Shown: positions 1 to 64,000 of the stretch, one piece after another
Layout of the letters: every line of letters starts with the position of its first letter
Numbering within the stretch: position 1 is the stretch's first letter
Origin: Myxococcota bacterium
GTDB lineage: Bacteria; Myxococcota_A; UBA9160; SMWR01
Reading direction: 5' to 3'
Length of the DNA stretch: 64,000 nucleotides
NCBI GenBank assembly: GCA_022447545.1
Contig: JAKVBI010000022.1
Span: forward strand, 30,903 to 94,902
Made by a program: the position numbers and the translations under genes
The notes under the pieces: model-generated
Seen by the model: the letters and a program-made list of their open reading frames with translations, nothing else
Database searches by the model: none
What the model was told of the DNA's origin: nothing

Positions 1-1
1 G

Positions 2-547
2 ATCTATGTGTTGATCGTGGAAGTCTTGATTCGCCGAGAGATTCCTCTCCGGTCGATGCCGGCTCTGATGCGGGAGTCCATGGTTCTGGTGGGCGGAATC
101 CTGCTGATCCTGGGAGTCTCTCTGGCCTCGACCAACTATCTGATCGACACGGAGGTCCCAACGCGCTTGTTCGAAGCGGTGCAGCAACATGTGTCGAGCC
201 GCACCACTTTTCTGGTGTTGTTGAACATCTTTTTGCTCGGTCTGGGCATGATTCTCGACATCTTCTCGGCACTCGTCATCATCGTGCCGATCATTCTGCC
301 CATCGCCATCGGGTATGGAATCGATCCGGTGCATCTGGGCATCGTCTTTCTCGCGAACATGCAGATCGGCTACTTCACCCCTCCGGTGGGGATGAATCTC
401 TTCATCGCGAGCTATCGCTTCGAAAAGCCGGTGATGGATCTCTACCGCGCGACGTTGCCCTTCTTCTTCCTCTTGATGTTCGTGGTGCTCGTCGTCACCT
501 ATTGGTCCGATTTGAGCCTTGCCCTCGTTCGTGACGCCACGCCCTGA
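2..547 (+). CDS. dctM: TRAP transporter large permease, C-terminal part (5' truncated by window edge)
   Basis: Hydrophobic ORF open from the window start, with DctM motifs GMILDIFSA, GIDPVHLGIV and GYFTPPVGMNLF. Confidence 0.9.
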   Translation: MYVLIVEVLIRREIPLRSMPALMRESMVLVGGILLILGVSLASTNYLIDTEVPTRLFEAVQQHVSSRTTFLVLLNIFLLGLGMILDIFSALVIIVPIILPIAIGYGIDPVHLGIVFLANMQIGYFTPPVGMNLFIASYRFEKPVMDLYRATLPFFFLLMFVVLVVTYWSDLSLALVRDATP

Positions 548-583
548 TTCGAGTTCCGAGCCTCGGGTTCGTTGTCACGCGTG

Positions 584-589
584 TATACT
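584..589 (+). promoter_or_regulatory. Putative sigma70 -10 element TATACT for the CoA-transferase
   Basis: TATACT in the gap after dctM; SD-like GAGAGG at 613-618 precedes an in-frame TTG at 626. Confidence 0.5.
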
Positions 590-625
590 CGCCGCGCTAG
601 TCGTGAACGTTTGAGAGGCGAATCG

Positions 626-1822
626 TTGGAGCGTCGGACTGGGGCAACGGGTCCCTGCGTGGGATACCGAGTCATTGATTTCACCACGATGGTGTCCGGG
701 CCTGTCTGTACTCAGTACTTGGCAGATCTGGGTGCCGATGTGGTGAAGGTGGAAGCGCCCGTGGGAGATCCCTCGCGGGTGACGGGCTCCACCCATCGAA
801 AGGGTTTGTCGGGTTTTTTCGCCCAACTGAATCGCAACAAGCGAAGCGTCGTGATCGACTTGCGGGCGGATGGGGGCCCTGATGTGGCCAGACGACTCGC
901 GGCAAAAGCGGACGTCGTGGTGGAGAACTTTCGGCCGGGAGTCGCGGATCGGCTGGGGATCGGATACGAGACTCTGCGGGCTCTCAATCCTCGACTGATC
1001 TATGCCGCGATCAGCGGCTTCGGTCCGAGTGGACCCTATTCCGCACACCCCGCTTACGACCACATCCTTCAGGGGCTTACGGGAATGATGCCCATTCAAG
1101 GGGGCGAAGAAGAACCGCGAATGTTCCAGAGTGTGGTTGTCGACAAGGCGAGCGGCTTGGCGGCCGGTTCGGCGATTCTTGCCGCTCTCCTGGGCCGCGA
1201 GCGATCCGGGGGAGAAGGCCAGCGGGTCGACGTTCCCATGCTCGACGCCTACGCCGCCTACATGCTCCCCGAGAGCCTGGGAAGTCACGCCTACCCTGAG
1301 TTGCCAGCTGGCAACTCGAATACGAGTCAGATCTTTCGAACCTGGAAAACCCGGGATGGCTTCATCGTGGGAATCGCGGTACAGGATTCGCAGTTCCAGG
1401 GGCTCTGCCGTGCCATTGAGCGAGAGGACCTGCTCGAGGACGAGCGATTCGCCCGCATGGAGGCTCGGTTCCAACATGTAGAAGAGGTCTACACGATCCT
1501 CCAAGAGGAGTTTCTGAAGTGGGACACCGCTGAGATCGTTGAACGCGCTCGGCACTTCGGGGCTCCCTTCGGGCCGGTTCATGATTTCGAGGGCTTTCTC
1601 TCGGACCCCCAAACCCGTCACAATGGCACGGTGTTCGAAGTCGCCGACGAGGCGGGCGATGTGACTCGCTACCTCACGCACGCGGCGAGATTCTCGAAAG
1701 AGGCTCCTTCGTTCCATCTCGAACCGCCCAGCTTGGGGCAACACACGGATGAGGTGCTGGAGCAGGTGGGCTTTTCGGCCTCGGAGATCCAGTCGCTGCG
1801 TCAATCGCAGAGTGTTGGGTGA
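626..1822 (+). CDS. CaiB/BaiF family (class III) CoA-transferase
   Basis: RVIDFTTMVSGPVCTQYLADLGADVVKVE, NRNKRS, DVVVENFRPG and PPSLGQHTDEVL. Start moved from 572 to TTG 626 on SD evidence. Confidence 0.93.
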   Translation: MERRTGATGPCVGYRVIDFTTMVSGPVCTQYLADLGADVVKVEAPVGDPSRVTGSTHRKGLSGFFAQLNRNKRSVVIDLRADGGPDVARRLAAKADVVVENFRPGVADRLGIGYETLRALNPRLIYAAISGFGPSGPYSAHPAYDHILQGLTGMMPIQGGEEEPRMFQSVVVDKASGLAAGSAILAALLGRERSGGEGQRVDVPMLDAYAAYMLPESLGSHAYPELPAGNSNTSQIFRTWKTRDGFIVGIAVQDSQFQGLCRAIEREDLLEDERFARMEARFQHVEEVYTILQEEFLKWDTAEIVERARHFGAPFGPVHDFEGFLSDPQTRHNGTVFEVADEAGDVTRYLTHAARFSKEAPSFHLEPPSLGQHTDEVLEQVGFSASEIQSLRQSQSVG

Positions 1823-1837
1823 GCGCGGTCTCAGTTT

Positions 1838-2824
1838 TTAACGCGCATCGGTGGTGCGGATCCCAGCATTGAGACCGGGGCGTGTATCCGAGGCGGAAGC
1901 TTCGATCGCATGGGCAAGGGTCGGTACCACGATGCGTGCCGCTTGGGGGCGGATGCGGACTTCGAGCCTTTGAACATCCCCGCGAAAGTCTCCGTCAATC
2001 TGGTAGGGGAAGGGTCGGTCGGATTCGAGAAGGACCTCGCTGCAGGTTCCGTATTCGGCGATGAAACGAGGCGATCGTGTGCGGAGCATTGCGGCGAAAG
2101 TCTGCCAGCCAACGGCGATGATGCCTGGGCGGGTTCGGGCCTGGAAGTGGAGTTGCCCGCTTTGAAAATGTGCTTCCGGCGCCATGCTCCAGCCCTTGGC
2201 GTAGGTTCGGAAGTTGCACAGAACCGTGGATGCATACCTCGGTTGTGAGGTCGTGCCATCGAGGGTCAGTCGCAGTCGCAGGTGACGGGATTGAAGCGCG
2301 GAGGCAACGCCGGCAGCGAGGTAAAGGCTGTCCCCCCATTGTCGGTACCAGTGAGTGCCCACTGCGCTCGTGCGCAGTCTCGTTACGTAATCGACGGCGC
2401 GGGCGTCGAATCCGACACCCACCATGGCGACACAGGTTTCCCCATTGGCTTCGGCGAGGTCGACGGGTACCGGCGTTCCTCGGAGCAGCGATTCGATCGC
2501 TCGGGCGGGCTGGCGGGGAATTCCGAGCTCTCGTGCCACGACATTGGCATGGCCGACAGGGACGATTCCCAGCTGGAGTTGGTCACTTGCTCGTCCGAAC
2601 CCCTCCAGGGTCTCGCGAATCGTTCCGTCGCCACCCACCACGATCACGTAGTCGATGCTTCCCGGCAGACCGGCCGCTAGCCGTCTGGCTCCATTGGGCT
2701 CGCGGGTGGCACACCGCTCGGTCGTCCAACCGGAGCGCGTCAGTTGGTGCTCTGCGATCGCGGAGATCTCTTCGGCTTCGCCCGAGCCAGAGACGGGGTT
2801 GTAGATGACCAACGCTCGTCTCAC
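1838..2824 (-). CDS. Diacylglycerol kinase / YegS-like lipid kinase
   Basis: IYNPVSG, GGDGT, PVGHANVVARELG and YQIDGD motifs. Confidence 0.88.
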   Translation of the reverse strand: MRRALVIYNPVSGSGEAEEISAIAEHQLTRSGWTTERCATREPNGARRLAAGLPGSIDYVIVVGGDGTIRETLEGFGRASDQLQLGIVPVGHANVVARELGIPRQPARAIESLLRGTPVPVDLAEANGETCVAMVGVGFDARAVDYVTRLRTSAVGTHWYRQWGDSLYLAAGVASALQSRHLRLRLTLDGTTSQPRYASTVLCNFRTYAKGWSMAPEAHFQSGQLHFQARTRPGIIAVGWQTFAAMLRTRSPRFIAEYGTCSEVLLESDRPFPYQIDGDFRGDVQRLEVRIRPQAARIVVPTLAHAIEASASDTRPGLNAGIRTTDAR

Positions 2825-2831
2825 ACGGGGC

Positions 2832-2837
2832 AGGATA
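2832..2837 (-). promoter_or_regulatory. -10 element TATCCT, 7 nt before GTG 2824 (leaderless-type)
   Basis: Minus strand reads TATCCT-gccccgt-GTG; no SD. Confidence 0.5.
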
Positions 2838-2873
2838 GCTCACCGTCAGGATCCCCCCCCGGTGAAACGTGGC

Positions 2874-4781
2874 TCAGGTTCGCGGTCGACGATTCTCCGC
2901 CAAGGTTCCTGGTGAATCGATGATCCATGCCGAATCAGGCTTGAGGGCCACACTGTCTCCGAGGTACACGAGAAAGAAGTTGCGCTTGGAGTCTCCTGGG
3001 TTGCGTGGAATTTCCACCACCATTCCCTGTCGGCTCCCCTTTTGCCAGAACTCGGCGTCCCTGCCGGGTCCCTGCTTTCGATAGGTCTGGTTCCACGGGG
3101 ATGGGGTGGGGTAGGCCCGTCGATCGACATCGATCGTGAGCCGGGCGTCGTCGGGGTCGAAGCGGACCCGTGAGGCCAGGACCGCCGGGTCGCGAACGCT
3201 TCCCACCAGATACGTCAGGCCCACGACCTCCAGATCGAGTTCGGGTAGGGCAAGATCGACCCAGCCCTGAATTGAATGTTCGAGAAAGATCGGTCGCTCT
3301 CGCAGGTGTTGGCGGCGCTCGGCAACCCAGAAGGGGAAGTTGACGAGATAGACCCGGCTCCCTTCAGGCAGTTCCCGAGCGCTCTCCCGCGTTTGTTCAA
3401 GGGTGCGGCGTGCCACTTCTCCGGCGTGGCGCCATTCGGCCAGGGAGCGGCCGCTCCAGGCGCCCTCGATGATCGACACGGAGACCCCGATGGAGATCAC
3501 TCCCGCTACGGCAGCCGATAGCCAGTCGAGTCCATGCTCTGCAGGGCGCGGAGGCCCTGTACGTTGAGGTGAACGCCATCGGAGGAAAAGGGTCGAGCCG
3601 GCCGAGAGGATCGACCACGCCACGATTTGGCTGAGAAAGATCGATGCGGTGTAGAGGGTTCGGGGAAGTGCGACGGTACGCGTGGCGACGTAGACGAACC
3701 CCAGGGCTCCGAGAGCCAGGCCAGAAAAGTACAGCCTCGCCCGAGCGCCATCCCGGTCCGAGCGGATTCGGTGTGCGAGCCAGGCACAGGACAGAAGCCA
3801 CGCGACGGCCACGGTAAATATGACAGCCTGCGATGTGGTGGCGCAGCGATCGAACCGGCCTGGCCACAACGCGGTGCAGATCGAGACATCCAGGCTGAGA
3901 GCAGCAGTCTCCAAGAAGCCCGCGTGTGAGGCATGTACATAGCCACCCATGCCTCCCAGGATGTTGCTCCTCCAGGCGAGAACCACGGCGATGGCGAGTG
4001 CGGGTGGCCAGGTCCACCGGGCACAGCGTACCAGTCGTGTCCGGACGGGAGCGGGGGACGAAAAGCACCAGACCATACTCGTGGCCATGGCCGGGATCAC
4101 CACTGCCGAGTCCTTGGAGGCGAAGCCCAGGGCTGCGGTGAGTCCACCTGCCAACAGGGCGATCTTGGAGTTGTGGGTGACTGCTCGGTGCGTGGCATGG
4201 AGGGTCAAGAGGGCAAACAGCGCGAACAAGAGGTCGGGGCGCCTGGCCAGAGCTGGGACGGTCTCCATGGTGAGGGGGTGAATGGCAAAGAAGAAGCCAG
4301 CCAGGGTGGCTTCCCAGTCCCCACGACGGATTGGAGGAGAGTTTGGGGACGCTGGGGGAAGAGCCAGGAACAACCGATAGACGAGAAGGGAATTGACCAG
4401 ATGGAGTAGGAGATTGGTGAGGTGAAAGCCAAAGGGTTCCAGTCCCCAGAGGTACCAGTCGAGTCCCCAACTCAAACTCGAGAGCGGGCGGAAGAACAGC
4501 GCATTGGGCATGAGACCCTGCATGAGGGGCGACGACAGTACATTGACGAGTTCAGCGCTGTCTGACACCCGTCCAGTGGAGATGAGGGGGAAGGTGTCGA
4601 CGTCGGTGAAGTAGAAGCCGAGTTGCTCGGAGTAGATCCACGCGCCCGCCAGGGTGATGGCCAGGGTGCCAGCGATGCGGAATCGGGTGCGACTCAACGT
4701 GTCCCCTCGAGTGCCCAGGACTTCTCGGGAGCAGGTTCTGTGGTGAACGTGAGGAGAATCGGGAGTTGGCGGGGATCCCAC
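2874..4781 (-). CDS. Polytopic membrane protein, TMTC/PMT-like GT-C glycosyltransferase without TPRs
   Basis: FFRPLSSLSW, FHLTNLLLHLVNSLLV, HPLTMETV..RPDLL and SKD motifs shared with the TMTC-like genes; C-terminal soluble domain. Start uncertain. Confidence 0.7.
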   Translation of the reverse strand: MGSPPTPDSPHVHHRTCSREVLGTRGDTLSRTRFRIAGTLAITLAGAWIYSEQLGFYFTDVDTFPLISTGRVSDSAELVNVLSSPLMQGLMPNALFFRPLSSLSWGLDWYLWGLEPFGFHLTNLLLHLVNSLLVYRLFLALPPASPNSPPIRRGDWEATLAGFFFAIHPLTMETVPALARRPDLLFALFALLTLHATHRAVTHNSKIALLAGGLTAALGFASKDSAVVIPAMATSMVWCFSSPAPVRTRLVRCARWTWPPALAIAVVLAWRSNILGGMGGYVHASHAGFLETAALSLDVSICTALWPGRFDRCATTSQAVIFTVAVAWLLSCAWLAHRIRSDRDGARARLYFSGLALGALGFVYVATRTVALPRTLYTASIFLSQIVAWSILSAGSTLFLRWRSPQRTGPPRPAEHGLDWLSAAVAGVISIGVSVSIIEGAWSGRSLAEWRHAGEVARRTLEQTRESARELPEGSRVYLVNFPFWVAERRQHLRERPIFLEHSIQGWVDLALPELDLEVVGLTYLVGSVRDPAVLASRVRFDPDDARLTIDVDRRAYPTPSPWNQTYRKQGPGRDAEFWQKGSRQGMVVEIPRNPGDSKRNFFLVYLGDSVALKPDSAWIIDSPGTLAENRRPRT

Positions 4782-4836
4782 CAGCGAACGTATCCGATCG
4801 CCAATCTCCGCAACAGCACGAAGGCAGGGCAGAAGG

Positions 4837-5832
4837 TCATGGGCGAATCAGGAGTTCGAGGATCGTGCCAAGGCGCCGGCTGTTCCGGGCGAACCCGGGA
4901 TCATCGGAGCGCCCGCTTACGACGAACGATAGGACGTCGACCTGGTCGAGCAGCGAAGTGACGACAGTCAGGTCCTGGGAGGTCTGACAGGAGAAGAAAT
5001 TCTGAACGAGCGTATATCCGGGCTCAGTCGCCACGGGGGGCGTGGTGGTCTTCACCTCGCCGGCACAGTCGGACATGAAGAGTTCCCGTTGGTCCCGGCT
5101 CAGTTCGTCCAGGGAGCGAAGGGCGCGAAGTTCGACGATGGATGCTCCGTGGCTGGTATCGGTTTCCCAGGCGATGGACGAAGCGGGGAGGCCCATCCGG
5201 CCCGGGGGAATGAGGTCGACCTCGCCGAAGCCCGACAGGCGGAGAAGGGTGTAAACCTGCCGCCGGCGAGGCGTCCCTGGTTTGTCGGCCGGGTGCAGTC
5301 GTCGTAGACCCGGAGGGCGTCTCGCGTCGAAGGACGCCGCCAACTCCGCGCAATCGATCAGTTTCTCGACCGAGTTCGCGGTGCCCGGGTTCAAGCGTGC
5401 AGAGACGGCCCGTTGCTCCCCGTTCAGGGAGATCTCTCGAGCGTCACGCAGTGCCATCAGGGCCTCGGTGCTTTCGTCGACGCGGACTCCCCAACTCGAC
5501 AACTGGCTTTCGGACACGGGGTGTTGGCCCATGGGTTCGCCGTCCACGGACAGCTTCAACGCTGCTGAGGTGGGCGGTGGCAGAGTCGAGTTGATGCTGA
5601 GCCCGAGGGCCAGAGGCTTGCGGATCTCGAGTCGCAACGAAGGACCGCGTTCCTGGGTCAGTTGTTCTGCGACACAGCTCGTGGGGCCCATTTCATCCGT
5701 TTCGCCAACGAATCTCAGATTCCATCCGTTGGACCGGTCGTCGTAGAGCGCCGTCGGCTCGGCAACGGCCAACCCGCATAGGCCGGTGGCGGTCATCGCG
5801 GTTGCGTACAGGAGGAGTCGTTTACTCCGCAA
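4837..5832 (-). CDS. Hypothetical secreted protein
   Basis: Signal-peptide-like N-terminus ending AVA-E; start overlaps the cytochrome stop codon region; several Cys. Confidence 0.65.
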   Translation of the reverse strand: MRSKRLLLYATAMTATGLCGLAVAEPTALYDDRSNGWNLRFVGETDEMGPTSCVAEQLTQERGPSLRLEIRKPLALGLSINSTLPPPTSAALKLSVDGEPMGQHPVSESQLSSWGVRVDESTEALMALRDAREISLNGEQRAVSARLNPGTANSVEKLIDCAELAASFDARRPPGLRRLHPADKPGTPRRRQVYTLLRLSGFGEVDLIPPGRMGLPASSIAWETDTSHGASIVELRALRSLDELSRDQRELFMSDCAGEVKTTTPPVATEPGYTLVQNFFSCQTSQDLTVVTSLLDQVDVLSFVVSGRSDDPGFARNSRRLGTILELLIRP

Positions 5833-7822
5833 TTCGGATCTGCCGATCGTCGCGACGTTGGATCACCTCATCGACGGCTTCCCGATCGAGTCCACCATCG
5901 GCTGAGACGAAGAGCGCGGATGAGGCGGGGAGCGGATCGAGGGAGCGGCGTTCGCTCCAGGTGCGGTGAGTCCACTCCCGGGCTTCATTTCGCTTTTCTG
6001 GAGTGTCGACGTAGTCGTAGGAGAGCTCCTCGAAGCCGTCGAGCTTGCCCAATGAGCGGGCAGCGATGTAACGAACTGCGGCGTAGGGATCAACCAGGGC
6101 CTCGGCGAGGAATGGGGCCATCCATTGCTTTCCCGAAGCATCGAGGGCCGGCCCCCAACCCATGTGCCAGGCCACGAGGGCTCGTTGTACTGCGTTTCCG
6201 CGAAGCAACCAGAGAGCGGCCGCAGACCGGGTGGCTTCTTCCTCGCTGGGGAGGGCGGCGACTGGGCGCCCCGTCCACGCTTCCAGGTGTTGCGCGGTCC
6301 AGCCGAGACTGCGGTCGAGGTGGCACAGGTTGCAGGCGTTTGGACGATTCGATTCCAGACTCTCCTCCACCGACGGACTGGCCCCCAGGGTGTGGCTGCG
6401 GATCGCCTTGAAAAGCCCGTAGGTGGTGTGTGGCATGTGACAGTTGGCACATCGGCTGCCGCTGGATTCGGGGTCGTGGCGGGTATGGGCTCGGAGGTCT
6501 TCGCGGTAGGTCTCATGGCACTGGAGGCAGGCTTCGTCGCCCTCGAAGCCACGCGCAAGTTGATCCTCGGGTTCGCTGTCGTGCATGGAATGGCAGGACA
6601 GGCACGTGAGCTGTCCGCCCCGAGCGCATTCCGATTTCAAGATCCCGTTGTAGTCGCGGCCTGACGTGCGGACTTGGCCATCCGACCAGGTGTGGCTTTC
6701 GAAGTAGGACCAACCACTGCTGTAGTCAAATGGGGACATCCAATCGCGCACACTGCGTCCGTGTGGTCGCTCCAGGACGCGGCGGGTCGCCTTCAGGTCG
6801 TCGCCTGGGCGGTATGTGAAGCCACTCTGCCACCACTCTTGGGCTCTTTTCTGGCTCGAAAAGCTGGTGACGCTGTGGCACTGGCCACAGACATCATTGC
6901 TTCGGTCCGTGGACAGTTTCTCGGGGTGCACGATCGTGTCGTCGCCTCGGCCAGTCAGGTGTAGCGCGTAGCGCCGGAGCCCTCCCAGGATTCCTTGATT
7001 CGCCGCAACGTGATCCTGGCCCGGGCCGTGACAGGCCTCGCAGCTGATTCCGAGTTCGCCGACGTGGGTGTCGGTGTGGCCGGTGGTCAGGTCCACCCGG
7101 GGACGCCCCGCCGTGGTATGGCATTTGATGCATTGCTCGTTCCAGATCACCGAGTATTCGTCTTCGGCATCTGGACCCAGGAAGCTGTGTTCGTAGGGGA
7201 TCCAGCGCTCGTCTTCCACCATCCAGGTGAAGGGCAGCAGGTGGAGCCTTCGGTCTTCCCCCGCAGCGATCCAGTAGACCTGCTGGTGGTGGGAGCCGGT
7301 GGCCATGAGAACCCTGACCTCCACCCGTTGGGTTTCGTTGTCACCTCGGAGGACTCGAAAGGGGGTGCGCTCGTTGCTGCCGTACTGGGGGTCGAGCATG
7401 TCGACGTAGAACTGGTCCCCCCTGCGGATCAGGTGGTAGTCGCGATTCCGAATGGTCACGGTTCCGCTCCAATCGGGGATCATGGTTTCGGGACTCACGA
7501 CCTGGGTCATGGTTCGGTGGTGGGTCTCGTACCAACTCTCGTATTCCCGCGGGTGGCAGGAGCGGCAGGCACGCGATGACACGTAGCCCCCCTCGGAATC
7601 CACTCTGGGGCGCTGTGCATTCGCGGGATCATCGGGGCCGCCCGCTCGCTGGGCGCGCGGGTACCAACTCGTGGCGGACGCGGCCAGCAGTAGGCCGGCG
7701 AGCAGGCCGAGACCCACCGCTTGCCAAGATGAGTGATGCCCTCGGCTTTCCCGCTTCACGCGATGGCTCCGAGTCCGCGAAACGTTCTCCGGAGAGTCAT
7801 GGCGATGGGGATGGCTCGGCAT
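5822..7822 (-). CDS. Multiheme (8 CxxCH) c-type cytochrome, N-terminally membrane-anchored
   Basis: CRSCH, CIKCH, CEACH, CGQCH, CLSCH, CLQCH, CANCH, CNLCH; N-terminal hydrophobic helix; C-terminal HEAT-like segment (DPYAAVRYIAARSL). Confidence 0.9.
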   Translation of the reverse strand: MPSHPHRHDSPENVSRTRSHRVKRESRGHHSSWQAVGLGLLAGLLLAASATSWYPRAQRAGGPDDPANAQRPRVDSEGGYVSSRACRSCHPREYESWYETHHRTMTQVVSPETMIPDWSGTVTIRNRDYHLIRRGDQFYVDMLDPQYGSNERTPFRVLRGDNETQRVEVRVLMATGSHHQQVYWIAAGEDRRLHLLPFTWMVEDERWIPYEHSFLGPDAEDEYSVIWNEQCIKCHTTAGRPRVDLTTGHTDTHVGELGISCEACHGPGQDHVAANQGILGGLRRYALHLTGRGDDTIVHPEKLSTDRSNDVCGQCHSVTSFSSQKRAQEWWQSGFTYRPGDDLKATRRVLERPHGRSVRDWMSPFDYSSGWSYFESHTWSDGQVRTSGRDYNGILKSECARGGQLTCLSCHSMHDSEPEDQLARGFEGDEACLQCHETYREDLRAHTRHDPESSGSRCANCHMPHTTYGLFKAIRSHTLGASPSVEESLESNRPNACNLCHLDRSLGWTAQHLEAWTGRPVAALPSEEEATRSAAALWLLRGNAVQRALVAWHMGWGPALDASGKQWMAPFLAEALVDPYAAVRYIAARSLGKLDGFEELSYDYVDTPEKRNEAREWTHRTWSERRSLDPLPASSALFVSADGGLDREAVDEVIQRRDDRQIRIAE

Positions 7823-7970
7823 ATCACGGTCAATTCTTCGTCAGGACCTCGAGCAAGGGGTTCCCTCATTCTATCTCCGTTGGCTCGAGAAGGCCGGATC
7901 CGGGTCGATCGACCTGTGAACGTGGGCGCAACACCGGCGTTAGGCGCACATTCCCGCTAACAATTCGAGA

Positions 7971-9350
7971 ATGATGGGGAGACGAACGGCCAGACAGTGG
8001 CACCCGGTGTCGCGAGGGATTGGCATTGCCACCGTGGTGTGGATCGGGTCGTTCTGGGCCCAGGTGTCGCTGGCAGCCCCTGGCACTGCGAAACCCCACG
8101 ATTCCTCTTTGGGTATCGATCCCGATGGCCGCATCCCTTATGTCGAGCGGCCGGCGGACCTTCCCAATCCCGCACGGTGGCGGTACATCCCACCGGGCCG
8201 CATTCGGGAAGGCAACGTGCTCGACCGATTGTTCGTCACGAGCTTCGTGGCCCCCTACGTGTTTCGTTTCACGGACGCGGGCTGGGGAGGTGGCTTCGGT
8301 CTCGGGGATATCGATTTTCGCAACCAGCGTCGTCGCGAGACGGCGGTCATCTTCGGCTCCTATTCGGCCGAGCAGCAACAGAACTACGGGATGATCTGGC
8401 GGCGAATGCTCCACACCATCGACCTGCCGGGGGGAGGGGTGTTGCAGGACGAGCGCAGTTTTCTCAGCGCTCGCGCCGGTTACTCGAAGACCCGGACCCG
8501 TCGATTCTTCGGATTGGGTGCCGATTCTCAGGAGAGCAGCGAGAGTAGTTATACCGATGACCTGTGGCTGATCGACCTCGGGGTTCATCTTGCCCTGCCC
8601 GATGCGGGTTCGAACTGGGTCCTCAGTGGAGGGGCAAGGATGGAGCTGCACGAACTCTCCCAGGGGATCGTGAGTGGTATTCCGAGTACCGAACAGGCCT
8701 TTCCCGAGATCTTTCGCGCCGGTGAGCACCGCGACATGGGTTGGCTGCGGCTGGGTCTCGCGTACGACACCCGTGACAGCCAGGTGAACCCATACCGCGG
8801 CTGGTTCGTGAAGGCGGCCGTCGATTCTGCGGTGGCTCAGACGGATGGAGACGTGGGGGCGCTGTTCTCGGTGACTGGGGGACGGGTGTTTCCATTGCCC
8901 GGGCTCTTCTATCGAGAGAAGGACTTTCAGGGGGAGGAGAATCCGCCCACCGATACCCTGTCTCTTGGGCTTCGCGGTGAATTCACAGCTGGAGATCTGC
9001 CCTTCTACTCGCTTCCGTCTCTCGGGGGGCGTTTCGGAATGCGTGGTTTCGTCTTTGGTCGCTTCCGCGACCGTGCCAGTTGGTACGGCCGGGCCGAATA
9101 CCGATTCTGGGTTCTCCCAAGGGGAGTTGGCTTCTCTTCCACCGCGAGACTCGAGAGGGTGGGCTTGGCGGCGTTCTACGAGATGGGCTCGGTGGCCGCA
9201 GGTGGAGGGGATTTGTTCCACTCGAAGGTGCTGCAGAGCTATGGAGCCAGCGTCGTTTTTAGTGTCGAAAGGGCGGTTCCCTTCCGCCTGAACTTTGGTT
9301 TTTCCGAGGACGGTTTCGAATTCAGCGCAGGGGCGGGGCTGGCATTCTGA
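7971..9350 (+). CDS. Omp85/BamA-TamA-family outer membrane beta-barrel, no recognisable POTRA domains
   Basis: Signal peptide; AYDTRDS..NPYRG; loop-6 RGF motif (MRGFVFGRFRD); C-terminal GAGLAF. Confidence 0.8.
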   Translation: MMGRRTARQWHPVSRGIGIATVVWIGSFWAQVSLAAPGTAKPHDSSLGIDPDGRIPYVERPADLPNPARWRYIPPGRIREGNVLDRLFVTSFVAPYVFRFTDAGWGGGFGLGDIDFRNQRRRETAVIFGSYSAEQQQNYGMIWRRMLHTIDLPGGGVLQDERSFLSARAGYSKTRTRRFFGLGADSQESSESSYTDDLWLIDLGVHLALPDAGSNWVLSGGARMELHELSQGIVSGIPSTEQAFPEIFRAGEHRDMGWLRLGLAYDTRDSQVNPYRGWFVKAAVDSAVAQTDGDVGALFSVTGGRVFPLPGLFYREKDFQGEENPPTDTLSLGLRGEFTAGDLPFYSLPSLGGRFGMRGFVFGRFRDRASWYGRAEYRFWVLPRGVGFSSTARLERVGLAAFYEMGSVAAGGGDLFHSKVLQSYGASVVFSVERAVPFRLNFGFSEDGFEFSAGAGLAF

Positions 9351-9392
9351 GCCAATCGGTGCGGACTGCGAAATACGGATCGGAGAACGGGA

Positions 9393-10337
9393 ATGGATGG
9401 AAGCGTCGAGGGGCGAATGGATCCGAAGGGAATGGATCCGAAAGAGTTGGAGGAGTTGGCGCGGCCCCCGGGAGAGCAGATTGCTCGCGCGCTCGAAACC
9501 TCCGAGCCCGAGGCGCTCGGCCTTTTCGATCGATTGGTGGGCGGGTATCAGTCCTTCATCGAGGGCTTCCATGTCTGGGTCGCGTCGATTCAGGGGTTTC
9601 TCTATGAGCGGTTTGGTCCCGAAGGACTGGCGTTGACGGCGACTTTGGAGGCTCGGCTGGCAGCGGCCCGGCCGACGAATCACCAACTCGCGGCGATGGG
9701 TGCGAATTTTCAGCGCGAGCGGCGGGAATTCGAGCAGCAGTTCCTGGCCGGAGAGACGGTTGCCGCTCAGTCAGTCTTCGACTCGTTGGAGGCGCGGTTG
9801 CGTGGGTCCCACGACTACCACCTCGACCGTGTCTCGCTGTATCTCTCCCATGTGTATCGTGAATACGGGATCGAATGTCTCGAAGAGAGTCTGCGTTACA
9901 GCGGGGAGCGCACCCTGTTGCGATGGATGCCGAAAGATCTGTCGCGCGAACCCGAGAAGCGTCTCCGTACCTGGGCCAGCATGCTTCTGGGCAACTTTGC
10001 GACCCTTCGAATCGAAGAGGACGACCAGAAGTTCAGTCTCATCCAGGATCCCTGTGGCACGTGTACCCGCCAACTGCGCTCGGGAGCCTACGCACCCCCT
10101 CTGGATCTGGCGCTGGTGCGAGAGTCGCACCCCATCACCTACGGCCAAGGGGATCTGCCGGTGTATCGATGCCACGTTGCCGTCATGCACTTCCTGATGC
10201 CCATCGAACGGGAGGGTGTGCCCTGGCCCGTCGTCGAGTGCCCGAGAGGGCAGGGTGAGGGGCCCTGCCGGATTCTTTTGTACAAAGACCCCAGCAGGAC
10301 GCCGGCCCGTCATGGGGCTCGCGTGGGTCTTGGGTGA
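9393..10337 (+). CDS. Hypothetical cytoplasmic Cys/His-rich protein
   Basis: GGAG SD before ATG 9393; motifs DPCGTC, YRCH..MH and ECP..GPC..LYKDP. Confidence 0.7.
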   Translation: MDGSVEGRMDPKGMDPKELEELARPPGEQIARALETSEPEALGLFDRLVGGYQSFIEGFHVWVASIQGFLYERFGPEGLALTATLEARLAAARPTNHQLAAMGANFQRERREFEQQFLAGETVAAQSVFDSLEARLRGSHDYHLDRVSLYLSHVYREYGIECLEESLRYSGERTLLRWMPKDLSREPEKRLRTWASMLLGNFATLRIEEDDQKFSLIQDPCGTCTRQLRSGAYAPPLDLALVRESHPITYGQGDLPVYRCHVAVMHFLMPIEREGVPWPVVECPRGQGEGPCRILLYKDPSRTPARHGARVGLG

Positions 10338-10360
10338 AGGACCCGATGGCACAGGGGTTG

Positions 10361-10380
10361 AACCCTCGATAGGGTTTTCT
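10361..10380 (+). terminator. Possible weak intrinsic terminator
   Basis: AACCCT-cgat-AGGGTT hairpin followed by TTCT, 23 nt after the stop of 9393..10337. Confidence 0.3.
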
Positions 10381-10468
10381 GGAGGGCCAGAACTTCGATC
10401 TCGGATTTCGGTCCCGAGAGGCGTTGCTCCTGTCTTACTGTCGACCGTGACCTCACGGAGATCTCGGT

Positions 10469-11593
10469 ATGCGCCGACTGCTATTGGAATCGACTTTCAG
10501 GATGTCGTTGACCTTCTCGTGGGTTGGGTCGACCCCACCGTGGGTTCTCGTGGGGCTGATGCCTTGGGTGGCGTTCGCGCTGGCCCTGGGGGGGGCACCG
10601 TTGAGATCCGAGGCGCAGAACCTGGAGGTGTCTAGAGATCCAGGGGTTCGGACCTTTCCGTCCGGGGTCGAATCCACCGGGCCCCGCAGCGCTGAAATAC
10701 GGACGACTTCCGCCTGGCTCGCCCCGCGTTTTCAGCGGAAGATCGAAGAGGCTGAGAAGTGGATCGGTGAACGCCGTTTCGCGCAAGTCGATCGTCTGCT
10801 CGAAGATCTCGAGGGGGGGAGATTGGATGTCTATGAGCGTGTGGCGATCGAGCAGGTGCGTGCGATTTCATTCGTCCATCGGCGCAGGTTGACGGAAGCT
10901 GTCGAGAGTTACCGAAGGGCGCTCGGGTACATCGAGTTGGATCTGGCAACACGCCGGCATCTGAGTTCGAATCTGGGGCAGGTGCTGGTCACAAGCCGAC
11001 GCTTCGTCGAGGCGGTTTCAGTGCTCGAGCCAATCGCTCTCAATGCTCCTTTGGGTGGCGATCCGTCGACTCTTCTGGCCCTCGCTCATGCTTACGCGGG
11101 AACGGATCGAGAGGGCGAAGCGGTTAGAGTTGCGGAGGCGGCCATGGAGTCGTCCGGCGGGGTGGCCCGTGAACCTCTGCGTCTGATCACGGCCATTCAT
11201 CTACAGCGGGCTGATTTGGAACGTGCGTCTGAGACCGCGTCGGAACTCGTGCGACACTTTCCCGACCAGGCGGCCTGGCTTCAACTCGCGGCGATATACG
11301 GCCGCCAGGGAAAACATTCCGAAGCGCTCGCAGCCCTCGACACCGCCTACGAGGAGGGAATGATCACGGAGGAACGTCCGATTCTTTTGCTCGCGCGAAT
11401 GATGCTGGGGCAGAACCCCGCACGAGCTGCGGTGATCCTCGATCAGGCGTTGGTGAAGGGTGCGATTTCTCCCGAGGGAGAAGGCGGGCGTTTGCGGGCT
11501 GAAGCGTGGAAGGCCGCGGGTCGGCCCGAGTTGGCTCTTGGGTCTTCGAGTGGGGACGAGGAATCGGGGCGTCACGCTTCGGGCAGGCCGTGA
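10469..11593 (+). CDS. Periplasmic TPR-repeat protein
   Basis: GGAG SD; N-terminal hydrophobic segment; TPR-like helices (NLGQVLV, WLQLAAIYGRQGKHSEALAAL). Confidence 0.75.
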   Translation: MRRLLLESTFRMSLTFSWVGSTPPWVLVGLMPWVAFALALGGAPLRSEAQNLEVSRDPGVRTFPSGVESTGPRSAEIRTTSAWLAPRFQRKIEEAEKWIGERRFAQVDRLLEDLEGGRLDVYERVAIEQVRAISFVHRRRLTEAVESYRRALGYIELDLATRRHLSSNLGQVLVTSRRFVEAVSVLEPIALNAPLGGDPSTLLALAHAYAGTDREGEAVRVAEAAMESSGGVAREPLRLITAIHLQRADLERASETASELVRHFPDQAAWLQLAAIYGRQGKHSEALAALDTAYEEGMITEERPILLLARMMLGQNPARAAVILDQALVKGAISPEGEGGRLRAEAWKAAGRPELALGSSSGDEESGRHASGRP

Positions 11594-11634
11594 AGGGGAC
11601 TCGCCGCAGGGGACGACGAGGATTCGCGGGTGGC

Positions 11635-12234
11635 TCAACTTGGAAACGCGTCCACTTGCCGGACCTGTTCGTCATCGGCCTCACGCCCAACTCGACGAGC
11701 CCAGTTCACCCACATCGTCACCACGGCCACGATCAGGATTCCTGGCCAGATGACCAGGTGGGCGGTGTGAAAGGTGTCCTCTGAGTATTGGGCACCGATG
11801 ATGTACAGGCTCACGACCCGAATGAAGTTCACTGCCTGGAGCAGTGCGATGTTGGTCAGGATCCCCACGGCCTTGCTACGCCAGGGGGCGGGGAACGCGA
11901 GGATGGCCGAAGCCAGGAGTGTGCAGAGTTGGACGGCATCGCATTCGGGCGCAATGTCGACCATGAAATGACCGTTCCAGATGGATGTCCCGAGTACATC
12001 GACCTCCTGGCCCAAGAGGTTCAGGATTGCGCCGCTGACGATGGCGATGCCCTCCAGGTAGACCTCCAGCATTGGGCTGCCCAGAAGAATGGCGTAGTAG
12101 AACAACTCGCTACTGATCCCGAGGAAGGCGAAGATCAGAGCGAACCGCAACCAGGGGTCCATGCGACGAGGAGGCTCGGCTGCCGTTTCCTGATCGGACC
12201 CAGGGGGCGGGGGATCGGTTTCCGGATTCTTCAA
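11635..12234 (-). CDS. xrtH: Exosortase/archaeosortase-family transpeptidase (exosortase H-like)
   Basis: Cys (DIAPECDAV), Arg (NFIRVVSL) and His (AHLVIW) triad in a small polytopic protein; TTGA overlap with the upstream gene. Confidence 0.8.
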   Translation of the reverse strand: MKNPETDPPPPGSDQETAAEPPRRMDPWLRFALIFAFLGISSELFYYAILLGSPMLEVYLEGIAIVSGAILNLLGQEVDVLGTSIWNGHFMVDIAPECDAVQLCTLLASAILAFPAPWRSKAVGILTNIALLQAVNFIRVVSLYIIGAQYSEDTFHTAHLVIWPGILIVAVVTMWVNWARRVGREADDEQVRQVDAFPS

Positions 12235-13832
12235 GGGGTCCTTCCGGGAACGTTCTCGTCAGAGGCTTCGGGCGGCACGGTCTGGCGGATCTTGGCTGTG
12301 TCGGGATGCGGTATGAAGCGCACGCCATTCACACCCGAATGCAGCAGCCAAAGAGTGTGGTCCGGGAAGTGGTTGGCGATTTCACGGTTTGCATCCTCGC
12401 CGAGATCCAACGCCCAGACCATTCTCGCACCGTCGATGTCAGCATCGTTCCGAGTCCAATCGTATTCGACGTGGTGCCCCTGGGCGTAGTGCGCGAGGGC
12501 CAGGTGGCTCCCGGGATTTGAGAGGGCGATGTCCTCGAGATAATTCTTTTCGTAGGTGGGGCGGAGTTGGAGTTCGATAGAGTGGTCATCATATCGATCC
12601 AGCATGGCATTCCACGACCAGGCGATGAGGCCCGTGATGACGATCAGGCCCAGGGGGACGGGACCTGCTCGGAAACTTCCAATACGCGCCGTAGATGCGA
12701 GGAGCACGACGAGCCCCAGAGGAACGAAAGGTCCCAGGAATTCGGTTCGCTCGAAGGTCTGGGCTGCAAGACCTGCTCCGAACAGGAGGAGCGAGGCGCA
12801 CGCGAAACGGACGTCGGGGTCGCGCATGCACCAGGGGAGACCCAGTAGGAGTAGGAGAAGAGGAAACGGCAACAAGAAATTGCCGTAGAGCTTTGCCTTC
12901 TCCGCGAGTCCGCCCAGGAAGCCCACCAGGTCCTGCCGATCGGTATAGGGTTTTGTGAATCGCGTGTCCTTGGAGTAGAGAATTTCCAGCGAGATGTTGG
13001 GGTAGTCCTTCGCGGGGGGGCGCTCCATGAACAGCAGGTCTGGAACCGACGCGTAGGTTTCGTTGTAGAGCGAACGAGGGGATTGGAGCGGGTCTTCGGT
13101 GGTGCGCCAGTTGAAGTACCCGGTGAAAGTGACCGTCGCGAGGAGCAGGAGGAGCGTGGGTAGAAGCTTGTTGAGAGTGAGCTTGTTCGCGCCAGCCGAC
13201 GGGGGACGAATTCCATCGCGCAAGAGAATCCAGGCGGCGGGGACGCAGGCCAAGAGGCCCTCGTAGGGCCATGACAGCCATAGGATCGCGGCGCCCAGTC
13301 CGAGAACCCAGGCGTGGGCAGAATGGGGCGCCTTGCGAAGGCGGAAGGTGGCGCCGTACACGAGGGCGGCGCCCAGCATGCCCAGGGATGCGCCGGTGTA
13401 GCCAATTCCCCAATCGATGAGGAGATTGGGATGGGTTGTCAACACCATGGACCCCAGGAACGAGTATCCGGCCGAGATTCCTCGGATCGCGCTCAACATC
13501 CACCACACGCTCACACAGGCCAGCGCGAAGGTCAGGATGCTGGCGCGTCCGGGGTCCCCGAGCGCGTTGCCCGCGAGAGCGACCAGGGCCGGCAACGGCG
13601 TGGCAATGGAGACGTACTTGGGTTGGACGAGTTGGTAGGGGCGCTCGAAGTACGTTGGCAGGGCGGGGGGTGGGTTGGCGAGCCGACCGTTGGAAAACGT
13701 GTCGGCGGCGAGTAGTACGCTGAAGTCTTCGAGAGTCGTCGGGCGGGGCTCGATCCAGAGAAAGGCCCAGTAGCAACTCGTGACGGCCATCAGCAGCACG
13801 AGGATCGGTTGTTCGATCCGTAAACGTGTCAC
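12231..13832 (-). CDS. Polytopic membrane protein, putative GT-C (ArnT/PMT-like) glycosyltransferase
   Basis: Acidic first-loop motif LEDFSVLLAADTF..GRLANP; about 10 hydrophobic helices; SWPYEG; C-terminal periplasmic domain. Confidence 0.6.
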   Translation of the reverse strand: MTRLRIEQPILVLLMAVTSCYWAFLWIEPRPTTLEDFSVLLAADTFSNGRLANPPPALPTYFERPYQLVQPKYVSIATPLPALVALAGNALGDPGRASILTFALACVSVWWMLSAIRGISAGYSFLGSMVLTTHPNLLIDWGIGYTGASLGMLGAALVYGATFRLRKAPHSAHAWVLGLGAAILWLSWPYEGLLACVPAAWILLRDGIRPPSAGANKLTLNKLLPTLLLLLATVTFTGYFNWRTTEDPLQSPRSLYNETYASVPDLLFMERPPAKDYPNISLEILYSKDTRFTKPYTDRQDLVGFLGGLAEKAKLYGNFLLPFPLLLLLLGLPWCMRDPDVRFACASLLLFGAGLAAQTFERTEFLGPFVPLGLVVLLASTARIGSFRAGPVPLGLIVITGLIAWSWNAMLDRYDDHSIELQLRPTYEKNYLEDIALSNPGSHLALAHYAQGHHVEYDWTRNDADIDGARMVWALDLGEDANREIANHFPDHTLWLLHSGVNGVRFIPHPDTAKIRQTVPPEASDENVPGRTP

Positions 13833-13886
13833 CGTTCAGAGGTCTCTATCGTGTGGTCGAGTCTCAAAGGGCCAGTTCCGAGTCGA

Positions 13887-13892
13887 ATTATA
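13887..13892 (-). promoter_or_regulatory. Consensus -10 TATAAT upstream of the GT-C/exosortase operon
   Basis: Perfect TATAAT on the minus strand, 54 nt before GTG 13832; no clear -35. Confidence 0.55.
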
Positions 13893-13994
13893 TCCCACCC
13901 ATTCCCGATGGTCCCGGGTTCGTTCCCGCGGCTGGCCTCGGGTGGGTTGGGTGGAAAATCATGAGAAGGCAGCGTGTACGCAACTGCTGGTCGG

Positions 13995-15389
13995 TCAGAA
14001 CTGGAAGTAGATGAATGGCTGCGAGTGAATGGGGTCGAAAGCGAAGGCCAGCCCAAAGAGCACCCCGTAGAGCACCGCGAATCCGACTGCGGGGATCTGC
14101 CTCCATGCGTCCCGGATTGGAAGCTTTTGAGTTGCGATTTGAGCAAGGGCCAATGCCCCAAGGACAAAGAACACGTGGGGATCGGCCGATTGCGAGCCCG
14201 GAGATTCAAACAGCACAAAGCTGCGACAAATCTCGAGTGCTGTGGCGAGGTTTGTTGCCCGAAAGAAGATCCAGGCCACGCAGACCCACCAGAACGTCAA
14301 TGCGAGGCCGAGGATTTCGGGAAGTCTGCCCTCGCCGACATGGCGCTTCCACTCCCGGTGAACGATCAAAGCGAATCCGTGCAGCAAGCCCCAGATCAGA
14401 AAGTTTCCCGAGGCGCCGTGCCACAGTCCCCCCAGCACCATGGTGATGAGGAGGTTGCGATAGGTCGTGAGGCGTGGGCCTCGGCTGCCGCCCAGCGGGA
14501 TGAATAGGTAGTCCCGAAGCCAACTCGACAGGCTGATGTGCCAGTGCCGCCAGAAACTTGCAATGTTGGTGGTCAGGTACGGGGCTCGAAAGTTGGCCCC
14601 CAGCCGATAGCCGAGGAGCCCCGCCGACGCGATGGCCATGTCCGAGTAGCCCGAGAAGTCACAGTAGATCTGCACCGCGTAGGAGAGCGCGGCCAGCCAG
14701 GCTCCCGATGCGTCCCAGGCGGAGGGGTTGGCGAAGTAGGTGTCTACGAAGGGTGAGAGATTGTCGGAGATGCAGGCTTTCTTGACAAACCCGACCAGGA
14801 ACAAAACGAGGCATGCCCGCAGGGGAACGTCGAGAGGGCTTCTCGGGGTCGTGAGTTGGGGGAGAAAGTTGGCGGCTCGTACAATGGGGCCCGCAACGAG
14901 TTGGGGGAAGAAGCCGACGAACAGCGCCAGATCGAGAAAGTCACGGGTTGGACGAAGGGTGCCCCGATGGATGTCGAGGGTGTAACTCATGGATTGGAAG
15001 GTGTAGAAGCTGATGCCCACTGGCAGGACCAGATCGAGGGTCGTGTGGCTGAGGGGGAGCCCGAGCCACCGCCCGAGTTCCACCGCCGATTGGCCGAAGA
15101 AATCGTAGTACTTGAAGATCCCCAGCATGCCGAGATTGACGACAAGGCTCGTGACCAGCCAGGCTCGCTGGGTTCGAGGGGATCGCGCCGTGGCGATGCC
15201 GAGCCCTGCCGCGTAGTCGACCGCTGTCGAGAGCAGGATGAGCGCCAGGAATCGCCAATCCCAGGCCGCGTAGAAGGCGTAGCTCGCGGCGAGTAACCAG
15301 AGCTTTCGCGCTCGAGTTCGCTTGAGGCTCCAGTGGACGGCTAGGACCACAGCCAGGAATAAGAGAAAACGCATTTCGACAAAGAGCAC
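13995..15389 (-). CDS. MBOAT O-acyltransferase (AlgI/PatA-like)
   Basis: LPVGISFYTFQ, FFPQLVAGPI, QIYCDFSGYSD, FWRHWHISLSSWLRDYL and GLWHGA. Confidence 0.95.
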   Translation of the reverse strand: MLFVEMRFLLFLAVVLAVHWSLKRTRARKLWLLAASYAFYAAWDWRFLALILLSTAVDYAAGLGIATARSPRTQRAWLVTSLVVNLGMLGIFKYYDFFGQSAVELGRWLGLPLSHTTLDLVLPVGISFYTFQSMSYTLDIHRGTLRPTRDFLDLALFVGFFPQLVAGPIVRAANFLPQLTTPRSPLDVPLRACLVLFLVGFVKKACISDNLSPFVDTYFANPSAWDASGAWLAALSYAVQIYCDFSGYSDMAIASAGLLGYRLGANFRAPYLTTNIASFWRHWHISLSSWLRDYLFIPLGGSRGPRLTTYRNLLITMVLGGLWHGASGNFLIWGLLHGFALIVHREWKRHVGEGRLPEILGLALTFWWVCVAWIFFRATNLATALEICRSFVLFESPGSQSADPHVFFVLGALALAQIATQKLPIRDAWRQIPAVGFAVLYGVLFGLAFAFDPIHSQPFIYFQF

Positions 15390-16478
15390 CTAGTGGGCTC
15401 CTGTCTTGGTCCGCCGAACGAACATTCGTGCGAGTTGTCTGGAGAAGTGGTGGGCCCCCTGACGGTTGAGATGGGTCCGGTCGGAGAAGTAGCGAGGGTT
15501 CTTGCCGTCGGGGCTCTCCAGGGGATCCTCGAGGTCGAGTAGGGTTCCGGGCAACTGCCCCGACGCGAAAGTCGTGCGGAAGGGTTCGCTCTTGGAAACT
15601 CCAAAAAATGGCATGATCACCCAGGAAATCTCTGCACCATCGGGCACTCCCTCGGCAATGGCTCGGAAACGAGATGTGGCGGCCTTGGGAAGGGGGGATT
15701 TGTCCACCGCCGTGAAGTCGCTCGATACGATGCCTTCTCGCATGCTTTCGATCAGTTTCTGAAAGGCGCCCCTTCGGATCGCAATCTCGTTCGGGTAGGC
15801 GTCCTCGATGGCCACGAACCCCTGGCCCTCGTCGAGGGGGGTTCTCGAAGCAGGAATGGAAGCGGTGGAACGCGCGAGTTCTCCCGCGGCCACGGCATGG
15901 TAAGCGGCTGCGAGGAGATGGTTGGCCATGGACGTCAGTTTGTCGTCGAAATCGAGTCTTGACGAGGCGAGCAGTCGTAGGACCTGAAGGGTGTTGGCCG
16001 AATCGTGAACGGCGACGACACGGGCTGTCGTGACGTTCTCGTAGTCGAGCCAAACACGGGTATTGGGCTCGACGATCACCCAGCGTAATGAGGCTGGGGC
16101 GTCTTTCAGATAAGCCTCGAGAAAGCGCTGCCCATCTGCGAAAGTCAGGCCGGGGATTCCGGCATTGAAGGAGCGGGTGGGTGCGCCGAGGCGTGCGGTT
16201 TCTGCATCGAAGACTCGGGGGTCGATGCCTCGATAGAGCGAACTGGTGCCGAATAGGAGCACGTCGAACTCGGCGGCGTTCTCCTTCCAGAAGGTCAGCT
16301 TGTCGCTCAGTTGCCGCACCTGTGGCAGGGGGCTGCTCTGCTGCACTCCGGAGCGGACCAGACTCGTCGTCGCGAGCAAGCTGGTGACGCAGAGCAGGGC
16401 GTAGAGGCACAACTGCCTTGCAGAGGCACGGGTAGCCCCCTCTCCTTGAGGCGGCAGGGGCTCCGGGGTGCGCGTCAT
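15390..16478 (-). CDS. SGNH-like periplasmic protein (AlgJ/PatB/DltD-like partner of the MBOAT)
   Basis: N-terminal TM; LLFGTSS (block I) and DRTHLN (DxxH); TAG stop directly abuts the MBOAT GTG. Confidence 0.7.
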   Translation of the reverse strand: MTRTPEPLPPQGEGATRASARQLCLYALLCVTSLLATTSLVRSGVQQSSPLPQVRQLSDKLTFWKENAAEFDVLLFGTSSLYRGIDPRVFDAETARLGAPTRSFNAGIPGLTFADGQRFLEAYLKDAPASLRWVIVEPNTRVWLDYENVTTARVVAVHDSANTLQVLRLLASSRLDFDDKLTSMANHLLAAAYHAVAAGELARSTASIPASRTPLDEGQGFVAIEDAYPNEIAIRRGAFQKLIESMREGIVSSDFTAVDKSPLPKAATSRFRAIAEGVPDGAEISWVIMPFFGVSKSEPFRTTFASGQLPGTLLDLEDPLESPDGKNPRYFSDRTHLNRQGAHHFSRQLARMFVRRTKTGAH

Positions 16479-16594
16479 GCGGGGCGCTCGAGCGGCATGG
16501 GACGTGTGATAGGTTAGAAGTCGGTGGGAGGGAAGTCGAATGGCCGCGACGTTGCGGCGCTGTGTGGGGCTGCTACGAATCCTCGCAACGAGCC

Positions 16595-17797
16595 ATGAGG
16601 GACTCCGGAACGCCGTCTTCGATGCAAACGAGTGAATCTGCGGCGATCGAACTGTCGATCGTGATGCCGTGCCTCAATGAGGCAGACACCCTGGAAGTCT
16701 GCATCGAGAAGGCGCAGAGGTCCCTGCGAGAGCTGGGAATCCAGGGCGAGGTCGTTGTTGCCGACAATGGGAGCGACGATGGTTCGCCCGAGATTGCCGA
16801 ACGCTGTGGCGCGCGGGTCGTCCGAGTCGCAGAGCGAGGATACGGGAGCGCTTTGATGGGAGGCATCGAGGCCTCTCGTGGTCGGTACATCCTCATGGGG
16901 GATGCCGATGACAGCTACGATTTTCTCGAAATCGAGGGGTTCGTCGAGAAATTGCGCCAGGGAAATGACCTGGTTCAGGGGTGTCGGTTGCCGGGCGGCG
17001 GAGGTCGAATCGTCTCGGGAGCGATGCCGGTGCTGCATCGATGGTTCGGGAATCCTCTTCTTACGCTCATGGTGCGGTGGATGTTCGGCGCTCCGATTCA
17101 CGACGCCTATTGTGGACTGAGGGCATTCACGAAGAGCCACTACGATCGCCTGGACCAACGGTGTACCGGGATGGAATTCGCGACCGAGATGATCGTGAAG
17201 TCATCGTTGCTGCGCGCGAAGATTGCAGAAGTTCCCATCACCCTGCATCCCGATGGTCGCAGCTCTCATGGCCCTCATCTGCGAACGTTTCGCGACGGCT
17301 GGCGAACGGTCCGATTCTTCCTGATGTATAGCCCGCGATGGCTCTTCCTTTATCCAGGGCTTCTGTTGATCGCATTGGGCGCGTTGGGCTACGCGGTGGC
17401 GCTCCCTGGACTCGAAATCTTCGGTCTGGGCTTCGATGCACACACATTGCTGTTCGCCAGCCTGTTTGTCCTGATGGGTTATCAGTCCGTTCTGTTCGCG
17501 CTGTTGACCAAGACCTTCGCGGTCACAGAAGGCCTGATGCCCGAGGATCCACGTCTCGATCGGTTTTTCGAGATGGCGAAGTTGGAGGCGGGCCTGGTTG
17601 TGGGCCTGGGGGCGTTGTTCTGCGGAGGGGGCCTGTTGGTTGGTGCAGTGGAGCAGTGGAGAGAATCCGGGTTTGGGTCTCTGGACTACGCGCATACCAT
17701 GCGCTGGGTGATTCCAGGGGTGACTTTGGCTGCACTCGGCTTCCAGACGGTTCTCTGGAGCTTCTACGTGAGCATTCTGGGAATGCGACGCCGATGA
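16595..17797 (+). CDS. GT2 glycosyltransferase, polyprenol-phosphate sugar synthase-like, with C-terminal TM helices
   Basis: LSIVMPCLNE, ADNGSDD, MGDADDSYD, GMEFATEM, then hydrophobic helices. Start could be 16562, 16595 or 16622. Confidence 0.9.
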   Translation: MRDSGTPSSMQTSESAAIELSIVMPCLNEADTLEVCIEKAQRSLRELGIQGEVVVADNGSDDGSPEIAERCGARVVRVAERGYGSALMGGIEASRGRYILMGDADDSYDFLEIEGFVEKLRQGNDLVQGCRLPGGGGRIVSGAMPVLHRWFGNPLLTLMVRWMFGAPIHDAYCGLRAFTKSHYDRLDQRCTGMEFATEMIVKSSLLRAKIAEVPITLHPDGRSSHGPHLRTFRDGWRTVRFFLMYSPRWLFLYPGLLLIALGALGYAVALPGLEIFGLGFDAHTLLFASLFVLMGYQSVLFALLTKTFAVTEGLMPEDPRLDRFFEMAKLEAGLVVGLGALFCGGGLLVGAVEQWRESGFGSLDYAHTMRWVIPGVTLAALGFQTVLWSFYVSILGMRRR

Positions 17798-18447
17798 ATT
17801 GGTTTCGCCGTCTCCACGAGCACCACCATAGGACGCGGCGGACTGAAGCATTGACGCGACATCTGAGCCGATTGATCCCACCGGCATCTCGTCTGTTGGA
17901 TGTGGGTTGCGGCGATGGTTTGTTGACGAGTCAACTGGCGGAGCAGTGCGTTGATGTTGCGGTGACCGGGGTGGATGTTCTGATTCGGAAAGATACTCAC
18001 GTTCCGGTGAGCTCTTTCGACGGCGTGTCTCTGCCGTTTTCAGATGGGTCTTTCGATGTGGTGATGATGGTGGATGTCGTCCATCACAGCGACGACCCTT
18101 TTCGGCTGCTCTCCGAGGCGGCGAGGGTCGCCAGCCGCTGCCTCGTTCTGAAGGACCACACTTTGCAGGGTGCGCTGGCGGCACCGACCCTGGCCTACAT
18201 GGATCGATTCTCCAACCTACGTCACGGCGTCGACGTGCCGTGCAACTACTGGACGCCGGAAACCTGGTCCCGCGCGTTCGGCGACCTGCAATTACACGTC
18301 GAAGAATGGGATTCACGGCTCGCTCTCTATCCATGGGGGTCGAGGTGGCTGTTGGAACGTTCGATGCACTTCGTTGCGCGCCTGGGTGTGCGTACAACGG
18401 CAGCGATGCAACTGCCGGACTCCGAGCCATTTGACGCCGCGCTCTGA
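17794..18447 (+). CDS. Class I SAM-dependent methyltransferase
   Basis: LLDVGCGDG and LPFSDGSFDVV..DVVHH; ATG 17794 overlaps the GT2 stop (ATGA). Confidence 0.88.
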   Translation: MNWFRRLHEHHHRTRRTEALTRHLSRLIPPASRLLDVGCGDGLLTSQLAEQCVDVAVTGVDVLIRKDTHVPVSSFDGVSLPFSDGSFDVVMMVDVVHHSDDPFRLLSEAARVASRCLVLKDHTLQGALAAPTLAYMDRFSNLRHGVDVPCNYWTPETWSRAFGDLQLHVEEWDSRLALYPWGSRWLLERSMHFVARLGVRTTAAMQLPDSEPFDAAL

Positions 18448-19765
18448 GTCGAACACGCTGCTCTGTGTCGCTCTAGGTGTCGCGGCGTGGGTTCGCTGGC
18501 TGGCTCTCGAGCAGTTCGCTGGCGCTCATCTGGCGGGTGATGAGACCTACTATGTGCATCTGGCCGAGGCCATTGCCAACGGAGAGGGGCACGATAGCGC
18601 ATGGCGCCCCCCGCTGTATCCGTTGTTTATGGGGTGGGTGATCTCGCTGTGGCCATCGCTGGATGCTGTGCGTTGGGTACAGATTCTGCTCTCGGTCATC
18701 TCGGTGGGTGTTTTGTTCCGCGTTTGCGACCGTCGGTACGGTGCGCGTCCCGCCTTCGTGACCGGACTGGCTGCGGCACTGTGCCCAGCGCTGGTCCACT
18801 ATGGTCATTTCCTTTGGTCCGAGGCTCTGGCAGCGCCCCTGATGGCGGTCTTCGTCTGGTGTGCGGACCGTTTCGATCGCATGGGGCGTGGGCGCGATGC
18901 CTTTGCGTGCGGAGTGGTTCTGGGGTTGCTGGCTCTCACGAAGGAGGTCTGGGTCTACTTCGGTGCAGTGGTTCTGGTCTGGATGGCCTGGCGCCAGCGA
19001 GCCCGAGCGGCCCGAGCCTCCTCGGTCCTCGCTGCTTGTGCGTTGGGTCTGGCCTGCGTGGTTTTGCCGTGGACGGCCCGAAATTATCTCCAGTCCGGGG
19101 GGTTCGTCCTGATCTCCATGAATCGCTGGTTCCCGATCGCCATGGGGAATTTCTATCCCGACGATGATTGGTATCTGGGTAGCTACAGCCATGATCAGCG
19201 TGAAGCCCTGAAGGATCGAGTCGTGTCCATGTCGGGGCCGGAATACGACGCCATGTGGCAAGAGATCGCACTGGAGTTGATTGCCGATCATCAACCCTGG
19301 TGGGCCTTTCAGAAAAGCATACGGGGCGTAGTTGGGCTCTACAACGTTCGCAGTCAGCCACTTCGATTTCTCGAAGAGGGCTGGGTGAAGCCTTCCCCGT
19401 CGGGTGCGGTGACTCTGGTCGTGACTGAGGTCGGTGGCTACTACGTCTTTATGCTGCTTGGAATTGCGGCATTGTGGTTGGTTCCAGGGGGAGGGCTCAA
19501 ACCACTGGTGGTGCTCGCGGTCCTCTACGTGACGGGCGTGCACCTGATCGCGAATGCGACTCCGCGCTTTCATGTTCCGCTGCTGCCGCTCTTCGCGATC
19601 TACATCGGTCCTCTGATGGCGATGGGGCGCGGGGTGGGCGGACTCCCTCGTTGGCAGAGAGTTGGTGCGGCGATCACCCTGGTCGCTTTCGTCCTGATTC
19701 CGTTGCCGCGTTCCTGGTCGGTGATGGTGGACGTCTGGAATGGAATCGGTGGGGGGACGGGCTGA
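18431..19765 (+). CDS. ArnT/PMT-like GT-C glycosyltransferase
   Basis: AGDETYY, WRPPLYPLF, LWSEALA, LALTKE, VLPWTARNY and PRFHVP; TTG 18431 is the inferred start. Confidence 0.78.
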   Translation: MTPRSESNTLLCVALGVAAWVRWLALEQFAGAHLAGDETYYVHLAEAIANGEGHDSAWRPPLYPLFMGWVISLWPSLDAVRWVQILLSVISVGVLFRVCDRRYGARPAFVTGLAAALCPALVHYGHFLWSEALAAPLMAVFVWCADRFDRMGRGRDAFACGVVLGLLALTKEVWVYFGAVVLVWMAWRQRARAARASSVLAACALGLACVVLPWTARNYLQSGGFVLISMNRWFPIAMGNFYPDDDWYLGSYSHDQREALKDRVVSMSGPEYDAMWQEIALELIADHQPWWAFQKSIRGVVGLYNVRSQPLRFLEEGWVKPSPSGAVTLVVTEVGGYYVFMLLGIAALWLVPGGGLKPLVVLAVLYVTGVHLIANATPRFHVPLLPLFAIYIGPLMAMGRGVGGLPRWQRVGAAITLVAFVLIPLPRSWSVMVDVWNGIGGGTG

Positions 19766-19766
19766 G

Positions 19767-21191
19767 GTGAGCTTTCGTCCTCGTCGGAACTCGAGGAATG
19801 GCCCGGGGCGAATTCTTCGGGGCATGTGCTTCTGCCTGGCTGCGACATTCTGGGTGGGTGTGGGGAGTTGGACTGCGTGTCGACCTTCCGCACCCCCCCG
19901 CCCGGACATCATATTGATCTCCCTCGATACGCTGCGGCGCGATGCAGTCGGTGCTCGAACTTCGGACGGTCGGCCGGTGACTCCAAATCTGGACGCGCTG
20001 GCTACCCGCAGTGTTGAATTCACCCGTGCCTACGCACCTGTGCCTTTTACCCTGACGTCCCACATGACACTCTTTACCGGCTTGAGACCGGCGGTTCACG
20101 GGATGGAGGGGCGAGGGGATCGTCTGAACGCGAAGGCGACGACGCTACCTCAGTTCCTCGAGCGAGCGGGTTACGCAACTCTTGGCGTTTCCACCAACGC
20201 GTGGATGAAGGGCGAGTATGGGTTCGATCGCGGATTCGACCACTACGGAGAAATTCCGCCGGGCGATACGTTTGCCGACCGTGCCATCGATCGCGCACTC
20301 GAGTGGGTGGACGAGAGGCCTCCGGACTCCCCGTTGTTTCTTTTTCTGCATCTGCTCGATGCCCACTCGGATTGGCGGAACCTTCCGTACGATTCGCCCG
20401 ATGAGTACCGCGAGGGCCTGGCCGTTGCCGAGACCACCTTTTGCAGTGACGAGGGGGTGTGTGCCACCCGATTCTTGATCGATTCGGATCGCTCCGACAG
20501 GGAGTTCTCGCAGCGAGAGATGGAGATTCTCCACGAGTTGTACCTACGGGGTGTGGCCTACCTCGACGCTGAACTCGGTCGTTTGTTCGCCGCTCTGGAG
20601 CAGCGAGGGATCTTCGAGCAGGCACTGGTGATCGTGACTTCCGATCACGGGGAGGCGTTTCGAGAACATGGCCGGTTTCTCCACGGACAACCCTACGAGG
20701 AGACCCTTGCCATCCCTCTCCTGATCAAGTTGCCCGATGCGGAAGGGGTGAAACCCCGGAGAGTGTCGGCCCTGGTGTCGAACGAGGATTTGCTGCCCAC
20801 GGTGCTCGAATATCTCGAAGTGACGATCCCTGATGACCTCCAGGGCCGGAGCATGGTTCCTCTCTTGCGGGGGGAAGATGGCGCGCGTGACGTGGTGGTG
20901 GGGGGGGATGCCGTCCATCGCCGTCGTGCCATCGCGGACGATCGGTATCGCCTGGTCGTCGGGTTGGAAGATTCCCGGGTTGAATTGTTCGACCTGAAGC
21001 GGGACCCCCAGGGAGGGGCAGCATCGCGTGTGGAACGGCCGGAGAGGGTGAGGGCACTTCGGTCTCGGCTCGACGAACAAGTTCTCAGAGACACGGAACT
21101 CGCCCGCGAGTACGCGCCGATCCGAGATGGTGAAAGCGTTCTCGACGGTGACGACGAGCGTTGGCTTCGAAGCCTGGGGTACCTGGACTGA
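19767..21191 (+). CDS. Alkaline-phosphatase-superfamily ('sulfatase-like') lipoprotein, Thr-type
   Basis: Lipobox-like WTAC; LDTLRRD, FTLTSHMTLFTG and TSDHGE; C-terminal LRSLGYL. GTG 19767 follows the upstream stop. Confidence 0.85.
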   Translation: MSFRPRRNSRNGPGRILRGMCFCLAATFWVGVGSWTACRPSAPPRPDIILISLDTLRRDAVGARTSDGRPVTPNLDALATRSVEFTRAYAPVPFTLTSHMTLFTGLRPAVHGMEGRGDRLNAKATTLPQFLERAGYATLGVSTNAWMKGEYGFDRGFDHYGEIPPGDTFADRAIDRALEWVDERPPDSPLFLFLHLLDAHSDWRNLPYDSPDEYREGLAVAETTFCSDEGVCATRFLIDSDRSDREFSQREMEILHELYLRGVAYLDAELGRLFAALEQRGIFEQALVIVTSDHGEAFREHGRFLHGQPYEETLAIPLLIKLPDAEGVKPRRVSALVSNEDLLPTVLEYLEVTIPDDLQGRSMVPLLRGEDGARDVVVGGDAVHRRRAIADDRYRLVVGLEDSRVELFDLKRDPQGGAASRVERPERVRALRSRLDEQVLRDTELAREYAPIRDGESVLDGDDERWLRSLGYLD

Positions 21192-21218
21192 GGCGAGTCA
21201 TGCGGGGGTCCAGGGCGG

Positions 21219-22538
21219 GTGGTACGCTCGATCCAGCGTCGTGATGGTTCGGCGCGGCAAGCAACTGGGATGGTTGGTCCTTCACCTCGCTTTCGCCTTT
21301 ACACCACGCCCCGCAGCTATTGGACGCTCGTGCGGGAGAGCGCGCTATCGGGGTTCTCGGTAGGAGACGCCCTTCCTCGGCTGGAAGATGCCGTGGCACG
21401 GCGTGTGGGACTCCCCCACGCCGTGGCGACCGCCCGTGCGAGAACGGGTCTTTTTCTGGCCGTTCGCCAACTCGTCGAGCCTGGACGAGAAGTGGTCTTG
21501 TCGCCCTACACGATTCACGAAGTTGTGAACATGGTGATCTGTGCCGGGGGGGTGCCCGTGTTCGCAGACATCGACCGTGCGACCTGCAATCTAGATCCTG
21601 CGGCAGCCCAGGCGGCGATCACAGAGTCCACGGGAGCGGTGCTGGCAACGCATCTTCACGGTCTTGCCATGGACCTGGAACCCATGGCGAGATGGTGTGC
21701 TGCGCGCGGTATCGCCCTCATCGAGGACGCTGCTCAAGCGTTTGGAGCTCGAGTGGGTGGACGATCCGTAGGAAGTTTCGGCGATGCCGGGGTGTTCAGT
21801 TTCGGGATGTACAAGAATCTCACGAGCTTTCTCGGAGGGATGTTGGTGACGCCTCACCAGGAGGCCGCGGATGGCTGGCGCCGTGCGAGGTCCTCGTACC
21901 CTGCGACACCATTCGGAGAAATTCTGGGGGAGATGGGCCGTGCGGCGAGTACCGACCTGGCCACCTGGCCACCGCTCTTCCGTCCTCTGGTGTTCCCCCT
22001 GTTTCGCTTCGGGTACCTGCGCGGGATTGGCTGGCTCAACAGTCGTGTGACGGTCGAAAGCAATCCCTTGGCGCGAGAAGGAGAACCCCGGGAGTACATG
22101 GTGCAGATGCGTTCTGCCCAGGCGAAGGTGGCCCTCGATCGGATGGAGGGTGTCGATGAGGATGTAGCCGTTCGCATCGAACACGCGCGTCGGTATCAAG
22201 AGGGGCTCGGGGATCTGGATGCGCTCTTGTTGCCTCCGTGGCGGGAGGATGGATCTCACACGTACAGCTACTTCCCCGTTCAGTTCGAAGACCGCGAAGC
22301 GCTGATCCGTCACATGATGCGTTCGGGTTGTGATGTTGCTGCTCAGCACCTGAGAAATTGTGCCGACCTGCCGTGTTTCGAGGCCTACGCCCGGGATTGT
22401 CCCCAGGCCAGGCTGACGGCGGCTTCCACCATTCTGCTGCCCACCTATCCGCGGTACGGGGTCGAGGACGTTGAACGCAACGTTCGCGCGATCCGTTGCT
22501 TCTTCGGTAGGAATCCGGGTGGGGCGGTGTTTTCGTGA
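21219..22538 (+). CDS. DegT/DnrJ/EryC1/StrS PLP-dependent sugar aminotransferase
   Basis: IEDAAQAFG and SFGMYKNL (PLP lysine). Start 21219 or ATG 21270. Confidence 0.88.
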   Translation: MVRSIQRRDGSARQATGMVGPSPRFRLYTTPRSYWTLVRESALSGFSVGDALPRLEDAVARRVGLPHAVATARARTGLFLAVRQLVEPGREVVLSPYTIHEVVNMVICAGGVPVFADIDRATCNLDPAAAQAAITESTGAVLATHLHGLAMDLEPMARWCAARGIALIEDAAQAFGARVGGRSVGSFGDAGVFSFGMYKNLTSFLGGMLVTPHQEAADGWRRARSSYPATPFGEILGEMGRAASTDLATWPPLFRPLVFPLFRFGYLRGIGWLNSRVTVESNPLAREGEPREYMVQMRSAQAKVALDRMEGVDEDVAVRIEHARRYQEGLGDLDALLLPPWREDGSHTYSYFPVQFEDREALIRHMMRSGCDVAAQHLRNCADLPCFEAYARDCPQARLTAASTILLPTYPRYGVEDVERNVRAIRCFFGRNPGGAVFS

Positions 22539-24208
22539 CGGTCGCCGTCATTGGATCGGGTCCGTCGGGCGTGGCCGTGGCTAGTGCGTTGCTCGAAGGA
22601 GGGGTCGAAGTCGAGATGCTCGACTTTGGACACGTCATCGATCCCGAGGCGGAGAGTCTGGCCCAGGCGTTGAGGGAGGAGTCGGCGGGCCCGGAAGACC
22701 GGAGGCGCTTGGAGTCCGTGGGGGCTCGGAGGGACTTCAAGGCCTCGTTGCTTCACTGGCTCGACGTCCTGCGGGGGAAGGCACCCCTGCTCGATGTCAC
22801 CGAGAAACTGCGGCTGGGGTCAGGTTTTGCGTTCGAGGATGTCGGGTGGGGGGTCCCGGCCCGCGCGGGTGGGGCGCCCCTGGCGAGATCCCTGGCGCGC
22901 GGGGGGTTGTCGAACGTCTGGGGAGCGGCCTGTTATCCCTTGGCGAAGGGTGAGTTCACAAACTGGCCCCTGGCCGAAGTCGATCTATCGCCCCATTACA
23001 CGGAGGCCACGCGCATCCTGTCTCTGAGTCAAATCGAGGACGGGCTTAGCAGCGTCTACCCCCTCTACGGCAAAGCCTCGGGCAGTCTGCCTCTCAACGA
23101 AGCGGCCCGGGGCCTTGCCAATCACTGGGCGTCTCGGGGGGATCGCCTGGCGGCACTGGGTGTCCACGCGGGTAGAGCGCGTCTCGCCGTGCGGAGCGAA
23201 GACAACGAAACCGGTGTCGGTTGTCGCTCGTGCGGGCTTTGCCTTTCGGGTTGTCCCTACGACTCGATCTACCGAGCAGATTGGACATTGGAACGGTTGG
23301 AGGAGCACGCTTCGTTTCGCTATCAGGGCGGCCTGTGGGTCCAGCGTTTCGTCGAGGACTCATCGGGGGTGCGCGTGGAGGCGCTTGCTGTCGAAGGGCG
23401 GGAGCGGGTGGAAAAAACCTATCGCGCGGTTTTTCTGGCCGCTGGAACCCTCTCGAGCCTCCGGATTGCGGCACAGTCCCTGGGGTATCTGGATCGACCG
23501 GTGCGCCTGTTCGACAACGATCTGTATCTGGTTCCTCTTTGGTGTAGAGCGGAAACCGCGGTGTCGAGTGCACCCCCCCGTTTCAGTCTCAACGAGTTGG
23601 CGCTGCGGATCGAGGTGGAGGGGGAGCCCCTCCACGTCCAGTTGTACGCCATGAGTTCCCAGGTGGTTGAGCGCTTTCGGCCTCTGCTGTCGATTCTTCC
23701 CAAGGCGGTGCAGGGATGGATCGATGGACAGATGGGACGTCTGATGTTGGGATTCGTCTTTCTGCCGGGCCGGAGTTCAGCACGGATCGAGGCCAGGGTC
23801 GTGGGGGACGACCCCGTCGCCGAAGTGAGGTTGAGTCAGCAGCGCAACGCCGAGGGGCGCAAACGAGTGGGGGAATTGATGCGTTTCCTGCGCCGTCACC
23901 GGGAGGATCTGGGCCTGGTGCCTGTGTGGACCCCTTTTCGTTCGACACCAGCGGGTCACAGCGGAGGGCACCTGGCGGGAGGACTCCCCATGACCGCGAG
24001 CCCCGGCGTGCTGGAAACGGATTCGAATGGCCAGTTGCAGGGTGCGGAGGCCGTGTTCGCTGTGGACTCAGCGGTGTTGCCCGATCTGCCCGCCCAGAAT
24101 TCGACCTACACCATCATGGCCAACGCCCATCGGATCGGTGTTGCATACGCGGCCGGTCGAGGATTGCGACCGAGTGATTCGCCAGGGTCAGAACCACTCC
24201 CGGAGTAG
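22535..24208 (+). CDS. GMC-type FAD oxidoreductase with Cys cluster
   Basis: VIGSGPSG, RGGLSNVWG, CRSCGLCLSGCP, GHLAGG and AVDSAVLP; GTGA overlap with the DegT stop; no signal peptide. Confidence 0.82.
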   Translation: MTVAVIGSGPSGVAVASALLEGGVEVEMLDFGHVIDPEAESLAQALREESAGPEDRRRLESVGARRDFKASLLHWLDVLRGKAPLLDVTEKLRLGSGFAFEDVGWGVPARAGGAPLARSLARGGLSNVWGAACYPLAKGEFTNWPLAEVDLSPHYTEATRILSLSQIEDGLSSVYPLYGKASGSLPLNEAARGLANHWASRGDRLAALGVHAGRARLAVRSEDNETGVGCRSCGLCLSGCPYDSIYRADWTLERLEEHASFRYQGGLWVQRFVEDSSGVRVEALAVEGRERVEKTYRAVFLAAGTLSSLRIAAQSLGYLDRPVRLFDNDLYLVPLWCRAETAVSSAPPRFSLNELALRIEVEGEPLHVQLYAMSSQVVERFRPLLSILPKAVQGWIDGQMGRLMLGFVFLPGRSSARIEARVVGDDPVAEVRLSQQRNAEGRKRVGELMRFLRRHREDLGLVPVWTPFRSTPAGHSGGHLAGGLPMTASPGVLETDSNGQLQGAEAVFAVDSAVLPDLPAQNSTYTIMANAHRIGVAYAAGRGLRPSDSPGSEPLPE

Positions 24209-25420
24209 GGGGAAGGTGGGGTCCATGCGGTGGGCTAGTGGCACCGCATACCAGAAAAGGCCACTCGCGAGGTGGAGCGCGAAGGCGCCCCCGCACACGC
24301 GGACGCGAATTCGCGTTCCCGGGGCCGACACGTCGGGGAGCGCGGCCTTGTCCATCAGGAAGCGCAATGAGCAGACGAACAACAGGAACAATGCGATCTG
24401 CGCCGACCAGAGGAAATTCCCATCGAGGTTCCTTGGGCCCGTTTCTGCCAGCAGGTACGCGTAGAGGGAACCCACCACGAAGGTCGACCAGGCGAGAATC
24501 AGCGAGCGGCTGCGTCGCGTTTCGCTCCACCAGGCTCCCAGAACCAGGGCCGGAAAAAGAATCGACATTGCGTACTTGATCGCGAGGTGGTCAGGGGACA
24601 GGGTGCCCATGACCGCTAGCGGCGCCCATTCGATGGAACTGGGGGTGTGGCTCGGATGGGCGGCCTGACCTGCTGAGTACGTGTACAGGTACTGCCACGC
24701 GAGCACGGCACAAGCCGGAAAAGCAATTCCCATCCCCAATGCCCGCAGGTCGGGAAGCGGTTTCGAGCGTCGAGTTAGGAAGACCGCGGCGCAAAGCGCG
24801 GGGAGCAGGGCGATGGTGTAACTGGGCTTCGCGAGGGTGGCGAGGATGACGATGGCCGCCGTCCCCATGATTCGTCCCAGGCCGACGTGTGCGCCCGGTT
24901 CGAGGGATCGGCAAGCCGCGATGAAGACCCATAGGGCGAGGGGTTTGAGGAGGGCCATGCTGGGGCTGTGGTGGGCGCTGATGGCGACGTACCCGTGATA
25001 GAGGTTGCGGTCGCCGGCGGTGAAGAGGTTCACGGGCATGACCAGCATGAGGCTCAAGGTCAGGCCTGCGATCACGAGGGGGGCTCGAAGACCGTGGGCC
25101 CTGGTCCGGCTTTGTTCGAGGAGCGAATAGAGGAGGGTGGCCAGGAGCAGTTGTGCGAAAAGGGAAACTCCGAAGGCGGCATTCAGGCTCGACAGCCCGG
25201 GAACCGCGAGGTGAAGGAGCGCGGTCAGACCGGCGAAGAGAAAATTGGGAAGAGGGATCCGGGTGGTTCCGTGGCGAGCCCAGTGTTCGGCCTCTCTCGC
25301 GTGAACCGTATAGTCCGATTCGCCGCCCAGGGCCCACAACATGCCGCTTGCTAGAAGCGCTGTGCTGATCAGCAGGAGGGTCAGGCCGCCGGGAAGCGGC
25401 TGCGAGGGGTGCGAACTCAC
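24188..25420 (-). CDS. Polytopic membrane protein, putative GT-C glycosyltransferase
   Basis: SDYTVH in the first loop, HHSPSMALLKP, LAKPSY and about 10 TMs; GTG 25420 overlaps the upstream stop (GTGA). Confidence 0.55.
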   Translation of the reverse strand: MSSHPSQPLPGGLTLLLISTALLASGMLWALGGESDYTVHAREAEHWARHGTTRIPLPNFLFAGLTALLHLAVPGLSSLNAAFGVSLFAQLLLATLLYSLLEQSRTRAHGLRAPLVIAGLTLSLMLVMPVNLFTAGDRNLYHGYVAISAHHSPSMALLKPLALWVFIAACRSLEPGAHVGLGRIMGTAAIVILATLAKPSYTIALLPALCAAVFLTRRSKPLPDLRALGMGIAFPACAVLAWQYLYTYSAGQAAHPSHTPSSIEWAPLAVMGTLSPDHLAIKYAMSILFPALVLGAWWSETRRSRSLILAWSTFVVGSLYAYLLAETGPRNLDGNFLWSAQIALFLLFVCSLRFLMDKAALPDVSAPGTRIRVRVCGGAFALHLASGLFWYAVPLAHRMDPTFPLLREWF

Positions 25421-27555
25421 GGCGCCGCCGTCAGGCGGGCCAAGCTCGCCTGTGCTTGTGCGTGGTGGGGGGCTTTCTCTATGACCTGGGTCCAGACACG
25501 TCGTGCTGCCTCGACGTCGCCCATCAAGTGGAAGCAGGCGCCCAGGTCGAACCCATGGTCCGGGGGGCGCGTCTCGGGTCGGGAGGACTCTCGATGACGG
25601 GCGATCCGGCTCTGGCAATTGGCGGCTCGTTTGCGGTTGAGCACCTCATGGGCAGCTCTTACGTCCGGTCGTTCCAGGGTCTTCGGCTCCACCCGGGAAA
25701 GAGCGTCGCCGGCGCCCACCGGGTCGCCCAGGACATCCCGCAGCAAGCCCAGGTGTAGCCAGTAGTGGGGGTCGTCGGGGCGTAGGTCGACCGCTTGTTC
25801 GTAGGCGTCCCGTGCGGCTCTAAGGGACCCCATGGTGATCAGCAGTTTTGCCATGCTATCGACGCCGCTGGCGTCTGGAACCTGTGGGAAGACTCCATCG
25901 AGCCAATTGGCCGGTGTGTCGAAGCGCGGTGGCGTGGCATGCGGGCGAATGGGGTCACTCCAGTCGATCGCCAACTCCTGGAGCTTGGCCTGGGTGTTCG
26001 GTGTCAGTCGCACGAAGGCCGCGTAGGCTTCATCGAAGTAGACAGCGATCCATTCCGGGTGTTGCTCGAGGGCTGCGATGACATCCATCCGGTAGAGGTG
26101 CCGTAACACCGCCGTGTTCAGACCCTGTTCGTCGAGGATTTGGAGATAGCCCTCGGGCGTCTCCAACTGGGTCAGTAGGTTGCCGAGCAGGTCCTGACCA
26201 TAGACCTCGAGTCGCCCGTCCAGGAAGACGCTCCGTTCGCCGCCGCGATAGAGCAGATACCCCCCATCGCTCAAGTCTCCCATGACGGGCCGGGGGAGCC
26301 CCTGCTCCTCGATAAAGGCCCAGGCGCGGATCGGAAAGCGCTCCTCCACCACCCCAAAGCCGAAGGCATGGGGCATGCGTTGGGAGCGCCAGAAGTGGTT
26401 GGTGGCCGCGGAGAGGCAAAGCGCCAGCGAGAGCGTCAAGGTGATGGCTCTGGCCATGCCTGGCAAGCCGTCGTAGAGCCACCGGGGTGCCGGAGAGAGT
26501 TCCCGCGGTGCGGTGAGCCATTCTCTCAGGTTCGCGGTGAGCACGACGCCGGCCACGATTCCGAACAGGGATGCGTTACGAGTCGATAGGAGAGAGAGGA
26601 GGAGAAAACCCGTCCACCAGGCCAGTCGGGTGAGGACGAACCTCTGGGGGCAGAGCAGGAAGGAGGCCGACGACACCCAGAGCACGCCCAGATAGGCCAT
26701 GAACTGGAAGTTCAGGCGACCGTCGAGCAGCGGGCTGCGAAGTTCGTCGATCATCAGGCTCATGTCGCTCCCCGCCTGAATCTGTTGCCAGAGGGTGACG
26801 GGGTAGAGGGCGCCATCCAGGAAGTAGGGGGTGGCCAGACCGCACAGAGAGAGCAGGACGGCCGTTGCCGTGAGTGCAGTGAGGCGCCGACCCCGTACGG
26901 GGTGAAGGTCTCCCGTTAACACATTCCACCTGTGTGCGAGGGTTCCCTGGGTGGCTTCGCAGATCACCGAGGTCCAGAGCAGAACGGGTCCGAGGATGGA
27001 AAGCGTATGGGTGTTGGCCCAGAGGATCTGGATGAGTGGGAGAGAGAGCAGCCAACCGGTTTGACCTCGTCGCTTGTACTGGTCGAGGCACAACAGCGTC
27101 GCCGAAAGCCACAAGAAGCTCATGACCTCGGGACGTAGACGCAACCGCGGATAGATGAGGATGAGGGCACAGAGGAGACCCAACGGACGAACCCAAGTTG
27201 CGCCTGCCCTCATGGTCTTCGCCAGTACGAGAAATGCGATCACGATCAGGGCGGTCTTTGCCAGGATCAGGCCGTTGAGTCCAGAGACGGCGGCGATCCC
27301 GTGGATCAGCAGGTAATAGAGCCAGCGTAGTTCGATCCAGGGTCGGTCGGGGAACGCGAAGCTGAAGGGATCGAGACGGGGTAACCCGTTTTCGAGGATC
27401 CAGCCGCCGGTGGCGTACTGCCACCAGAAGTCCACGGCAATGATTTTGTGCACCGACAGGGCGATGACAGCCGAGAAGAGGGCTGCCAGGGTGAGGCGGT
27501 CTAACCAGCGCCACCTCAGCGAGTCCGGTTTCTGACCCGGATCTGATTGGTACAT
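25417..27555 (-). CDS. GT-C-like membrane protein with C-terminal TPRs
   Basis: AVDFWWQYATG..DPFSF, LRLRPE, LWANTH and VFLDGRLEVY; TPR helices near the C-terminus. Confidence 0.65.
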   Translation of the reverse strand: MYQSDPGQKPDSLRWRWLDRLTLAALFSAVIALSVHKIIAVDFWWQYATGGWILENGLPRLDPFSFAFPDRPWIELRWLYYLLIHGIAAVSGLNGLILAKTALIVIAFLVLAKTMRAGATWVRPLGLLCALILIYPRLRLRPEVMSFLWLSATLLCLDQYKRRGQTGWLLSLPLIQILWANTHTLSILGPVLLWTSVICEATQGTLAHRWNVLTGDLHPVRGRRLTALTATAVLLSLCGLATPYFLDGALYPVTLWQQIQAGSDMSLMIDELRSPLLDGRLNFQFMAYLGVLWVSSASFLLCPQRFVLTRLAWWTGFLLLSLLSTRNASLFGIVAGVVLTANLREWLTAPRELSPAPRWLYDGLPGMARAITLTLSLALCLSAATNHFWRSQRMPHAFGFGVVEERFPIRAWAFIEEQGLPRPVMGDLSDGGYLLYRGGERSVFLDGRLEVYGQDLLGNLLTQLETPEGYLQILDEQGLNTAVLRHLYRMDVIAALEQHPEWIAVYFDEAYAAFVRLTPNTQAKLQELAIDWSDPIRPHATPPRFDTPANWLDGVFPQVPDASGVDSMAKLLITMGSLRAARDAYEQAVDLRPDDPHYWLHLGLLRDVLGDPVGAGDALSRVEPKTLERPDVRAAHEVLNRKRAANCQSRIARHRESSRPETRPPDHGFDLGACFHLMGDVEAARRVWTQVIEKAPHHAQAQASLARLTAAP

Positions 27556-27766
27556 CCCGCGACGCCTGTCTCCCGTGGCCGGTCATGCGTTCTCATCCTG
27601 CCCCGATGGTGGATGCCGGAGGAGCCTGTAGTGCCAAACGGTTTCTCGGTTACGCGACCTGAGAAAAGAAGGTGATGGTCAGTGCTGGGCGGGGCGCCCT
27701 AGAGTGTACCTAACGGGCGGAGAGGCCGTGGTGCTCCACCCGGGGTGGGGCATTGGTTCCGTTGGG

Positions 27767-28843
27767 TCAGCGGTCGCCCACCCAACTAAAGCGCAGGCCG
27801 GCGTGTGCCACGATCGAGTATCGATCGTAGGTCTGCCTGAGTTCGCCTCGGCCCGGTACGCCCACCCGTGCCGCATCGTTTCCCGTCGGGGCAGGCACGC
27901 GGGAGTTCTCGTTTCTGGGTGGAACTGCCGTGCTGATTCGGCTGAAGCCGATGGTGCGGTTGCTGAGGTAGATGGGGACGAGGGCGTCGGCGTACACGCC
28001 GATCAGAATCGGGCCTCGTCGTCCGAGGTCGACGCTCAACCCCAAACCGGGCGCGAGGGCGTGGAAGACGTCGGTCTGAGAGTAGTACTGCTTGAAGCGC
28101 TGCTGGTTGGCTCCGGTGATGGGGGTGGTGCCGGGTGTCGGGTACTGGGCCAGCAGCTCCCTGTAGCTCACCAGATGTTTGATTCGATCGCCGTAGTAGT
28201 TGATGGAGGGCTTGATGGCGACCTTGTACTCACTCAGGGGGACATCGAAGGAAAGGCCAGCTCCGACCCACCACAGTCCCTTGGGAGTTGCGTCGGCGAT
28301 ACCGAAGATTTCCGTACTGCCGATCGGGTCTACGCGGGTGCCCGTTGGGTTGAGTTCTTTGATCGCACGGACCGTTCCGAGCTCTTTGTCGATTCCCTGA
28401 GGAAAGCCGTATCCCGCGTGGATGAAGGCGCGAGGTTTTCCCGCGAGCTGCTCGATCTCCGGGGAGAGGAATTCGAGCGAAAGGGGAACCACCGCTCCCG
28501 CGAGGCTCGCCGAATTCGTGTTTCCCAAAGGAAGCACACAGGGGTCGGCGCCGACCAGGTTCAACCGGCCGTCGCAGAACGCCGCGTTGCTCACGCCGTA
28601 GATGTCGGTGCCGGTGTTGGGGAGCGTCAAGTCGGTCTTCTGGATGTCGCCTGCGAAGCCGCCGAAGAATCGGCTGACGAGGTCGGCGGAGTAGATACCT
28701 ACGCCAACGGTCACCGAGGGGGTCCAACCGGACCACATATCCTTTTTCTTCGGATTCGCGTCTTCGGCCGAGGCCGGAGAGAGGGCCAAGATCAGCAGGA
28801 CGCCGCCCACCAGCGGGCGAATCTTTTGTGTCGGGCGGTGCAT
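27767..28843 (-). CDS. Hypothetical exported protein, probable outer membrane beta-barrel
   Basis: GAGGA SD; signal peptide ending ASA; alternating aromatic/Gly strands; C-terminal AHAGLRFSW. Confidence 0.65.
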   Translation of the reverse strand: MHRPTQKIRPLVGGVLLILALSPASAEDANPKKKDMWSGWTPSVTVGVGIYSADLVSRFFGGFAGDIQKTDLTLPNTGTDIYGVSNAAFCDGRLNLVGADPCVLPLGNTNSASLAGAVVPLSLEFLSPEIEQLAGKPRAFIHAGYGFPQGIDKELGTVRAIKELNPTGTRVDPIGSTEIFGIADATPKGLWWVGAGLSFDVPLSEYKVAIKPSINYYGDRIKHLVSYRELLAQYPTPGTTPITGANQQRFKQYYSQTDVFHALAPGLGLSVDLGRRGPILIGVYADALVPIYLSNRTIGFSRISTAVPPRNENSRVPAPTGNDAARVGVPGRGELRQTYDRYSIVAHAGLRFSWVGDR

Positions 28844-29022
28844 CTATTCCTCGAATCGCGCACTTGAGGTGCACGAGGCAAGCGCCGATAGCGTTGCGCA
28901 GGCCGGATACTACCATGATTCATTCGCCGAAAGTGAAGCGGGATCGGGGTTGAAGGAGGTCGTCTGGGGCCGCCCCTTTCGGGCATGGGGAAAGGGTCGG
29001 ATGGGAGGGCGTGCCCACGAAC

Positions 29023-31230
29023 TCAGGGCGTCGGGTTCACCCGTTCGAGGTATGGGCGGCCTTTTCGGTACCCGTCGGCGCGTTCTAAAATGGCGGCTTC
29101 GGATTCGAGGTCGCTGTCCTGCCGTGCCAGTTCCGCCGCCTGTTCTGCCGCCTCGATGGCGAGATCGAACTCTCCGATAGCAGCCCACGCCGCGCCCAGC
29201 GTGTCCAAGGTGCTGAAGTCGGCGCCGTGTTTCTGGAGGCTGCGCTGGACGAGGGTCATTGCCTGTGGCGGGTTCCGGAGGCCGGAGTCGGGGATCGTTG
29301 CAAGCATCCATGCGAGGTCGTTGGTGATGAACTCGATTTCGGGGTTCATGCGGTGAGCGGTTCCGAGGTGTTGCAGGGCGTCGGCCTGATGTCCCATCTC
29401 CCAGAGGGCGGCACCCAGGTGCGCGTGGGTTTGAGCATCTTCGACCTCGGCCAGCACCCGTTGGAAGTGCCACGCGGCCTTGCTCAGTTGGCCCGATTTG
29501 AGCCTCTCGACCCCGAGATTCAAGTGCGCCGGGATGTACTCGGGGTTGCGGTCGAGTGCGAATTCCAAGAGAAAGATGGCTCTTTCGCTGTCGCCCTGTT
29601 CAGCCCAGATCTTGGCCAGGTTGCTGATGACCCTCTCGTCGGCATAAATGGCCAGAGAGGCATCGTGATGCTCGATGGCTTCTTCGGTCCGGCCCGCTCG
29701 GTAGAGGGCGAGCCCGAGACCTCCCTGGGCCTGGAAGTCATCAGGCATCAGGCGGACCGCTTCCTGTAGGTGCAACAGTGCTCCGTCCTGGTCCCCCATC
29801 TCGCTCAGGATCGCTCCCAGGTTGCGGTGGGAGGGCACGTCGTTGGGGTCCTTCTCCAGCGCGTCCCGAAAGTGGACCATGGCTTGGAAAGGACGGCTTT
29901 CACCGTTGTGGGACATTCCCAGGTTCGAGTGGGCCCGAGCGTATTGCGGGTTCTTCTCGACGGCGTCGGCCCAAAGGGTGATGTTGTTTTGCCACGTTGC
30001 ATTGCGGGTCAGGGTTCCTGCGATGAGAACGAGCACCACGAGAACCGCACCAACGACCGCAGAGCGCGGAAAGAGCTCCCGACCGGTCGCGAATGCGAAA
30101 GCGGGTGCCAGAACGACACCTGCCAGGGGAAGGTAGGTCCGGTGGTCGAACATCATCTCCAGCGGCAGGATCGAGGACTCGACGACCAAGTGGAGGAAGA
30201 ACCACAGGATCGAAAAGGAGAAGATTCGCCAACGTCGAGCCAGGGGGATTGCCCAGGCGAGAAGCAATAGGAGAACGAACATCGATCCGGCGGTCGTTGG
30301 GGGGGTGAAGAGGGACGTCGAAGGAATTACATGCTGTGCGATGGTCATTCGCGAAGGATCGGGAAGAAGGATGAGCAGCAGATATTGGACCACCACACGC
30401 GGTTGGGTCAGGAGGCGTTCACCCAGGGTGAAGTCACGGCGCGCGTAACCCAGGTCCGGCCCGTAGACGAGCACGTAATAGATCGCCCCCCCTACGAGAA
30501 CCAGTGGAACGGCCAGGCGCACAGCGCTGCGCTTCATCCATGCGCGGTCGAGATCGCGAAAGAAGAAGGCCTCGTAGAGCCACACGGCGACCGGAAGGGT
30601 GATGGCGTTCTGCTTGCAGCCCAGGGCCAACAGGCCCGAGACCACTGCCCCCGCGTAGGGGATGTGGCGCGCGGAACCGGGAGGCTTCTCGCGCCCCCGG
30701 ATGTACAGCAGGAGTGCAGAGAGGTAGAAGAACGTGGACAGGCTGTTCATGCGCTGAATCACGTAGGTGACGGACTGGACCTGGAGGGGGTGGGCGGCAA
30801 ACAAGAGCGCGGCGAACAGTGCCGTTGTACGCATGCTCGTGGGGTCGAAAGCAGGGCCCGACTGGTTCGGGAGCGAGCGCCAACGTTGGAGAGTCGCCGT
30901 GACGAAGGCGTACACGAGTAGGGAGTTTGCAAAATGGACCGCGACGTTCACCGCGTGGTAGCCGAAGACCTCGTATTGGCCGAACCAATAGTTGAGACCG
31001 AATGTGATGTTGGCGACCGGTCGCTGGTTGTAGGGGACGACGACGGTGTTGTAGAGAGTTTCGAGGTCGATCTGATACCAGCGAACGGCGGGTTGGTGCA
31101 CGATGGTGAAGTAGTCGTCGAAGGTGAATGGGGCCTCGAGAATGCTCTCGTAGAGGCCGAAACAGGCGGCACCGAGGATCACCATCACGAGGACGGTGAA
31201 TTGCCCCGCTTGGTCGGGGCGATTCGTCAA
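29023..31230 (-). CDS. TMTC-like (DD-motif GT-C + TPR) putative protein O-glycosyltransferase, paralogue A
   Basis: FTFDD, RPVANITF, HPLQVQSVTY..QR, CKQ, DHRTYLP and RNATW, followed by multiple TPRs. Confidence 0.82.
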   Translation of the reverse strand: MTNRPDQAGQFTVLVMVILGAACFGLYESILEAPFTFDDYFTIVHQPAVRWYQIDLETLYNTVVVPYNQRPVANITFGLNYWFGQYEVFGYHAVNVAVHFANSLLVYAFVTATLQRWRSLPNQSGPAFDPTSMRTTALFAALLFAAHPLQVQSVTYVIQRMNSLSTFFYLSALLLYIRGREKPPGSARHIPYAGAVVSGLLALGCKQNAITLPVAVWLYEAFFFRDLDRAWMKRSAVRLAVPLVLVGGAIYYVLVYGPDLGYARRDFTLGERLLTQPRVVVQYLLLILLPDPSRMTIAQHVIPSTSLFTPPTTAGSMFVLLLLLAWAIPLARRWRIFSFSILWFFLHLVVESSILPLEMMFDHRTYLPLAGVVLAPAFAFATGRELFPRSAVVGAVLVVLVLIAGTLTRNATWQNNITLWADAVEKNPQYARAHSNLGMSHNGESRPFQAMVHFRDALEKDPNDVPSHRNLGAILSEMGDQDGALLHLQEAVRLMPDDFQAQGGLGLALYRAGRTEEAIEHHDASLAIYADERVISNLAKIWAEQGDSERAIFLLEFALDRNPEYIPAHLNLGVERLKSGQLSKAAWHFQRVLAEVEDAQTHAHLGAALWEMGHQADALQHLGTAHRMNPEIEFITNDLAWMLATIPDSGLRNPPQAMTLVQRSLQKHGADFSTLDTLGAAWAAIGEFDLAIEAAEQAAELARQDSDLESEAAILERADGYRKGRPYLERVNPTP
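30390..30793 (-). repeat. 404-bp inverted repeat, copy 1 (inside TMTC paralogue A)
   Basis: Its reverse complement aligns without gaps to 31757-32160, with 11 mismatches by manual alignment. Confidence 0.95.
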
Positions 31231-31273
31231 CGTTGGAGGTCCTGCGCTGAGGAGTCGATCCTGCGATCTCGGA

Positions 31274-31279
31274 TATACT
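31274..31279 (+). promoter_or_regulatory. -10 element TATACT in the divergent gap between the TMTC paralogues
   Basis: TATACT 49 nt before ATG 31329, in a 98-bp intergenic region. Confidence 0.5.
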
Positions 31280-31328
31280 GTCCTGCGAAGGGAAGGCCGT
31301 CGGTCTTCGACTTGTTCATGGCCACATC

Positions 31329-33257
31329 ATGACGCGAATTGTTCGGGGGCGCTCTATCGAAAGGCGTCGCGCTGGTGCGTGGCTCGGTCTGCTGGCGTTG
31401 GTCACCCTCGGTTCGATCGCCTACTCGGGTGTTCTGCACGCGCCCTTCGCGTTCGACGATCAACGCAACCTTTTGGAAAATCCGGCGATTCGGTGGCAGG
31501 AGGTGGATCTCGACTCTTTTCGTGCGGCCGTTTTCGAGAGTCCTTCGAATCGGCCCGTGGCGAACCTGACCTTCGCACTCAATTACCGGGTGGGTGGGTA
31601 TGAGGTCTCGGGCTACCGCCTGGTCAATGTCGTCGTGCATCTGCTCAATGCACTCCTGGTGCAGTTTTTTGCCCGCACGACGTTTCGGAGGGTGGGCGGC
31701 CTGGGTCCGAACATCGCAGAGCGTGCTGCCTGGTTCGCGGCACTCCTGTTTCTCGTCCACCCCCTCCAGGTTCAGTCCGTCACCTACGTGATTCAGCGCA
31801 TGAACAGCCTGTCCACGTTCTTCTATCTCTCGGCACTCCTTTTGTACATCCGGGGGCGCGAGAAGCCTCCCGGTTCCGCGCGACACATCCCCTACGCGGG
31901 GGCAGTGGTCTCGGGCCTGTTGGCCCTGGGCTGCAAGCAAAACGCCATCACCCTTCCGGTCGCCGTGTGGCTCTACGAGGCCTTCTTCTTTCGCGATCTC
32001 GACCGCGCATGGATGAAGCGCAGCGCTGTGCGCCTGGCCGTTCCACTGGTTCTCGTGGGGGGGGCGATCTATTCCGTGCTCGTCTACGGGCCGGACCTGG
32101 GTTACGCGCGCCGTGACTTCACTCTGGGTGAACGCCTCCTGACCCAGCCGCGTGTGGTGGCTGCCTATGCAGGACTGATGGCCTTTCCACACCCCGCACG
32201 CTTGAGCCTCATTCACGAGGTCGAAGTTTCGACCTCACTCGTGGAACCGCTCACGACTCTGCTGGCAATCCTGGGCCTGTGTGCGGGCGTGGGGTTCGCG
32301 GTTGGGTGGGCACGATCCCGACCGCTTCTGTCCTTTGGGGTCTTTTGGTTCATGCTCCAACTCGTCGTGGAGTCATCGGTGCTCCCTCTCGAAATGATGT
32401 ACGAGCATCGCACCTACCTGCCGTTGGTGGGGGTTTGCCTGGCCTTCGCCCATGTCTGGTACAGCTGGATTGCGAAAACTCCAGCTCGCGTACGTGTCGC
32501 AGATGGTCTGGCGATTGTGGTGACGCTGGCGTTGACGCTTGGAACACTCGAACGCAACCGGGTTTGGCTCACCGCGGAGTCGCTTTGGGCGGACGCGCTG
32601 TCGAAGAACCCGGGAAGCGTACGGGCCCAATCGAATCTGGGCACGGCCCTGGCTATGGCGGGTCGGTTTGACGAGTCCGAGGGCCATCAACTCGCGGCAC
32701 TGGCGATTGCCCCCGATTTCTTTGAAGCGCATATGAATCTCGCGCGGCTTTATCTGCACCAGGGCCGGGCGGGGGAGGCGCAGCGCCACCTGGAACGAGC
32801 GCTGGAGACAAGAGGGGCGGACCCTGAGGTGCTGGCGGATCTTGGGGCCGCCTTCGCGCAGCTGGGTCGGTCTGAGGAGGCTGCTGTGGCGTTCGAGACG
32901 GCTCTCGATCTGGCCCCGGACCATCGCCGCAGCCGGTACAACTATGGGCTGATGTTGTTGGGCACGAACCAGTTCGAGGAGGCGTCTCGCCAGTTGGTGG
33001 AGGCGGCGAGAATCGAACCCGGGCGGCCAGAGACGCATATGTTTCTCGCAAGGGCATTCGCGGGCCTGGGCCGCAGGGACGAAGCGATTCGACAGTATCA
33101 GGAGGTTCTTCGGCTCGTGCCGCAACATGGAGGCGCCCGGGCGGATCTGGAGCTTTTGGTCAGGGAGATGCCGTCGCGGTCTTCGGGGGACGCTCCCCCG
33201 GTGGAGCGACCACCTCAGTCGACGCGATCGGACACCGGAGCGATTCCCCGTCGATAA
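31329..33257 (+). CDS. TMTC-like (DD-motif GT-C + TPR) putative protein O-glycosyltransferase, paralogue B
   Basis: FAFDD, RPVANLTF, HPLQVQSVTY..QR, EHRTYLP and RNRVW, followed by TPRs. Confidence 0.82.
   Translation: MTRIVRGRSIERRRAGAWLGLLALVTLGSIAYSGVLHAPFAFDDQRNLLENPAIRWQEVDLDSFRAAVFESPSNRPVANLTFALNYRVGGYEVSGYRLVNVVVHLLNALLVQFFARTTFRRVGGLGPNIAERAAWFAALLFLVHPLQVQSVTYVIQRMNSLSTFFYLSALLLYIRGREKPPGSARHIPYAGAVVSGLLALGCKQNAITLPVAVWLYEAFFFRDLDRAWMKRSAVRLAVPLVLVGGAIYSVLVYGPDLGYARRDFTLGERLLTQPRVVAAYAGLMAFPHPARLSLIHEVEVSTSLVEPLTTLLAILGLCAGVGFAVGWARSRPLLSFGVFWFMLQLVVESSVLPLEMMYEHRTYLPLVGVCLAFAHVWYSWIAKTPARVRVADGLAIVVTLALTLGTLERNRVWLTAESLWADALSKNPGSVRAQSNLGTALAMAGRFDESEGHQLAALAIAPDFFEAHMNLARLYLHQGRAGEAQRHLERALETRGADPEVLADLGAAFAQLGRSEEAAVAFETALDLAPDHRRSRYNYGLMLLGTNQFEEASRQLVEAARIEPGRPETHMFLARAFAGLGRRDEAIRQYQEVLRLVPQHGGARADLELLVREMPSRSSGDAPPVERPPQSTRSDTGAIPRR
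31757..32160 (+). repeat. 404-bp inverted repeat, copy 2 (inside TMTC paralogue B)
   Basis: Partner of 30390-30793; about 97% identical. Confidence 0.95.
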
Positions 33258-34072
33258 CTCGAGAGGTGGCGCTCGATCTCGTTGCCCAGTTCGGGATCGC
33301 CGCTCTCTCGGGCGAGCTTCAGGGCCGCCAGACCCGCGGCGCGAGCGGCCCCGAATTTTCCGTTGGCAGCCTCGGCCACGGCGAGCGTGTCGAGAATGGC
33401 CGCATCGCTTCGGTCGCTGGCCTCGGCTGCAATCCGAGCCAGGTCGAGGGCTTCGGGAGGAGATCGCAGGCTGGGGTCTGGATGAGTGGCCAGGAGCCAG
33501 GCGAGCAGATTCAGTCGTACCGGGTCCGACGGCGAAGCTTCGAGGGCGGCACGGGCCTGTTCGATCTGCGCTCGCTCCCTCTCGGACCGGTACTCCAAAA
33601 GGTTCGTCAGGAATTCTCGGGCGGGCGCGAAACCCGGCCTCACCGAGAGCGTGAATTCGAGGCGGTCGATCGCCTCGTGAATGCGACCTTTCTCGACCAG
33701 GAGTTGAGCCAATGCGTAGTTCGTGTGGGGCGAGAAGGGTTCGATGGTCAGGGACTCGACCAGCGAGGCATGGGCTTCCTCGTAGCGCCCCGCTTTCATC
33801 AAGGCATGACCCAAGGTGCGGTGGGAAGTCGGCCTGTTGCCGTGATCGAGGTCTGCCGCCATACGGATCTGCTGGATGTGGCGCTCGGTCTCTCCATTGG
33901 CTGCGAGTTCTTTCAGCCACCAGTTGTAGCTGAGTGCGAGTCGAGGAGCCTCGCCTTCGAGCACGAACGATTCGTAGGCACCGCTCAGGAACGCCAGGCC
34001 AAAGATTCCGGCGCTGAGGCCGAGGGCGAGGCGTTTGAGTTCGCGGGAGACGCGGGGGCTAGCGGGTTGCAA
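33215..34072 (-). CDS. Membrane-anchored TPR protein
   Basis: AAGGAG SD 6 nt before TTG 34072; one TM, then TPRs and an NLLAWLLAT..LDTLA module. The upstream part of ORF 33215..34825 is shadow sequence. Confidence 0.72.
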   Translation of the reverse strand: MQPASPRVSRELKRLALGLSAGIFGLAFLSGAYESFVLEGEAPRLALSYNWWLKELAANGETERHIQQIRMAADLDHGNRPTSHRTLGHALMKAGRYEEAHASLVESLTIEPFSPHTNYALAQLLVEKGRIHEAIDRLEFTLSVRPGFAPAREFLTNLLEYRSERERAQIEQARAALEASPSDPVRLNLLAWLLATHPDPSLRSPPEALDLARIAAEASDRSDAAILDTLAVAEAANGKFGAARAAGLAALKLARESGDPELGNEIERHLSSYRRGIAPVSDRVD

Positions 34073-34125
34073 TCCCAACTCCTTCGTTTCTTCAGACGCT
34101 CGGTGTTTCCCTGTTTGCAGGACGT

Positions 34126-35199
34126 TCAGGTGGCTGCGGGTACGCTTTGTTCGACGATGGCGCGATTGCCGCCACGGGAAAGGCGCCAGATGAAGGCGTC
34201 GACGATGAAGTGGTGAACGTTGATCGCGGCCACTACGAGAAGCATGCTCTCCACGAATCCGAATCCGACCAGCACGTAGGCGTGGGGTAGCAGGGCGAAG
34301 AGGCCATAGGCCAGCACGAGGGATGTGGCGTAGAAGCGGGCCACATGATGCACGGCACTGCGCGGATCTCCAGCTTTGCGCTGGTCTTTGAGGTGGAAGA
34401 TGGTCACGATGGCGAGGTATTGGACCCCGTGGAAGACCGTGGCCCAGACGAACGCATCGCGATAGGAGAGCGTGGCCCACCAGACGCCGTTGGTGATGAC
34501 GACGAGCAGGCTGATGAATGGCATGGGCATGCCTGATTGGCGCCAGACCCAGAAGAAGAGTGCGATGGGAGAGGCGAAGATCAGCACGGTTAGGATCTTC
34601 TGGGTCGTGAGGAGTAGTTCGATGACCTGTGGTTCCATCATTACGGACCGCGGCAGCAGCCAGCCGATGCCGACATCGCCGGCTTGCACGATGGCCAGCA
34701 GGAAGGGGAGGAGGCACACCCAGCGCAGGAGTTTCTTGTCGAGGGGGCGCAGACGGCAGCCCGAGTGCATGCTGTACATGACAGCGAGTCCGTACGCCTG
34801 GGCCGCGTAGTGGAAGGGCGACCACGTCAGATAGAGGGATTGCAGGTGGGGCCCCAGCGTGCCGGCTTCGAAAATGCAGAGCGTCAGCATCAGGAATGCG
34901 ACAACAGGAAATGCGAGGGTGAGGAACGGCATGTCTTCGGTGGCGCCGGGCTTGGTGTAGAGACGCACGGTCGAAGAAGCGAAATGAGTGCTGTTGGTGA
35001 GCAAGATCAGCATCGCCATCAGCGAAATGGTGTCGTCACCAAAGGAGATGCTCAGATGCAGGCGACCGGCGTGGTGGATCCAGAGCATCACGAGAAGGCT
35101 CAATCCACCGCCGATGATCAGATAGTCGAAGATCGGGTGGACGAAGGACTGACCGAGCAGTCGAGTCGAAAGGCTCGACGAAGTGCTGTCTCGGTTCAT
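34126..35199 (-). CDS. Hypothetical polytopic membrane protein with several His motifs
   Basis: THFASS, FHYAAQ, FHGVQY and VHHFIVDAFIW in hydrophobic helices; ATG 35199 is the inferred start. Confidence 0.7.
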   Translation of the reverse strand: MNRDSTSSSLSTRLLGQSFVHPIFDYLIIGGGLSLLVMLWIHHAGRLHLSISFGDDTISLMAMLILLTNSTHFASSTVRLYTKPGATEDMPFLTLAFPVVAFLMLTLCIFEAGTLGPHLQSLYLTWSPFHYAAQAYGLAVMYSMHSGCRLRPLDKKLLRWVCLLPFLLAIVQAGDVGIGWLLPRSVMMEPQVIELLLTTQKILTVLIFASPIALFFWVWRQSGMPMPFISLLVVITNGVWWATLSYRDAFVWATVFHGVQYLAIVTIFHLKDQRKAGDPRSAVHHVARFYATSLVLAYGLFALLPHAYVLVGFGFVESMLLVVAAINVHHFIVDAFIWRLSRGGNRAIVEQSVPAAT

Positions 35200-35464
35200 C
35201 GCACGTGGTTCCCCTGCCAGCGGCTGTGCGTCGGTGGCGCTGGAGTTCGGATCGCGGTCGGCCCGCGATCGTCCGAACCGCAGACTCGGGTCGGGAGCAA
35301 AGGATACCCTGCTCTCAGCAAGCCATCCATCGAAGGTGTTTGGTGCGGACCCGTGAGGATCGGCGACACAAGGGTCTGCGGGGTGGCTGGCTGGCAACGC
35401 GTTCGTGGGTGCGGTCGCATGGGGCGATGGCTCGGACGGAGGCAATGATTTCGATGCGGCGGCG

Positions 35465-36937
35465 ATGAACTCCGGCGGAACTCGTCCGAGGCGGTGGCTC
35501 GAAGAGAGGCGGGGCAGCGCGGCCCTACGGGTGTTGCTCTGTCTGCTGTTTGGCGGCTTCGGGCTGGGCTGCACGCCGGCGCGTTCGGGGCCGCCCGACA
35601 TCGTTCTGGTCGTGATCGATACCCTTCGCTCGGATCGGGTGTCGGCCTATGGGTATGCGCGTGAGACGACTCCACGACTCGATGCCCTGGCGCAGCGGGG
35701 GATTCGATTCGATCGCGCGAGTTCGACCTCGAGCTGGACGGTGCCCGCCCACGCATCCCTGTTCACGGGCCTCGCGCCGCTCCAGCATGGGGCTCATCAG
35801 GAACACGCTCGCCTTGAACCGGGAATTCCCACCTTGGCGGAGCGCTTGCGCGACGCCGGGTATGCGACCTTTGGGGCCAGTGCCAATCCGCTGGTGGGTT
35901 CTCGGACCGGTTTGTCCCGTGGCTTCGACGCATTCGCCGAGACCTGGCGACCTGCCGCACGTGAGGGTCGCACCCACCCGAATCAAGACGCTGTGTTGAG
36001 CTTTCTGGGCGACGTCCCGGTGAGCCAGCCGGTGTTCCTGTTTCTGAACTACATGGAAGTTCACGGCCCCTACGATCCGCCGCTGCCCTTTCGGGCCGAG
36101 TTTCTCTCCGCCGCCGAGGCCGACGGTACCTTCAGGGATGATTTCGAGGCGTCGCGTTATTACCTCGACAGGAACTCGATCTCAGACGCTGATTTTCGGA
36201 GGTTGTCAGACCTCTACGACGGGGAGGTCGCTTACGCGGACGCGTTGCTTGGCGAACTCCTCGACGCACTGGATCGGGCGGATCGCTTGGACAACGCCGT
36301 GTTGGTGGTCACCTCCGACCACGGAGAGAACCTGGGGGACCACGGCCACTTTCGCCACGTCTTCAACCTCTATGGAAGCACCGTGTCGGTTCCTCTTGTG
36401 TTCGTTTTGCCCGATGACAGCCGCGCAGGTGAAGTGGTGGAGGCACCGGTCAGCCTTGTGGACGTGTTCGCGTCGATTCTGGCCGCGGCGGGTTTGCCTC
36501 CTGGGGGCGTGGGTCGCGATCTTCTCGGGTCTCCCGTGGATCCCGGGCGAGCCGTTTATGCGGAGTACTTTCGTCCCGCTCAGGCGTTGACGTTGTTTAC
36601 ACCGGGTGAATTCGAGGAACACTCGGATCGCCTTCGCCCTTTCCTTCGGGTGCTGAGATCGGTCGAGCATGGTGGGCTGAGACTGATCTGGTCTTCAGAT
36701 GGGAAGCGTGAACTGTACGACGTGAAGGCGGACCCCGGCGAGCAACGCAATCTGTGGGAGGAGCCCGCCTATGCCCAGCGAGCGATGGATTTGGTGGAGT
36801 TGCTGGAAGGGCAGGGTGGGCGGCCGGGCGAGGCGTCGGAGCAGGGTCTTCTGGATGGGGTCTCGGCGAGTCCCTTTGGGGTGCTCGACGCGGAGGAAGA
36901 GGCCCGCCTTCGCGAGTTGGGCTATCTGCGCCCGTGA
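35465..36937 (+). CDS. Alkaline-phosphatase-superfamily ('sulfatase-like') lipoprotein, Thr-type
   Basis: Lipobox-like GLGC; IDTLRSD, WTVPAHASLFTG and TSDHGE; C-terminal LRELGYL. Confidence 0.85.
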   Translation: MNSGGTRPRRWLEERRGSAALRVLLCLLFGGFGLGCTPARSGPPDIVLVVIDTLRSDRVSAYGYARETTPRLDALAQRGIRFDRASSTSSWTVPAHASLFTGLAPLQHGAHQEHARLEPGIPTLAERLRDAGYATFGASANPLVGSRTGLSRGFDAFAETWRPAAREGRTHPNQDAVLSFLGDVPVSQPVFLFLNYMEVHGPYDPPLPFRAEFLSAAEADGTFRDDFEASRYYLDRNSISDADFRRLSDLYDGEVAYADALLGELLDALDRADRLDNAVLVVTSDHGENLGDHGHFRHVFNLYGSTVSVPLVFVLPDDSRAGEVVEAPVSLVDVFASILAAAGLPPGGVGRDLLGSPVDPGRAVYAEYFRPAQALTLFTPGEFEEHSDRLRPFLRVLRSVEHGGLRLIWSSDGKRELYDVKADPGEQRNLWEEPAYAQRAMDLVELLEGQGGRPGEASEQGLLDGVSASPFGVLDAEEEARLRELGYLRP

Positions 36938-36943
36938 ACGGGG

Positions 36944-38425
36944 TTATTCCAGGTAGCCGAGTTCGCGCAGGGCCTGCACGTCGCGGGTATCTGGCTCGCT
37001 CGAGGGGTCCATGGGGTCAGCGCTCAGCCACGTGTCGAGCTGGGCTCGGAGGCGGGGCAGCGCCGGGTGGTCGACTCGATAGAGGTTGTTCTGTTCGTTC
37101 GGGTCTGAGGAGAGTTGGTAGAGCTCGTAGGCATCAGCTTCAGGGAGGCCGGGTGTATAGATGAGCTTGTGGTCTTCGAGGGTCACGGACCGGAGCTTGC
37201 CTGCGACGTCGAAGCGAACGCGCCGCGGGGTTTCGCGGGGATAGAAACTGCGTCCGCTCTCGGCATAGGTGGCTCGGGGTTGGCGGGTGTCGCGCACGGA
37301 GTGGGGCAGTAGCGATCGCCCGTCCAGTGCCTGGGTTTGCGCGGCCGGTAGACCGAGGTCGAGCAACTCCACGAGTGTCGGCAGGACGTCGACCAGAGAG
37401 ACCCTTTCGTCCACTCTGGCTGGACCTCCAGCCGGGTCGTTGCGTGGGAGGATGATGGCGAGTGGGACACGCAACACGCTTTCGTACAGGCTGTCTCCGT
37501 GATCGTAGTGAAGCCCGTGGGCTCCGAGTTCTTCGCCATGGTCTGCGGCAAAGACGATCAACCAGTCGGGGCCGCGCTCGGCTTTGAACCGGGTCACGAG
37601 TTCGGCGATGGCATTGTCGGTGTAGCGGATTTCCGCGGCGTAGAGGCGGCGAATGTGCTCGTTCACACGCTCGGGAAGTGTGTTGCGGTAGACCGACTTC
37701 ACTTTCCCGAGTTCGGGCGGGTAGGCGCTCTCGCCCGTGCCGCCGGGCGTGGTTCCAAAACGGAGGGCGTAGGGACCCTCGTAGCCCGTATCGAAAGCGA
37801 GAGCCTGCTCGGGTGGTGGGAAGTAGGGAACGTGGGGGTCGATGTAGTGAACCCAGATGAAGAGGGGAGTCCCGTCGGGGGTTCGTTCGAGTTGCTCGAT
37901 GGCCGTTCGGGTGGTGGCTTTTGCATCGCGGGTGTCCAGGCCGTGATCGTAGACGTCGAAGCCACGAGCGAGACCGCGTTCAGGTCCGAGGATGTGGTTG
38001 GAGACCACCGCGACGGTTCGGTAGCCCCGGGCTCGGGCCAATTCTGGGAGCGAGGGCAGGTCGTCTCGAAGCCGGCCAAACAGGGTGCGGACGCCATGGC
38101 TCGGGGGATAGACGCCTGTAAACAGACTGGCGATGGACTGGGTGGTGCGTGGGCTCGGAGTGACTGCACTTTCGAAGATCACGCCTTCTGCAACCAGGGC
38201 ATCGAGAAATGGCGTGGTGGGGCGATCGTACCCATTGCGCGAGAGGTGGTCGGCGCGCAGGGTGTCCACCGTCAAGAGCAGAATGTTTCGGCGGCCCTCG
38301 GGGATCTCGGGTCCCGTGCAGGCCCAGAGGAATAGGCTTCCCCAGAGCAGCCAGCTTCCCCGCATGAGCAGGTCCCTCGACCGCACCAGGGCCCAGTGCG
38401 AGGCATTGCGCGCGGTAGGGCTCAT
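36944..38425 (-). CDS. Alkaline-phosphatase-superfamily ('sulfatase-like') lipoprotein, Thr-type
   Basis: Lipobox LWAC; VDTLRAD, RTTQSIASLFTG and AADHGE; C-terminal LRELGYL; ATGA overlap with the upstream GT (alternative start 38365). Confidence 0.85.
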   Translation of the reverse strand: MSPTARNASHWALVRSRDLLMRGSWLLWGSLFLWACTGPEIPEGRRNILLLTVDTLRADHLSRNGYDRPTTPFLDALVAEGVIFESAVTPSPRTTQSIASLFTGVYPPSHGVRTLFGRLRDDLPSLPELARARGYRTVAVVSNHILGPERGLARGFDVYDHGLDTRDAKATTRTAIEQLERTPDGTPLFIWVHYIDPHVPYFPPPEQALAFDTGYEGPYALRFGTTPGGTGESAYPPELGKVKSVYRNTLPERVNEHIRRLYAAEIRYTDNAIAELVTRFKAERGPDWLIVFAADHGEELGAHGLHYDHGDSLYESVLRVPLAIILPRNDPAGGPARVDERVSLVDVLPTLVELLDLGLPAAQTQALDGRSLLPHSVRDTRQPRATYAESGRSFYPRETPRRVRFDVAGKLRSVTLEDHKLIYTPGLPEADAYELYQLSSDPNEQNNLYRVDHPALPRLRAQLDTWLSADPMDPSSEPDTRDVQALRELGYLE

Positions 38426-40086
38426 GACTCGCTGGCCCGGCGTGTGAAGATCTCGAGGTCCCCGATGCGGATCGCAAAGCGATAGTGATTCTCGATCCAG
38501 GCTTCGAGTTCGGGAAATTCCATGAGCGCGTGATCGCTGTCCACCGGAGTGCGGGCGACCGTCTCGAACACGGCCCGGTCGGAGTGGATGACGACGATGG
38601 CAGCGGGTGGGTCCATTTCGAGGTCCGCGAGCAGTTCGCCTCTTGCCGCGTCTCTCGACCAGATGGCGCGCTGGGGAAGGTTGTAGATGTAGCGTGAGGC
38701 GGGCCGTCTCTTCGCGAGGTCGTAGAGCACCGGCTGGAAGCCCCAGATGTAGATCGATTCGTTCACCGGGGTGTGTGCTTCGATCCATTGCGCGGCGCGG
38801 TGGTTGCCCGGTGTGTCCACATCCCCTTCTGCGTAGAGGTGCTCGCGAATTCCCTGGCGTCCTTGAGGGGCTCCCAGGGCCCAGCCGCGTTGAGCACTCC
38901 GCATCCAGAATTCCTCCAGGGTGCCGGTGCCTGGCGCGGCCGTCGCGAAGACGGCCACCAGGGCTACCGCCGCCACGGCCACACTCCACCACGCTTCGCG
39001 GACCAGCAGCCAAAGCTTCCAGTAGCCCCAGCCTGCCAACAACCCCGTCAGCACGAAGGTCGCTGCGAAGTGGTAGTGGAAGAATTTTCCCTGGAGGGCG
39101 ACGCCGAGCTGGGCCATCAGGATCAACCCGAGCACATGGAGTGCCGCGGATCGCTCGCCGGGGTGCAACGGTCGGAGCATCACGAAGGGGACGATGCCCA
39201 TCAGGTTCAGTGGCGTCATGCGCATGAGCCACTCCCAGGCTGCCCGGCCGAGGAGCATGGGCAGGCGGTCGGGGTGAAAGTCGAGAGCGACGTAATGGGG
39301 GGTGAACACGAAAAGCGCCTGGTGTAGATCGGAGAGTGCCCCCTTGAAGGCGAAGTAGGCGAGGGTGATCAGGAGAGGGAACGCGGCGCCCACCGAAAAG
39401 GCGAGCAGGGGCGGACGGAGTGCCCCCCATGCGCGGGTTCGGGCGGGCTCCGGTGCAGAATTGGATGCCGAAGTCCAACGTTGCCAGGCCACCCAGGCGA
39501 TGCTGACGGCGATACCTCCGCCGAGCGGGGGTTTGAGCAGAGCCGCAGCCCCGTACAGGGCCCCTGCCATTCGCCAGTTCCTGGTGGCTCCCCTTCCCGG
39601 CGGCTGGGTGGCAAAGACCAGCGCCCAGGCCAACAGGGCAGCTCCAAACCCCTCGGGTTGGGCGGTGTTCCAGTACTCGAGGGGCACATAGGCGAAAACC
39701 GCCATGGCAGCTCCGAGAGCGCCGGGCTCCCAGCGTCCCACGGCGCGTCTCGAGAACAGCCCAAAGGCGGGGAAGATCGAGAGCAGGAGCAGGGCCTCGA
39801 GGATCCGAACGGCTCGCTGTTCGGGGCCGAACAGCACTTCACCGACCGCGAAGACGAGGTAGATGCCTGGCGGCTTGAAGTCCCAGGCCGCTCGGTAGGG
39901 GGCCTCGCCGCGCTGGACCGCATCCGCGACCACGGCGTAGATCCCCTGGTCCCGCCCGTAGCCGAAGTCGAGCAACTGGAGCAGGAAGAGTGCCGCTAGG
40001 ACCCCCGTGAAACCCAGCAGCCACCGGTCGCGGCGCATCGGCGGGGCGAATCGGTCATCGGCCCCCGGTTCCTTGGCATGGGTCAC
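38422..40086 (-). CDS. ArnT/PMT-like GT-C glycosyltransferase
   Basis: GRDQGIY..PYRAAWDFKPPG, AQPEGF, LLKP and HYHF; GTG 40086 overlaps the upstream stop (GTGA). Confidence 0.75.
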   Translation of the reverse strand: MTHAKEPGADDRFAPPMRRDRWLLGFTGVLAALFLLQLLDFGYGRDQGIYAVVADAVQRGEAPYRAAWDFKPPGIYLVFAVGEVLFGPEQRAVRILEALLLLSIFPAFGLFSRRAVGRWEPGALGAAMAVFAYVPLEYWNTAQPEGFGAALLAWALVFATQPPGRGATRNWRMAGALYGAAALLKPPLGGGIAVSIAWVAWQRWTSASNSAPEPARTRAWGALRPPLLAFSVGAAFPLLITLAYFAFKGALSDLHQALFVFTPHYVALDFHPDRLPMLLGRAAWEWLMRMTPLNLMGIVPFVMLRPLHPGERSAALHVLGLILMAQLGVALQGKFFHYHFAATFVLTGLLAGWGYWKLWLLVREAWWSVAVAAVALVAVFATAAPGTGTLEEFWMRSAQRGWALGAPQGRQGIREHLYAEGDVDTPGNHRAAQWIEAHTPVNESIYIWGFQPVLYDLAKRRPASRYIYNLPQRAIWSRDAARGELLADLEMDPPAAIVVIHSDRAVFETVARTPVDSDHALMEFPELEAWIENHYRFAIRIGDLEIFTRRASES

Positions 40087-41390
40087 GGCTCGGACCCCAC
40101 GGGGGCTGGTGGGTGGTAGGTGACCCTCCAAATGTGCTGTGAACCATCGTCGAGCACCAGCAGGGATCCATCGGCAAGCAACGTGAGGCCCGTGGGGCGA
40201 CCCCAGACGGGGCCGGGGCCTCCGCCGAAGCCATCGATGAAGGTCTCGAATCCACCTTCGGGGCGACCCGATTCATTCATGGGAATGCGTAGGACCGAGT
40301 AGCCACTCCGCTTGGATCGGTTGTAGGAGCCGTGCAGGGCCACCAGGAGGTCGCCGTCGTAGCCGGAGGGAAACATATCGCCCTGGTAGAAGGCTGCGCC
40401 CAGAGGCGTGCCGTGGGGGGGCAGGAGTACGTCGGGAACGAGGCTTCGGGCGATGGCTTCCGGGTCCAGCTCGGACAGGCGGGGCTCGGGGTTGGGGCCC
40501 AGGTAGGCCCAGGGCCACCCGTAAAAGCCGCCGGATCGGACCGCCGTTGCGAAGTCCGGCGGGAGGTCGTCGCCCAGACCGTCGCGTTCCGTCACGGCGG
40601 CCCACAGGTCACCTGTGTCGGGTTGGATCGCCAGTGACGAGGGGTTGCGGAGGCCCGAGGCGTAGACCCGCGAATTCGAGCCGTCAGGGTTCATAGCGAG
40701 GATCAGGGCACGGTTCGGCGGCTCACGACCCTGTCCGTTGTAGTTCGATTGGGAGCCGATACCCACGAATAGGGTGGCTCCATTGTCTGAGAAGGCGAGG
40801 TCCCGGGTCCAGTGCCCCCCGCCGGGCAGGGAAGCAATGACCTCGGGCTCACTCGAAATTCCCAGGTCTCCGGGCTCGAAGCGCGCTCTCACCACGGCAT
40901 TCTCGAAACCCACATACAGCCAGCCATCGGAATGGGCGAGTCCGTAGGGTCGGCTGGTGCCTTCGAGTAGATCGGCCCGTCGGTCCGGACGACCGTCGCC
41001 ATCGGTGTCTCGCAGAATCGAGACCTTCAGGCCGAAGGATTCAGCCACGATGACGTCGCCGTTGGCGAGAGCCAGGGCCCGACGAGGCCCGGATAGCCCG
41101 CTCGCCCAGGCTTGGACCGAAAAACCCGGGGGTGCGTAGAGGACAGGAATTCCGCCCGGGCGGCGTACCTGGATGTTGCGAGTCGCCGAGACCGTGGCAA
41201 AGGGTTCGGGGAGGGTTTGAGGATCGATGAAGCGCCGTTCTGGCGCTCTGGCGCGTGTCTCCACCGGTTGATTGGAGAACGGCAGGGGGCGGCTCTCGAA
41301 GGGGGGATCTGCGGGCGCAGTACAGGCCACCACCCCCCAGGACAGGGATAGCTGTACCGCGCACTTGCGTGCCAATACCCAACGGGTCAT
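40083..41390 (-). CDS. PQQ-dependent glucose/sorbosone dehydrogenase family beta-propeller, probable lipoprotein
   Basis: VVAC lipobox-like; GGHWTRDL, SGLRNP, ERDGLGDDLPPD, GFYGWP and GRPTGL. Start 41390-41423 uncertain. Confidence 0.85.
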   Translation of the reverse strand: MTRWVLARKCAVQLSLSWGVVACTAPADPPFESRPLPFSNQPVETRARAPERRFIDPQTLPEPFATVSATRNIQVRRPGGIPVLYAPPGFSVQAWASGLSGPRRALALANGDVIVAESFGLKVSILRDTDGDGRPDRRADLLEGTSRPYGLAHSDGWLYVGFENAVVRARFEPGDLGISSEPEVIASLPGGGHWTRDLAFSDNGATLFVGIGSQSNYNGQGREPPNRALILAMNPDGSNSRVYASGLRNPSSLAIQPDTGDLWAAVTERDGLGDDLPPDFATAVRSGGFYGWPWAYLGPNPEPRLSELDPEAIARSLVPDVLLPPHGTPLGAAFYQGDMFPSGYDGDLLVALHGSYNRSKRSGYSVLRIPMNESGRPEGGFETFIDGFGGGPGPVWGRPTGLTLLADGSLLVLDDGSQHIWRVTYHPPAPVGSEP

Positions 41391-41395
41391 ACACT
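41390..41395 (+). promoter_or_regulatory. -10 element TACACT, 8 nt before ATG 41404
   Basis: TACACT-cgaccgcc-ATG; no SD. Confidence 0.35.
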
Positions 41396-41403
41396 CGACC
41401 GCC

Positions 41404-43365
41404 ATGGGGGTCGGTCGTAGCATATCTCAGGCCGCTCTCTCTCCGAGGCGTCTGGCAGCCGCGGTGGGGGTGTTCCTGGGGGCGGCTCTGGTGTGGGGTC
41501 TGCACGCCCGCAGTTACCTGCCGTTCCTGTCGGACGACGCGCTGATTTCGCTGCGCTACGCCCAGAGGCTGCTCGACGGTTTTGGCCTGACATGGACCGA
41601 GGGGCCACGCGTCGAGGGCTATTCGAATCTGCTTTGGGTTCTGGCGGCCGCGGGTCTGGGGTCGTTGGGAGTGGGGTTGATCGAGGCCCTGCGCTGGTTG
41701 GGCGTCCTGGGGGCTCTGGCGACCCTGGCGGCGGTGTTGAGGGCAGCTCGGCCCACCGGCGTTTCGGATCTGCTACCGGCCCTGGGCGCCAGCGGATTGC
41801 TCGCGCTGTCGGGGTCGATGGGGGCCTGGACCGTGGGCGGCCTGGAACAACCGCTGTTGGCGGCACTCCTGGCCTGGGGACTGGTGGGGGTGTACCCCCT
41901 GCTCGAACCGCCTCGCCTCGAGTCGGCGCGCGAAGTGGCGAGGCGCGCCCTCGCACCGGCACTCGCCCTGGGGCTGCTGTGCTGGACCCGCCCAGATGGG
42001 GTGTTGTTTCCGGCAGCCGTCTGCCTCGCGATGATGAGTCTCTCTGAACTCGGGCGGGTTCGATGGGCAGCGATCCTCACGATCGGGACTTCGAGTGCGG
42101 TGTTCGTGGCGCTCCAGACGGCCTTCCGGCTCAGCTACTACGGGGCCTGGGTGCCGAACACCGCCAATGCGAAACTGGCGTTCTCGATTTCCCGGGCGTT
42201 CGAAGGCCTGGTCTACCTGGCCTCGGGGCTCGGGGAACATTTTCCCATGGTGCTGTTGGCCGGTTGCCTCGCGACCCTTGCGCTGGGGGATGCGGTTTCC
42301 GCCCGCCGCCTGCGAGTGATCGGGGTGTGTCTCGGGGTCTGGTGCGGATATGTGATCGCAGTGGGAGGCGATACGTTTCCCGCCTACCGACACCTCGTCG
42401 GGGTGGTGGTGTTGCTGTCCCTGGCGTGTGTGGAGGGGCTGCGGGCTGCGCTCCACCGCTGGGCGGAGCGGCCCTGGCTCCCCTGGCTGGCCACGTTGGC
42501 GGCTCTGGGGGGGCTGGCGGGATTGCAGGCCAATTCCTTCGAGAACCAACGGGCCCGGGAGGAAACCTGGGAGTGGGACGGGGAGGTGGTGGGCCGCTTG
42601 TTGGCCCGGGCTTTCGGAGAGCAGCGGCCGCTCATCGCCGTCGACCCCTCGGGCACGCTGCCCTTCTTCTCGGGGCTCCCCGCCGTGGACATGTTGGGCC
42701 TCAACGATCGCTACCTGGGTGAGCATCCACCGCCGGATCTCGGTCGAGGCTGGTTGGGCCACGAGCTGGGCGATGGGGACTACGTGTTGTCGCGGCAACC
42801 CGATCTGGTGTTGTTCTGTACGCCAGCAGGCGGAGCCACGCCGTGTTTTCGAAGTGGCCTCGAGCTCGTTCGTGACCCTCGCTTCGCCGCCGAATATCGG
42901 CTGCTGCACCTGGAGGGTGACGATCCCCATGTGTTCCGCACCCGCATCTGGGCCCGCCGGGACGGGCGCCTCGGATGGGTGCGGGCGGAGGATCACATCC
43001 AGGTCCCCGCCTACTGGCTCAGCGCCAACCCCGACAGCGTGGCCCGCTTGGACCCGTGGGGTGCGTGGTTCGTGGCGGTCGATACCACGACCTCCGCGGG
43101 GATTCGGGATCTGGAGCTGCTGCCCGGGGCGGCGCGCTGGCTTCTGAGCGTCCAGGCCGATGGGGGTCCCTGGGAGATCGTGGCCAGGCCGGCCCAGGGG
43201 GGCGCCTGGGAGGCGCGCGGTCGAGGCGGGAGCCTGACCTTCGAGGTCTCCAGTTCTCAGGCACAGGGGATTGATGTGAGCCTCGTGGCCCTCGATCCAG
43301 GGCAGGCCGTGAGGGTGTGGGGGCTCGAACTCGTCAGGGAGCCGTTGGGGCCGGCACCTGACTGA
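41404..43365 (+). CDS. AftB-like GT-C glycosyltransferase with C-terminal periplasmic domain
   Basis: SDDALISLRYA..DGFGLTW..RVEGYSNLLW, GLEQPL, TRPDG, PNTANAK and DMLGLND. Confidence 0.75.
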   Translation: MGVGRSISQAALSPRRLAAAVGVFLGAALVWGLHARSYLPFLSDDALISLRYAQRLLDGFGLTWTEGPRVEGYSNLLWVLAAAGLGSLGVGLIEALRWLGVLGALATLAAVLRAARPTGVSDLLPALGASGLLALSGSMGAWTVGGLEQPLLAALLAWGLVGVYPLLEPPRLESAREVARRALAPALALGLLCWTRPDGVLFPAAVCLAMMSLSELGRVRWAAILTIGTSSAVFVALQTAFRLSYYGAWVPNTANAKLAFSISRAFEGLVYLASGLGEHFPMVLLAGCLATLALGDAVSARRLRVIGVCLGVWCGYVIAVGGDTFPAYRHLVGVVVLLSLACVEGLRAALHRWAERPWLPWLATLAALGGLAGLQANSFENQRAREETWEWDGEVVGRLLARAFGEQRPLIAVDPSGTLPFFSGLPAVDMLGLNDRYLGEHPPPDLGRGWLGHELGDGDYVLSRQPDLVLFCTPAGGATPCFRSGLELVRDPRFAAEYRLLHLEGDDPHVFRTRIWARRDGRLGWVRAEDHIQVPAYWLSANPDSVARLDPWGAWFVAVDTTTSAGIRDLELLPGAARWLLSVQADGGPWEIVARPAQGGAWEARGRGGSLTFEVSSSQAQGIDVSLVALDPGQAVRVWGLELVREPLGPAPD

Positions 43366-44902
43366 TCTCGTAGATGGCCATGGAGGCCTGCACGTTGTTG
43401 GGGGCGATGGTGTAGGGCGCGGACGAGCGTCGAAAACGCTCCTTCAGCCCCCAGGTGCGGATCCAATCCGCGTCGACGTCCCCGGGAAAGGCGACCAGAT
43501 AATCCGGCCCGAATTCAGCGATTCTGGCGGGTCCATCGCGCAACAACGCGTGGCTGTTGAGACCCGCAAGGTCGAGGGTCTCTCGTCGTCCCACGAAACG
43601 CACGGCCCCGGCATCGAAGGTGGCCACGCGATCCGATGGGTTGGTGTGTCCGCGTAGCCATTCGCCGAGGCGGACCTGCACCTCGAGCATGTTCTGATTG
43701 TTCCAGGCGTAAGTGGCTGCCAGAGAAGCCGCCCGTGAGGGGATGGCCAGTACGATCGGCGCTCCGAGTAGGAGACAGAGGGCCAGGCGTTGGGTGCGCC
43801 GGCCGCCACGAGGGTCCAGCAGCGGGGCCGCACCCAGGCCCAACCAAACGGCCAACAGCGGGACCACCGGGTGCAGGTATCGGGACCAGTAGAAGTAGCG
43901 TGGATCGCCGAGTGAGTGGGTGCCGAGGATGCCGGCGATCAGGCCCAACGGCGCCAGTAGGGTCAGGAGACTCGCGTAACGGAGGCTCGCAGGTTCAGAG
44001 TCGACGCCGAGTCGAATCAACTGCCGAGCCCCGAGGATCATCAGCAGTGCGCCTGCGCCAAAACCGACGAGGCTCAGACTGCCGAGCGCCGAGAATGCGA
44101 AACGCGCATTCCAGACCAGGGCCTCCGCCATCGGCAGCCCGGTCGCCCCGAGGCCCTTGACGTAGAAGGTGGTGGGTAAGGGGTGTCCCGTGACCGCCCA
44201 GCAATACCCCAGCCACAGCGTTCCTGCGCCCAACAGCGGACCGAAGGCCACGGCGCAACGAAGCCATGGCTCACGTTCCTCCCTCAATTGGGAGGCGATC
44301 AGGGGCAGGGCAAGCAGAACCACGATGCCGCACTCGGGGCGTGCCAGGGGAGGGAGGGCCAGGGTCGCCGCCGCCCAGAGCGGCCGCCCCCGCGCCAGCA
44401 GCAGGATCGGGATCAGTAGGCAGGTTGCGGCCAGAACCACCTCCATGCCGGAAACGGAGTCGAACACGAAAGTCGGATTGGTGACGACTGCAGCCCCGGC
44501 CAGTGCGGCAGCCGGGAAGCACCGGGTCAAGCGGTCGACGAGCTGCGCCGTCATCCAACCACAGGCGCCGGCTAGAAGGACCCCCAGCAGTTTTACGGCG
44601 ACGGCGAGTGCTGGATCGGTGCCGAGTCCGAGCCAGAACATGGGGGCGAGCAAGAACACCCACAGGGGACTCGTGAAGCCCGCCTCAGGCTGGGCGGTGT
44701 TGTACGACAGGCCCTGAAAATTCGCGAGACTCTCGGCATACACCAGGTGGATCCAAGCGTCGTCGAGGGGAAACCCGACGAGGGCAGCGTCCGTCCCAGG
44801 GCTGCGGTCGAGGGTGAAGAACAACGCCCCGGCGAATTGCAGTGTCAACAGACTGCAGGTGAGCAGGGGCCAGCGGCTGCGATGGACGGTGGTTTGACTC
44901 AC
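43334..44902 (-). CDS. AftB-like GT-C glycosyltransferase
   Basis: LDDAWIHLVYAE..GFTSPLW, SGME, ARPE, TTFYVK and DLAGLN; ATGA overlap with the upstream TMTC-like gene. Confidence 0.7.
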   Translation of the reverse strand: MSQTTVHRSRWPLLTCSLLTLQFAGALFFTLDRSPGTDAALVGFPLDDAWIHLVYAESLANFQGLSYNTAQPEAGFTSPLWVFLLAPMFWLGLGTDPALAVAVKLLGVLLAGACGWMTAQLVDRLTRCFPAAALAGAAVVTNPTFVFDSVSGMEVVLAATCLLIPILLLARGRPLWAAATLALPPLARPECGIVVLLALPLIASQLREEREPWLRCAVAFGPLLGAGTLWLGYCWAVTGHPLPTTFYVKGLGATGLPMAEALVWNARFAFSALGSLSLVGFGAGALLMILGARQLIRLGVDSEPASLRYASLLTLLAPLGLIAGILGTHSLGDPRYFYWSRYLHPVVPLLAVWLGLGAAPLLDPRGGRRTQRLALCLLLGAPIVLAIPSRAASLAATYAWNNQNMLEVQVRLGEWLRGHTNPSDRVATFDAGAVRFVGRRETLDLAGLNSHALLRDGPARIAEFGPDYLVAFPGDVDADWIRTWGLKERFRRSSAPYTIAPNNVQASMAIYEISQVPAPTAP

Positions 44903-46845
44903 TGCTCAACCGCCTCGGGTGGCCGAGGCGACCTGCGCTGGGCGTCTCGTTCCAGTCGAATTCTTACCAGCTGGGCGCGTGCCGCGGCGTGGCTGGGGTC
45001 CCGGGCCAGGGCCGCCTCCAGGCTCGCCATGGCCGCCTCGAGGTTTCCGCGCTTCCACTGGGCGAGGCCCAGGTTCGCGTGCGCTCTGGCCTGCTCCGGG
45101 GTCAGGCGTACCGCGCGTTGGAAGTGCTCGATTGCCGCGTCGAGGTCTCCTTGGTCAGCGAGGTGGGCTCCCACGGCCTGGTGCGCTTCCGACAGTTCGG
45201 CGGCGTCGGTAGTTTGTATCGTGGCGGCCTCCAGGGCACCGGCGAGATGTTCGTAGGCCTCGTCGACGCGTCCCGACCGTTGGAGCAGGTCCGCGAGTCT
45301 CCCATGGGCCCCGGCATGGTGGGGGGCGAATTGGAGCGCCTGGCGGTAGTGATCCTCAGCCGCTGCGTCGTTGCCCAGGGCGAGGTCCACGTTTCCCAGG
45401 CCGGTATGGCTGTCGGCGTGGTCGGCCGCCATGGCGAGGGCGTTCTGGTAGTGACGCTCGGCACCCTCCAGGTCGTCGAGAGCGAGGCTGACCAGGCCGA
45501 GATTGGCGTGTGTATTGACCTCGGCTTCTGCGGCCAGGGACCTTTCGTAGTGGTGGCGTGCTCGTTCGAAGGCGCCCCGTCGGAGGTATACGGTTCCCAG
45601 GTTGTTGTGGGCGTGACGCGAGCCCGGGTTGATGGCGAGGGTGTTCAGGTAGAGCCGTTCCCGATCCTCGTAGAGGCTCGCCTGATGACGAGCTGTCGAG
45701 ATCTCGGCGGCGATCAGGAGGGCGGGGATCAGCCAGACGGCCGGGCCCGCTCGTTCGGCCAGGCGGGAAAAAACGGCGGCGGTCCCAGCGCATAACGCAG
45801 GCAGCGCCAGGTAGAGATACATGTCGGCCACGGGCGCGAAATTCAGGTGACCGAAATCCAAGAAGCCGAGGACGGGCGCCACCGCCAGTACGAACCAGAG
45901 TAGAACCGCGAAGGGGCTTCGCCCCCAGGCGTGGCGCCCCCACCAGGTGACACCGAGCAGGGCCGCGAATCCGCCGGCTGGCGCCACGGCCGCGACCCAG
46001 CTTCCCGCGGGTTCCCAGGCGGGATACAGAAACGTCAGGGGGTGGGGCCAGAAGGCGGTGACGAGATAGAACCAGAGTGCACGGCCCGCCATCGACGCGC
46101 GTCCGAGCAGGCTGGGGTCGGCGAGAGAGTCGGGGCCGGACATGGGGTTGTTGCTCTCGTAGAGCAGGCCGTTGGCTCCAAACAATCCGGCCAACAGGAT
46201 CATTGGAAGAACAGGCAGCAGGTCGTCGCCGCGCAGTCGACCGGTTTTCCACCAACGGATCAGGGGGAGTGCGAAGGGCACCACGACCACGGAGAGCTTG
46301 CTGAGGAGCCCGAAGAGAAATGCCGACAGCGCCACCGCGTACGCGGCGAGGTTCCGCGGTTCCCCTGCCCGAAAGCGGAGCCACGCCAGGATGCTGATCA
46401 GGCCGAAACTGGCGGCGAGGAGCGTCTTGCGTTGGGAGATCCAGGCAACGGCCTGGACGTTGGCGGGGTGAAGGGCGAACAGCAGCGCCGCCGCAAAGGC
46501 GCCGCGTACCTCCAGGCGCCACAGCAGGCGCCAGACGAGGAGTGAGTTCAGCACGTGGAGCGCGATGTTGGTCCTGCGGTAGCCGCCGGGGTCATCGCCC
46601 CAGACGCGCCACTCGAGCCAGAAACTGGTGTGGGTCAACGCGTAGTAGTCGTGAAACTCCGATCCGAGCCAGATTCGAAGCCAGCCATCGGGTGCCGCGA
46701 TCACGGAATTTCGGGCCACGTAGTCGTAGTCGTCGATCAGGAACTCGCCCGGTAGCGAGGGCAGGTAGGTGATGCAGGTCAGCGCGGCGAGGACGAATCC
46801 GCCCAGCAGCGCCCGCACGGACACGGCCCCCGTTCCCAGCATCAT
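44899..46845 (-). CDS. TMTC-like (DD-motif GT-C + TPR) putative protein O-glycosyltransferase, paralogue C
   Basis: FLIDD, NIALHVLNS, HPANVQAVAWISQR, LSK and ADMYLY, then about 7 TPRs. Confidence 0.8.
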   Translation of the reverse strand: MMLGTGAVSVRALLGGFVLAALTCITYLPSLPGEFLIDDYDYVARNSVIAAPDGWLRIWLGSEFHDYYALTHTSFWLEWRVWGDDPGGYRRTNIALHVLNSLLVWRLLWRLEVRGAFAAALLFALHPANVQAVAWISQRKTLLAASFGLISILAWLRFRAGEPRNLAAYAVALSAFLFGLLSKLSVVVVPFALPLIRWWKTGRLRGDDLLPVLPMILLAGLFGANGLLYESNNPMSGPDSLADPSLLGRASMAGRALWFYLVTAFWPHPLTFLYPAWEPAGSWVAAVAPAGGFAALLGVTWWGRHAWGRSPFAVLLWFVLAVAPVLGFLDFGHLNFAPVADMYLYLALPALCAGTAAVFSRLAERAGPAVWLIPALLIAAEISTARHQASLYEDRERLYLNTLAINPGSRHAHNNLGTVYLRRGAFERARHHYERSLAAEAEVNTHANLGLVSLALDDLEGAERHYQNALAMAADHADSHTGLGNVDLALGNDAAAEDHYRQALQFAPHHAGAHGRLADLLQRSGRVDEAYEHLAGALEAATIQTTDAAELSEAHQAVGAHLADQGDLDAAIEHFQRAVRLTPEQARAHANLGLAQWKRGNLEAAMASLEAALARDPSHAAARAQLVRIRLERDAQRRSPRPPEAVEQ

Positions 46846-46851
46846 GGTGGG

Positions 46852-46857
46852 ATTCTA
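46852..46857 (-). promoter_or_regulatory. -10 element TAGAAT, 6 nt before ATG 46845 (leaderless-type)
   Basis: Minus strand reads TAGAAT-cccacc-ATG; no SD. Confidence 0.6.
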
Positions 46858-46895
46858 TCCAAGGACGGGCCTTTGCCCGCTGGCGGGCAGCCCCC

Positions 46896-48638
46896 TCAGA
46901 ATTCGCGTCCCTGGTGGCTTGCGCGCACGCCACACCAGCGCACCTGAATGCCCTCCAGGCCGGTGCTTCGCCACACTCGCAGGTGCCCGGGGTCAATGGG
47001 TTCGAGGCGTACCTGCGGTTCTGGCCCGGGCGAGGTGATCTCCAATACGACGGGTCCCGTAGGTGCTTCGGACGTCACGTCCAGGACACGGCTACGGTCT
47101 TGCGCGGTGTCCCATTGGAGCGTGGGCTGGGAGTCGCCGTGGAACCGGTAGCCATTGTCCGGAAGGCGGAGTTCGAGCAGTTGGCCGGGGCGGGAGTCTT
47201 CGCGACGCAACTTGAGGCAGTCTAGGGTGGCGCTGCCCGGCGCTCGCAACCAACCCGTCGGGTCATGCAGCTCCCGGTAGTGGCTGGACACGTAGCCGCT
47301 GCGCAACCCCGCGGCGGCCCGGGCCGCGGGCAGGGTCACGATGCTGAGGAGGGCTGCCACGGGCACTGCGAGGATCGCGAACCGGGCCCGGAGACTGCGC
47401 GGTGCACGCAGGTGTGCGGCGCCCACGCCCGCCAGGGGCACCAGCAGGGCGAGCAGGGGGAGCCCCATTCGCGCGTTGCCGATGGAGACGAGGGGCCCCA
47501 CGAAGCTGAGGGCGACCAGTCCCAACAGCAGCGTCTGGTCGCTCCGCTGGACCACCGACGACGTGACGCCGAGCGCGGCCAACGTGAGTAGCCCCAGCAG
47601 TCCGAGGCCCAAAGCCGTTGCCACGGCGTAGATCGCGGGTGTCGACAACGCGGGGTAGTAGACGTGGAGAAGGTGTCGGATCAGGAAGTCGTCGGGAGCC
47701 CAGACCTGTCGTGCGCGCAACCACGATCGCTGCAGGAAACGCGCGGGGTCGGCGGCAATGGCCTCCAGGGCCAGGTCGCGCCCGGCGCGGCTGGGGTGCA
47801 CGCCATCGGATTGGGCTCGTTGAGCGATGGCGTTGCGGACGGCCACTTTCGAGGGGAAGTCGGCGTTGAGCTTGAGCAGGTTGTAGCCACTGGCTGTGCT
47901 CAGCACGATGGGTTGACCTTCGGCTCGCAACAAAACCCATTCCCACGGTGCGAGGGTTGCGATTGCCATGGCCAGGGCCAGCACGGCGGGCACCCAGCGG
48001 CGTGTGGCCCCCCCCATCAGCAGCCAACCTGGCACCCAGAGCAGGGGAACCAGTCCAGCGGCGCGGGTGAGACCCGTCAGCCCCAGTGTGGCCCCGCAGG
48101 CGATGGCGGCCAGAATTTGCGTCCGGGTCCCGGATGCATTGCGGGTTGCCAGTGCCAGGGCGATGGACAGGAACAGCAGCAAGATGTAGAGGGTTTCCGA
48201 CCACAGAAGGTGGGCGTAGGCGACAAAGCTTGGATAGAAGGCATGAATGGCTGCGGCCGCGAGGGCGGAACGGCGGTCCGCCAGGCGACGGGTGACCCAG
48301 AAGATGACGGGGGTGGTCAGGACCGAAATCCAGAGCACCGCCCATCGAGCCACGGCCTCGCCGGTCCCGAGGGCGGCCATGACGGTGCCGATCACGGCGG
48401 GGAACAGAGGCGGCCAGGTTCCATCGGAGTAGAGGCGCTGCAGGTCCAGGGGGTCGAGGGCCATGCCGGCGAGGGTGGCCTGCTCGAGATGCGCGACGGC
48501 CTGGGCACGGTGGAAGTACGCCTTTTCGTCGAAGGCCGGGCGCAGCGGAGAGGCCCATTCCAGGGCCAGGGCGCGCACCAGCCAAGAGATCAGCATCAAG
48601 CCGAGCAGCAGGCCCATATCCCGCCGGGATCGGCTCAT
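46896..48638 (-). CDS. ArnT/PMT-like GT-C glycosyltransferase
   Basis: AFDEKAY, WPPLFP, LWSETLY, LTRAAG and LAPWE; ATG 48638 overlaps the upstream stop (ATGA). Confidence 0.72.
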   Translation of the reverse strand: MSRSRRDMGLLLGLMLISWLVRALALEWASPLRPAFDEKAYFHRAQAVAHLEQATLAGMALDPLDLQRLYSDGTWPPLFPAVIGTVMAALGTGEAVARWAVLWISVLTTPVIFWVTRRLADRRSALAAAAIHAFYPSFVAYAHLLWSETLYILLLFLSIALALATRNASGTRTQILAAIACGATLGLTGLTRAAGLVPLLWVPGWLLMGGATRRWVPAVLALAMAIATLAPWEWVLLRAEGQPIVLSTASGYNLLKLNADFPSKVAVRNAIAQRAQSDGVHPSRAGRDLALEAIAADPARFLQRSWLRARQVWAPDDFLIRHLLHVYYPALSTPAIYAVATALGLGLLGLLTLAALGVTSSVVQRSDQTLLLGLVALSFVGPLVSIGNARMGLPLLALLVPLAGVGAAHLRAPRSLRARFAILAVPVAALLSIVTLPAARAAAGLRSGYVSSHYRELHDPTGWLRAPGSATLDCLKLRREDSRPGQLLELRLPDNGYRFHGDSQPTLQWDTAQDRSRVLDVTSEAPTGPVVLEITSPGPEPQVRLEPIDPGHLRVWRSTGLEGIQVRWCGVRASHQGREF

Positions 48639-50062
48639 GGGGCCGTGCTCTCGAGATACCCCAGGGCACGGAGCGCATCGACGGCGTCGTCGGGAAGTTG
48701 CCGGCTCGGGATCGGCTCCGCTCCCTCCCGCCAGCTCGATTCCCAGGCGAGCCACTCGTCTACCCGACGCTGGAAATCGGTCACCCGTTCGGGGGATAGT
48801 TTTGACAGGTCATGTCCCTCGCCAGGGTCCCGGGCGAGGTCGTAGAGTTCCGGCCCGCCCTTGCGGCGCCGATAGTAGGTTTCGCTTCCCCGGCGAACCA
48901 TGTGCTCGTCCCCGTAGGCGCTCGCAAAGGCTTCCCGCGGTGGTTGGGTGTCGTTGCCGGTCAGCAGATCGAGACCCGGGAGTCCTTCCGGAATCCGGGC
49001 CCCGGCCAGTCGGGCAATCGTGGGAAAGAGGTCGATGGAGCGCACCACCCGCGGATCTCGCACACCCTTGGGCGCTGCATGCCCGCTCAGGATCATGGGA
49101 ATGCGCAGGGTCGCATCGTCGAGGCGTCCTCCGCCGTGTCCGACGCGTCCGTGCTCGAAGAAACGCTCTCCGTGATCGGCGGTCACCACGATCAGGGTTT
49201 CATGGGCCCGATCGGTTCGCTCGAGGACCGACGGGAGTCGGCTCAGGGCGGCATCCTGTTGGGCGAGTTCGGCGTCGTAGAGGTCCACGTATCGCTTCGC
49301 CAGTTCGGGTTCGACGCGGCCCGACTCGAGGGCCTGCATCACCCAGCGCCGGACTTTGTGGACGTACCGGGGGTAGTCATCGAGCGGGACAATTGGCTCA
49401 ACGCGATTGAAGGCCCGATAGAAGCGGTAGTCGGGGTCGAAGGTCACGTGGGCGTCGCGGGACATCAGTAGAAAAAAGAACGGCTGGTCGGGCGGGACGG
49501 TCTGGACCCAATTCTCGAACTCATCGACCATGGTCGATGCGTTGAGACTGGGTGAGGCGATGGCGTTGTCGAAGCCCTGGGTCATGCCGAAGTGCTCACT
49601 CACGTGCACGTTGTTGATACGGGCGGCAGTGGCGTAGCCCGCCTCTTGAAGCGTCTCGGCCAGGGTCACGACGCCGTCGGGAAGCACCCGCTTGGGGAGC
49701 AGTTGTCCCCGCATCACCTCCAGCGGGTCGTAGAAATCCGTCATGCCGTGGGCGTTGGGGGGCAGTCCCGTCAGGAGGCTCGCCGTGGCGGGCTTGGTCC
49801 AGTTCGCAGCGCTCACGGCGTTTTCGAAGAACAGGCCCTGACGAGCCAGATCGTCCAGGAAGGGTGTGGTCTCGCGTGGGTAACCGGCGGCCCCCATGTG
49901 CGAGTACCGGAAGGTGCAGAGCACCACCAACAGAATGTCCGGCGGGCGTTCGTGTGCGGGGTCGGGGGTCGGCGGTGGGTCGAGTTCCTGGCCACAACCC
50001 GTCAGCAGCACCAGGATCGCCAGCGCCGGGGCCACGATGATGCGCCAGCGTCGCCCTCTCAC
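48635..50062 (-). CDS. Alkaline-phosphatase-superfamily ('sulfatase-like') lipoprotein, Thr-type
   Basis: Lipobox LTGC; WTKPATASLLTG and TADHGE; C-terminal LRALGYL; GTGA overlap with the LtaS-like gene. Confidence 0.85.
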   Translation of the reverse strand: MRGRRWRIIVAPALAILVLLTGCGQELDPPPTPDPAHERPPDILLVVLCTFRYSHMGAAGYPRETTPFLDDLARQGLFFENAVSAANWTKPATASLLTGLPPNAHGMTDFYDPLEVMRGQLLPKRVLPDGVVTLAETLQEAGYATAARINNVHVSEHFGMTQGFDNAIASPSLNASTMVDEFENWVQTVPPDQPFFFLLMSRDAHVTFDPDYRFYRAFNRVEPIVPLDDYPRYVHKVRRWVMQALESGRVEPELAKRYVDLYDAELAQQDAALSRLPSVLERTDRAHETLIVVTADHGERFFEHGRVGHGGGRLDDATLRIPMILSGHAAPKGVRDPRVVRSIDLFPTIARLAGARIPEGLPGLDLLTGNDTQPPREAFASAYGDEHMVRRGSETYYRRRKGGPELYDLARDPGEGHDLSKLSPERVTDFQRRVDEWLAWESSWREGAEPIPSRQLPDDAVDALRALGYLESTAP

Positions 50063-52332
50063 GATGCATCCTCTTCGGTCTGTAGCGAGGGAATCGGCGT
50101 GATTTCGAGGCGCGCGGTCAGGATCCGTAGAATGAGATTCTCTCCCCGGCTGTCCGCAACTTTAAGCCGGCACTTGAGGTTTCGGATGGGAGCTTCTGTG
50201 TCCACCTCGTAATCGATGTTCAGCGTTTCGCCGACGTGGAGCTCGGGGAGCTCCGGGCGTGCGAATTCCTGTTGGCTGCTGTCGTCGAGAACGTGGGACA
50301 GGTGAGCGCTGCCCTCGTCCCCGAGGAGTTCGACCTCGATCCGAACCGAAATGCGGGAGTGGCCCGGTACGTAGAGGTTCTGGCCGTCGAGGATCCGCTG
50401 TTGGCTCACGCCCCAGATCGGCACGGTGTCGGGTCGGGCGAGCTCGAAGGCCAGGGAGTCGCGGCCCGCCGACGACCCCAACAGGGAACGACCGACGACG
50501 GCGGCCGGATCCTCGAATTCGCCAGGCTCGAAGTCTGCGGGAACCGGAGCATCTCCGAACAGCCCGGGGCTGGGAGCCGAGAACTTTTCGCAGTGGCTGA
50601 TCGCCTCATCGCAAAGAAAGATGCGGTCGTCTCCCACCACCGCTCCGGTCCGCCTCTGGTGAGTGTTGGAGAAGAAGATCCGCCGCGGTCCCGGGTAGGC
50701 GCGCAGGAAGCTGCGCCCGATGAAGGGCGTGGCGGAAGCTTCCATGCCGAGGGCGTCAACGATGGAAAGAGCGACGTCGCTTTGAGCGAAGGGTTCGTCG
50801 ACCGTGAGGGCGGGCGCTCCGGGCAGAAGGGCGATGAGGACCCCCCAGCTCTGGCTGAGCAGTCTCGCCACCCGCCCGCCCGCCGCCCGCCGCCCGCGAG
50901 ATTCGTCGACACTGATGATCACCAGGGTGTGTTCAAGCACCCCCTGGGCGTCGAGGCCGTCAAGAAAATTCCCGAGGCTTTCGTCCATGTACCGCAGCGC
51001 CGAATCGAGTCGGTTGGTCGGTCCTTCGATCCGGGGTTCTCGATCTGGGGGGAGCGTGAAGGGATGATGGGTTCCGACGGTGAGGAGTGTGACGAACCAG
51101 GGACGCGGCTCTCGTTCGAGGTCTTCGATCAGGGTCGTTGCCTCCTCGAACAGGCTGCCGTCGTCCACCCCCCAGTTCTTGCGGATCCGGGGTGACTGGA
51201 AATGTCGGTCCCCGAGCACGGCGTCGAACCCGATGCGCTCCATGAATGCATCCTTGAACATGAAGCCCAGGGGGGCTCCCTGGAGGTACACGCTGTGATA
51301 GCCGGCGTCGCCCAGCACGGCGGGCAGGCAGCGTCGGGACCCTCCGTCGAGGTACTCGGTCATCTTGGCGAGTTGCGACGCGAGTTTTGGATAGTCGCCG
51401 CACAACAGCGCATACAGGCCGCGATTGGTCTGTCGTTGCTGGGTGATGAACGTCGTGGCTACGAGGTTTTGATTGGCCAGTTGCGAAAGTCGCGGCAGCG
51501 CGAGTTGGGGAACGACACCGTGAGCCTCGGCAATGGGCGCCACGTAGGATCCGGTGACCCCTTCCAGCAAGATCAACAGCACGTTGCTACCGGGTTCGAG
51601 GGGGACCACGTCGGTCTCGAACCGGGGGGTTCCCCTCAGGTCGGCGCGAAATTCTTCGAGAGTCTCGCCCTCGGCCGCCGCGATGGCGGGTGATCCGAGG
51701 GTCAGGATTGCCTGGTGGGCAAAGTGCAACTCCCGCCAGCCCCGTCCGCCCGCGGGCTCCGGCAGGAGTTCCAGGATCATCAACAACCCTGCGCCGCCGA
51801 ATGCGAGGAGCAGGGGGACGCGGGCGCCCGGGCTGCGCGGAGCCAGGGTTGCCAAGACTGCCGGCACGGCGATCAGGGCCAACAACAGGCCGGGCTGGCT
51901 GGGGGTCAGCGCCGAGCCCGTGAGGAACACCGGGTCGAGCAGATAGGCGCCGTACACAGCCTGCAGATTCGCGTCGAGCTCGTGGATGTGTTCAAAGGCG
52001 GCGTATTGCAGAGTGCCCCAGAGCCCGCCGGCCACGCCTGCCAGCAGTCGATGGGTACTGCGGAGGCTCAGCAGGACCGAAGAGACCAGCAGGGCGAGCG
52101 CGAGATCCGAACCCAGTCCCCAGAGATCCGTTAGCGAGACCGGTGTATCGGACTGCGCCAACAGGGTTGCCCGTACCCACAATACCGGAGCCGTGGCGGC
52201 TGCCAGGGTCAGCGCGGCAGGCCTCGTTCCGGTCGTCGTGTCGGCAGTGACGTCGATGGTTCGATCCCCCAGGGGCGTCTCCATGGCGGCGATTTCGGCA
52301 GGGGGGGGCCGACCGACCGGATCCGTGGACAC
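50059..52332 (-). CDS. LTA synthase (LtaS)/EptA-like membrane-anchored phosphotransferase family protein
   Basis: About 5 N-terminal TMs, then ILLEG, RQTNRG, TVGTHHPF and SVDE; start GTG 52332 (alternative ATG 52284). Confidence 0.75.
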   Translation of the reverse strand: MSTDPVGRPPPAEIAAMETPLGDRTIDVTADTTTGTRPAALTLAAATAPVLWVRATLLAQSDTPVSLTDLWGLGSDLALALLVSSVLLSLRSTHRLLAGVAGGLWGTLQYAAFEHIHELDANLQAVYGAYLLDPVFLTGSALTPSQPGLLLALIAVPAVLATLAPRSPGARVPLLLAFGGAGLLMILELLPEPAGGRGWRELHFAHQAILTLGSPAIAAAEGETLEEFRADLRGTPRFETDVVPLEPGSNVLLILLEGVTGSYVAPIAEAHGVVPQLALPRLSQLANQNLVATTFITQQRQTNRGLYALLCGDYPKLASQLAKMTEYLDGGSRRCLPAVLGDAGYHSVYLQGAPLGFMFKDAFMERIGFDAVLGDRHFQSPRIRKNWGVDDGSLFEEATTLIEDLEREPRPWFVTLLTVGTHHPFTLPPDREPRIEGPTNRLDSALRYMDESLGNFLDGLDAQGVLEHTLVIISVDESRGRRAAGGRVARLLSQSWGVLIALLPGAPALTVDEPFAQSDVALSIVDALGMEASATPFIGRSFLRAYPGPRRIFFSNTHQRRTGAVVGDDRIFLCDEAISHCEKFSAPSPGLFGDAPVPADFEPGEFEDPAAVVGRSLLGSSAGRDSLAFELARPDTVPIWGVSQQRILDGQNLYVPGHSRISVRIEVELLGDEGSAHLSHVLDDSSQQEFARPELPELHVGETLNIDYEVDTEAPIRNLKCRLKVADSRGENLILRILTARLEITPIPSLQTEEDAS

Positions 52333-52339
52333 GCGGGAG

Positions 52340-52345
52340 AGTATA
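52340..52345 (-). promoter_or_regulatory. -10 element TATACT, 7 nt before in-frame GTG 52332 (leaderless-type)
   Basis: Minus strand reads TATACT-ctcccgc-GTG, in frame with the LtaS-like ORF. Confidence 0.55.
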
Positions 52346-52444
52346 CGTGGCGCGGTCGGGCAGCACGGGGTCGGTCGGGACGCCGGGCGAGGGGCGGGTA
52401 TCCTCGCTGCTGGGCTCCAGCGGGCTGGGGCAGGGGAGACGGGC

Positions 52445-53998
52445 TTGAAGGACAAAGGGCCGCCGGAAGTCGATGCCGACCCGGTGCTGGAACTCGAACG
52501 GCGGCGCGCCGAACTGGCAGGCGATTTTCCGCGCATCGCCCTGTGCCTGTTCCAGTGGGGTGGGTCTGAGGTCCTGGGGACCATGCTGGCACGTATTCCC
52601 CCGGCTGTGGTGGCGTGTCTGCAGGAGGTGGTCGTGGTGCAAGAAGCCGCCACGAGCCTCTCGGCCGAAGCTTCCGAGGCGATTCATGCCAGGGGTCGCG
52701 CTCTCGGGTTGAAGTTGTCGATTCTCCGCCAGCCGCGCGACCACTCCTTCGGAGGTGCGCGAAAGGCGGCCTTCGAGTTTGCGACGGGGCGTGATTTCGA
52801 CCACGTGATCACCATGCGGGGTGACGGGCTTCATCCACCTGAGGCCCTGCCCGGGCTTTTGAACGCCGCGCTGTCCGGCCCCCCGAGCTTGTGCGTCGCG
52901 GCGCGCGTTCACCGATTGCTGCACCGTCCACCGGGGTTGCCCCTGGCCCGGATGGTCCTCCATCGCGTGGCAACTGGCCTCCAGAATCGGCTACTGGGAC
53001 TCGGTCTCGAGGACTACCACTCGGGCTATCGCATCTATCCCGTGCACGCGCTGCGTCGGATCCCGTTCCAATTGGACGCGAACGAACGTGTCTTCGACAC
53101 GCAGATGGTGATCCAATGCCGCGCTCTCGGCCTGCCCATCAAGGAGGTCGATGTTCCTCCGAGCTGGCAGGAATACGCGAGCGGTGCACGGGGGCTGAGA
53201 GAGGTCCTGCTGGCTTGTGCTGAGGCCATCGACTACCGCCTCCACCAGCTGCACGTCACGCGTCGCGGACGCTACTTCGTGGACCGGGGGGTGCACTACA
53301 CCCTCAAGCAGAGCCCGACGGGCTCGCATATGCAGATCGTGGACGCCATCGAACCCGGCACTCGGGTACTCGATCTCGGATGTTCCCAGGGGCTGCTGGC
53401 CAGGCCTCTTCTCGAAAAGGGCGTCCGCGTCGTCGGGGTGGATAGTGCTCCCCCGGAAACCGCCGTGTTGGCCGACGAACTCGAGGCCTACCACGCCCGA
53501 GACCTCGAGGAGCCTCTGGATCTTCCGCTGGCACGGGAGTTCGACTACGTGGTGATCTCGGACGTGATCGAGCACCTGGGCAATCGCGTCCCCCTGCTTC
53601 GCGAAGCGCGGAAATATCTCAAAGCCGGGGGCCGATTGGTGATCTCGACCCCCAACGTGGCGCTTTGGTTCTACCGCCTCTCGTTGCTGGTGGGTCGCTT
53701 CGAGTACGGGGCCCGTGGAGTGCTCGACGAGACCCATGTCCACTTGTTCACCCGCGCAACCTTCCGGCGGGAGGTGGAGAAGGCGGGGTTCCATGTTCTG
53801 AGGGAGCGGCGCACGGCTCTGCCGTTCGAGGTCGTCTTCGAGTCCACTGGCCGCAGTCGCCTGATTCGAAACGCGGCAGACGTCTATCACGTCCTCGCTC
53901 GGGCCTGGCCCACGATGTTCGCCTATCAGATCATCTTCGAAGCCGAGATCACGACCCTCGACGAAGACTCCATCGAGCACCCTTCCGAAGCGGGTTGA
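52445..53998 (+). CDS. Bifunctional GT2 glycosyltransferase / class I SAM methyltransferase
   Basis: GT2 half with MRGDGLHPPE, DYHSGYRIY and VFDTQMVIQ; methyltransferase half with VLDLGCSQG, DVIEHL and DETHVHLFT. GGAG SD before TTG 52445. Confidence 0.8.
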   Translation: MKDKGPPEVDADPVLELERRRAELAGDFPRIALCLFQWGGSEVLGTMLARIPPAVVACLQEVVVVQEAATSLSAEASEAIHARGRALGLKLSILRQPRDHSFGGARKAAFEFATGRDFDHVITMRGDGLHPPEALPGLLNAALSGPPSLCVAARVHRLLHRPPGLPLARMVLHRVATGLQNRLLGLGLEDYHSGYRIYPVHALRRIPFQLDANERVFDTQMVIQCRALGLPIKEVDVPPSWQEYASGARGLREVLLACAEAIDYRLHQLHVTRRGRYFVDRGVHYTLKQSPTGSHMQIVDAIEPGTRVLDLGCSQGLLARPLLEKGVRVVGVDSAPPETAVLADELEAYHARDLEEPLDLPLAREFDYVVISDVIEHLGNRVPLLREARKYLKAGGRLVISTPNVALWFYRLSLLVGRFEYGARGVLDETHVHLFTRATFRREVEKAGFHVLRERRTALPFEVVFESTGRSRLIRNAADVYHVLARAWPTMFAYQIIFEAEITTLDEDSIEHPSEAG

Positions 53999-54040
53999 AC
54001 CCGCAGAAACTCCCCAGCAGCGACCACGGTTTGCACGGGC

Positions 54041-54901
54041 TCAGAGGCGTTTGAGGAATCGGCTGATGATTCCGTCGGAGAGTTTCGTGTGCCTGCGGAT
54101 GAAGGAGTAGAGGCGCAGGGCGGTTCGGTCTGCGGCCACGAGAAGGCGCTCGCGCAGGGACGATCCCGGAAGCGATCGGTAGTCGGTGGAGGTCAAGGGT
54201 TGAGCGCTCGCTTCCTGACGGAAGTAGTAGAGGGCGATGGATTTCCGCTCCACAGACTCGGGGCAGGCCAGAGGGGCCGGATGGCCGTGGAACGAATGGG
54301 CGGTGGTGTGGAACAGCACGCAGCGGTTGAACAGGGGCGGGATCTTGGTGACACAGTGTTCCAGGGTGGAGTCCCAAAACTCGAGGTCTCCGTTCCACTT
54401 TGGCTGCCAATCTTCGTTGAAGTACAGCAGGAGGTTGATCTGCCGGCTCCAGTCATGATGTTGGGTGTGGGAAAGAAAGTCTGCGTGAACGTTGAGGAAA
54501 CCACCCCGGGGCACTTTGTGGAGGCCGGCGCCGTCGAGCTCCGGATCGGCCAACAGTTCGTCGAGTCCGGTCAGGCGTTGAACGAACTCGACGAAGGGGC
54601 GCGAAATGAGCGCGTCCACGAGGGCACGTGTTCGCGGTGGCATACCATCGAGGTGGGTCAGTGCCGTCTTGTCCTCGTTGTAGTGTCGATAGTGGTCCCA
54701 GCCATCGGAAGCCTGATCGAACTCCCGCGCGACCTCACGGGCAAATTCCCCGGGTAGAAAGTCATCCAAGACGACATGAGGGAACGGCAGCGCTTGGCTG
54801 AAGTCGTCTCGGTGACGATTCGCCAGTGTGTCGAGTTCGCGGTAGTTGAGGACGTCTTCGGCCAGCGGTTCGGCTCCCGCGTTCGTTCCGGCCCGGTTCA
54901 A
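54041..54901 (-). CDS. 2OG-Fe(II) oxygenase (prolyl-hydroxylase-like)
   Basis: GAGLH, NVHADF, HSFHGHP and RKSIALYY. Confidence 0.85.
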   Translation of the reverse strand: MNRAGTNAGAEPLAEDVLNYRELDTLANRHRDDFSQALPFPHVVLDDFLPGEFAREVAREFDQASDGWDHYRHYNEDKTALTHLDGMPPRTRALVDALISRPFVEFVQRLTGLDELLADPELDGAGLHKVPRGGFLNVHADFLSHTQHHDWSRQINLLLYFNEDWQPKWNGDLEFWDSTLEHCVTKIPPLFNRCVLFHTTAHSFHGHPAPLACPESVERKSIALYYFRQEASAQPLTSTDYRSLPGSSLRERLLVAADRTALRLYSFIRRHTKLSDGIISRFLKRL

Positions 54902-55012
54902 GGCGCAGTTCGGAATCGCTCGGGTCGCGCTTTCGATCGAGCCCGGGCTTGCATCCCGTCGGTCGCTGGAGCGTAGTGAGGGGGATGAACCGGGGTCAAG
55001 GGTCGGCTGAGA

Positions 55013-56032
55013 TCAAAGAGCAGGGCGCCGCCCGCGGGCGAGTAGCGCGAGTCCGGCGAGGCCCCAGACGAGGTTTGCTGCGAGGATCGAGAGGGAGAGT
55101 GACAGTGCCACCTCCGGTCGCATTCCGGCGATTCCGAACAGCACGACGTACAGCGATTCCCGCACTCCCGTTCCGCCCAGACTGATGGGCAGAAGGCTGA
55201 CCGCCATCACGAAGGGCACGATGACCGGAAACCAGAAGGCCGGCACGTGGGAGTCGAGAGGCATCGCGAGGGCCCAGACTCCGAGCACGGGAATGGCCTG
55301 GCACGCCAGGCTCAGAGCGAAGACCTCCCCCACGAGTCGGGGCCGGCTGGAGAGATGGGCCAGTGCCGTCAGCACGCGTTGGGTCTCCTGGCCCAGGCGC
55401 GGCGAGAGGCGACCGACTCCCTCGACCGCAGCCCGCGCCAGACGGCGGCCCAGGGGGTGGAAGCAGCCGATGGCGACTGCAAAAAGAGTCGCGCTGGCTG
55501 CGACGAGAGCCCAGGCCCATTGCGTTCCTGTTTCGCTGGCCGGGATGAAGGGGGCAGCCAGTAGACCCACGGAGCAAAGCGCGGCCAGGCCGAGCAGACG
55601 TTCAAGCACCAGGCTTCCGAAGACCTCTGCGCCCCGGCCGCTGTCGCGGCGGGCGTCGGCGAACCGGTAGGCGTCGCCCACCACCGCCGAGGGCAGCGCC
55701 AGGCCCATGAAGTTCGCGATCAGGTATGCCCGGAACACAACGGGCCACCGCCCGGCCAGATCCGCAGCCTGAAGGAGCACCGTGAATCGCACAGCGGCCA
55801 GCGCCGTTGCGATCAGGTATGCGCTGCTGCCCAGTGCGAACCACGCCAAGGACGTGGGCAGGGGCGCCGACCAGGCGCCGAGCAGGGAGGGCAGCAAAGC
55901 TCGCCCGTCGCCCGGAAGCGCCAGACGGATGGCGAGACCGAGGAATCCGACGCTGATGGCCAGGCGCGCAACGGTTTTGACGAGGGTCCGACGTCGATTC
56001 GCCGCTCCTCGATCGGTGTTGGACTCGCTCAA
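55013..56032 (-). CDS. Lysylphosphatidylglycerol-synthase TM-domain (YbhN-like) putative flippase
   Basis: About 8 TMs; LPSAVVGDAYR, ERLLG and PISLGGTGVRE. Confidence 0.82.
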   Translation of the reverse strand: MSESNTDRGAANRRRTLVKTVARLAISVGFLGLAIRLALPGDGRALLPSLLGAWSAPLPTSLAWFALGSSAYLIATALAAVRFTVLLQAADLAGRWPVVFRAYLIANFMGLALPSAVVGDAYRFADARRDSGRGAEVFGSLVLERLLGLAALCSVGLLAAPFIPASETGTQWAWALVAASATLFAVAIGCFHPLGRRLARAAVEGVGRLSPRLGQETQRVLTALAHLSSRPRLVGEVFALSLACQAIPVLGVWALAMPLDSHVPAFWFPVIVPFVMAVSLLPISLGGTGVRESLYVVLFGIAGMRPEVALSLSLSILAANLVWGLAGLALLARGRRPAL

Positions 56033-56041
56033 GTCGTGCCG

Positions 56042-56956
56042 TCAGGCGGGCGGCTGGCGCTTGGAGTCACGCCGCTGCGCTTTGAGGTGTTCCTGCACTG
56101 CCCGGAGCCCGAAGTCGGGATTGAGCAGGTGCGCCAACATGGAGAACGCACGTGAGAATTTCATGCAGGTCCGGTAGGCGCCCACGCGAACTCTGGCGGG
56201 GATTGAGGTGCGGGCATGAGTCCGCCAGTGGGTGCTGTGATCACCGGCGAAATCGGCTGTCGGAGCGCTGGTGTAGTAGTAGAGCGCGATGGATCGGCGC
56301 GGTGCATTGCCAACATTCGGGTTGACCCCGTGTACGGAATGATCGCTGGTGTTGAAGATCGCGCAGGTTCCCCATTCGGGCGTGACTTCGACGCTCGGAT
56401 GGGGATCGTCCTGGCGATGGAGGGTGAGTTGTCCCCCGGCTCCAGGGGTCCAGTCGGGGTTGAGGAAGACCAGTGCGTTGACTCGTCGGTACAGGCCCAG
56501 CGCCTCGTGAACGTGGAAGTCCGTGTGGGGTCTCAGGTGGCCGCCAGGACCGGTGACGTGAAGCCCGCCGCCCTCCAGGTGGGGATCCGGAAGCAATTTG
56601 GGGATGCCGGTGACTCGCTCGAGGAAGCGCAGAAACGGTGCGGCGCACAATTCCTCGATGAGTTCCCGCCAGGGGCTTGGGATGACGCGAAGGTCCCGGC
56701 AGGTGGCCTTGCCGGTCTGATAGCCGTCGGAGAAGCGCTGCCAGTGGGGCCAGGACGCGTCGGGGAACTCGCGTGCGCGGGTGGGGTCGAGGCGGATGGC
56801 GTCGCGGAGGACGAGGTGGGGAAACGGTTCGGCGGACTGGTAGCGCTCGGCGAGTGTCGGGACTTGGGACTCGAGGGCCTCGAGTGCCAGGAACTCCGGG
56901 CGTGCTGGGCTCCCGGGGGAAGGGGGCTCGGTTTCGTCTCCGCCGGCCATCGCCAC
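56042..56956 (-). CDS. 2OG-Fe(II) oxygenase (prolyl-hydroxylase-like), paralogue
   Basis: GGGLH, RPHTDF, HSVHGV and RRSIALYYY. Confidence 0.85.
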   Translation of the reverse strand: MAMAGGDETEPPSPGSPARPEFLALEALESQVPTLAERYQSAEPFPHLVLRDAIRLDPTRAREFPDASWPHWQRFSDGYQTGKATCRDLRVIPSPWRELIEELCAAPFLRFLERVTGIPKLLPDPHLEGGGLHVTGPGGHLRPHTDFHVHEALGLYRRVNALVFLNPDWTPGAGGQLTLHRQDDPHPSVEVTPEWGTCAIFNTSDHSVHGVNPNVGNAPRRSIALYYYTSAPTADFAGDHSTHWRTHARTSIPARVRVGAYRTCMKFSRAFSMLAHLLNPDFGLRAVQEHLKAQRRDSKRQPPA

Positions 56957-56962
56957 GGGAGG

Positions 56963-56968
56963 AGTCTA
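56963..56968 (-). promoter_or_regulatory. -10 element TAGACT, 6 nt before GTG 56956 (leaderless-type)
   Basis: Minus strand reads TAGACT-cctccc-GTG. Confidence 0.55.
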
Positions 56969-57040
56969 CCGAACGAGTCTCTGCGGCGCTGACGAGGGCG
57001 GGATGAGATTTCGCTTCCGGGCGGCGCGAATGGCCGGGCG

Positions 57041-57049
57041 TGATAGTCT
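57041..57049 (+). promoter_or_regulatory. Extended -10 TGA-TAGTCT, 6 nt before GTG 57056 (leaderless-type)
   Basis: TGA TAGTCT-caacgc-GTG; no SD. Confidence 0.55.
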
Positions 57050-57055
57050 CAACGC

Positions 57056-58834
57056 GTGTCGCGCGTACACGGAGGCGAGCCCCCCGCACTCCTGCGACCG
57101 GTCGTGTTCGGCCCGCTGTTGCTCCTGTCCGCCCTCGGGCTGAGTGCGTGGATGCACGACTATCGCCTGCCGGCCAGCGATGAAGGTGCGCTGCTGACCC
57201 AGGCGTCGAAGATCCTGCGCGGCGCCATCTACTACCGCGACCTTGACGCCTACCCGTTTCCAGGGGCCACCTACGCGCTGGCCGCGGCCATGCGTGTGTT
57301 CGGCCTCCATCTCGACGTGGCGCGTGGGCTGGCGTCGGGGGTGTTCTGCACGATCGTGCTGTCGGTCTACGCCATGGCTCTTCGTCTGGTCGGGCCCTCC
57401 CGGGCGGCGGTGATCGGCATCTTGCTGTTGTCGTTCAAGTTTCTCGCCTGGCCCTCGCTGACGGGTTTCTTCTACTGGGATTTTTCGTTCGGCTCCGCCT
57501 GCGTCGCCGTGGCGTTGTTGCTCCGTCAGCGCGAGGCTTCGCAGCCGTGGGGTCTGGTGGCCGCGGGGATGGCCTGCGGCGTGGCGTTCGCGTCGAAGCA
57601 GAGTCTCGGGATCTATCTGGCCGCTGCGGCCGTGGCGACACTCGCGTTTCCGAATTGGTTGCGTGGTGGACCGGTTCGTTCGGGGAGTGCAGGGCGGCGG
57701 GATGCGGCGCTGTTCTGTGGGGGGATGGCGCTGCTGCTGGTGCCCATGCTCGGCTACTTCGCATGGCACGGTGTGCTGTGGCAGATGCTCTACAGCGGAC
57801 TCGTGAGGCCCTTTGTCTCGTATCTGCCGACCAGTGGTCTGTCCTTTTCCACGATGCTGCGCTGGTGGGAGTTGGGTTCCTTCCAGGGGGTGCCGGGGTT
57901 GCCGTATCACATCGAACCCGTCTGGACTCTCCTGATGGACGAGCGTCTCCCGTCGCGGGGCTGGTACCCGGTCTACTGGTTTCTTTCCGAGGCCTTCAGT
58001 CGCGCCCTTTATTCGAGTGTCGTGATTGCCTTCGTGTGGGCCGGCATGCGCTGGTTTCGGGCGGTACGCGCGGGTCGTCTGGAGGAAGAGGGAGACCTGC
58101 CGACGTTTGCGCTGCTGAGCTTTGCGGTCTTTCTCTCGGCGCTGCCTCGGGCCGATTATCCCCACGTGATCAGCGTGTACCCACTGGTTTTGGTCTTGTT
58201 GTTCGCACTTTGGGGAGTGCGGTTTCGAGAGGGTCGCGGTGGGCGGGGGCGGACCTGGTGGCTGCGCCTGGAGGCGGGGTGCGCGGTGGCGCTGTTGGTT
58301 GCAAGCATCGGGCTTTCGGCTCGGCAGTTCTCCTTCATGACCCACACCCTCCACTTCGAGACGGCCGACATGCGAGTGGCTCCGCGCTACGCCTGGGTCG
58401 ATTCGGTGGTTCGCTACGTCGATGAAGTGGTTCCAGAAGACGGACGTCTGCTCGTATTCGGTCACGAGGCGTTCTACTACTTCTTGACTCAGCGCTTCTA
58501 CCCGTGGCCCTTTGCGCAGCTCTATCCCGGTCAGGCGGGGAGCGACAGTGGGGTGAGTTTGGGCAAATTGTTGGAGGAGGACCCTCCGAACCTCGTGCTT
58601 CGCGGCATGATTCGGTTCCCCGGAATGCCCTATCTGCCCGATTACGCCCCCGTCCTCTACAGCGTTCTGGAGGCGAATTACACACGGGACAAACGGGTCT
58701 TCGAGCGCTTTCCTCCCGAGTTCGGGCGACCCCCGCGGCAGAAGGCGTTGACGGTGCTCAAGCCGCGGCGCTTCCTGCAGGAAGCGTTGGATGCCCGGCA
58801 GCGGTCTGGCCCTGGGCAAAGCGGGGTACACTGA
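57056..58834 (+). CDS. ArnT/PMT-like GT-C glycosyltransferase
   Basis: ASDEG..YYRDL..YPFPG, FASKQSLG, PRADYPH and C-terminal periplasmic domain. Confidence 0.72.
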   Translation: MSRVHGGEPPALLRPVVFGPLLLLSALGLSAWMHDYRLPASDEGALLTQASKILRGAIYYRDLDAYPFPGATYALAAAMRVFGLHLDVARGLASGVFCTIVLSVYAMALRLVGPSRAAVIGILLLSFKFLAWPSLTGFFYWDFSFGSACVAVALLLRQREASQPWGLVAAGMACGVAFASKQSLGIYLAAAAVATLAFPNWLRGGPVRSGSAGRRDAALFCGGMALLLVPMLGYFAWHGVLWQMLYSGLVRPFVSYLPTSGLSFSTMLRWWELGSFQGVPGLPYHIEPVWTLLMDERLPSRGWYPVYWFLSEAFSRALYSSVVIAFVWAGMRWFRAVRAGRLEEEGDLPTFALLSFAVFLSALPRADYPHVISVYPLVLVLLFALWGVRFREGRGGRGRTWWLRLEAGCAVALLVASIGLSARQFSFMTHTLHFETADMRVAPRYAWVDSVVRYVDEVVPEDGRLLVFGHEAFYYFLTQRFYPWPFAQLYPGQAGSDSGVSLGKLLEEDPPNLVLRGMIRFPGMPYLPDYAPVLYSVLEANYTRDKRVFERFPPEFGRPPRQKALTVLKPRRFLQEALDARQRSGPGQSGVH

Positions 58835-59001
58835 TCGACGACTCGCGGCCGACGGGCTCACGGTCTGGCCGGCGATCGCCGAAGAGAGGGTTCGGGCCCA
58901 CAGCGTGGGAGAGAAATTGTGAGACGTACCACCCACCTCCTGTACCCGGATTCGAACTCCGATGGCCCGGGTCGATCTCTGCTTGGTTGGTCGGGGGCAG
59001 C

Positions 59002-59883
59002 GTGAGCGAGTCGGGACACCTTCTGCTGTCCATCGTGATTCCGGCCCACAACGAGGCGGAGAACCTGCCTCCCACCGTGGAGGCCCTGACCCGCACCCTG
59101 GGGGCGGAGTCGATCCCCTACGAGGTCATCCTCGTCAATGACAACAGCACCGATGAGACGGGTCGGGTGGCTGAAGGGCTCGCAGTTCGGGATCCCGCGG
59201 TCCGGGTGATCACGAGGACCAAGCTGGGGGGCTTCGGTCGAGCGGTCCGCAGTGGGCTCGAAGCCTTTCGCGGGGATGCCGTCGCCGTGGTGATGGCCGA
59301 TAGCTCGGACGACCCCAAGGATGTGGTCCGCTATTACCGCAAGATCGAAGAGGGCTACGACTGTGTGTTCGGCTCACGCTTTCGAGGTGAGAGCGAGGTG
59401 GTCAATTATCCGCGGGGTAAGTTGATCGTGAATCGCATCGTGAACCGGATGATCCAACTGTTGTTCTGGTGCCGGTTCAACGATCTGACCAATGCGTTCA
59501 AGATCTATCGGCGGGAGGTGGTGCTGCAATGCGGACCGTATTCGTCCAGCCACTTCAATCTCACCATCGAGATGTCCCTGTCGGCGCTGATCCGCCGCTA
59601 CCACATTGCTGAGATCCCCATTCGCTGGTACGGAAGGACCTGGGGGGCTTCGAACCTGAGTATTGTCGCCATGGGGCGACGCTATCTCAGTACTTTGTTG
59701 AAGGTGTTCTTCGAGCGAGTTCTGATTTCCGATGACATTCTCGAGGAGCGCCTGGCCGAACGTGCCCTCACGGCAGATCGTCTGGCTCAGTTTGAAACGC
59801 GTCTCACGTCCGTGGAGAGCGACCTGGTCGGTTTGCGCGAATCAGTTCCTCCGGGGGATCCCGAGTACGGGGACAGTCGGTGA
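59002..59883 (+). CDS. GT2 glycosyltransferase, DPM1/polyprenol-phosphate sugar synthase-like
   Basis: LSIVIPAHNE, VNDNSTD, MADSSDDP, FGSRF and NDLTNAFK; GTG 59002 is the inferred start. Confidence 0.9.
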   Translation: MSESGHLLLSIVIPAHNEAENLPPTVEALTRTLGAESIPYEVILVNDNSTDETGRVAEGLAVRDPAVRVITRTKLGGFGRAVRSGLEAFRGDAVAVVMADSSDDPKDVVRYYRKIEEGYDCVFGSRFRGESEVVNYPRGKLIVNRIVNRMIQLLFWCRFNDLTNAFKIYRREVVLQCGPYSSSHFNLTIEMSLSALIRRYHIAEIPIRWYGRTWGASNLSIVAMGRRYLSTLLKVFFERVLISDDILEERLAERALTADRLAQFETRLTSVESDLVGLRESVPPGDPEYGDSR

Positions 59884-60578
59884 GCGAACCGGTCGACGCG
59901 AGAGAGCGGGTCGATGCCATCTACGCGCAGCGCTTCCCGGACGAAGATCCTGGCCACGCCCGATGGCGTCGGGACCTCTGGAAGGTGCTGGTGGATGACT
60001 TCTTTTCGCATTGGATCCCCGCAGATGCTTGTGTGCTCGACTATGGGTGCGGGACGGGCGAATTCATTAATGCAGTGGAGGCCCGCCGACGCATCGGGGT
60101 GGATTTGCGCTCGGTGTCGCGTGGCGCACTGGACAAGGAGGTGGAGTTCTCAGAGTCCAGGGGGGTGTCGATGCCGGGGGTGGGAGATGGCGAGGCCGAT
60201 GTGGTCTTCTGTTCGAATCTGCTCGAACACCTTCCCGACCGGGAAACCGTGACGAGTCTGTTGCGGGAGTTCTTCCGGGTCTTGGGACCCGAGGGGCGGC
60301 TCCTGCTGTTGGGGCCGAATCTCCGCTATACGCGAGAGGCCTATTGGGATTTTTTTGATCACATCCTGCCGTTTACCCACCATACGGTGGCCGAGGCACT
60401 CGCGACCGCGGATCTCGAGGTCGAAGAATCGATCCCGCGCTTTCTGCCTTATACCACTGTCGGTGCGCGCCAGACCCCGCTTCCCCTGGTGCGCCTCTAT
60501 CTCAAACTGCCATTGGCGTGGAGGGTGATGGGGGCGCAGTTCTTCTTCGTGGCGCGGCGGGCTCCGGTCCGGGGTTGA
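59880..60578 (+). CDS. Class I SAM-dependent methyltransferase
   Basis: VLDYGCGTG, SNLLEHL and YWDFFDH; GTGA overlap with the GT2 stop. Confidence 0.88.
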   Translation: MSEPVDARERVDAIYAQRFPDEDPGHARWRRDLWKVLVDDFFSHWIPADACVLDYGCGTGEFINAVEARRRIGVDLRSVSRGALDKEVEFSESRGVSMPGVGDGEADVVFCSNLLEHLPDRETVTSLLREFFRVLGPEGRLLLLGPNLRYTREAYWDFFDHILPFTHHTVAEALATADLEVEESIPRFLPYTTVGARQTPLPLVRLYLKLPLAWRVMGAQFFFVARRAPVRG

Positions 60579-60585
60579 GGAAGGC

Positions 60586-61650
60586 TCAGGAATCCCGGGT
60601 CTGCAGTTCTTCGTAGATTTCTCGCAAGATGGCTTCGACGTCATACTCGTGCCGCCAGTCGGGAAAGTGTGCCTGGAACTTGCGCACGTCGCTGATCCAC
60701 CAGATGTGGTCGCCAGCGCGGTTCTGTTCTTCGTAGCTCCAGCGCATGGGACGCCCCGTGAGTTGTTCGGCCATGGTGATGGCTTCGCGCATGGAACAGT
60801 TCGAGTGGCGGGCGCCACCCATGTTGTAGACCTCGCCGGCGCGTGGAGATTGGAAGAAATGCCAGAAGGCTCGGACGAGGTCCCTGGAGTGGAGGTTGTC
60901 TCTCACCTGCTTGCCCCCGTATCCGATCACCGTGTAGGGGGTGTCGTCCACCGCACACTTGACCAAGTAGGCGAGAAATCCGTGAAGTTGGGCGCCGGAA
61001 TGGCCGGGACCCGTGAGGCAGCCGCCTCGGAAGGTCCCTGTGTGAAGGCCGAAGTAGCGGCCGTACTCCTGAACCATCAGATCCGAGGCGACCTTGGAGA
61101 CGCCGAACAGGCTGTGCATGCTGGAGTCGAGACTCATGGTCTCGTCGATTCCATGGGGGCCGTAGGGATGGCTGTCGGGTAGTTCCCAACGGGTCTCTTG
61201 TTCCACCAGCGGAAGTTGGTTGGGGGTGTCGCCGTAGACCTTGTTGGTACTCGTGAAGATGAAGACGGCATCTGGGGAGTAGTTCCGAGTCGCCTCGAGG
61301 AGGTTCAGGGTGCCGTTGGCGTTGACGGTGAAATCAGTCTTCGGTTCACGCGCTGCCCAGTCATGAGAGGGCTGGGCTGCGGTGTGGACGATCAGGGAGA
61401 TGTCACGGCCGTAGCGCGCGAACAGGGCGTCGATGCCGGATTCGTCGCGGATGTCGAGGGACTCGTGGCGGTAGCGGTGTAGGTTGCGCTCGAGTTGTTT
61501 GCGACTCCAGTCGGTACTCGCTTCGTCCCCGAAGAAGGTCCGACGCATGTCGTTGTCGACGCCCACGATCTCGAGGCCCTGCTCGTCGAGGTAGCGGCAG
61601 GATTCGGCTCCAATGAGGCCCGCGGAACCGGTGACGATGGCAAGACTCAC
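60586..61650 (-). CDS. rfbE: NAD-dependent epimerase/dehydratase, CDP-tyvelose/paratose 2-epimerase-like (catalytic Tyr replaced by Phe)
   Basis: [32 protein letters not shown] and GKQVRD; GTG 61650 overlaps the upstream stop. Confidence 0.82.
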
Positions 61651-62750
61651 GATCGACCTTCCGCGGCCGAGCCGATGGATTCGGGAGAGAGGAGTGGAGC
61701 CAGAGTGGACCGGTGTTGCCGAATCCAGGTCACGATGTCGTCGACTAGGGTGTCCAGGGATCGGCGGGGTGCCCAACCCGTACTCTCGGTTGCCTGGCGG
61801 TTGTCGGCGACGTAATAGGGGATGTCCGAGGGGTGGGTGTCGGGAACGGCTTCGATCTCGAGCTTTCGGTCCGTGGCCTTCTCGCAGAGGTCGGTCAGTT
61901 CTCGTAGGGACACACTGTTCTCTGGGCCACCGCCGATGGAATGGAGGCGACCGCGGTGGCTGTCGGGATCTCGCATCTGCAGGTCTACAAAATCGAAGAG
62001 GTCGTCCACGTGCAGCACATCGCGAACCTGATGCCCCTCTCCTCCGAAGCCCCGGTAGTTGAGGGGCCCGCCCAGGCAGTGACGTGCCGCCCAGAGAGTG
62101 AAGAATCCCTGGTCGACCTTGCCCATCTGCCAGGGGCCCGCGAGTACCCCGCAGCGGTCGATCATCGCCGTCAGTCCGTACATGTCGACGTATTCCTCCA
62201 CCAGATGCTCCGAGCATAGTTTTGTAGCGCCGTAGAGTGAGCGACTGCCGGCCATGGGGAACTCTGGTGAGATTCCGTGGCATGACCAGCCGGCTCCGCT
62301 GGCTTCCGCGGGCAGTTCGAAGCGCTGGTTTCGGGTTTCCAGGGGCAGGCTCCGCAGGGGGGCGATGGGGTAGACGCGACTCGTGGAGAGGAAGATCACT
62401 CCGGCGTCGAAGCGCCGCGCGGCGTCGAGGCAATGGATCGTGCCGAGCAAGTTGGTGTGAATCAGGTAGCGGTTATCCCCTTCGTAGCCCGCCTGGACCG
62501 ACGGCTCGGCCGAGCACTCGATGAGCCAATCGATGGGGCCGGCGGCTTCGATATCTCCGGGTTGCCGGATGTCACCGTGGCAGAAGAGGACGCCGCCGTC
62601 TCGCAGGCGCGGCAATGCGAGCTCGCTGCCGCGACGTTTGAGGTTGTCGAGGGCGATTACCTCGGAGTCTTCGCGTGTACGCTTGAGGGCCAGAGCCAGC
62701 GAAGAGCCCACGAAGCCCGCGCCCCCCGTCACCAGAATCCTTTCGCCCAT
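61647..62750 (-). CDS. NAD-dependent epimerase/dehydratase, RfbE-like paralogue
   Basis: GGAGFVG, CSAEPS, LSTSRVY, SLYGATK and GHQVRD; start 62750 (alternative 62843). Confidence 0.85.
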
Positions 62751-62910
62751 GCTTCGACTTCTCTTCGGGCTCTCGAGGCCCGTTCGGTGGATGATGTCGT
62801 GTTCTTCGCCTCTTCGGCGGACCGGGGCAGTGACCCGAGCCATCTTCCAACTCGCTTACTGAGCATAGCGGCCCGTGTCTCGATCATCCGGCGAGGAGGG
62901 TCAAATCGGG

Positions 62911-62982
62911 TGCTATCTTGCGCCTGTGGGAAAGGGTTACCCGGTTCTGCGAAACGCCTCCGTGCGGACCTGAGGCGTTCCC
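62911..62982 (+). promoter_or_regulatory. Extended -10, leaderless 15-codon uORF and SD-sequestering hairpin upstream of the MBOAT
   Basis: TGC-TATCTT (62911-62919), 6 nt, GTG 62926 to TGA 62973; stem AACGCCTC (62953-62960)/GAGGCGTT (62972-62979) contains the GAGG SD. Confidence 0.45.
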
Positions 62983-64000
62983 TTGGTCTTTAATTCGCTT
63001 TCGTTCGCTCTGTTCTTCGCCGTCGTTCTCGCCATCCATCACCTGCCGATCTCCTGGAGGCTCCGGAAGCTCAATCTTCTCGGGGCCAGTTATTTGTTCT
63101 ACATGGCGTGGAACCCGCCCTTCGTGCTTCTGCTCTGGATGTCCACCGCCGTGGACTGGCTGGCAGCCCGCAAGATTGCGAGCCATTCCCGCAAGAGTCG
63201 CCGGCGGCTGTGGTTGGGCGTGAGCCTGGCGGTGAACCTGGGCCTGCTGGCGGTCTTCAAGTACGGCGAGTTTCTGGTCTCGAATGTCGTGGCGCTCATG
63301 GGGGGGGTGGGGATCGATTATGCGCCCGCGGCGCCGGACATCATTCTCCCGCTGGGAATTTCCTTCTACACCTTTCAGACTCTGTCCTACAGCTTGGACG
63401 TCTATCGTGGGCAGGAGCGACCCGCCGGGTCGTTTCTCGACTACGCGCTCTACGTGACCTTCTTTCCGCAGCTGGTTGCGGGTCCCATCGTTCGTTCGGG
63501 CGTGTTTTTGCCCCAGGTTGAGAGCTCGCGCCGCGCCGATTCTCAACAATGGACCATCGGGTTGACTCTGTTGAGCCTTGGGCTTTTTCAGAAGATCGTG
63601 TTGGCCGACGATCTGCTGGCTCCCTCGGCCGAGGCACTCTTCGACGGGAGTGCGCCCCCGGACGTTTACTCGGCATGGGTGGGCACACTCGCTTTCTCGG
63701 GGCAGATCTTCTGCGACTTCGCGGGTTATTCTTCCTGTGCGCTTGGTGCTGCGAGTTGTCTGGGGTTTCGCATCCCCGTCAACTTTCGTTCTCCGTACGC
63801 GGCCGTGGGGTTTTCCGATTTCTGGCGCCGTTGGCATGTGTCACTTTCATCGTGGCTACGGGACTACCTGTACATTTCCATGGGTGGTAATCGCGCCGGG
63901 CTCGCGCGTACCTACATGAACCTGATGATGACCATGCTGGTCGGAGGCTTGTGGCACGGGGCTTCCTGGACCTTTGTGGCCTGGGGTGGACTGCACGGGT
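62983..64000 (+). CDS. MBOAT O-acyltransferase (AlgI/PatA-like), 3' truncated; absent from the ORF track
   Basis: My translation from TTG 62983 gives FNSLSF, LPLGISFYTFQ, FFPQLVAGPI, QIFCDFAGYS, FWRRWHVSLSSWLRDYLYI and GLWHGA, open to the window end. Confidence 0.93.
   Translation, partial: MVFNSLSFALFFAVVLAIHHLPISWRLRKLNLLGASYLFYMAWNPPFVLLLWMSTAVDWLAARKIASHSRKSRRRLWLGVSLAVNLGLLAVFKYGEFLVSNVVALMGGVGIDYAPAAPDIILPLGISFYTFQTLSYSLDVYRGQERPAGSFLDYALYVTFFPQLVAGPIVRSGVFLPQVESSRRADSQQWTIGLTLLSLGLFQKIVLADDLLAPSAEALFDGSAPPDVYSAWVGTLAFSGQIFCDFAGYSSCALGAASCLGFRIPVNFRSPYAAVGFSDFWRRWHVSLSSWLRDYLYISMGGNRAGLARTYMNLMMTMLVGGLWHGASWTFVAWGGLHG

Follow-up and report, generated by a model that had tools for sequence, protein, structure and literature searches.

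An XrtH-like exosortase gene next to a GT-C-fold gene: a lineage-specific arrangement in a putative envelope glycoconjugate-modification locus

In the window analysed here, a stretch of 64,000 nucleotides of DNA, a small exosortase gene abuts the gene of a GT-C-fold protein of 533 aa. The explanation that we consider the best, to which taken as a whole we give a probability of roughly 0.6, is that the locus would be the end of an operon for modifying envelope glycoconjugates, from a marine Gram-negative bacterium that is uncultured and probably a relative of Myxococcota; in this locus the exosortase would be a general passenger of outer-envelope biogenesis loci and not a dedicated partner of the GT-C enzyme. 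This reading comes from the relatives, since in them either a sulfatase-family membrane protein of about 980 aa lies between the two genes or the exosortase is found behind an LptF/G permease. The features discussed below are collected in Table 1.

Table 1. Positions of the features in the window
Feature	Position	Strand	Remarks
XrtH-like exosortase	11635..12234	-	199 aa (TTG start) or 175 aa (start at ATG 12162)
TTGA, exosortase TTG start overlapping the GT-C TGA stop	12231..12234	-	read from the sequence
SD-like GGAAGGA, 4 nt 5' of the exosortase TTG	12239..12245	-	read from the sequence
533-aa GT-C-fold glycosyltransferase (predicted), unannotated family	12231..13832	-	GTG start; AF2 and Foldseek
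First-periplasmic-loop signature LEDFSVLLAADTFSNGRLANPP, just after TM1	13671..13736	-	alignments A1, A2, A3
GGGATATAAT, -10-like element containing TATAAT, 55 nt 5' of the GT-C start	13887..13896	-	conserved block
MBOAT-family membrane O-acyltransferase	13995..15389	-	PF03062 113.6 bits; synteny kept in L001 and L090
362-aa protein, unknown family, directly 5' of MBOAT	15390..16478	-	339-aa gene at the same position in L001
Divergent GT2 with C-terminal TM region, AglJ/ArnC-like	16562..17797	+	PF00535 79.7 bits

Judged by its sequence, the last cistron encodes a small exosortase with the Cys/Arg/His triad, and the clade to which it belongs adjoins XrtH and is distinct from canonical XrtH. Its ORF scored above the cutoffs of the signatures TIGR04178 (53.4 bits, cutoff 23) and PF09721 (34.8 bits, cutoff 25.7), and it encodes a polytopic membrane protein with Cys, Arg and His, as expected for the superfamily. 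The triad, which an earlier note on this DNA had described as intact, was verified in the DNA (minus-strand codons of Cys98 at 11941-11943, Arg139 at 11818-11820 and His159 at 11758-11760), and no variation was observed at these three residues in alignments A4 and A6. A search of PDB sequences with the exosortase profile gave no match.

Concerning the family, the top-scoring curated model was that of XrtH, TIGR04177, whose cutoff of 86 was passed with 88.6 bits; the note's suggestion of scoring against XrtH models therefore led to a formal hit, but one far under the 207-215 bits of canonical XrtH proteins, and we regard the membership as marginal. Members of the clade score 69-99 bits, five of the ten falling below the cutoff. 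What they share with XrtH of the XrtH/IPTLxxWG-CTERM system is the small size (about 160-200 aa) and the same Cys/Arg/His signature. In locus L084, however, the gene after the canonical enzyme encodes the XrtH-associated membrane protein (NF041730/PF28117, 157 bits), which among the loci compared was present only there, while in the window this gene is missing and no same-strand gene comes after the exosortase. More distant clade members have a partner of about 200 aa, and this partner family did not match the XrtH-associated protein, hhalign giving no significant result. A literature search returned nothing specific on XrtH.

The window encodes no credible substrate for the enzyme, as had been noted. 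A six-frame scan of the 64 kb for a C-terminal motif followed by a TM segment and a basic tail, IPTL tails included, gave nothing credible; a VPEP codon string is absent in every frame, and degenerate DNA patterns for VPEP and LRIRFD had no matches in the window. Looking up the gene at the edge (1838-2824) retrieved nothing beyond contigs of the same population, 3.7-3.9 kb in length. In two relatives of the clade a neighbour is of PEP-CTERM type, not of IPTL type: L099 encodes such a protein, of 218 aa, at a distance of two genes from its exosortase (TIGR02595, 20.9 bits, cutoff 16), and L103 has one at the same distance. Since the clade straddles the cutoff, lacks the XrtH-associated protein and has relatives adjoining PEP-CTERM proteins, XrtH with IPTL-CTERM substrates is, as far as these comparisons indicate, the wrong expectation for this exosortase. 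It would instead cleave C-terminal signals of PEP-CTERM type, and the genes of its secreted substrates, of which one or a few are expected, would lie outside the window; this specificity is extrapolated across 41-50% identity, because the window and its nearest relatives (L088-L091) possess neither the partner of about 200 aa nor a PEP-CTERM neighbour.

The TTGA overlap that had been pointed out is present. Public gene calls instead begin the exosortase at ATG 12162 (P0066, 175 aa), leaving a gap of 69 nt after the GT-C gene. We favour the TTG, because GGAAGGA precedes it and because relatives carry a similar N-terminal extension (about 25 aa), which begins 4-5 nt past the upstream stop codon. 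No SD-like motif was seen before the ATG, and in the alignment column of Met25 five of seven relatives have Ile or Leu. Translation of the exosortase most likely begins, to judge from these signals, at the TTG overlapping the GT-C stop, and the two genes are probably translationally coupled.

The same observations bear on the idea that the exosortase is an orphan or a relic with no substrate in its genome, started at the ATG and free of any coupling. The public gene calls would agree with it, and so would the absence from the window of the substrate, the partner and the XrtH-associated gene. Yet all clade-invariant residues are kept, those of the triad among them, the coding statistics are strong (GC3 0.76), and both the SD-like site and the extension shared with relatives point to the TTG, so that we consider this idea very unlikely.

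According to its AF2 model (mean pLDDT 89.6, pTM 0.90, at least 12 helices), the 533-aa protein has a GT-C fold, in agreement with the first reading of the gene. When the model was compared with the PDB by Foldseek, the top 31 matches were all GT-C enzymes (AftD, STT3/OST, AglB, PglB, ALG12, EmbA/B/C, AftA, Pmt1-2 and DPY19), with probabilities of 0.96-1.00 and TM values of about 0.3-0.54, and below them there was only noise. In the public gene calls this ORF has a counterpart of equal length, P0001. Searches of the ORF against Pfam (E<=0.01) and NCBIfam and of the family profile against PDB sequences gave no match, and all the homologues considered (65/65) are without precomputed Pfam domains. 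The conserved signature LEDFSVLLAADTFSNGRLANPP, located after helix 7-26 of the model, has the family consensus HDEFSYLLxADTFxxGRLANPPHP and contains the acidic pair E34-D35 and the invariant D44-T45; across 43 sequences of the family D35 is nearly invariant and D44 invariant.

Membership of this protein in PMT_2 (PF13231) was considered and rejected, as there was no Pfam match and a PMT_2 paralogue gave no significant alignment in hhalign (E=0.066). The resemblance to ArnT/PMT_2 enzymes (GT83/GT39-like) consists of the multi-TM GT-C fold, an acidic pair with an aromatic residue after it where the first periplasmic loop begins (HDEFSY in this family), a predicted polyprenyl-phosphate GT2 as neighbour and several PMT_2 paralogues in the same island. 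ArnT-type enzymes have the motif DExxY. The 533-aa family differs from them in that no significant sequence match exists and in its own ADTFxxGRLANPP and small alpha/beta C-terminal domain, the latter seen in the AF2 model. STT3, AglB and PglB possess instead a large C-terminal periplasmic domain, which is absent here.

Upstream of the GT-C gene, the TATAAT reported earlier (13887-13892, minus strand) was confirmed as the sole copy in the window; since 1.3 copies are expected, its count alone is not above chance. It lies inside GGGATATA[AC]T, the sole conserved block in an alignment of the sequences between the MBOAT and GT-C genes in the window, L001 and L090, and GGGATATAAT is likely an internal promoter. 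A search for a -35 element detected none. Words of the locus were absent from three metatranscriptome runs of the same study as the DNA runs that hold the locus.

The window is rich in GT-C/PMT_2, TM+TPR, sulfatase, MBOAT and GT2 genes. The 362-aa protein, without match in Pfam, NCBIfam or PDB, is probably the partner of the MBOAT protein, and the two would O-acylate a periplasmic glycan. The divergent GT2 reached 113 bits with TIGR04182, under the cutoff of that model, and at the orthologous position of L001 a protein with PF00535 and GT2_TM_C is encoded. It resembles polyprenyl-phosphate sugar synthases, and it would likely produce the polyprenyl-phosphate sugar that serves the GT-C enzymes as lipid-linked donor. 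The 533-aa enzyme, which would be transcribed from the conserved internal -10-like element, would transfer the lipid-linked sugar to a periplasmic acceptor, donor and acceptor being assumed, and the small exosortase, as the last cistron and most likely started at the TTG, would act outside any dedicated partnership with it.

Conservation of the pair did not hold when checked. An exosortase gene within 10 kb was seen at none of 83 GT-C-family loci. Nine independent loci of the exosortase clade were also compared; directly 5' of the exosortase they carry a gene for the sulfatase-family protein, for an LptF/G permease or for something unrelated, so that no other clade member examined has a GT-C gene directly upstream. 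The operon of L090 is ordered MBOAT, GT-C, a sulfatase-like protein of 979 aa and exosortase; in L001 the genes of the 339-aa protein, MBOAT and GT-C are followed by the N-terminus of the 979-aa family, while in L088 and L091 the C-terminus of this family precedes the exosortase. Because a sulfatase-like gene stands between GT-C and exosortase in L090, the window appears to lack the middle gene of that arrangement. A sulfatase-family protein of 864 aa encoded in the window was compared with the 979-aa protein as its possible orthologue and was not orthologous. A single SNP separates loci L086 and L087 from the window, and for this reason they give neither independent evidence nor a signal of selection. 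The antisense ORFs 3' of the exosortase in L092 and L094 do not resemble the 314-aa and Omp85 proteins of the window and are probably spurious.

On these comparisons the direct abutment is a lineage-specific trait, unique to this genome among the available relatives. Such uniqueness is what the earlier note had named as refuting its proposal that the pairing links anchoring to glycosylation, and the proposal is accordingly weak. A looser linkage recurs in L090 and L097. The fuller form of that proposal, in which GT-C and exosortase are a functional pair and sorted surface proteins encoded elsewhere are the glycosylation acceptors of the GT-C and of the other transferases of the island, could draw on the tight start/stop overlap with its SD-like site, on the presence of both genes in the L090 operon, on the PMT-family GT-C and GT2 genes beside the exosortase and its partner in L097 and L098 (in L097 the GT-C gene is convergent and downstream of the exosortase), and on the fact that GT-C genes turn up repeatedly in the neighbourhood of the clade (window, L090, L097); in addition, many PEP-CTERM proteins are Ser/Thr-rich and occur in polysaccharide loci. 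We nevertheless judge it unlikely: besides the absence of the pair elsewhere, a Ser/Thr-rich linker is missing from the PEP-CTERM proteins near the exosortase in L099 and L103, and with at least six GT-C genes in the 64 kb a GT-C neighbour of the exosortase is to be expected by chance.

The gene neighbourhoods of the relatives also suggest another possibility, namely that in the XrtH-like clade the exosortase joins a dedicated PEP-CTERM protein to a glycolipid resembling LPS, which neighbouring GT-C, sulfatase-superfamily and MBOAT enzymes would build or decorate and an LptF/G-type permease would extract from the inner membrane. LptF/G is encoded directly 5' of the exosortase in L092, L094, L099 and L103, LptC and LptD_N genes occur within 4 kb in L097, sulfatase-superfamily genes (phosphoethanolamine-transferase/LTA-synthase-type fold) adjoin the exosortase in L088, L090, L091 and L095, and an Omp85 gene is convergent with it in the window, L088 and L089. 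If this were true, the coupling of GT-C and exosortase in the window would be one aspect of a pathway that anchors proteins to glycolipid, and the long-sought acceptor of exosortase transpeptidation would be identified. Its basis is gene neighbourhood, however, the acceptor is known for no exosortase family, and no Lpt gene adjoins the exosortase of the window; we hold it to be quite unlikely. The passenger reading remains the one that we prefer.

It is useful to compare the locus with two better known systems. Haft and colleagues are said to have reported in 2006 that XrtA/EpsH occurs with PEP-CTERM proteins in exopolysaccharide loci. XrtA has about 500 aa and many substrates and is accompanied by PrsT/PrsK/PrsR and EpsI-type genes. 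The two have in common an exosortase set among the many glycosyltransferase genes of a Gram-negative envelope polysaccharide locus, and clade relatives of the present enzyme have PEP-CTERM substrates; the difference is that this enzyme is minimal, and the sole PrsT-like match in the window is a weak TPR one (33.8 bits against a cutoff of 312). In archaea, substrates of ArtA such as the Haloferax S-layer glycoprotein are glycosylated by the GT-C enzyme AglB. The likeness to this system is one of concept only, a sortase-family transpeptidase and a GT-C enzyme working on one surface protein, with AglB among the Foldseek matches; gene adjacency is not conserved here, and a shared substrate is part of the ArtA/AglB system but not of the evidence from the window.

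To our knowledge, exosortases are widespread, and their acceptor and their link to polysaccharide loci are biochemically unresolved; because the GT-C adjacency is not conserved, the locus leaves the question of the acceptor as it was. Two leads come out of the analysis. The GT-C family is very large, with 10,253 cluster representatives at E<=1e-3, mostly from Acidobacteriota; its signature motif is clear, and no curated model covers it. Concerning the exosortase, the compact XrtH-like clade recurrently follows LptF/G, and L099 and L103, each with a single PEP-CTERM protein nearby, would offer a simple one-enzyme, one-substrate system for exosortase chemistry.

The earlier note's observation is confirmed, and we take its exosortase to be an ordinary one within a polysaccharide locus. 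The GT-C-like gene of the earlier note is borne out: the AlphaFold2 model of its 533-aa product, based on a 43-sequence alignment, was confident (mean pLDDT 89.6, pTM 0.90), and in a Foldseek comparison with the PDB the first 31 places were all GT-C enzymes (AftD, STT3, AglB, PglB, ALG12, EmbA/B/C, AftA, Pmt1-Pmt2 and DPY19), followed by noise. The same alignment holds a family signature directly C-terminal to the first TM helix, HDEFSYLLxADTFxxGRLANPPHP, which reads LEDFSVLLAADTFSNGRLANPP in the window protein. Predicted fold and first-loop acidic motif thus support a GT-C assignment; since hhalign against a PMT_2 paralogue gave E=0.066, this call is made without support from any curated sequence family. 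No Pfam or NCBIfam model matched the protein, and its 65 word-index homologues, all named 'hypothetical', carry no Pfam domain. The family is large: in an exhaustive profile search it comprised 10,253 cluster representatives (50% identity) at E<=1e-3 and 4,062 at 1e-30. At least 558 loci occur in the GTDB species representatives scanned, among which the window's species is absent and the top GT-C identity is 33%. Terriglobia/Acidobacteriota account for most of these loci, and Verrucomicrobiota, Planctomycetota and 'Deltaproteobacteria' for some.

The 199-aa ORF passes the exosortase/archaeosortase signature models and keeps the Cys/Arg/His triad reported earlier, which is invariant in both alignments. 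Its top specific model is XrtH, and here the score passes (88.6 bits, cutoff 86) but lies far below the 207-215 bits of two bona fide XrtH proteins (P0069, P0071), so that assignment to XrtH/IPTL is doubtful. Nine relatives, 41-61% identical to it, score 69-99 bits, and 5 of the 10 clade members miss the cutoff. The gene for the XrtH-associated membrane protein, which follows canonical XrtH in locus L084, is absent from the window. Because of the marginal scores and this absence, we treat the protein as belonging to a putative separate clade adjacent to XrtH, with about 35 members in an index of 5.8 billion proteins, one annotated as from a Myxococcota MAG. An assembly chimera is the most likely explanation for P0068, a 212-aa IMPDH/CBS-domain protein on a 747-nt ENA contig, in which 43 consecutive residues (KAVGILTNIALLQAVNFIRVVSLYIIGAQYSEDTFHTAHLVIW) match the window exosortase exactly.

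The TTGA overlap between the two genes was confirmed in the sequence, while public gene calls start the exosortase at an internal ATG (12162), leaving a 69-nt gap. GGAAGGA lies 4 nt upstream of the TTG, and CCTCCTCGTCGC precedes the ATG. In two related loci, L088 and L091, the earliest start codon of the orthologous ORF falls 4-5 nt past the upstream stop and gives the exosortase a comparable Pro-rich extension, about 25 aa long, that opens with M-x-S-P; 5 of 7 relatives have Ile or Leu where the window protein has Met25. The GGAAGGA, the extensions and the Ile/Leu residues favour the TTG start, and because of these three observations translational coupling is likely.

The hexamer of the TATAAT promoter proposed earlier occurs once in the window, as expected by chance, and no -35 element was found with it. 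However, it lies inside GGGATATA[AC]T, the one block that is conserved when the window, L001 and L090 are aligned between MBOAT and GT-C. Its occurrences, conserved between orthologous intergenic regions, stand 35-60 nt ahead of start codons; a near-copy lies about 50 nt upstream of another window gene, and in L001 GGGTATACT also precedes the next gene. It is probably the -10 element of this lineage, and an internal promoter upstream of the GT-C gene is plausible.

Features of the locus and of related loci
Feature	Sequence	Position	Strand	Remark
362-aa protein, family unknown	window	16478-15390	-	first in gene string
MBOAT O-acyltransferase	window	15389-13995	-	second; 162-nt gap follows
533-aa GT-C ORF	window	13832-12231	-	after the gap
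199-aa exosortase ORF	window	12234-11635	-	last in string
TPR gene	window	10469-11593	+	convergent
GT2 resembling polyprenyl-phosphate sugar synthases	window	16562-17797	+	divergent
TATAAT	window	13887-13892	-	
GGGATATA[AC]T	window	13887-13896	-	
GGGATATA[AC]T	L001	about 5970-5980		
GGGATATA[AC]T	L090	about 466-476		
Near-copy of the block	window	31270-31279	+	
GGGTATACT	L001	about 7674-7682		
PMT_2-type GT-C genes (at least 5 besides the 533-aa protein)	window	2874-4781, 18170-19765, 38422-40131, 46896-48755, 57056-58834		
Large TM+TPR proteins (4)	window	25417-27555, 29023-31230, 31329-33257, 44899-46845		
MBOATs (2)	window	13995-15389, 62983 to end		
Large membrane proteins without Pfam match (several)	window	34126-35601, 41272-43365, 43334-44902		
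Sulfatase-family genes with similar tails	window	19740-21191, 35405-36937, 36944 to about 38400	+, +, -	
Multihaem cytochrome, 666 aa	window	5822-7822	-	
~980-aa membrane-anchored sulfatase-superfamily protein	L090; L091; L088; L001	2076-5015; 20-1201; 18-899; 7693-8325		
LptF/G-exosortase-partner module	L099; L103; L092; L094	1-2811; 3251-6247; 72-2210; 2295-5579		
~260-aa conserved HELLH-motif membrane protein	L095; L105	9208-9987; 5352-6134	-	in place of PEP-CTERM protein

A 314-aa protein and an Omp85-family gene lie beyond the TPR gene. The entire window (1-64000; 63.6% G+C) is an envelope-modification island, with at least four sulfatase-family genes, a DegT aminotransferase, a GMC oxidoreductase and an LPG-synthase-like protein besides those tabulated. 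PMT_2, TM+TPR, sulfatase and MBOAT genes are so dense that a GT-C neighbour is likely for any island gene. Near-identical fragments of the locus are present in two other metagenome assemblies, and the runs holding it are marine or seawater metagenomes.

The earlier note had supposed that the GT-C/exosortase pair links anchoring to glycosylation, and conservation gives this no support. In 83 loci of the GT-C family, which with flanks of up to 10 kb on either side add up to 1.54 Mb, tblastn and an exosortase HMM on six-frame ORFs found no exosortase. Starting from the exosortase instead, we obtained nine independent loci by scanning metagenomes and looking up contigs. In L090 the order is MBOAT, GT-C (39% identity), a sulfatase-superfamily membrane protein of 979 aa and then the exosortase, with the convergent 314-aa gene after it; L088 and L091 have the C-terminal end of a 979-aa family member (40% identity) immediately before the exosortase. 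L001, with the closest GT-C homologue (42%), keeps a 339-aa protein, the MBOAT, the GT-C and the divergent GT2, and its GT-C is followed, at the contig end, by the N-terminus of the 979-aa family. No such orthologue is among the window's called genes; on the simplest view, the gene that parts GT-C and exosortase in L090 is missing here. Among the loci compared, direct abutment is specific to the window's lineage. That GT-C enzymes glycosylate the exosortase cargo is unlikely, nothing specific speaking for it; co-translation would rather mean co-expression in an envelope-remodelling operon than a shared substrate. The GT2 would make a polyprenyl-phosphate sugar, which the GT-C would transfer in the periplasm, and the MBOAT and 362-aa protein may acylate a glycan.

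More broadly, what is kept is the clade's terminal position in operons for outer-envelope biogenesis that carry Lpt, sulfatase-like, GT-C or MBOAT genes, and pairing with LptF/G is better conserved than GT-C adjacency. In four relatives (L092, L094, L099, L103) an LptF/G permease is followed by the exosortase and a ~200-aa membrane partner, a family of its own unrelated to the XrtH-associated protein. L099 and L103 add a convergent secreted PEP-CTERM protein of about 220 aa, with the tails VPEP-TM-RARRRT (TIGR02595, 20.9 bits, cutoff 16) and APEP-TM-RVRR respectively, and beyond it TerB and ParA/HTH_25 genes; this module would offer a compact exosortase system of one enzyme and one substrate. 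L097/L098 (Myxococcota) have exosortase and partner next to a PMT-family GT-C, which is convergent, together with a GT2, LptC and a gene with an LptD_N domain; in L095/L096 and L105 the partner is accompanied by the convergent HELLH-motif protein, a possible metalloprotease. The recurrent LptF/G pairing agrees with a clade that joins its cargo to a glycolipid which GT-C, sulfatase-like and MBOAT enzymes make and Lpt exports, a reading drawn from gene neighbourhood that we consider quite improbable. By-products of moderate interest are the unannotated GT-C family and the LptF/G-linked XrtH-like clade, with its PEP-CTERM neighbour in two relatives.

As noted earlier, the window offers no sorting-signal substrate: scanning all six frames for hydrophobic C-terminal tails followed by basic residues, as well as for IPTL, PEP, PGF or similar motifs close to a stop codon, gave nothing credible, the VPEP codon string is absent in every frame, and the motif of the clade's PEP-CTERM neighbour has no match there. 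In the reading that we favour, the substrate of this exosortase would be a protein of PEP-CTERM type whose gene lies outside the window. Three sulfatase-family proteins are alike at the extreme C-terminus (...LRSLGYLD, ...LRELGYLRP and ...LRELGYLE, each before the stop); this ending does not have the form of a TM-type sorting signal, and one possibility is that it serves recognition, for example by the island's TPR proteins. Just beyond the glycan island, adjoining the Omp85-family gene, the multihaem cytochrome has paired CXXCH motifs and c554/MtrC-like domains.

Follow-up and report, generated by a model that had tools for sequence, protein, structure and literature searches.

GT2 and methyltransferase genes in the window

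The window, i.e., the whole stretch of 64,000 nucleotides that was analysed, derives from an uncultured Myxococcota-like bacterium and contained approximately 46 codon-usage gene calls. On searching all calls against Pfam, only three GT2 and three methyltransferase (MTase) domains were found; as no further GT2 or methyltransferase was present among these calls, every GT2 in the window was paired with an MTase and every MTase with a GT2. The layout given in the first-pass annotation, with one pair overlapping at ATGA, another at GTGA, and both domains in one fused chain, was confirmed, the overlaps by reading the sequence and the domains by Pfam. The features concerned are listed below.

12231-13832, minus strand: unk3, 533-aa polytopic membrane protein of no known family
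16595-17797, plus strand: GT2_1, 400-aa DPMS/ArnC/AglJ-like GT2 (Pfam Glycos_transf_2, 2.9e-22)
17794-18447, plus strand: MT_1, 217-aa class I SAM methyltransferase of a distinct family of ~200 aa (Pfam Methyltransf_11/23, 1e-14)
18431-19765, plus strand: GTC_b, PMT_2-type GT-C (Pfam PMT_2, 1.4e-14; 8 TM segments)
46896-48755, minus strand: GTC_d, weakly PMT_2-like polytopic protein (Pfam PMT_2, 2.3e-5; 8 TM segments)
52445-53998, plus strand: fusion, 517 aa (Pfam Glycos_transf_2 at residues 61-205, 1.1e-9; Methyltransf_23 at residues 299-452, 9e-22)
55013-56032, minus strand: candidate flippase, 7 TM segments (Pfam LPG_synthase_TM, 2.2e-25; NCBIfam TIGR00374 flippase-like domain, 6e-8, below cutoff)
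57056-58834, plus strand: GTC_e, weakly PMT_2-like (Pfam, 5.5e-5, just below the gathering score; 7 TM segments)
59002-59883, plus strand: GT2_3, 293-aa soluble DPMS/ArnC-like GT2 (Pfam Glycos_transf_2, 9.7e-30)
59880-60578, plus strand: MT_3, 232-aa class I SAM methyltransferase (Pfam Methyltransf_23, 5e-17)
60586-62843, minus strand: epi1 and epi2, two genes of the SDR sugar-nucleotide dehydratase/epimerase family (Pfam Epimerase/GDP_Man_Dehyd)

The start of MT_1 overlapped the stop of GT2_1 in the ATGA at 17794-17797 (pair 1), and that of MT_3 the stop of GT2_3 in the GTGA at 59880-59883 (pair 3). A public gene call starts MT_1 at a later TTG (198 aa). This start was ruled out because H8 and R16, which are added by the ATG at 17794, were conserved across 27 MT_1 homologs; thus, the ATG was taken as the true start. 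The fusion starts with TTG at 52445, preceded by the ribosome-binding site GGGGAGA, and consists of a GT2-like half (approximately residues 29-240, nt 52529-53164) and an MTase half (approximately residues 293-505, nt 53321-53959). Assuming random gene order and strand, the chance of the two downstream same-strand adjacencies was 2/(44x43x4), approximately 3e-4. The recurrence of each unit elsewhere, described below, was much stronger evidence than this figure.

The closest solved structures of all three GT2s were DPMS, ArnC, and GtrB, with other GT2 structures scoring worse, in agreement with their earlier classification as DPM1/ArnC/GtrB-type enzymes. In the case of GT2_1, the matches were DPMS (5mlz) at 3e-10, ArnC at 3e-10, and GtrB at 1e-7; the alignment with ArnC reached into the TM region, and the donor motifs NE, DNGSDD, and DAD all aligned with those of the solved relatives. 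GT2_1 had three to four C-terminal TM helices, its orthologs carried Pfam GT2_TM_C (PF26629), and its best NCBIfam match was AglJ (1.3e-32, below the curated cutoff). GT2_3 matched DPMS at 4.6e-17, ArnC at 6.7e-15, and GtrB at 4e-13, and it aligned with solved relatives at NE, at NDNSTDET, and at the second Asp of DxD. Its C-terminal tail was predicted to be helical and coiled-coil-like. The GT2s resemble polyprenyl-phosphate sugar synthases, and their acceptor would be polyprenyl phosphate. The similarity to DPMS and ArnC was moderate (E 1e-10 to 1e-17), every NCBIfam equivalog match lay far below its cutoff, and TM prediction gave no TM segment for GT2_3 or the fusion; each of these points counts against the lipid-carrier pathway proposed below.

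The three MTases matched Pfam Methyltransf_11/23/25, and motif I was LDVGCGDG in MT_1, LDYGCGTG in MT_3, and LDLGCSQG in the fusion, each followed by a family-conserved GVD. By these signatures, the proteins qualify as class I SAM methyltransferases, and with their SAM motifs intact they look active. No signal peptide or TM segment was predicted in any of them, so that any methylation would be cytoplasmic and precede flipping, as had been proposed earlier.

The three units belonged to separate lineages with no recent duplication. GT2_1 and GT2_3 were 28% identical, the similarity among the MTases was confined to the SAM motif region, and the best PDB relatives differed among the three MTase subfamilies. 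In BLAST, the fused GT2 half gave no match to GT2_1 or GT2_3, and the fused MTase matched MT_1 and MT_3 over 34-101 residues only (E 5e-4 to 2e-5). The fused domains were not orthologs of either split pair, and the Rosetta-stone pattern described earlier applies in a loose sense, not in the strict one.

Conservation and neighbourhoods of the units

Loci in other genomes are referred to by L numbers. A GT2_1 ortholog adjoined an MT_1 ortholog in 23 of 30 metagenome loci, corresponding to 23 of the 27 with enough flanking DNA, and strand and order were the same in 20; 4-nt overlaps of GT2 and MTase also occurred in L165 and L167. In the MT_1 family alignment, DVGCGDG, DVxHH, KDH, MDxxxN, and NYW were invariant. 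Directly 3' of MT_1, with a 17-nt overlap, was GTC_b, and genes for a DegT aminotransferase and a GMC oxidoreductase were observed 3 kb downstream of pair 1. Homologs of unk3 adjoined MT_1 orthologs in L090, L097, L098, L100, L106, and L109 (twice in the last). As they come immediately after the GT2_1-MT_1 pair at such loci, unk3 is a candidate third partner. Its N-terminal HDEFSY motif was invariant; no Pfam or PDB match was obtained, and hhalign against the GTC_b family gave a probability of only 41%.

MT_3 had 1948 homologs at E<=1e-8. Among the six other loci carrying MT_3 orthologs of at least 55% identity, a GT2 was directly 5' of the MTase gene in five (L001, L008, L168, L169, and L170). 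The two SDR genes, which are convergent on MT_3, were both kept in L008, L168, and L169, and in L001 epi1 was seen within the fetched DNA; epi1 and epi2 accordingly belong to the conserved pair-3 module. Their nearest NCBIfam models, dTDP-glucose 4,6-dehydratase and GalE, were each matched far below cutoff. No GT-C was found within 7 kb of the module in L169, which counts against the proposed pathway. In another setting, a distant MT_3 homolog (46-49% identical) ended a cluster encoding UbiA+HAD, a DprE1-like protein (3e-101), a DprE2-like protein (2e-51), and GtrA; GtrA was its neighbour in both L162 and L164. Pathways of the DprA/DprE1/DprE2/GtrA type assemble the sugar on a polyprenyl phosphate carrier (PMC11127046). 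This cluster would provide an independent tie between the MT_3 family and lipid-linked sugars.

Full-length protein clusters with the fusion architecture numbered more than 470 and came from two phyla, occurring in Myxococcota and Acidimicrobiia, and the best 150 relatives of its MTase domain included 53 of fusion length and 71 stand-alone proteins. Together with the pair-1 and pair-3 loci, this database count of adjacency and fusion, which had been suggested as a check, established that the GT2-MTase link is genuine and conserved. Searching the PDB with the fusion family profile gave 3cc8 (1e-34), DPMS (5e-17), and ArnC (1e-9). The Acidimicrobiia clade kept all donor motifs (NE, DDxSxD, and the D of DxD); in the window fusion and its Myxococcota clade, NE and DDxSxD were lost and D127/G128 alone were kept. 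Acceptor-side residues were retained in the fused GT2 half, and the AF2 model placed a single long helix (248-274) after the GT-A domain. Counting against a lipid-carrier role, the soluble GT-A enzyme GpgS was matched by this half in Foldseek as well as DPMS, GtrB, and ArnC. As the canonical nucleotide-sugar motifs NE and DDxSxD are absent, the fused GT2 half is perhaps no synthase, making the earlier count of three different methylated donors doubtful. Judging from the motifs, it is more likely a polyprenyl-phosphate-sugar-binding module that feeds the attached MTase than a third synthase. The fusion may act on the product of GT2_3, since the fusion and pair 3 co-localise in several genomes.

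GT-C-type or large polytopic membrane proteins were frequent neighbours of the units, in line with the association noted in the first pass. At 63 of 80 loci, the fusion had a large polytopic membrane protein encoded no more than 1.5 kb away, and the neighbours sampled at these loci included YfhO-type GT-C and GT87-type proteins. In the window, a GT-C was encoded with the synthase next to pair 1 (GTC_b) and next to pair 3, where GTC_e is directly upstream of GT2_3 and has orthologs in L001, L002, L013, and L039; this arrangement was not universal. GTC_d was located within a block syntenic with L001 (ortholog at 2e-151). Regarding the GT-C set assigned earlier, only eight membrane proteins were supported by sequence; six other polytopic proteins were left unassigned. 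The LPG_synthase_TM protein between the fusion and pair 3 was also syntenic in L001. According to Pfam, the window encoded no GtrA_DPMS_TM, SMR, or MATE flippase, which counts against the proposed pathway, and no priming transferase, GT4, or Wzm/Wzt genes and no ABC2_membrane, ABC_tran, or Wzt_C domains.

Proposed pathway and alternative explanations

From the domain identities, gene overlaps, conserved units, and neighbourhoods, all of which were observed, we infer the acceptor lipid, a methylation step and its acceptor, the sequence of events, and what flippase and GT-C do, as follows. The GT2 would load polyprenyl phosphate with the sugar of a nucleotide sugar at the inner face of the cytoplasmic membrane, and the partner MTase would methylate this sugar on the cytoplasmic side, most probably on the lipid carrier. 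The methylation may be on O, as put forward in the first-pass annotation, or on C or N. In the case of pair 3, the methyl group may alternatively be added to a nucleotide sugar that the two neighbouring SDR enzymes produce. A flippase, for which the LPG_synthase_TM-type protein at 55013-56032 is the candidate, would carry the lipid-linked sugar across the membrane, and GT-C-type enzymes, several of them TPR-fused, would pass it to periplasmic proteins or polysaccharide. Methylation of dolichol-phosphate-linked glycans is known from haloarchaea (AglP, PMC3871713; Halobacterium, PMC8674786). This reading, in which a SAM methyltransferase has been added to the known periplasmic glycosylation scheme as three separate copies of a DPMS/ArnC/GtrB-type GT2 with a cytoplasmic MTase, is in our judgement about evenly poised between right and wrong. 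If it is true, methylated sugar donors are supplied for glycosylation outside the cytoplasm, which is probably the purpose of this widely conserved GT2 and MTase unit.

The MTases may instead act earlier, with a C-, N-, or O-methylated NDP-sugar being formed first and then loaded on the lipid carrier by the GT2. This order, which the first-pass annotation had already allowed, was kept as an alternative and is considered rather unlikely. C- and N-methylation of deoxysugars normally takes place on the NDP-sugar. The PDB matches of MT_3 were all weak, the best being a nucleotide-sugar (TDP-sugar) 3-C-methyltransferase (2e-4); this match counts against methylation on the carrier and, with the adjoining, conserved dehydratase-like SDR genes, fits methylation at the nucleotide-sugar level. 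The DegT and GMC genes beyond pair 1 point the same way. However, sugar C-methyltransferases have approximately 410 aa with extra N- and C-terminal domains, and MT_3, with 232 aa, lacks these. Moreover, the DprA/DprE1/DprE2 pathway, in whose cluster an MT_3 homolog occurs, has no nucleotide-sugar intermediate (PMC11127046), the fusion MTase is joined to a GT2 half without nucleotide-binding motifs, and pair-1 family genes are often found without sugar-nucleotide genes close by.

It is improbable that the units work on a lipid-linked oligo- or polysaccharide at the cytoplasmic face, or on another lipid, with a terminal sugar from the GT2 being capped by the MTase. This would be chain termination or decoration as in WbdD or WsaE, with no monosaccharide donor for GT-C enzymes being made. 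WsaE, a characterised MTase-GT2 fusion, caps an S-layer glycan by 2-O-methylation (PMC2943079), and WbdD was among the weaker PDB matches of the fused MTase domain (1e-5). The coiled-coil-like tail of GT2_3 would also suit capping, and in the cyanobacterial L166 an MT_1 homolog is beside Wzm/Wzt with a Wzt_C domain, away from a GT2, which is a context of chain-terminating methylation and counts against the pathway proposed here. Nevertheless, the window contained no Wzm/Wzt, priming phosphoglycosyltransferase, or other cytoplasmic GT by Pfam, the GT2s were nearest to monosaccharide-lipid synthases and not to polymerising GT2s, the order of GT2 then MTase is the opposite of that in WsaE, and the neighbours were mostly polytopic GT-C-like proteins. 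A non-carbohydrate substrate (polyprenyl lipid, phospholipid, protein, or small molecule), or a structural or regulatory role in which adjacency reflects complex formation or co-regulation, is given little credence. The family assignments of the MTases were generic (Methyltransf_11/23, UbiG-like, MetW-like), the fused domain matched UbiG and phospholipid/phosphoethanolamine N-methyltransferases, and these families have no established substrate-defining residues. On the other hand, three unrelated MTase subfamilies are each accompanied by a GT2 of one functional class, and one of them, MT_3, is also paired with a mechanistically different lipid-sugar pathway; this pattern points to a common class of substrate, the product of those synthases. 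The SAM-binding motifs kept in all three MTases argue against a purely structural role.

Comparison with known systems

A DPMS/GtrB/ArnC-like GT2 is likewise found beside a GT-C in GtrB/GtrA/Gtr*, CsbB/GtcA/YfhO, ArnC/ArnEF/ArnT, DPMS/PMT, and the pentofuranose version (PMC11127046). The implied logic of these three-component periplasmic systems, in which a monosaccharide is attached to polyprenyl phosphate inside the cell for use outside, is common to the window, and YfhO- and PMT_2-type proteins also neighbour the GT2-MTase units. Unlike these systems, the window has a SAM methyltransferase translationally coupled or fused to the synthase, and a dedicated SAM methyltransferase was not found in literature descriptions of them. 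Furthermore, the window has only an LPG_synthase_TM flippase-like protein in place of a GtrA or SMR flippase, and two of its three GT2s lack a TM anchor.

In haloarchaea, SAM-dependent methylation occurs on a polyprenol monophosphate carrier, as is proposed here (AglP in Haloferax volcanii; transient 3-O-methylglucose in Halobacterium salinarum). AglJ is the best NCBIfam match of GT2_1, and in Haloferax volcanii the GT2 gene aglJ occupies one end of the agl cluster, where the genes for pentasaccharide assembly are located (PMC3871713). In Halobacterium salinarum, the methylating enzyme is not yet assigned (PMC8674786). However, the haloarchaea methylate an oligosaccharide that is transferred by AglB, whereas a monosaccharide donor for GT-C is implied in the window.

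In WsaE and WbdD, as in the fusion, glycan-assembly domains are physically linked to a class I SAM methyltransferase, and MTases of this type act at the cytoplasmic face, where their substrate is a lipid-linked glycan (PMC2943079). WsaE differs in its order MT-GT-GT, its rhamnan polymerisation, and its Wzm/Wzt partner, while in the fusion a DPMS-type GT2 precedes the MTase; the WbdD/WsaE context of an ABC transporter and polymerising GTs was absent from the window and found only at the distant L166. The closest solved relative of the fused MTase half was BCE_1332 of Bacillus cereus (PDB 3cc8; 1e-34 with the family profile), a structural-genomics methyltransferase, and the match included the C-terminal extension W..R...G.F.Y..G.LD.TH.R.FT. 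BCE_1332 is a stand-alone protein of 230 aa with no assigned function and no GT2 half, whereas the MTase of the fusion is attached to one.

GT2-methyltransferase units in the window and their conservation

Nearly all of the approximately 46 genes predicted in the window by codon usage were searched with Pfam, and a family 2 glycosyltransferase (GT2) or SAM methyltransferase domain was found in just five reading frames. As the first-pass annotation had claimed, these frames fall into exactly three GT2-methyltransferase units, one of them fused, and the chance of such pairing was estimated at approximately 3e-4 by simple arithmetic.

Reading frames of the window with a GT2 or SAM methyltransferase domain
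16595-17797: GT2_1, family 2 glycosyltransferase of pair 1; its stop overlaps the MT_1 start
17794-18447: MT_1, SAM methyltransferase; ATGA overlap with GT2_1
52445-53998: fusion, 517 aa; by Pfam, residues 61-205 are GT2 and residues 299-452 methyltransferase
59002-59883: GT2_3, family 2 glycosyltransferase of pair 3; its stop overlaps the MT_3 start
59880-60578: MT_3, SAM methyltransferase; GTGA overlap with GT2_3

The public gene call starts MT_1 at a later TTG. Since the residues added by ATG 17794 were conserved in an alignment of 27 MT_1 homologs, this ATG was taken as the true start.

In an all-against-all BLAST, GT2_1 and GT2_3 were 28% identical, the fused GT2 half matched neither of them, and similarity among the three methyltransferases was confined to the SAM-binding motif region. 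A recent duplication of one pair was ruled out by the low GT2_1/GT2_3 identity and this restricted methyltransferase similarity. The nearest solved structures also differed, being RebM-like and generic enzymes for MT_1, a weakly matching sugar 3-C-methyltransferase for MT_3, and 3cc8, an uncharacterised B. cereus protein, for the fused methyltransferase domain. Judged from these divergent sequences and differing solved relatives, the window is a case of three independent solutions to one pairing. A Rosetta-stone relationship, which had also been suggested, did not hold in the strict sense, as BLAST and the solved-structure relatives indicated that the fused domains are not orthologs of the split genes.

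Counted in databases, the GT2-methyltransferase linkage recurred for each unit. The GT2_1 ortholog (E down to 1e-185) adjoined an MT_1-family gene in 23 of 30 metagenome loci, with the order and strand of the window kept in 20 of the 23; three of the seven non-adjacent loci were truncated by contig ends. The 4-nt overlap was also found in loci L165 and L167, in both of which the GT2 bears Pfam GT2_TM_C. The MT_1 family is distinct, approximately 200 aa long, and distributed over Planctomycetes, Verrucomicrobia, Acidobacteria, and cyanobacteria. In some genomes, a different, second class I methyltransferase directly follows the MT_1 homolog (L166, 8001-9289; L167, 8001-9292), and the MT_1 homolog of L166 adjoins Wzm/Wzt with a Wzt_C domain instead of a GT2.

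In the case of pair 3, approximately 1,950 MT_3 relatives were obtained at E<=1e-8, and a GT2 lay directly upstream of the MT_3-type gene in five compared loci (L001, L008, L168, L169, and L170). L008, L168, and L169 have both of the SDR genes convergent on MT_3 (epi1 and epi2, 60586-62843, minus strand), and the DNA fetched for L001 includes one of them. A fusion-type gene was located just upstream of the pair-3 module in L008 and L168, and 5-7 kb off in the window and L001.

For the fusion, more than 470 full-length homolog clusters were found at 56-71% identity. In a species-level genome collection, Myxococcota MAGs carried it at 55-71% identity; L001, the best fusion-bearing match, is syntenic with 46.9-61.6 kb of the window. 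A deep fusion clade at 30-35% identity consisted mainly of Acidimicrobiales and Ilumatobacteraceae. The fused methyltransferase domain had 116 relatives at E<=1e-30 in a library of 1.84 billion representative proteins, and its best 150 relatives included 53 of fusion length and 71 stand-alone proteins. The pairing and its conservation are solid.

Probable lipid-carrier synthases and the GT2 half of the fusion

When compared by sequence with all solved structures, GT2_1 and GT2_3 best matched the Pyrococcus dolichyl-phosphate mannose synthase (DPMS), ArnC, and GtrB. GT2_1 has three to four C-terminal TM helices, into which the ArnC alignment extends; no TM helix was predicted in GT2_3 or the fusion, and no NCBIfam equivalog cutoff was attained. 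GT2_1 and GT2_3 are likely lipid-carrier sugar synthases.

In the AlphaFold model of the fusion, pLDDT averaged 69.6 and reached 80-93 within the GT2 half. Foldseek TM-scores of this half (0.52-0.58) were alike for DPMS, GtrB, ArnC, and the soluble GT-A enzyme GpgS. As the fold did not discriminate among them, it was dropped as a test of lipid-sugar synthase identity, and a sequence profile was used instead; the fusion-family profile matched DPMS at 5e-17 and ArnC at 1e-9. The proposed use of polyprenol phosphate by the GT2s was supported in part: GT2_1 and GT2_3 are closest to DPMS, ArnC, and GtrB, whereas the fused half in the window is without the nucleotide-binding motif.

In the alignment, the DPMS beta1 motif IIPTYNE is replaced by IALCLFQ in the window fusion, and the nucleotide-binding VVVDDDSPDRT by VVVVQEAATSLS. 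Only the second Asp of the DPMS DAD motif is retained, as D127, and no conserved acidic residue was found in the nucleotide-binding stretch among 22 close fusion homologs. The eroded motifs are retained in GT2_1 and GT2_3, and AYNAE, DDxSxDxT, and HGDGQYAPE are retained in fusion relatives from Acidimicrobiia and Thermoanaerobaculia. When ten fusion-length representatives were compared with Pfam, GT2 was matched clearly by the six that are more distant and not at all by the four closest. The acceptor-side residues D190, Y191, and R196 are invariant across the close fusion clade. With its donor motifs lost, the window fusion is probably not a canonical synthase. We propose that the fused GT2 half may bind a lipid-linked sugar for the methyltransferase half; if so, a glycosyltransferase fold would have been reused as a substrate-binding module.

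Membrane proteins and other neighbouring genes

The window encodes 14 polytopic membrane proteins. PMT_2 matches were obtained for five of them and were strong for GTC_b alone (1.4e-14), a GT-C-like protein encoded directly after MT_1; six had no family assignment. Relaxed Pfam thresholds gave nothing useful for the other polytopic proteins or for the N-termini of the TPR proteins.

Membrane proteins with C-terminal TPR repeats
25417-27555
29023-31230
31329-33257
44899-46845

TPR3 and TPR4 are 47% identical, and the N-terminal membrane domains of three TPR-fused proteins resemble the PMT_2-like GTC_a. This architecture is reminiscent of the eukaryotic TMTC protein O-mannosyltransferases. No priming phosphoglycosyltransferase, GT4, Wzx/Wzy, or Wzm/Wzt was found in the window by Pfam, which argues against cytoplasmic repeat-unit assembly and against a chain-terminator role there. 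In 63 of 80 fusion loci from other genomes, a protein with at least six TM segments and a length of 350 aa or more was encoded within 1.5 kb of the fusion. Ten sampled neighbours included a YfhO-type GT-C, a weak GT87/Alg6-like protein, and a TPR-membrane protein, and five were without a known family.

The window contains no GtrA-type flippase. Between the fusion and pair 3, there is an LPG_synthase_TM 'flippase-like' protein (55013-56032), flanked by two paralogous prolyl-hydroxylase-like 2OG-Fe(II) oxygenases (54041-54901 and 56042-56956; 34% identity). Synteny with L001 extends to all three genes, and in 5 of 14 loci an oxygenase was encoded close to the fusion. The oxygenases could conceivably hydroxylate a protein acceptor ahead of glycosylation.

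The polytopic protein unk3 (12231-13832, minus strand) was left without an assignment to GT-C, since six family members had no Pfam match, the family had no PDB match, and hhalign against the GTC_b family gave 41% probability (E 2.8e-4). Its homologs directly follow the GT2_1-MT_1 pair in other genomes, the N-terminal HDEFSY is invariant in the family, and an exosortase-like gene (11635-12234, minus strand) overlaps the unk3 end by 4 nt.

Proteins of the 'sulfatase family', with lipoprotein-like N-termini (Cys after a hydrophobic stretch)
19740-21191
35405-36937
36944-38425
48635-50062

True sulfatase function of these four is doubtful, as the C/S-x-P-x-R formylglycine motif is missing from all of them; DT(L/F)R follows the first strand in three. 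They look more like transferases or hydrolases of the alkaline-phosphatase superfamily. Of 14 Myxococcota-type loci, 10 had a homolog no more than 10 kb from the fusion gene.

Two MBOAT acyltransferase paralogs (13995-15389 and 62983-63999, the second extending past the window end) share 48% identity over 339 residues, and their presence suggests that a glycan outside the cytoplasm is O-acylated. A secreted protein with no assignment (15390-16478) comes after the first paralog. A 666-aa multihaem c-type cytochrome (5822-7822) and an Omp85-family outer-membrane protein (7971-9350) lie among the glycosylation genes, the latter confirming a diderm host. The G+C content of the window is about 60-67%, with 65-68% at approximately 38-58 kb and 60-64% on both flanks. 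Within the high-GC block, which is mostly the L001-syntenic part, are the fusion, GTC_c, GTC_d, GTC_e, and a membrane LtaS/OpgB-like protein (50059-52653); neither pair 1 nor pair 3 falls inside it.

Point of methylation and comparison with known systems

All three methyltransferases have intact SAM motifs and neither a TM segment nor a signal peptide. As SAM is cytoplasmic and absent outside the cytoplasm, a sugar for a periplasmic GT-C must be methylated before flipping, either as a nucleotide sugar or as a lipid-linked sugar. For pair 3, methylation of the nucleotide sugar was kept alive by the dehydratase-like SDR genes conserved in the module and by the weak similarity of MT_3 to a sugar C-methyltransferase. 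Against this, an MT_3 homolog (46-49% identical) in Pseudomonas sp. R3.Fl (L162, 1692-8675) and L164 (1717-8663) points to the lipid. It ends a cluster made up of a UbiA+HAD phosphoribosyltransferase-like gene and DprE1-like (3e-101), DprE2-like (2e-51), SDR, amine-oxidase-family, and GtrA genes. The cluster looks like a polyprenyl-phosphate pentofuranose pathway plus a methylation step, and in DprE1/DprE2-type pathways the pentose is assembled on polyprenyl phosphate without a nucleotide sugar (PMC11127046). By this analogy, it would be an independent clue that favours methylation on the lipid.

Methylation of dolichol-phosphate-linked glycans occurs in Haloferax volcanii, by AglP (PMC3871713), and in Halobacterium, where the enzyme responsible is still unidentified (PMC8674786). 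A more far-reaching reading, which we consider improbable as a whole, is that methylation of the polyprenyl-phosphate monosaccharide is obligatory and enzyme-coupled and marks the donor for flipping or a specific GT-C, as a bacterial counterpart of the unexplained Halobacterium methylation, with the Myxococcota fused GT2 half as a catalytically dead 'reader' whose capture of the lipid-linked sugar serves the methyltransferase half.

WsaE, a known methyltransferase-glycosyltransferase fusion, is a chain terminator in an ABC-transporter context (PMC2943079), and its domain order is opposite to that of the window fusion. Methylthioxylose was not counted as a precedent, as its donor derives from methylthioadenosine and not via a methyltransferase (PMC11127046). 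In the library of papers searched on GT2, methyltransferase, and GT-C modules and on mycobacterial methylthioxylose genes, no account of such a module was found. From sequence and gene context, we infer that synthase-tied methyltransferases, of which there are three independent versions spread over several phyla, would introduce a step of donor tailoring, account for O-methyl sugars in glycans assembled outside the cytoplasm, and provide candidate enzymes for lipid-linked glycan methylation of the kind seen in Halobacterium. As published, periplasmic glycosylation from polyprenyl-phosphate sugars takes three components: a synthase, a flippase, and a GT-C transferase. The window resembles these three-component systems, with the addition of a methyltransferase hard-wired to the synthase.

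Follow-up and report, generated by a model that had tools for sequence, protein, structure and literature searches.

The 64-kb window analysed here, the whole stretch of DNA under study and part of a longer myxococcotal contig, contains four genes (AP1–AP4) whose products are probably membrane-tethered, Thr-type enzymes acting on phosphate esters. From their sequences and surroundings, they would work as partners of the neighbouring glycosyltransferases at the cell envelope.

The four genes

AP1 (19740, or a GTG at 19767, to 21191) and AP2 (35405, or an ATG at 35465, to 36937) lie on the plus strand, and AP3 (36944–38425, alternative ATG at 38365) and AP4 (48635–50062, GTG start) on the minus strand. 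All are Thr-type sulfatase-fold proteins, AP3 and AP4 being putative lipoproteins. The four ORFs are present and translate as described in an earlier reading made from the letters alone (the sequence-only reading), although the numbers it set beside their active-site motifs, 19767, 35465, 36944 and 48635, mark gene boundaries and not the motifs. Each matches Pfam Sulfatase (PF00884) at 136–160 bits (1.5e-39 for AP1, 4.3e-46 for AP2, 7.8e-47 for AP3 and 3.3e-43 for AP4), which excludes chance resemblance, and each retains the SGSH_C-type C-terminal subdomain of sulfatases according to Pfam. The proteins are mutually only about 30% identical; AP2 is 100% identical to database protein P0001, as is AP4 to P0121. 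An 844-aa ORF at 36944–39478 was rejected as spurious upstream of about 38425, because a PMT_2 gene at 38422–40131 takes up that stretch.

Genomic neighbourhood

The genes lie in an envelope-glycan region, with GT2, PMT_2, DegT and TPR membrane genes around them. AP1, AP3 and AP4 adjoin genes for PMT_2 (GT-C) glycosyltransferases; AP2 does not. Directly upstream of AP1 is PMT2_a (18170–19765, plus strand; Pfam PMT_2, 2e-14), a polytopic GT-C (PMT_2) glycosyltransferase, and the alternative GTG of AP1 at 19767 lies 1 nt after its stop. A GT2 glycosyltransferase gene (16562–17797, plus strand) upstream of PMT2_a heads this string, which continues after AP1 with a DegT gene (21219–22538) and a GMC-like gene (22535–24208). 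The ATG of AP3 (38425–38423) overlaps the TGA of upstream PMT2_b (38422–40131, minus strand) as ATGA, and the stop of AP4 overlaps in the same way the candidate ATG at 48638, the likely start of PMT2_c (46896–48755, minus strand), directly downstream. Both of these PMT_2 proteins are polytopic and score just below the 26.1-bit cut-off, PMT2_b at 25.7 bits (1.5e-05) and PMT2_c at 25.1 bits (2.3e-05); PMT2_c is 32% identical to PMT2_a over 248 aa. The string of AP4 also includes TPR_d (44899–46845, minus strand), which has a polytopic N-terminal half and C-terminal TPR repeats, and similar proteins are encoded at 25417–27555 (minus), 29023–31230 (minus) and 31329–33257 (plus).

The GTG of AP4 overlaps, as GTGA, the TGA of an upstream fifth Sulfatase-domain gene (50059–52284, minus strand; Pfam Sulfatase, 3.8e-27), which the sequence-only reading had overlooked. 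It encodes a membrane protein that probably starts with METPLG at 52284, the ORF being open to 52653. This protein is closest to OpgB/LtaS, its NCBIfam match to phosphoglycerol transferase I (6.6e-15) falling far under the cut-off, and its motifs are LLEGVTG, QTNRG and VDESRG, with no His after the Asp.

In a metagenome contig syntenic with the window, orthologues of PMT2_a and AP1 are joined in one 874-aa protein (P0242), whose N-terminal half is 57% identical to PMT2_a over 446 aa (E 8e-166) and whose AP1 part is 56% identical to AP1. Since the AP1 of the window has its own signal peptide, the separation of PMT2_a from AP1 is not a frameshift. The GT2, GT-C and DegT string resembles the three-component periplasmic glycosylation systems (GtrA/B/C, ArnC/ArnT and the pentofuranose systems; PMC11127046). 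Such systems pair a polyprenyl-phosphate-sugar synthase with a periplasmic GT-C, and the GT2_TM_C domain carried by the positional counterpart of the GT2 gene in syntenic contig L085 fits this arrangement.

It is unlikely that the four proteins serve general phosphorus scavenging as envelope-anchored phosphatases or phosphodiesterases, with glycosyltransferases beside them only incidentally. The PMT_2 fusion, the adjacency of three of the four genes to PMT_2 genes with start/stop overlaps in AP3 and AP4, the presence of four such divergent paralogues in one envelope region with a similar set in L001, and the AP-TPR fusions known among relatives all speak against scavenging, as does the absence of any phosphate-transport or phosphate-regulon family among the window ORFs scanned. 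Scavenging would nonetheless suit a family as broad as this one, which includes Myxococcota, Planctomycetota, Cyanobacteria, Acidobacteriota, Gemmatimonadota, Chloroflexota and haloarchaea, as well as the many loci of another kind: GT-C or TPR membrane proteins related to those of the window are encoded at only about 32 of 82 related loci, so that such a neighbourhood is not general, about 50 have none, and one AP4-type homologue is located among unrelated genes.

Active-site residues

The Thr of interest lies in the motifs T-L-T-S-H of AP1 (20049–20063, plus strand; subfamily consensus F-T-L-[PTSA]-S-H), T-V-P-A-H of AP2 (35738–35752, plus strand), T-T-Q-S-I of AP3 (38132–38146, minus strand; TTQAL in the L001 orthologue) and T-K-P-A-T of AP4 (49784–49798, minus strand). 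HMMER alignments set it at the formylglycine position of solved sulfatases, and in an alignment of the four window proteins with 55 homologues its column is invariant (59/59), in agreement with the nucleophile position assigned to it earlier. Equally invariant in this alignment are H128, N161, H220, D305, H306, E308 and H318 (AP2 numbering). The DHGE metal motif that had been noticed in all four was located at 20643–20654 in AP1 (plus strand), 36317–36328 in AP2 (plus strand, where D305-H306-G-E ... H318 extends over 36317–36361), 37532–37543 in AP3 (minus strand) and 49166–49177 in AP4 (minus strand), its Asp-His being the predicted metal-ligand pair.

Placement of the metal site is based on alignment and on position in the secondary structure. 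In the AlphaFold model of AP2, D72 follows strand 65–71, H220 follows strand 210–216 and D305-H306 follow strand 298–303; T112 is the first residue of helix 112–121, after a core strand, in keeping with the nucleophile position. AP1–AP3 keep the Asp of D-T-L-R as predicted first metal ligand. In AP4 it is replaced by Cys (codon 49918–49916) within the first-strand motif V-V-L-C-T-F-R (49907–49927, minus strand), an exchange that had previously escaped notice.

The formylglycine motif C/S-x-P-x-R, reported as missing by the sequence-only reading, is indeed absent from all four proteins, none of which has Arg at motif position 5. A His (AP2 H318) stands in all four where 7oz8, 4upi and 4upl carry Lys after DHG, and the segments equivalent to GKWH read GASAN, VSTNA, VVSNH and RINNV, with no Lys/His pair; in sulfatases, the post-DHG Lys binds sulfate. 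Because C/S-x-P-x-R is absent and the post-DHG Lys is replaced by His, formylglycine sulfatase chemistry is very unlikely in AP1–AP4, and these residues are best read as a phosphoryl-transfer site with Thr as its nucleophile.

Among homologues there are three separately conserved types of active site: D with T-x-P-x-H (AP2, of which AP1 is the Pro-to-Thr variant), D with T-x-[PQ]-x-hydrophobic (AP3) and C with T-K-P-x-nonHis (AP4). The AP2 motif is the commonest among the relatives sampled, T-x-P-x-H or a close variant being found in 110 of the 120 nearest homologues, and representatives of the AP1 subfamily have the Thr in 81/81 and the motif His in 80/81. Members of the AP3 clade show T-x-[PQ]-x-[LFMI], more distant relatives mostly T-x-P-x-[LFM]. 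In the 100 nearest homologues of AP4, W is kept in 97, T in 98, K in 92, P in 99 and the first-strand Cys in 97; across the motif table this Cys accompanies a non-His motif in 85 sequences and His in 0. The high conservation of each motif indicates conserved types and not decay.

These patterns bear on whether the proteins could be non-catalytic or barely catalytic subunits whose role, as has been suggested for YejM/PbgA with its alkaline-phosphatase-like domain, would be to regulate or scaffold the GT-C/TPR membrane proteins while binding a phosphorylated lipid or glycan. Loss of the first Asp ligand in AP4 and of the motif His in AP3 and AP4, the fusion or coupling of these proteins to larger membrane machines and the presence of YejM among the weak NCBIfam matches would agree with such a role. 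We nevertheless regard it as quite improbable, because neither the Thr and the Asp-His pair nor the two extra His residues vary among the four divergent paralogues and their homologues, and because the Cys that is nearly constant in the AP4 type is better explained as a functional metal ligand than as decay.

Relationship to characterised enzymes

AP1–AP4 have the two-domain fold of S1 sulfatases and PMHs. When the AP2 model (pLDDT 89.3) was compared with the PDB by Foldseek, all 50 matches listed were S1 sulfatases, choline sulfatase, sulfamidase or PMH (E about 1e-23 down to 8e-27; TM 0.57–0.65), and a 59-member profile placed SpAS1 at the top (9e-58), followed by SpAS2, BT1918 and BcPMH, with values ranging to about 1e-39. 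With the arylsulfatase/PMH group (SpAS1 4upi, SpAS2 4upl, BcPMH 2w8s, RlPMH 2vqr, choline sulfatase 6fny and BT1918_S1_46 7oz8), the AP proteins share the two-domain build, the SGSH_C-type subdomain, the Asp-His (DHG) metal pair, HG after the TG turn and the LYDL..DP.E segment. They differ from the group in having Thr for formylglycine, His for the post-DHG Lys, an invariant Asn in place of the GKWH-type Lys/His pair and a lipoprotein-like signal, and from SpAS1 in an extra end-of-domain L-x-x-L-G-Y past the region aligned with it. The PehA equivalog (NF045661) was rejected as an assignment, with 71–107 bits against a cut-off of 900 and a nucleophile that is Thr, not formylglycine.

The AP proteins share with EptA/MCR-1, LtaS, OpgB (MdoB) and BcsG the Thr nucleophile, a first strand with [DE]-[TS]-x-R and DHGE followed by a His, and EVHGPY of AP2 resembles the H-G-P-x-Y segment of these enzymes. 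D72 (Cys in AP4), T112, D305 and H306 are conserved at the ligand and nucleophile positions of EptA/MCR-1 and LtaS/OpgB. A predicted extracytoplasmic membrane location is common to both, and many AP1 and AP2 relatives, with 4–5 N-terminal TM helices, follow the general layout of EptA and LtaS. Unlike EptA/MCR, LtaS, OpgB and BcsG, AP1–AP4 themselves lack a TM domain and carry the sulfatase C-terminal subdomain; membership of the EptA/MCR/LtaS NCBIfam families was rejected (15–49 bits against cut-offs of 400–1250).

All four proteins also pass the gathering threshold of 23 bits for Phosphodiest (NPP, PF01663), with 63.1, 52.8, 32.9 and 37.7 bits (E 4.6e-17 for AP1), scores far below those of Sulfatase for the same region. 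The match covers the first strand and nucleophile segment in AP1–AP3 and begins after the first strand in AP4. The NPP nucleophile segment T-x-P-x-H-x-S-x-x-T-G ... HG (T-F-P-N-H) matches the AP pattern, and candidate second-site residues ([DE]-x-H220, H318) are conserved in the AP proteins. No NPP is among the 50 fold matches listed for AP2.

Thr serves phosphoryl transfer in LtaS, EptA/MCR, OpgB and NPP; a Ser or Thr that becomes sulfated cannot complete turnover, and arylsulfatases in which formylglycine is exchanged for Ser become trapped as sulfated enzyme. That AP1–AP4 are real sulfatases, using Thr directly or another residue on sulfated glycans, is highly improbable even though sulfatases and PMHs supply all the best matches in sequence and fold, SGSH_C is kept and source annotations read sulfatase: the sulfate-binding Lys is His, no FGE or anSME family occurs among the ORFs scanned in these 64 kb, a radical-SAM gene beside one homologue is weakly like other radical SAM/SPASM maturases with no anSME among the 25 NCBIfam matches listed, and formylglycine cannot form where the nucleophile position has no Cys/Ser and the Pro/Arg context is gone. 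This last argument is also made in the SulfAtlas paper (PMC5066984). Our literature search found no characterised member and no enzymatic, metal or substrate data for any member, and the Thr-type clade is apparently uncharacterised.

Termini and membrane association

Each of the four proteins begins with a signal-peptide-like N-terminus containing the lipobox-like Cys reported earlier, but the lipobox is canonical in AP4 alone (LLTGC). That of AP3 (FLWAC) is acceptable and nearly fits, and those of AP1 (SWTAC; WTAC at 19869–19880, plus strand) and AP2 (LGLGC) are weak and deviate from [LVI][ASTVI][GAS]C. A strict lipobox is found in 48–65% of homologues and [GAS]C near the N-terminus in 80–93%. 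A hydropathy scan found no membrane domain in AP1–AP4. Many AP1- and AP2-type relatives of about 570–670 aa have 3–5 predicted N-terminal TM helices, and no Pfam family matched these regions in the two membrane-bound relatives scanned; other relatives are fused to TPR repeats.

At the other end, the common LRxLGYL pointed out by the sequence-only reading lies 1–5 codons ahead of each stop, at 21165–21185 in AP1 (plus strand), 36908–36928 in AP2 (plus strand; L-R-E-L-G-Y-L), 36950–36970 in AP3 (minus strand) and 48653–48673 in AP4 (minus strand), with no further occurrence when the window is translated in all six frames. In fusions of the AP-TPR and AP-AP kinds LxxLGY lies inside the protein, and pLDDT is about 90 for AP2 residues 491–510; LxxLGY is the close of the domain, not a free tail.

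Proposed function

The fold, the conserved residues and their positions, the gene arrangement, the fusion and the architectures of relatives are observed; the chemistry, the metal and the substrate, and whether the enzymes hydrolyse or transfer, are inferred from them. In the scheme we propose, the first-strand Asp (Cys in AP4) would bind the metal together with the Thr and the DHGE Asp-His pair, and the Thr alkoxide would attack a phosphate ester or diester to give a covalent phospho-Thr intermediate. H220 and H318 (AP2 numbering), located where sulfatases hold sulfate by His and Lys, could bind phosphoryl oxygens or a second metal, and the intermediate would be resolved by water in a hydrolase or by an acceptor hydroxyl in a transferase. 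The enzymes would act on the inner membrane's outer face, alongside the GT-C (PMT_2-type) glycosyltransferases and membrane TPR proteins, and their substrates would be phosphate-bearing lipid-linked or envelope glycoconjugates. A phosphodiesterase or transferase that decorates glycans, as suggested earlier, would be consistent with this scheme; the accompanying option of a Thr-based sulfo-transferase found no support. Against phosphoryl transfer in partnership with GT-C proteins stand the closest characterised proteins by sequence and fold, which are sulfatases/PMHs and not Thr-type transferases, the lack of the Asp ligand in AP4 and the position of AP2 away from any PMT_2 gene.

More tentatively, it is possible that the Thr-type domain serves GT-C machines as a subunit devoted to phosphoryl transfer or to pyrophosphatase activity, forming with them a two-enzyme periplasmic module, and that the AP4 type has a Cys-ligated metal. 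Such a module would be fused in some organisms and split into GT-C and lipoprotein in others, and its task would be the addition, removal or recycling of phosphate-linked groups carried by lipid-linked or envelope acceptors. To our knowledge, a phosphoryl-transfer subunit has not been described for any GT-C system, no alkaline-phosphatase-superfamily subunit, fused or separate, is known in three-component periplasmic glycosylation, and a Cys-ligated metal site has no precedent in that superfamily.

Implications for annotation and envelope biology

Public annotation does place these proteins among the sulfatases, as had been predicted: homologues are named 'sulfatase', 'arylsulfatase A-like enzyme' or 'choline-sulfatase'. 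The claim that they are not sulfatases holds as regards the Thr site and the missing motif, but it is less new than was implied. NCBI already uses the neutral 'sulfatase-like hydrolase/transferase' for some homologues, and the SulfAtlas paper of 2016 noted that Thr occurs in about half of the PF00884 seed, that a PF00884 protein bearing Thr is not to be assumed to be a sulfatase and that wrong annotations spread through the profile (PMC5066984). What is new here is the conserved active-site types, the adjacency and overlaps with GT-C genes, the PMT_2-AP1 fusion, the relatives with TM helices and the LxxLGY domain end.

The labels 'sulfatase' and 'arylsulfatase A-like' are attached to thousands of such proteins from environmental bacteria and haloarchaea. 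Should these proteins be phosphoryl-transfer enzymes, sulfatase counts for Planctomycetota, Acidobacteriota, Myxococcota and Cyanobacteria are too high, and what has been concluded from those counts on the use of sulfated glycans is overstated as well. A Thr nucleophile on an otherwise formylglycine scaffold is a natural test of switching between sulfate and phosphate, and the joint switch of nucleophile, Lys-to-His exchange and metal site is testable within this clade, in which the Cys-for-Asp subfamily is a further variant. The PMT_2 fusion, finally, suggests that GT-C glycosyltransferases have a partner activity that has gone unrecognised.

Four old paralogues of the sulfatase fold

Genes in the window were called from ORFs, codon-position GC, Pfam matches and hydropathy. 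Four of the ORFs, of 475-510 amino acids, encode sulfatase-domain proteins with a threonine-type site: AP1 (19740/19767-21191, + strand), AP2 (35405/35465-36937, +), AP3 (36944-38425, -) and AP4 (48635-50062, -). The positions that the sequence-only reading had given for the motifs are in fact gene boundaries, and the long ORF 36944-39478 is spurious upstream of about 38425. The motifs that it named in these proteins were all found, and in a six-frame translation of the window the shared LRxLGYL occurs at exactly the four AP C-termini and nowhere else. All four match Pfam Sulfatase (PF00884; E 1.5e-39 to 7.8e-47) and exceed the threshold of Phosphodiest (PF01663), while the match to SGSH_C, a sulfatase C-terminal subdomain, is weaker and passes the gathering score in AP1 and AP3 only. 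No NCBIfam equivalog came near its cut-off against the four. Because pairwise identity among them is only 28-33%, they are old paralogues.

Threonine at the nucleophile position

The proposal that a Thr occupies the nucleophile position was borne out as far as alignment shows, by HMMER and by the AP2 model. Pairwise and profile HMMER alignments with 7oz8, SpAS1 (4upi) and SpAS2 (4upl) pair this Thr with the residue of C/S-x-P-x-R that becomes formylglycine, and the S-L-F-T-G...H-G segment after it aligns with them residue for residue. In an alignment of 59 sequences that includes all four paralogues (AP2 numbering), the invariant columns include T112, T121, G122, H128, N161, H220, D305, H306, G307, E308 and H318, and D72 is nearly invariant. 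AlphaFold modelled AP2 with confidence (pLDDT 89.3, pTM 0.87); in the model D72 lies directly past the first core strand, T112 opens a helix, H220 lies past strand 210-216 and D305-H306 past strand 298-303, a predicted placement that would be the layout expected of an alkaline-phosphatase-superfamily metal site. Two changes accompany the Thr: the motif Arg is missing, and where sulfatases and phosphonate monoester hydrolases (PMH) have a Lys after DHG, AP1-AP4 have His.

In a Foldseek search of the PDB, all 50 matches listed belonged to the S1 sulfatases, the PMHs, sulfamidase or choline sulfatase (E about 1e-26 to 1e-23, TM 0.57-0.65). The top matches of the family profile search were SpAS1 (9e-58), SpAS2, BT1918_S1_46 and BcPMH, and the EptA/MCR/LtaS models gave just 15-49 bits against AP1-AP4. 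Together, the fold and profile matches and these low scores point to a putative Thr enzyme on a sulfatase/PMH scaffold, not a stray known Thr-type transferase. Many AP1- and AP2-type relatives of about 570-670 amino acids have three to five predicted N-terminal membrane helices, an arrangement broadly like that of EptA and LtaS. EfAS, a "manganese-dependent arylsulfatase" considered as a possible Thr enzyme, was ruled out, since it uses Cys61/formylglycine.

Conserved active-site types

Each of the four represents a recognizable type among its relatives. T-x-P-x-H or a close variant is found in 110 of the 120 nearest homologues of AP2, and L-x-x-L-G-Y ends 118 of them. The AP1-type motif reads F-T-L-[PTSA]-S-H; its Thr is present in 81 of 81 sequences, and an H-x-x-D-A-H-S-D segment is also conserved. 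The AP3 orthologue at one related locus (L001; 51% identity) has TTQAL, and remoter relatives of the AP3 type mostly have T-x-P-x-[LFM]. The AP4 type is the most unusual: at the first-strand site where the others have a metal-ligand Asp, Cys is present in 97 of its 100 nearest homologues, together with a W-T-K-P motif (T in 98, K in 92, P in 99). Among the collected sequences readable by motif pattern, Asp occurs with the motif His in 244 and Cys with a non-His residue in 85, and the combination of Cys with His is absent (n=0). This pairing marks a clade and does not amount to independent covariation, but it argues for a working variant, as opposed to decay.

LRxLGYL was considered as a free docking peptide for adjacent TPR domains and rejected, as it is internal in AP-TPR fusions and tandem AP-AP proteins, where it closes each AP domain. 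With a pLDDT of about 90 in the AP2 model, it is predicted to be packed. Across related loci the tail was negatively associated with a separate TPR neighbour, because the TPR "neighbour" is often the same protein. Since L-x-x-L-G-Y closes the AP domains of multi-domain relatives, we regard it as a structural signature by which this clade marks the end of the domain. The relatives include tandem AP-AP proteins of about 900-1550 amino acids and AP proteins with C-terminal TPR fusions of about 650-770 amino acids (P0243, P0277, P0280, P0326, P0343, P0357, P0360, P0380 and P0384; loci L044, L054, L074, L075 and L078). Where the motif was found in these tandem or TPR-fused proteins, it held the AP-domain end position in nearly every domain.

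Genomic neighbourhood

Taken as a whole, the window is a region of envelope modification. Five genes match PMT_2 (GT-C glycosyltransferases); only PMT2_a, upstream of AP1, and the copy at 2874-4781 reach the Pfam gathering score, the remaining three falling slightly under it. Four proteins combine a polytopic N-terminal half with C-terminal TPR repeats, and the window also holds GT2 genes, a DegT aminotransferase, a GMC-like oxidoreductase and methyltransferases. Several of these genes are tightly packed. An in-frame GTG of AP1 lies 1 nt past the PMT2_a stop, and stop and start overlap in ATGA between PMT2_b and AP3 and between AP4 and a candidate start of PMT2_c; the overlap is GTGA between the membrane-TPR gene TPR_d (44899-46845, -) and the next membrane gene. 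Two comparisons are made purely by analogy: the string GT2-GT-C-DegT around AP1 is reminiscent of how ArnC/ArnT/ArnB work in lipid A modification, and the phosphoglycerol transferase OpgB is known in soluble and membrane forms.

A fifth Sulfatase-domain gene, unmentioned in the sequence-only reading, encodes a membrane protein (50059-52284, -; ORF open to 52653), and its stop overlaps the AP4 start in GTGA. It is most similar to OpgB/LtaS, with an NCBIfam match (6.6e-15) far under the cut-off. It has a first-strand Glu (LLEGVTG) and a candidate Thr (QTNRG), and VDESRG replaces DHG, so that the His ligand is missing.

Among the other genes are an exosortase (EpsH)-like membrane protein (11635-12234, -; Pfam 1.5e-08), a few kb from glycosyltransferase and AP genes; two MBOAT (membrane-bound O-acyltransferase) genes (13995-15389, -; 62983-64000, +, extending past the window end); and an LPG_synthase_TM gene (55013-56032, -) with a 2OG-Fe(II) oxygenase gene on either side (54041-54901 and 56042-56956, both -). 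A 666-aa ORF (5822-7822, -) between a PMT_2-like gene and genes of no recognized family carries several multihaem cytochrome c signatures (paired CXXCH, c554, c7 and an MtrC/MtrF-like domain). A divergent membrane-TPR pair (29023-31230, -; 31329-33257, +) shares 47% identity over about 650 residues (E 1e-177); its Pfam matches are confined to the TPR part, and the polytopic N-terminal half of about 450 residues matched no NCBIfam family in the one of the two that was scanned. Four polytopic ORFs with about 8-12 hydrophobic segments (24188-25618, -; 34126-35601, -; 41272-43365, +; 43334-44902, -) gave no Pfam match; that at 41272-43365 weakly matches a GT-C arabinofuranosyltransferase model (3e-06, far under the cut-off).

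Among relatives, L001 brings together the AP2 and AP3 orthologues, two more Sulfatase-family genes and a TPR membrane protein, which resembles the window protein TPR_c. Another locus, L084, has AP4-type and T-I-P-S-H-type lipoproteins inside a GT2/GT4 cluster. A divergent radical SAM/SPASM gene beside the AP4-type homologue there (8685-9842, -) was considered as an anSME-like maturase and ruled out: its matches to other radical SAM/SPASM maturases were weak, far under cut-offs, and the anaerobic sulfatase maturase was absent among the 25 NCBIfam matches listed. A family-wide PMT_2 neighbourhood was likewise rejected, at most 1 of 82 related loci having one by single-sequence phmmer. An iterated search found GT-C- or TPR-type neighbours at about 32 of the 82, and the partnership is therefore recurrent, not universal.

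The case for a physical partnership between the AP domain and a GT-C enzyme at the periplasmic face rests most strongly on a fusion protein, P0242, found among the representatives retrieved with AP1. In this single ORF of 874 amino acids (L085 8001-10625), residues 1-443 match Pfam PMT_2 and share 57% identity with PMT2_a (E 8e-166). The C-terminal half is an AP1-type Thr domain that shares 56% identity with AP1, has TLSSH and ends in LRSIGYL. The locus shows synteny with the window (MBOAT, unknown, GT2, methyltransferase, PMT_2::AP, DegT, GMC, unknown, TPR, unknown, TPR). At the junction the last membrane helix is followed by about 20 residues and then PDIVLISLDTLRRD; at the equivalent junction the window AP1 carries a signal peptide of its own, about 45 residues that include a Cys, and the window form is therefore a true split, not a frameshift.

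Possible role of the family

We consider it probable that AP1-AP4 are membrane-tethered, metal-dependent phosphoesterases or phosphotransferases with a Thr nucleophile, acting together with membrane proteins of the GT-C/TPR kind on lipid-linked or envelope glycoconjugates that bear phosphate. A general phosphorus-scavenging esterase would suit the loci that have no GT-C or TPR neighbour; set against the fusion and the PMT_2 genes that abut three of the four, it is unlikely. A non-catalytic binding or regulatory subunit, as proposed for YejM, would fit the fusion with a GT-C enzyme and is quite unlikely given the invariant site residues. A true sulfatase, for all the resemblance of the scaffold, is very improbable: Thr cannot be converted to formylglycine, and a Ser or Thr that becomes sulfated leads to a dead end. 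Thr serves phosphoryl transfer in LtaS, EptA/MCR, OpgB and NPP. That formylglycine cannot form from Thr is argued also in PMC5066984, where Thr-bearing PF00884 proteins are described as mis-annotated and not formylglycine sulfatases.

The prediction that automatic annotation would miscall these proteins holds: homologues are still labelled "sulfatase", "arylsulfatase A-like enzyme" or "choline-sulfatase", and some carry the neutral label "sulfatase-like hydrolase/transferase". The wider family reachable from AP1 comprises 16,186 clusters at 50% identity (E up to 1e-30), formylglycine sulfatases included. In the literature searched, with most subscription journals outside its coverage, we found no member of this clade of Thr-type sulfatase-fold enzymes that had been characterised, and nothing specific on a system of GT-C plus sulfatase domain; the NPP motif string, used as a literature query, returned nothing useful. 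The general point, that Thr-bearing PF00884 proteins are mis-annotated, is already published. Three features make this family worthy of experiment: a sulfatase/PMH scaffold that carries a Thr site, a subfamily with Cys in place of Asp, and a member fused to a GT-C glycosyltransferase.
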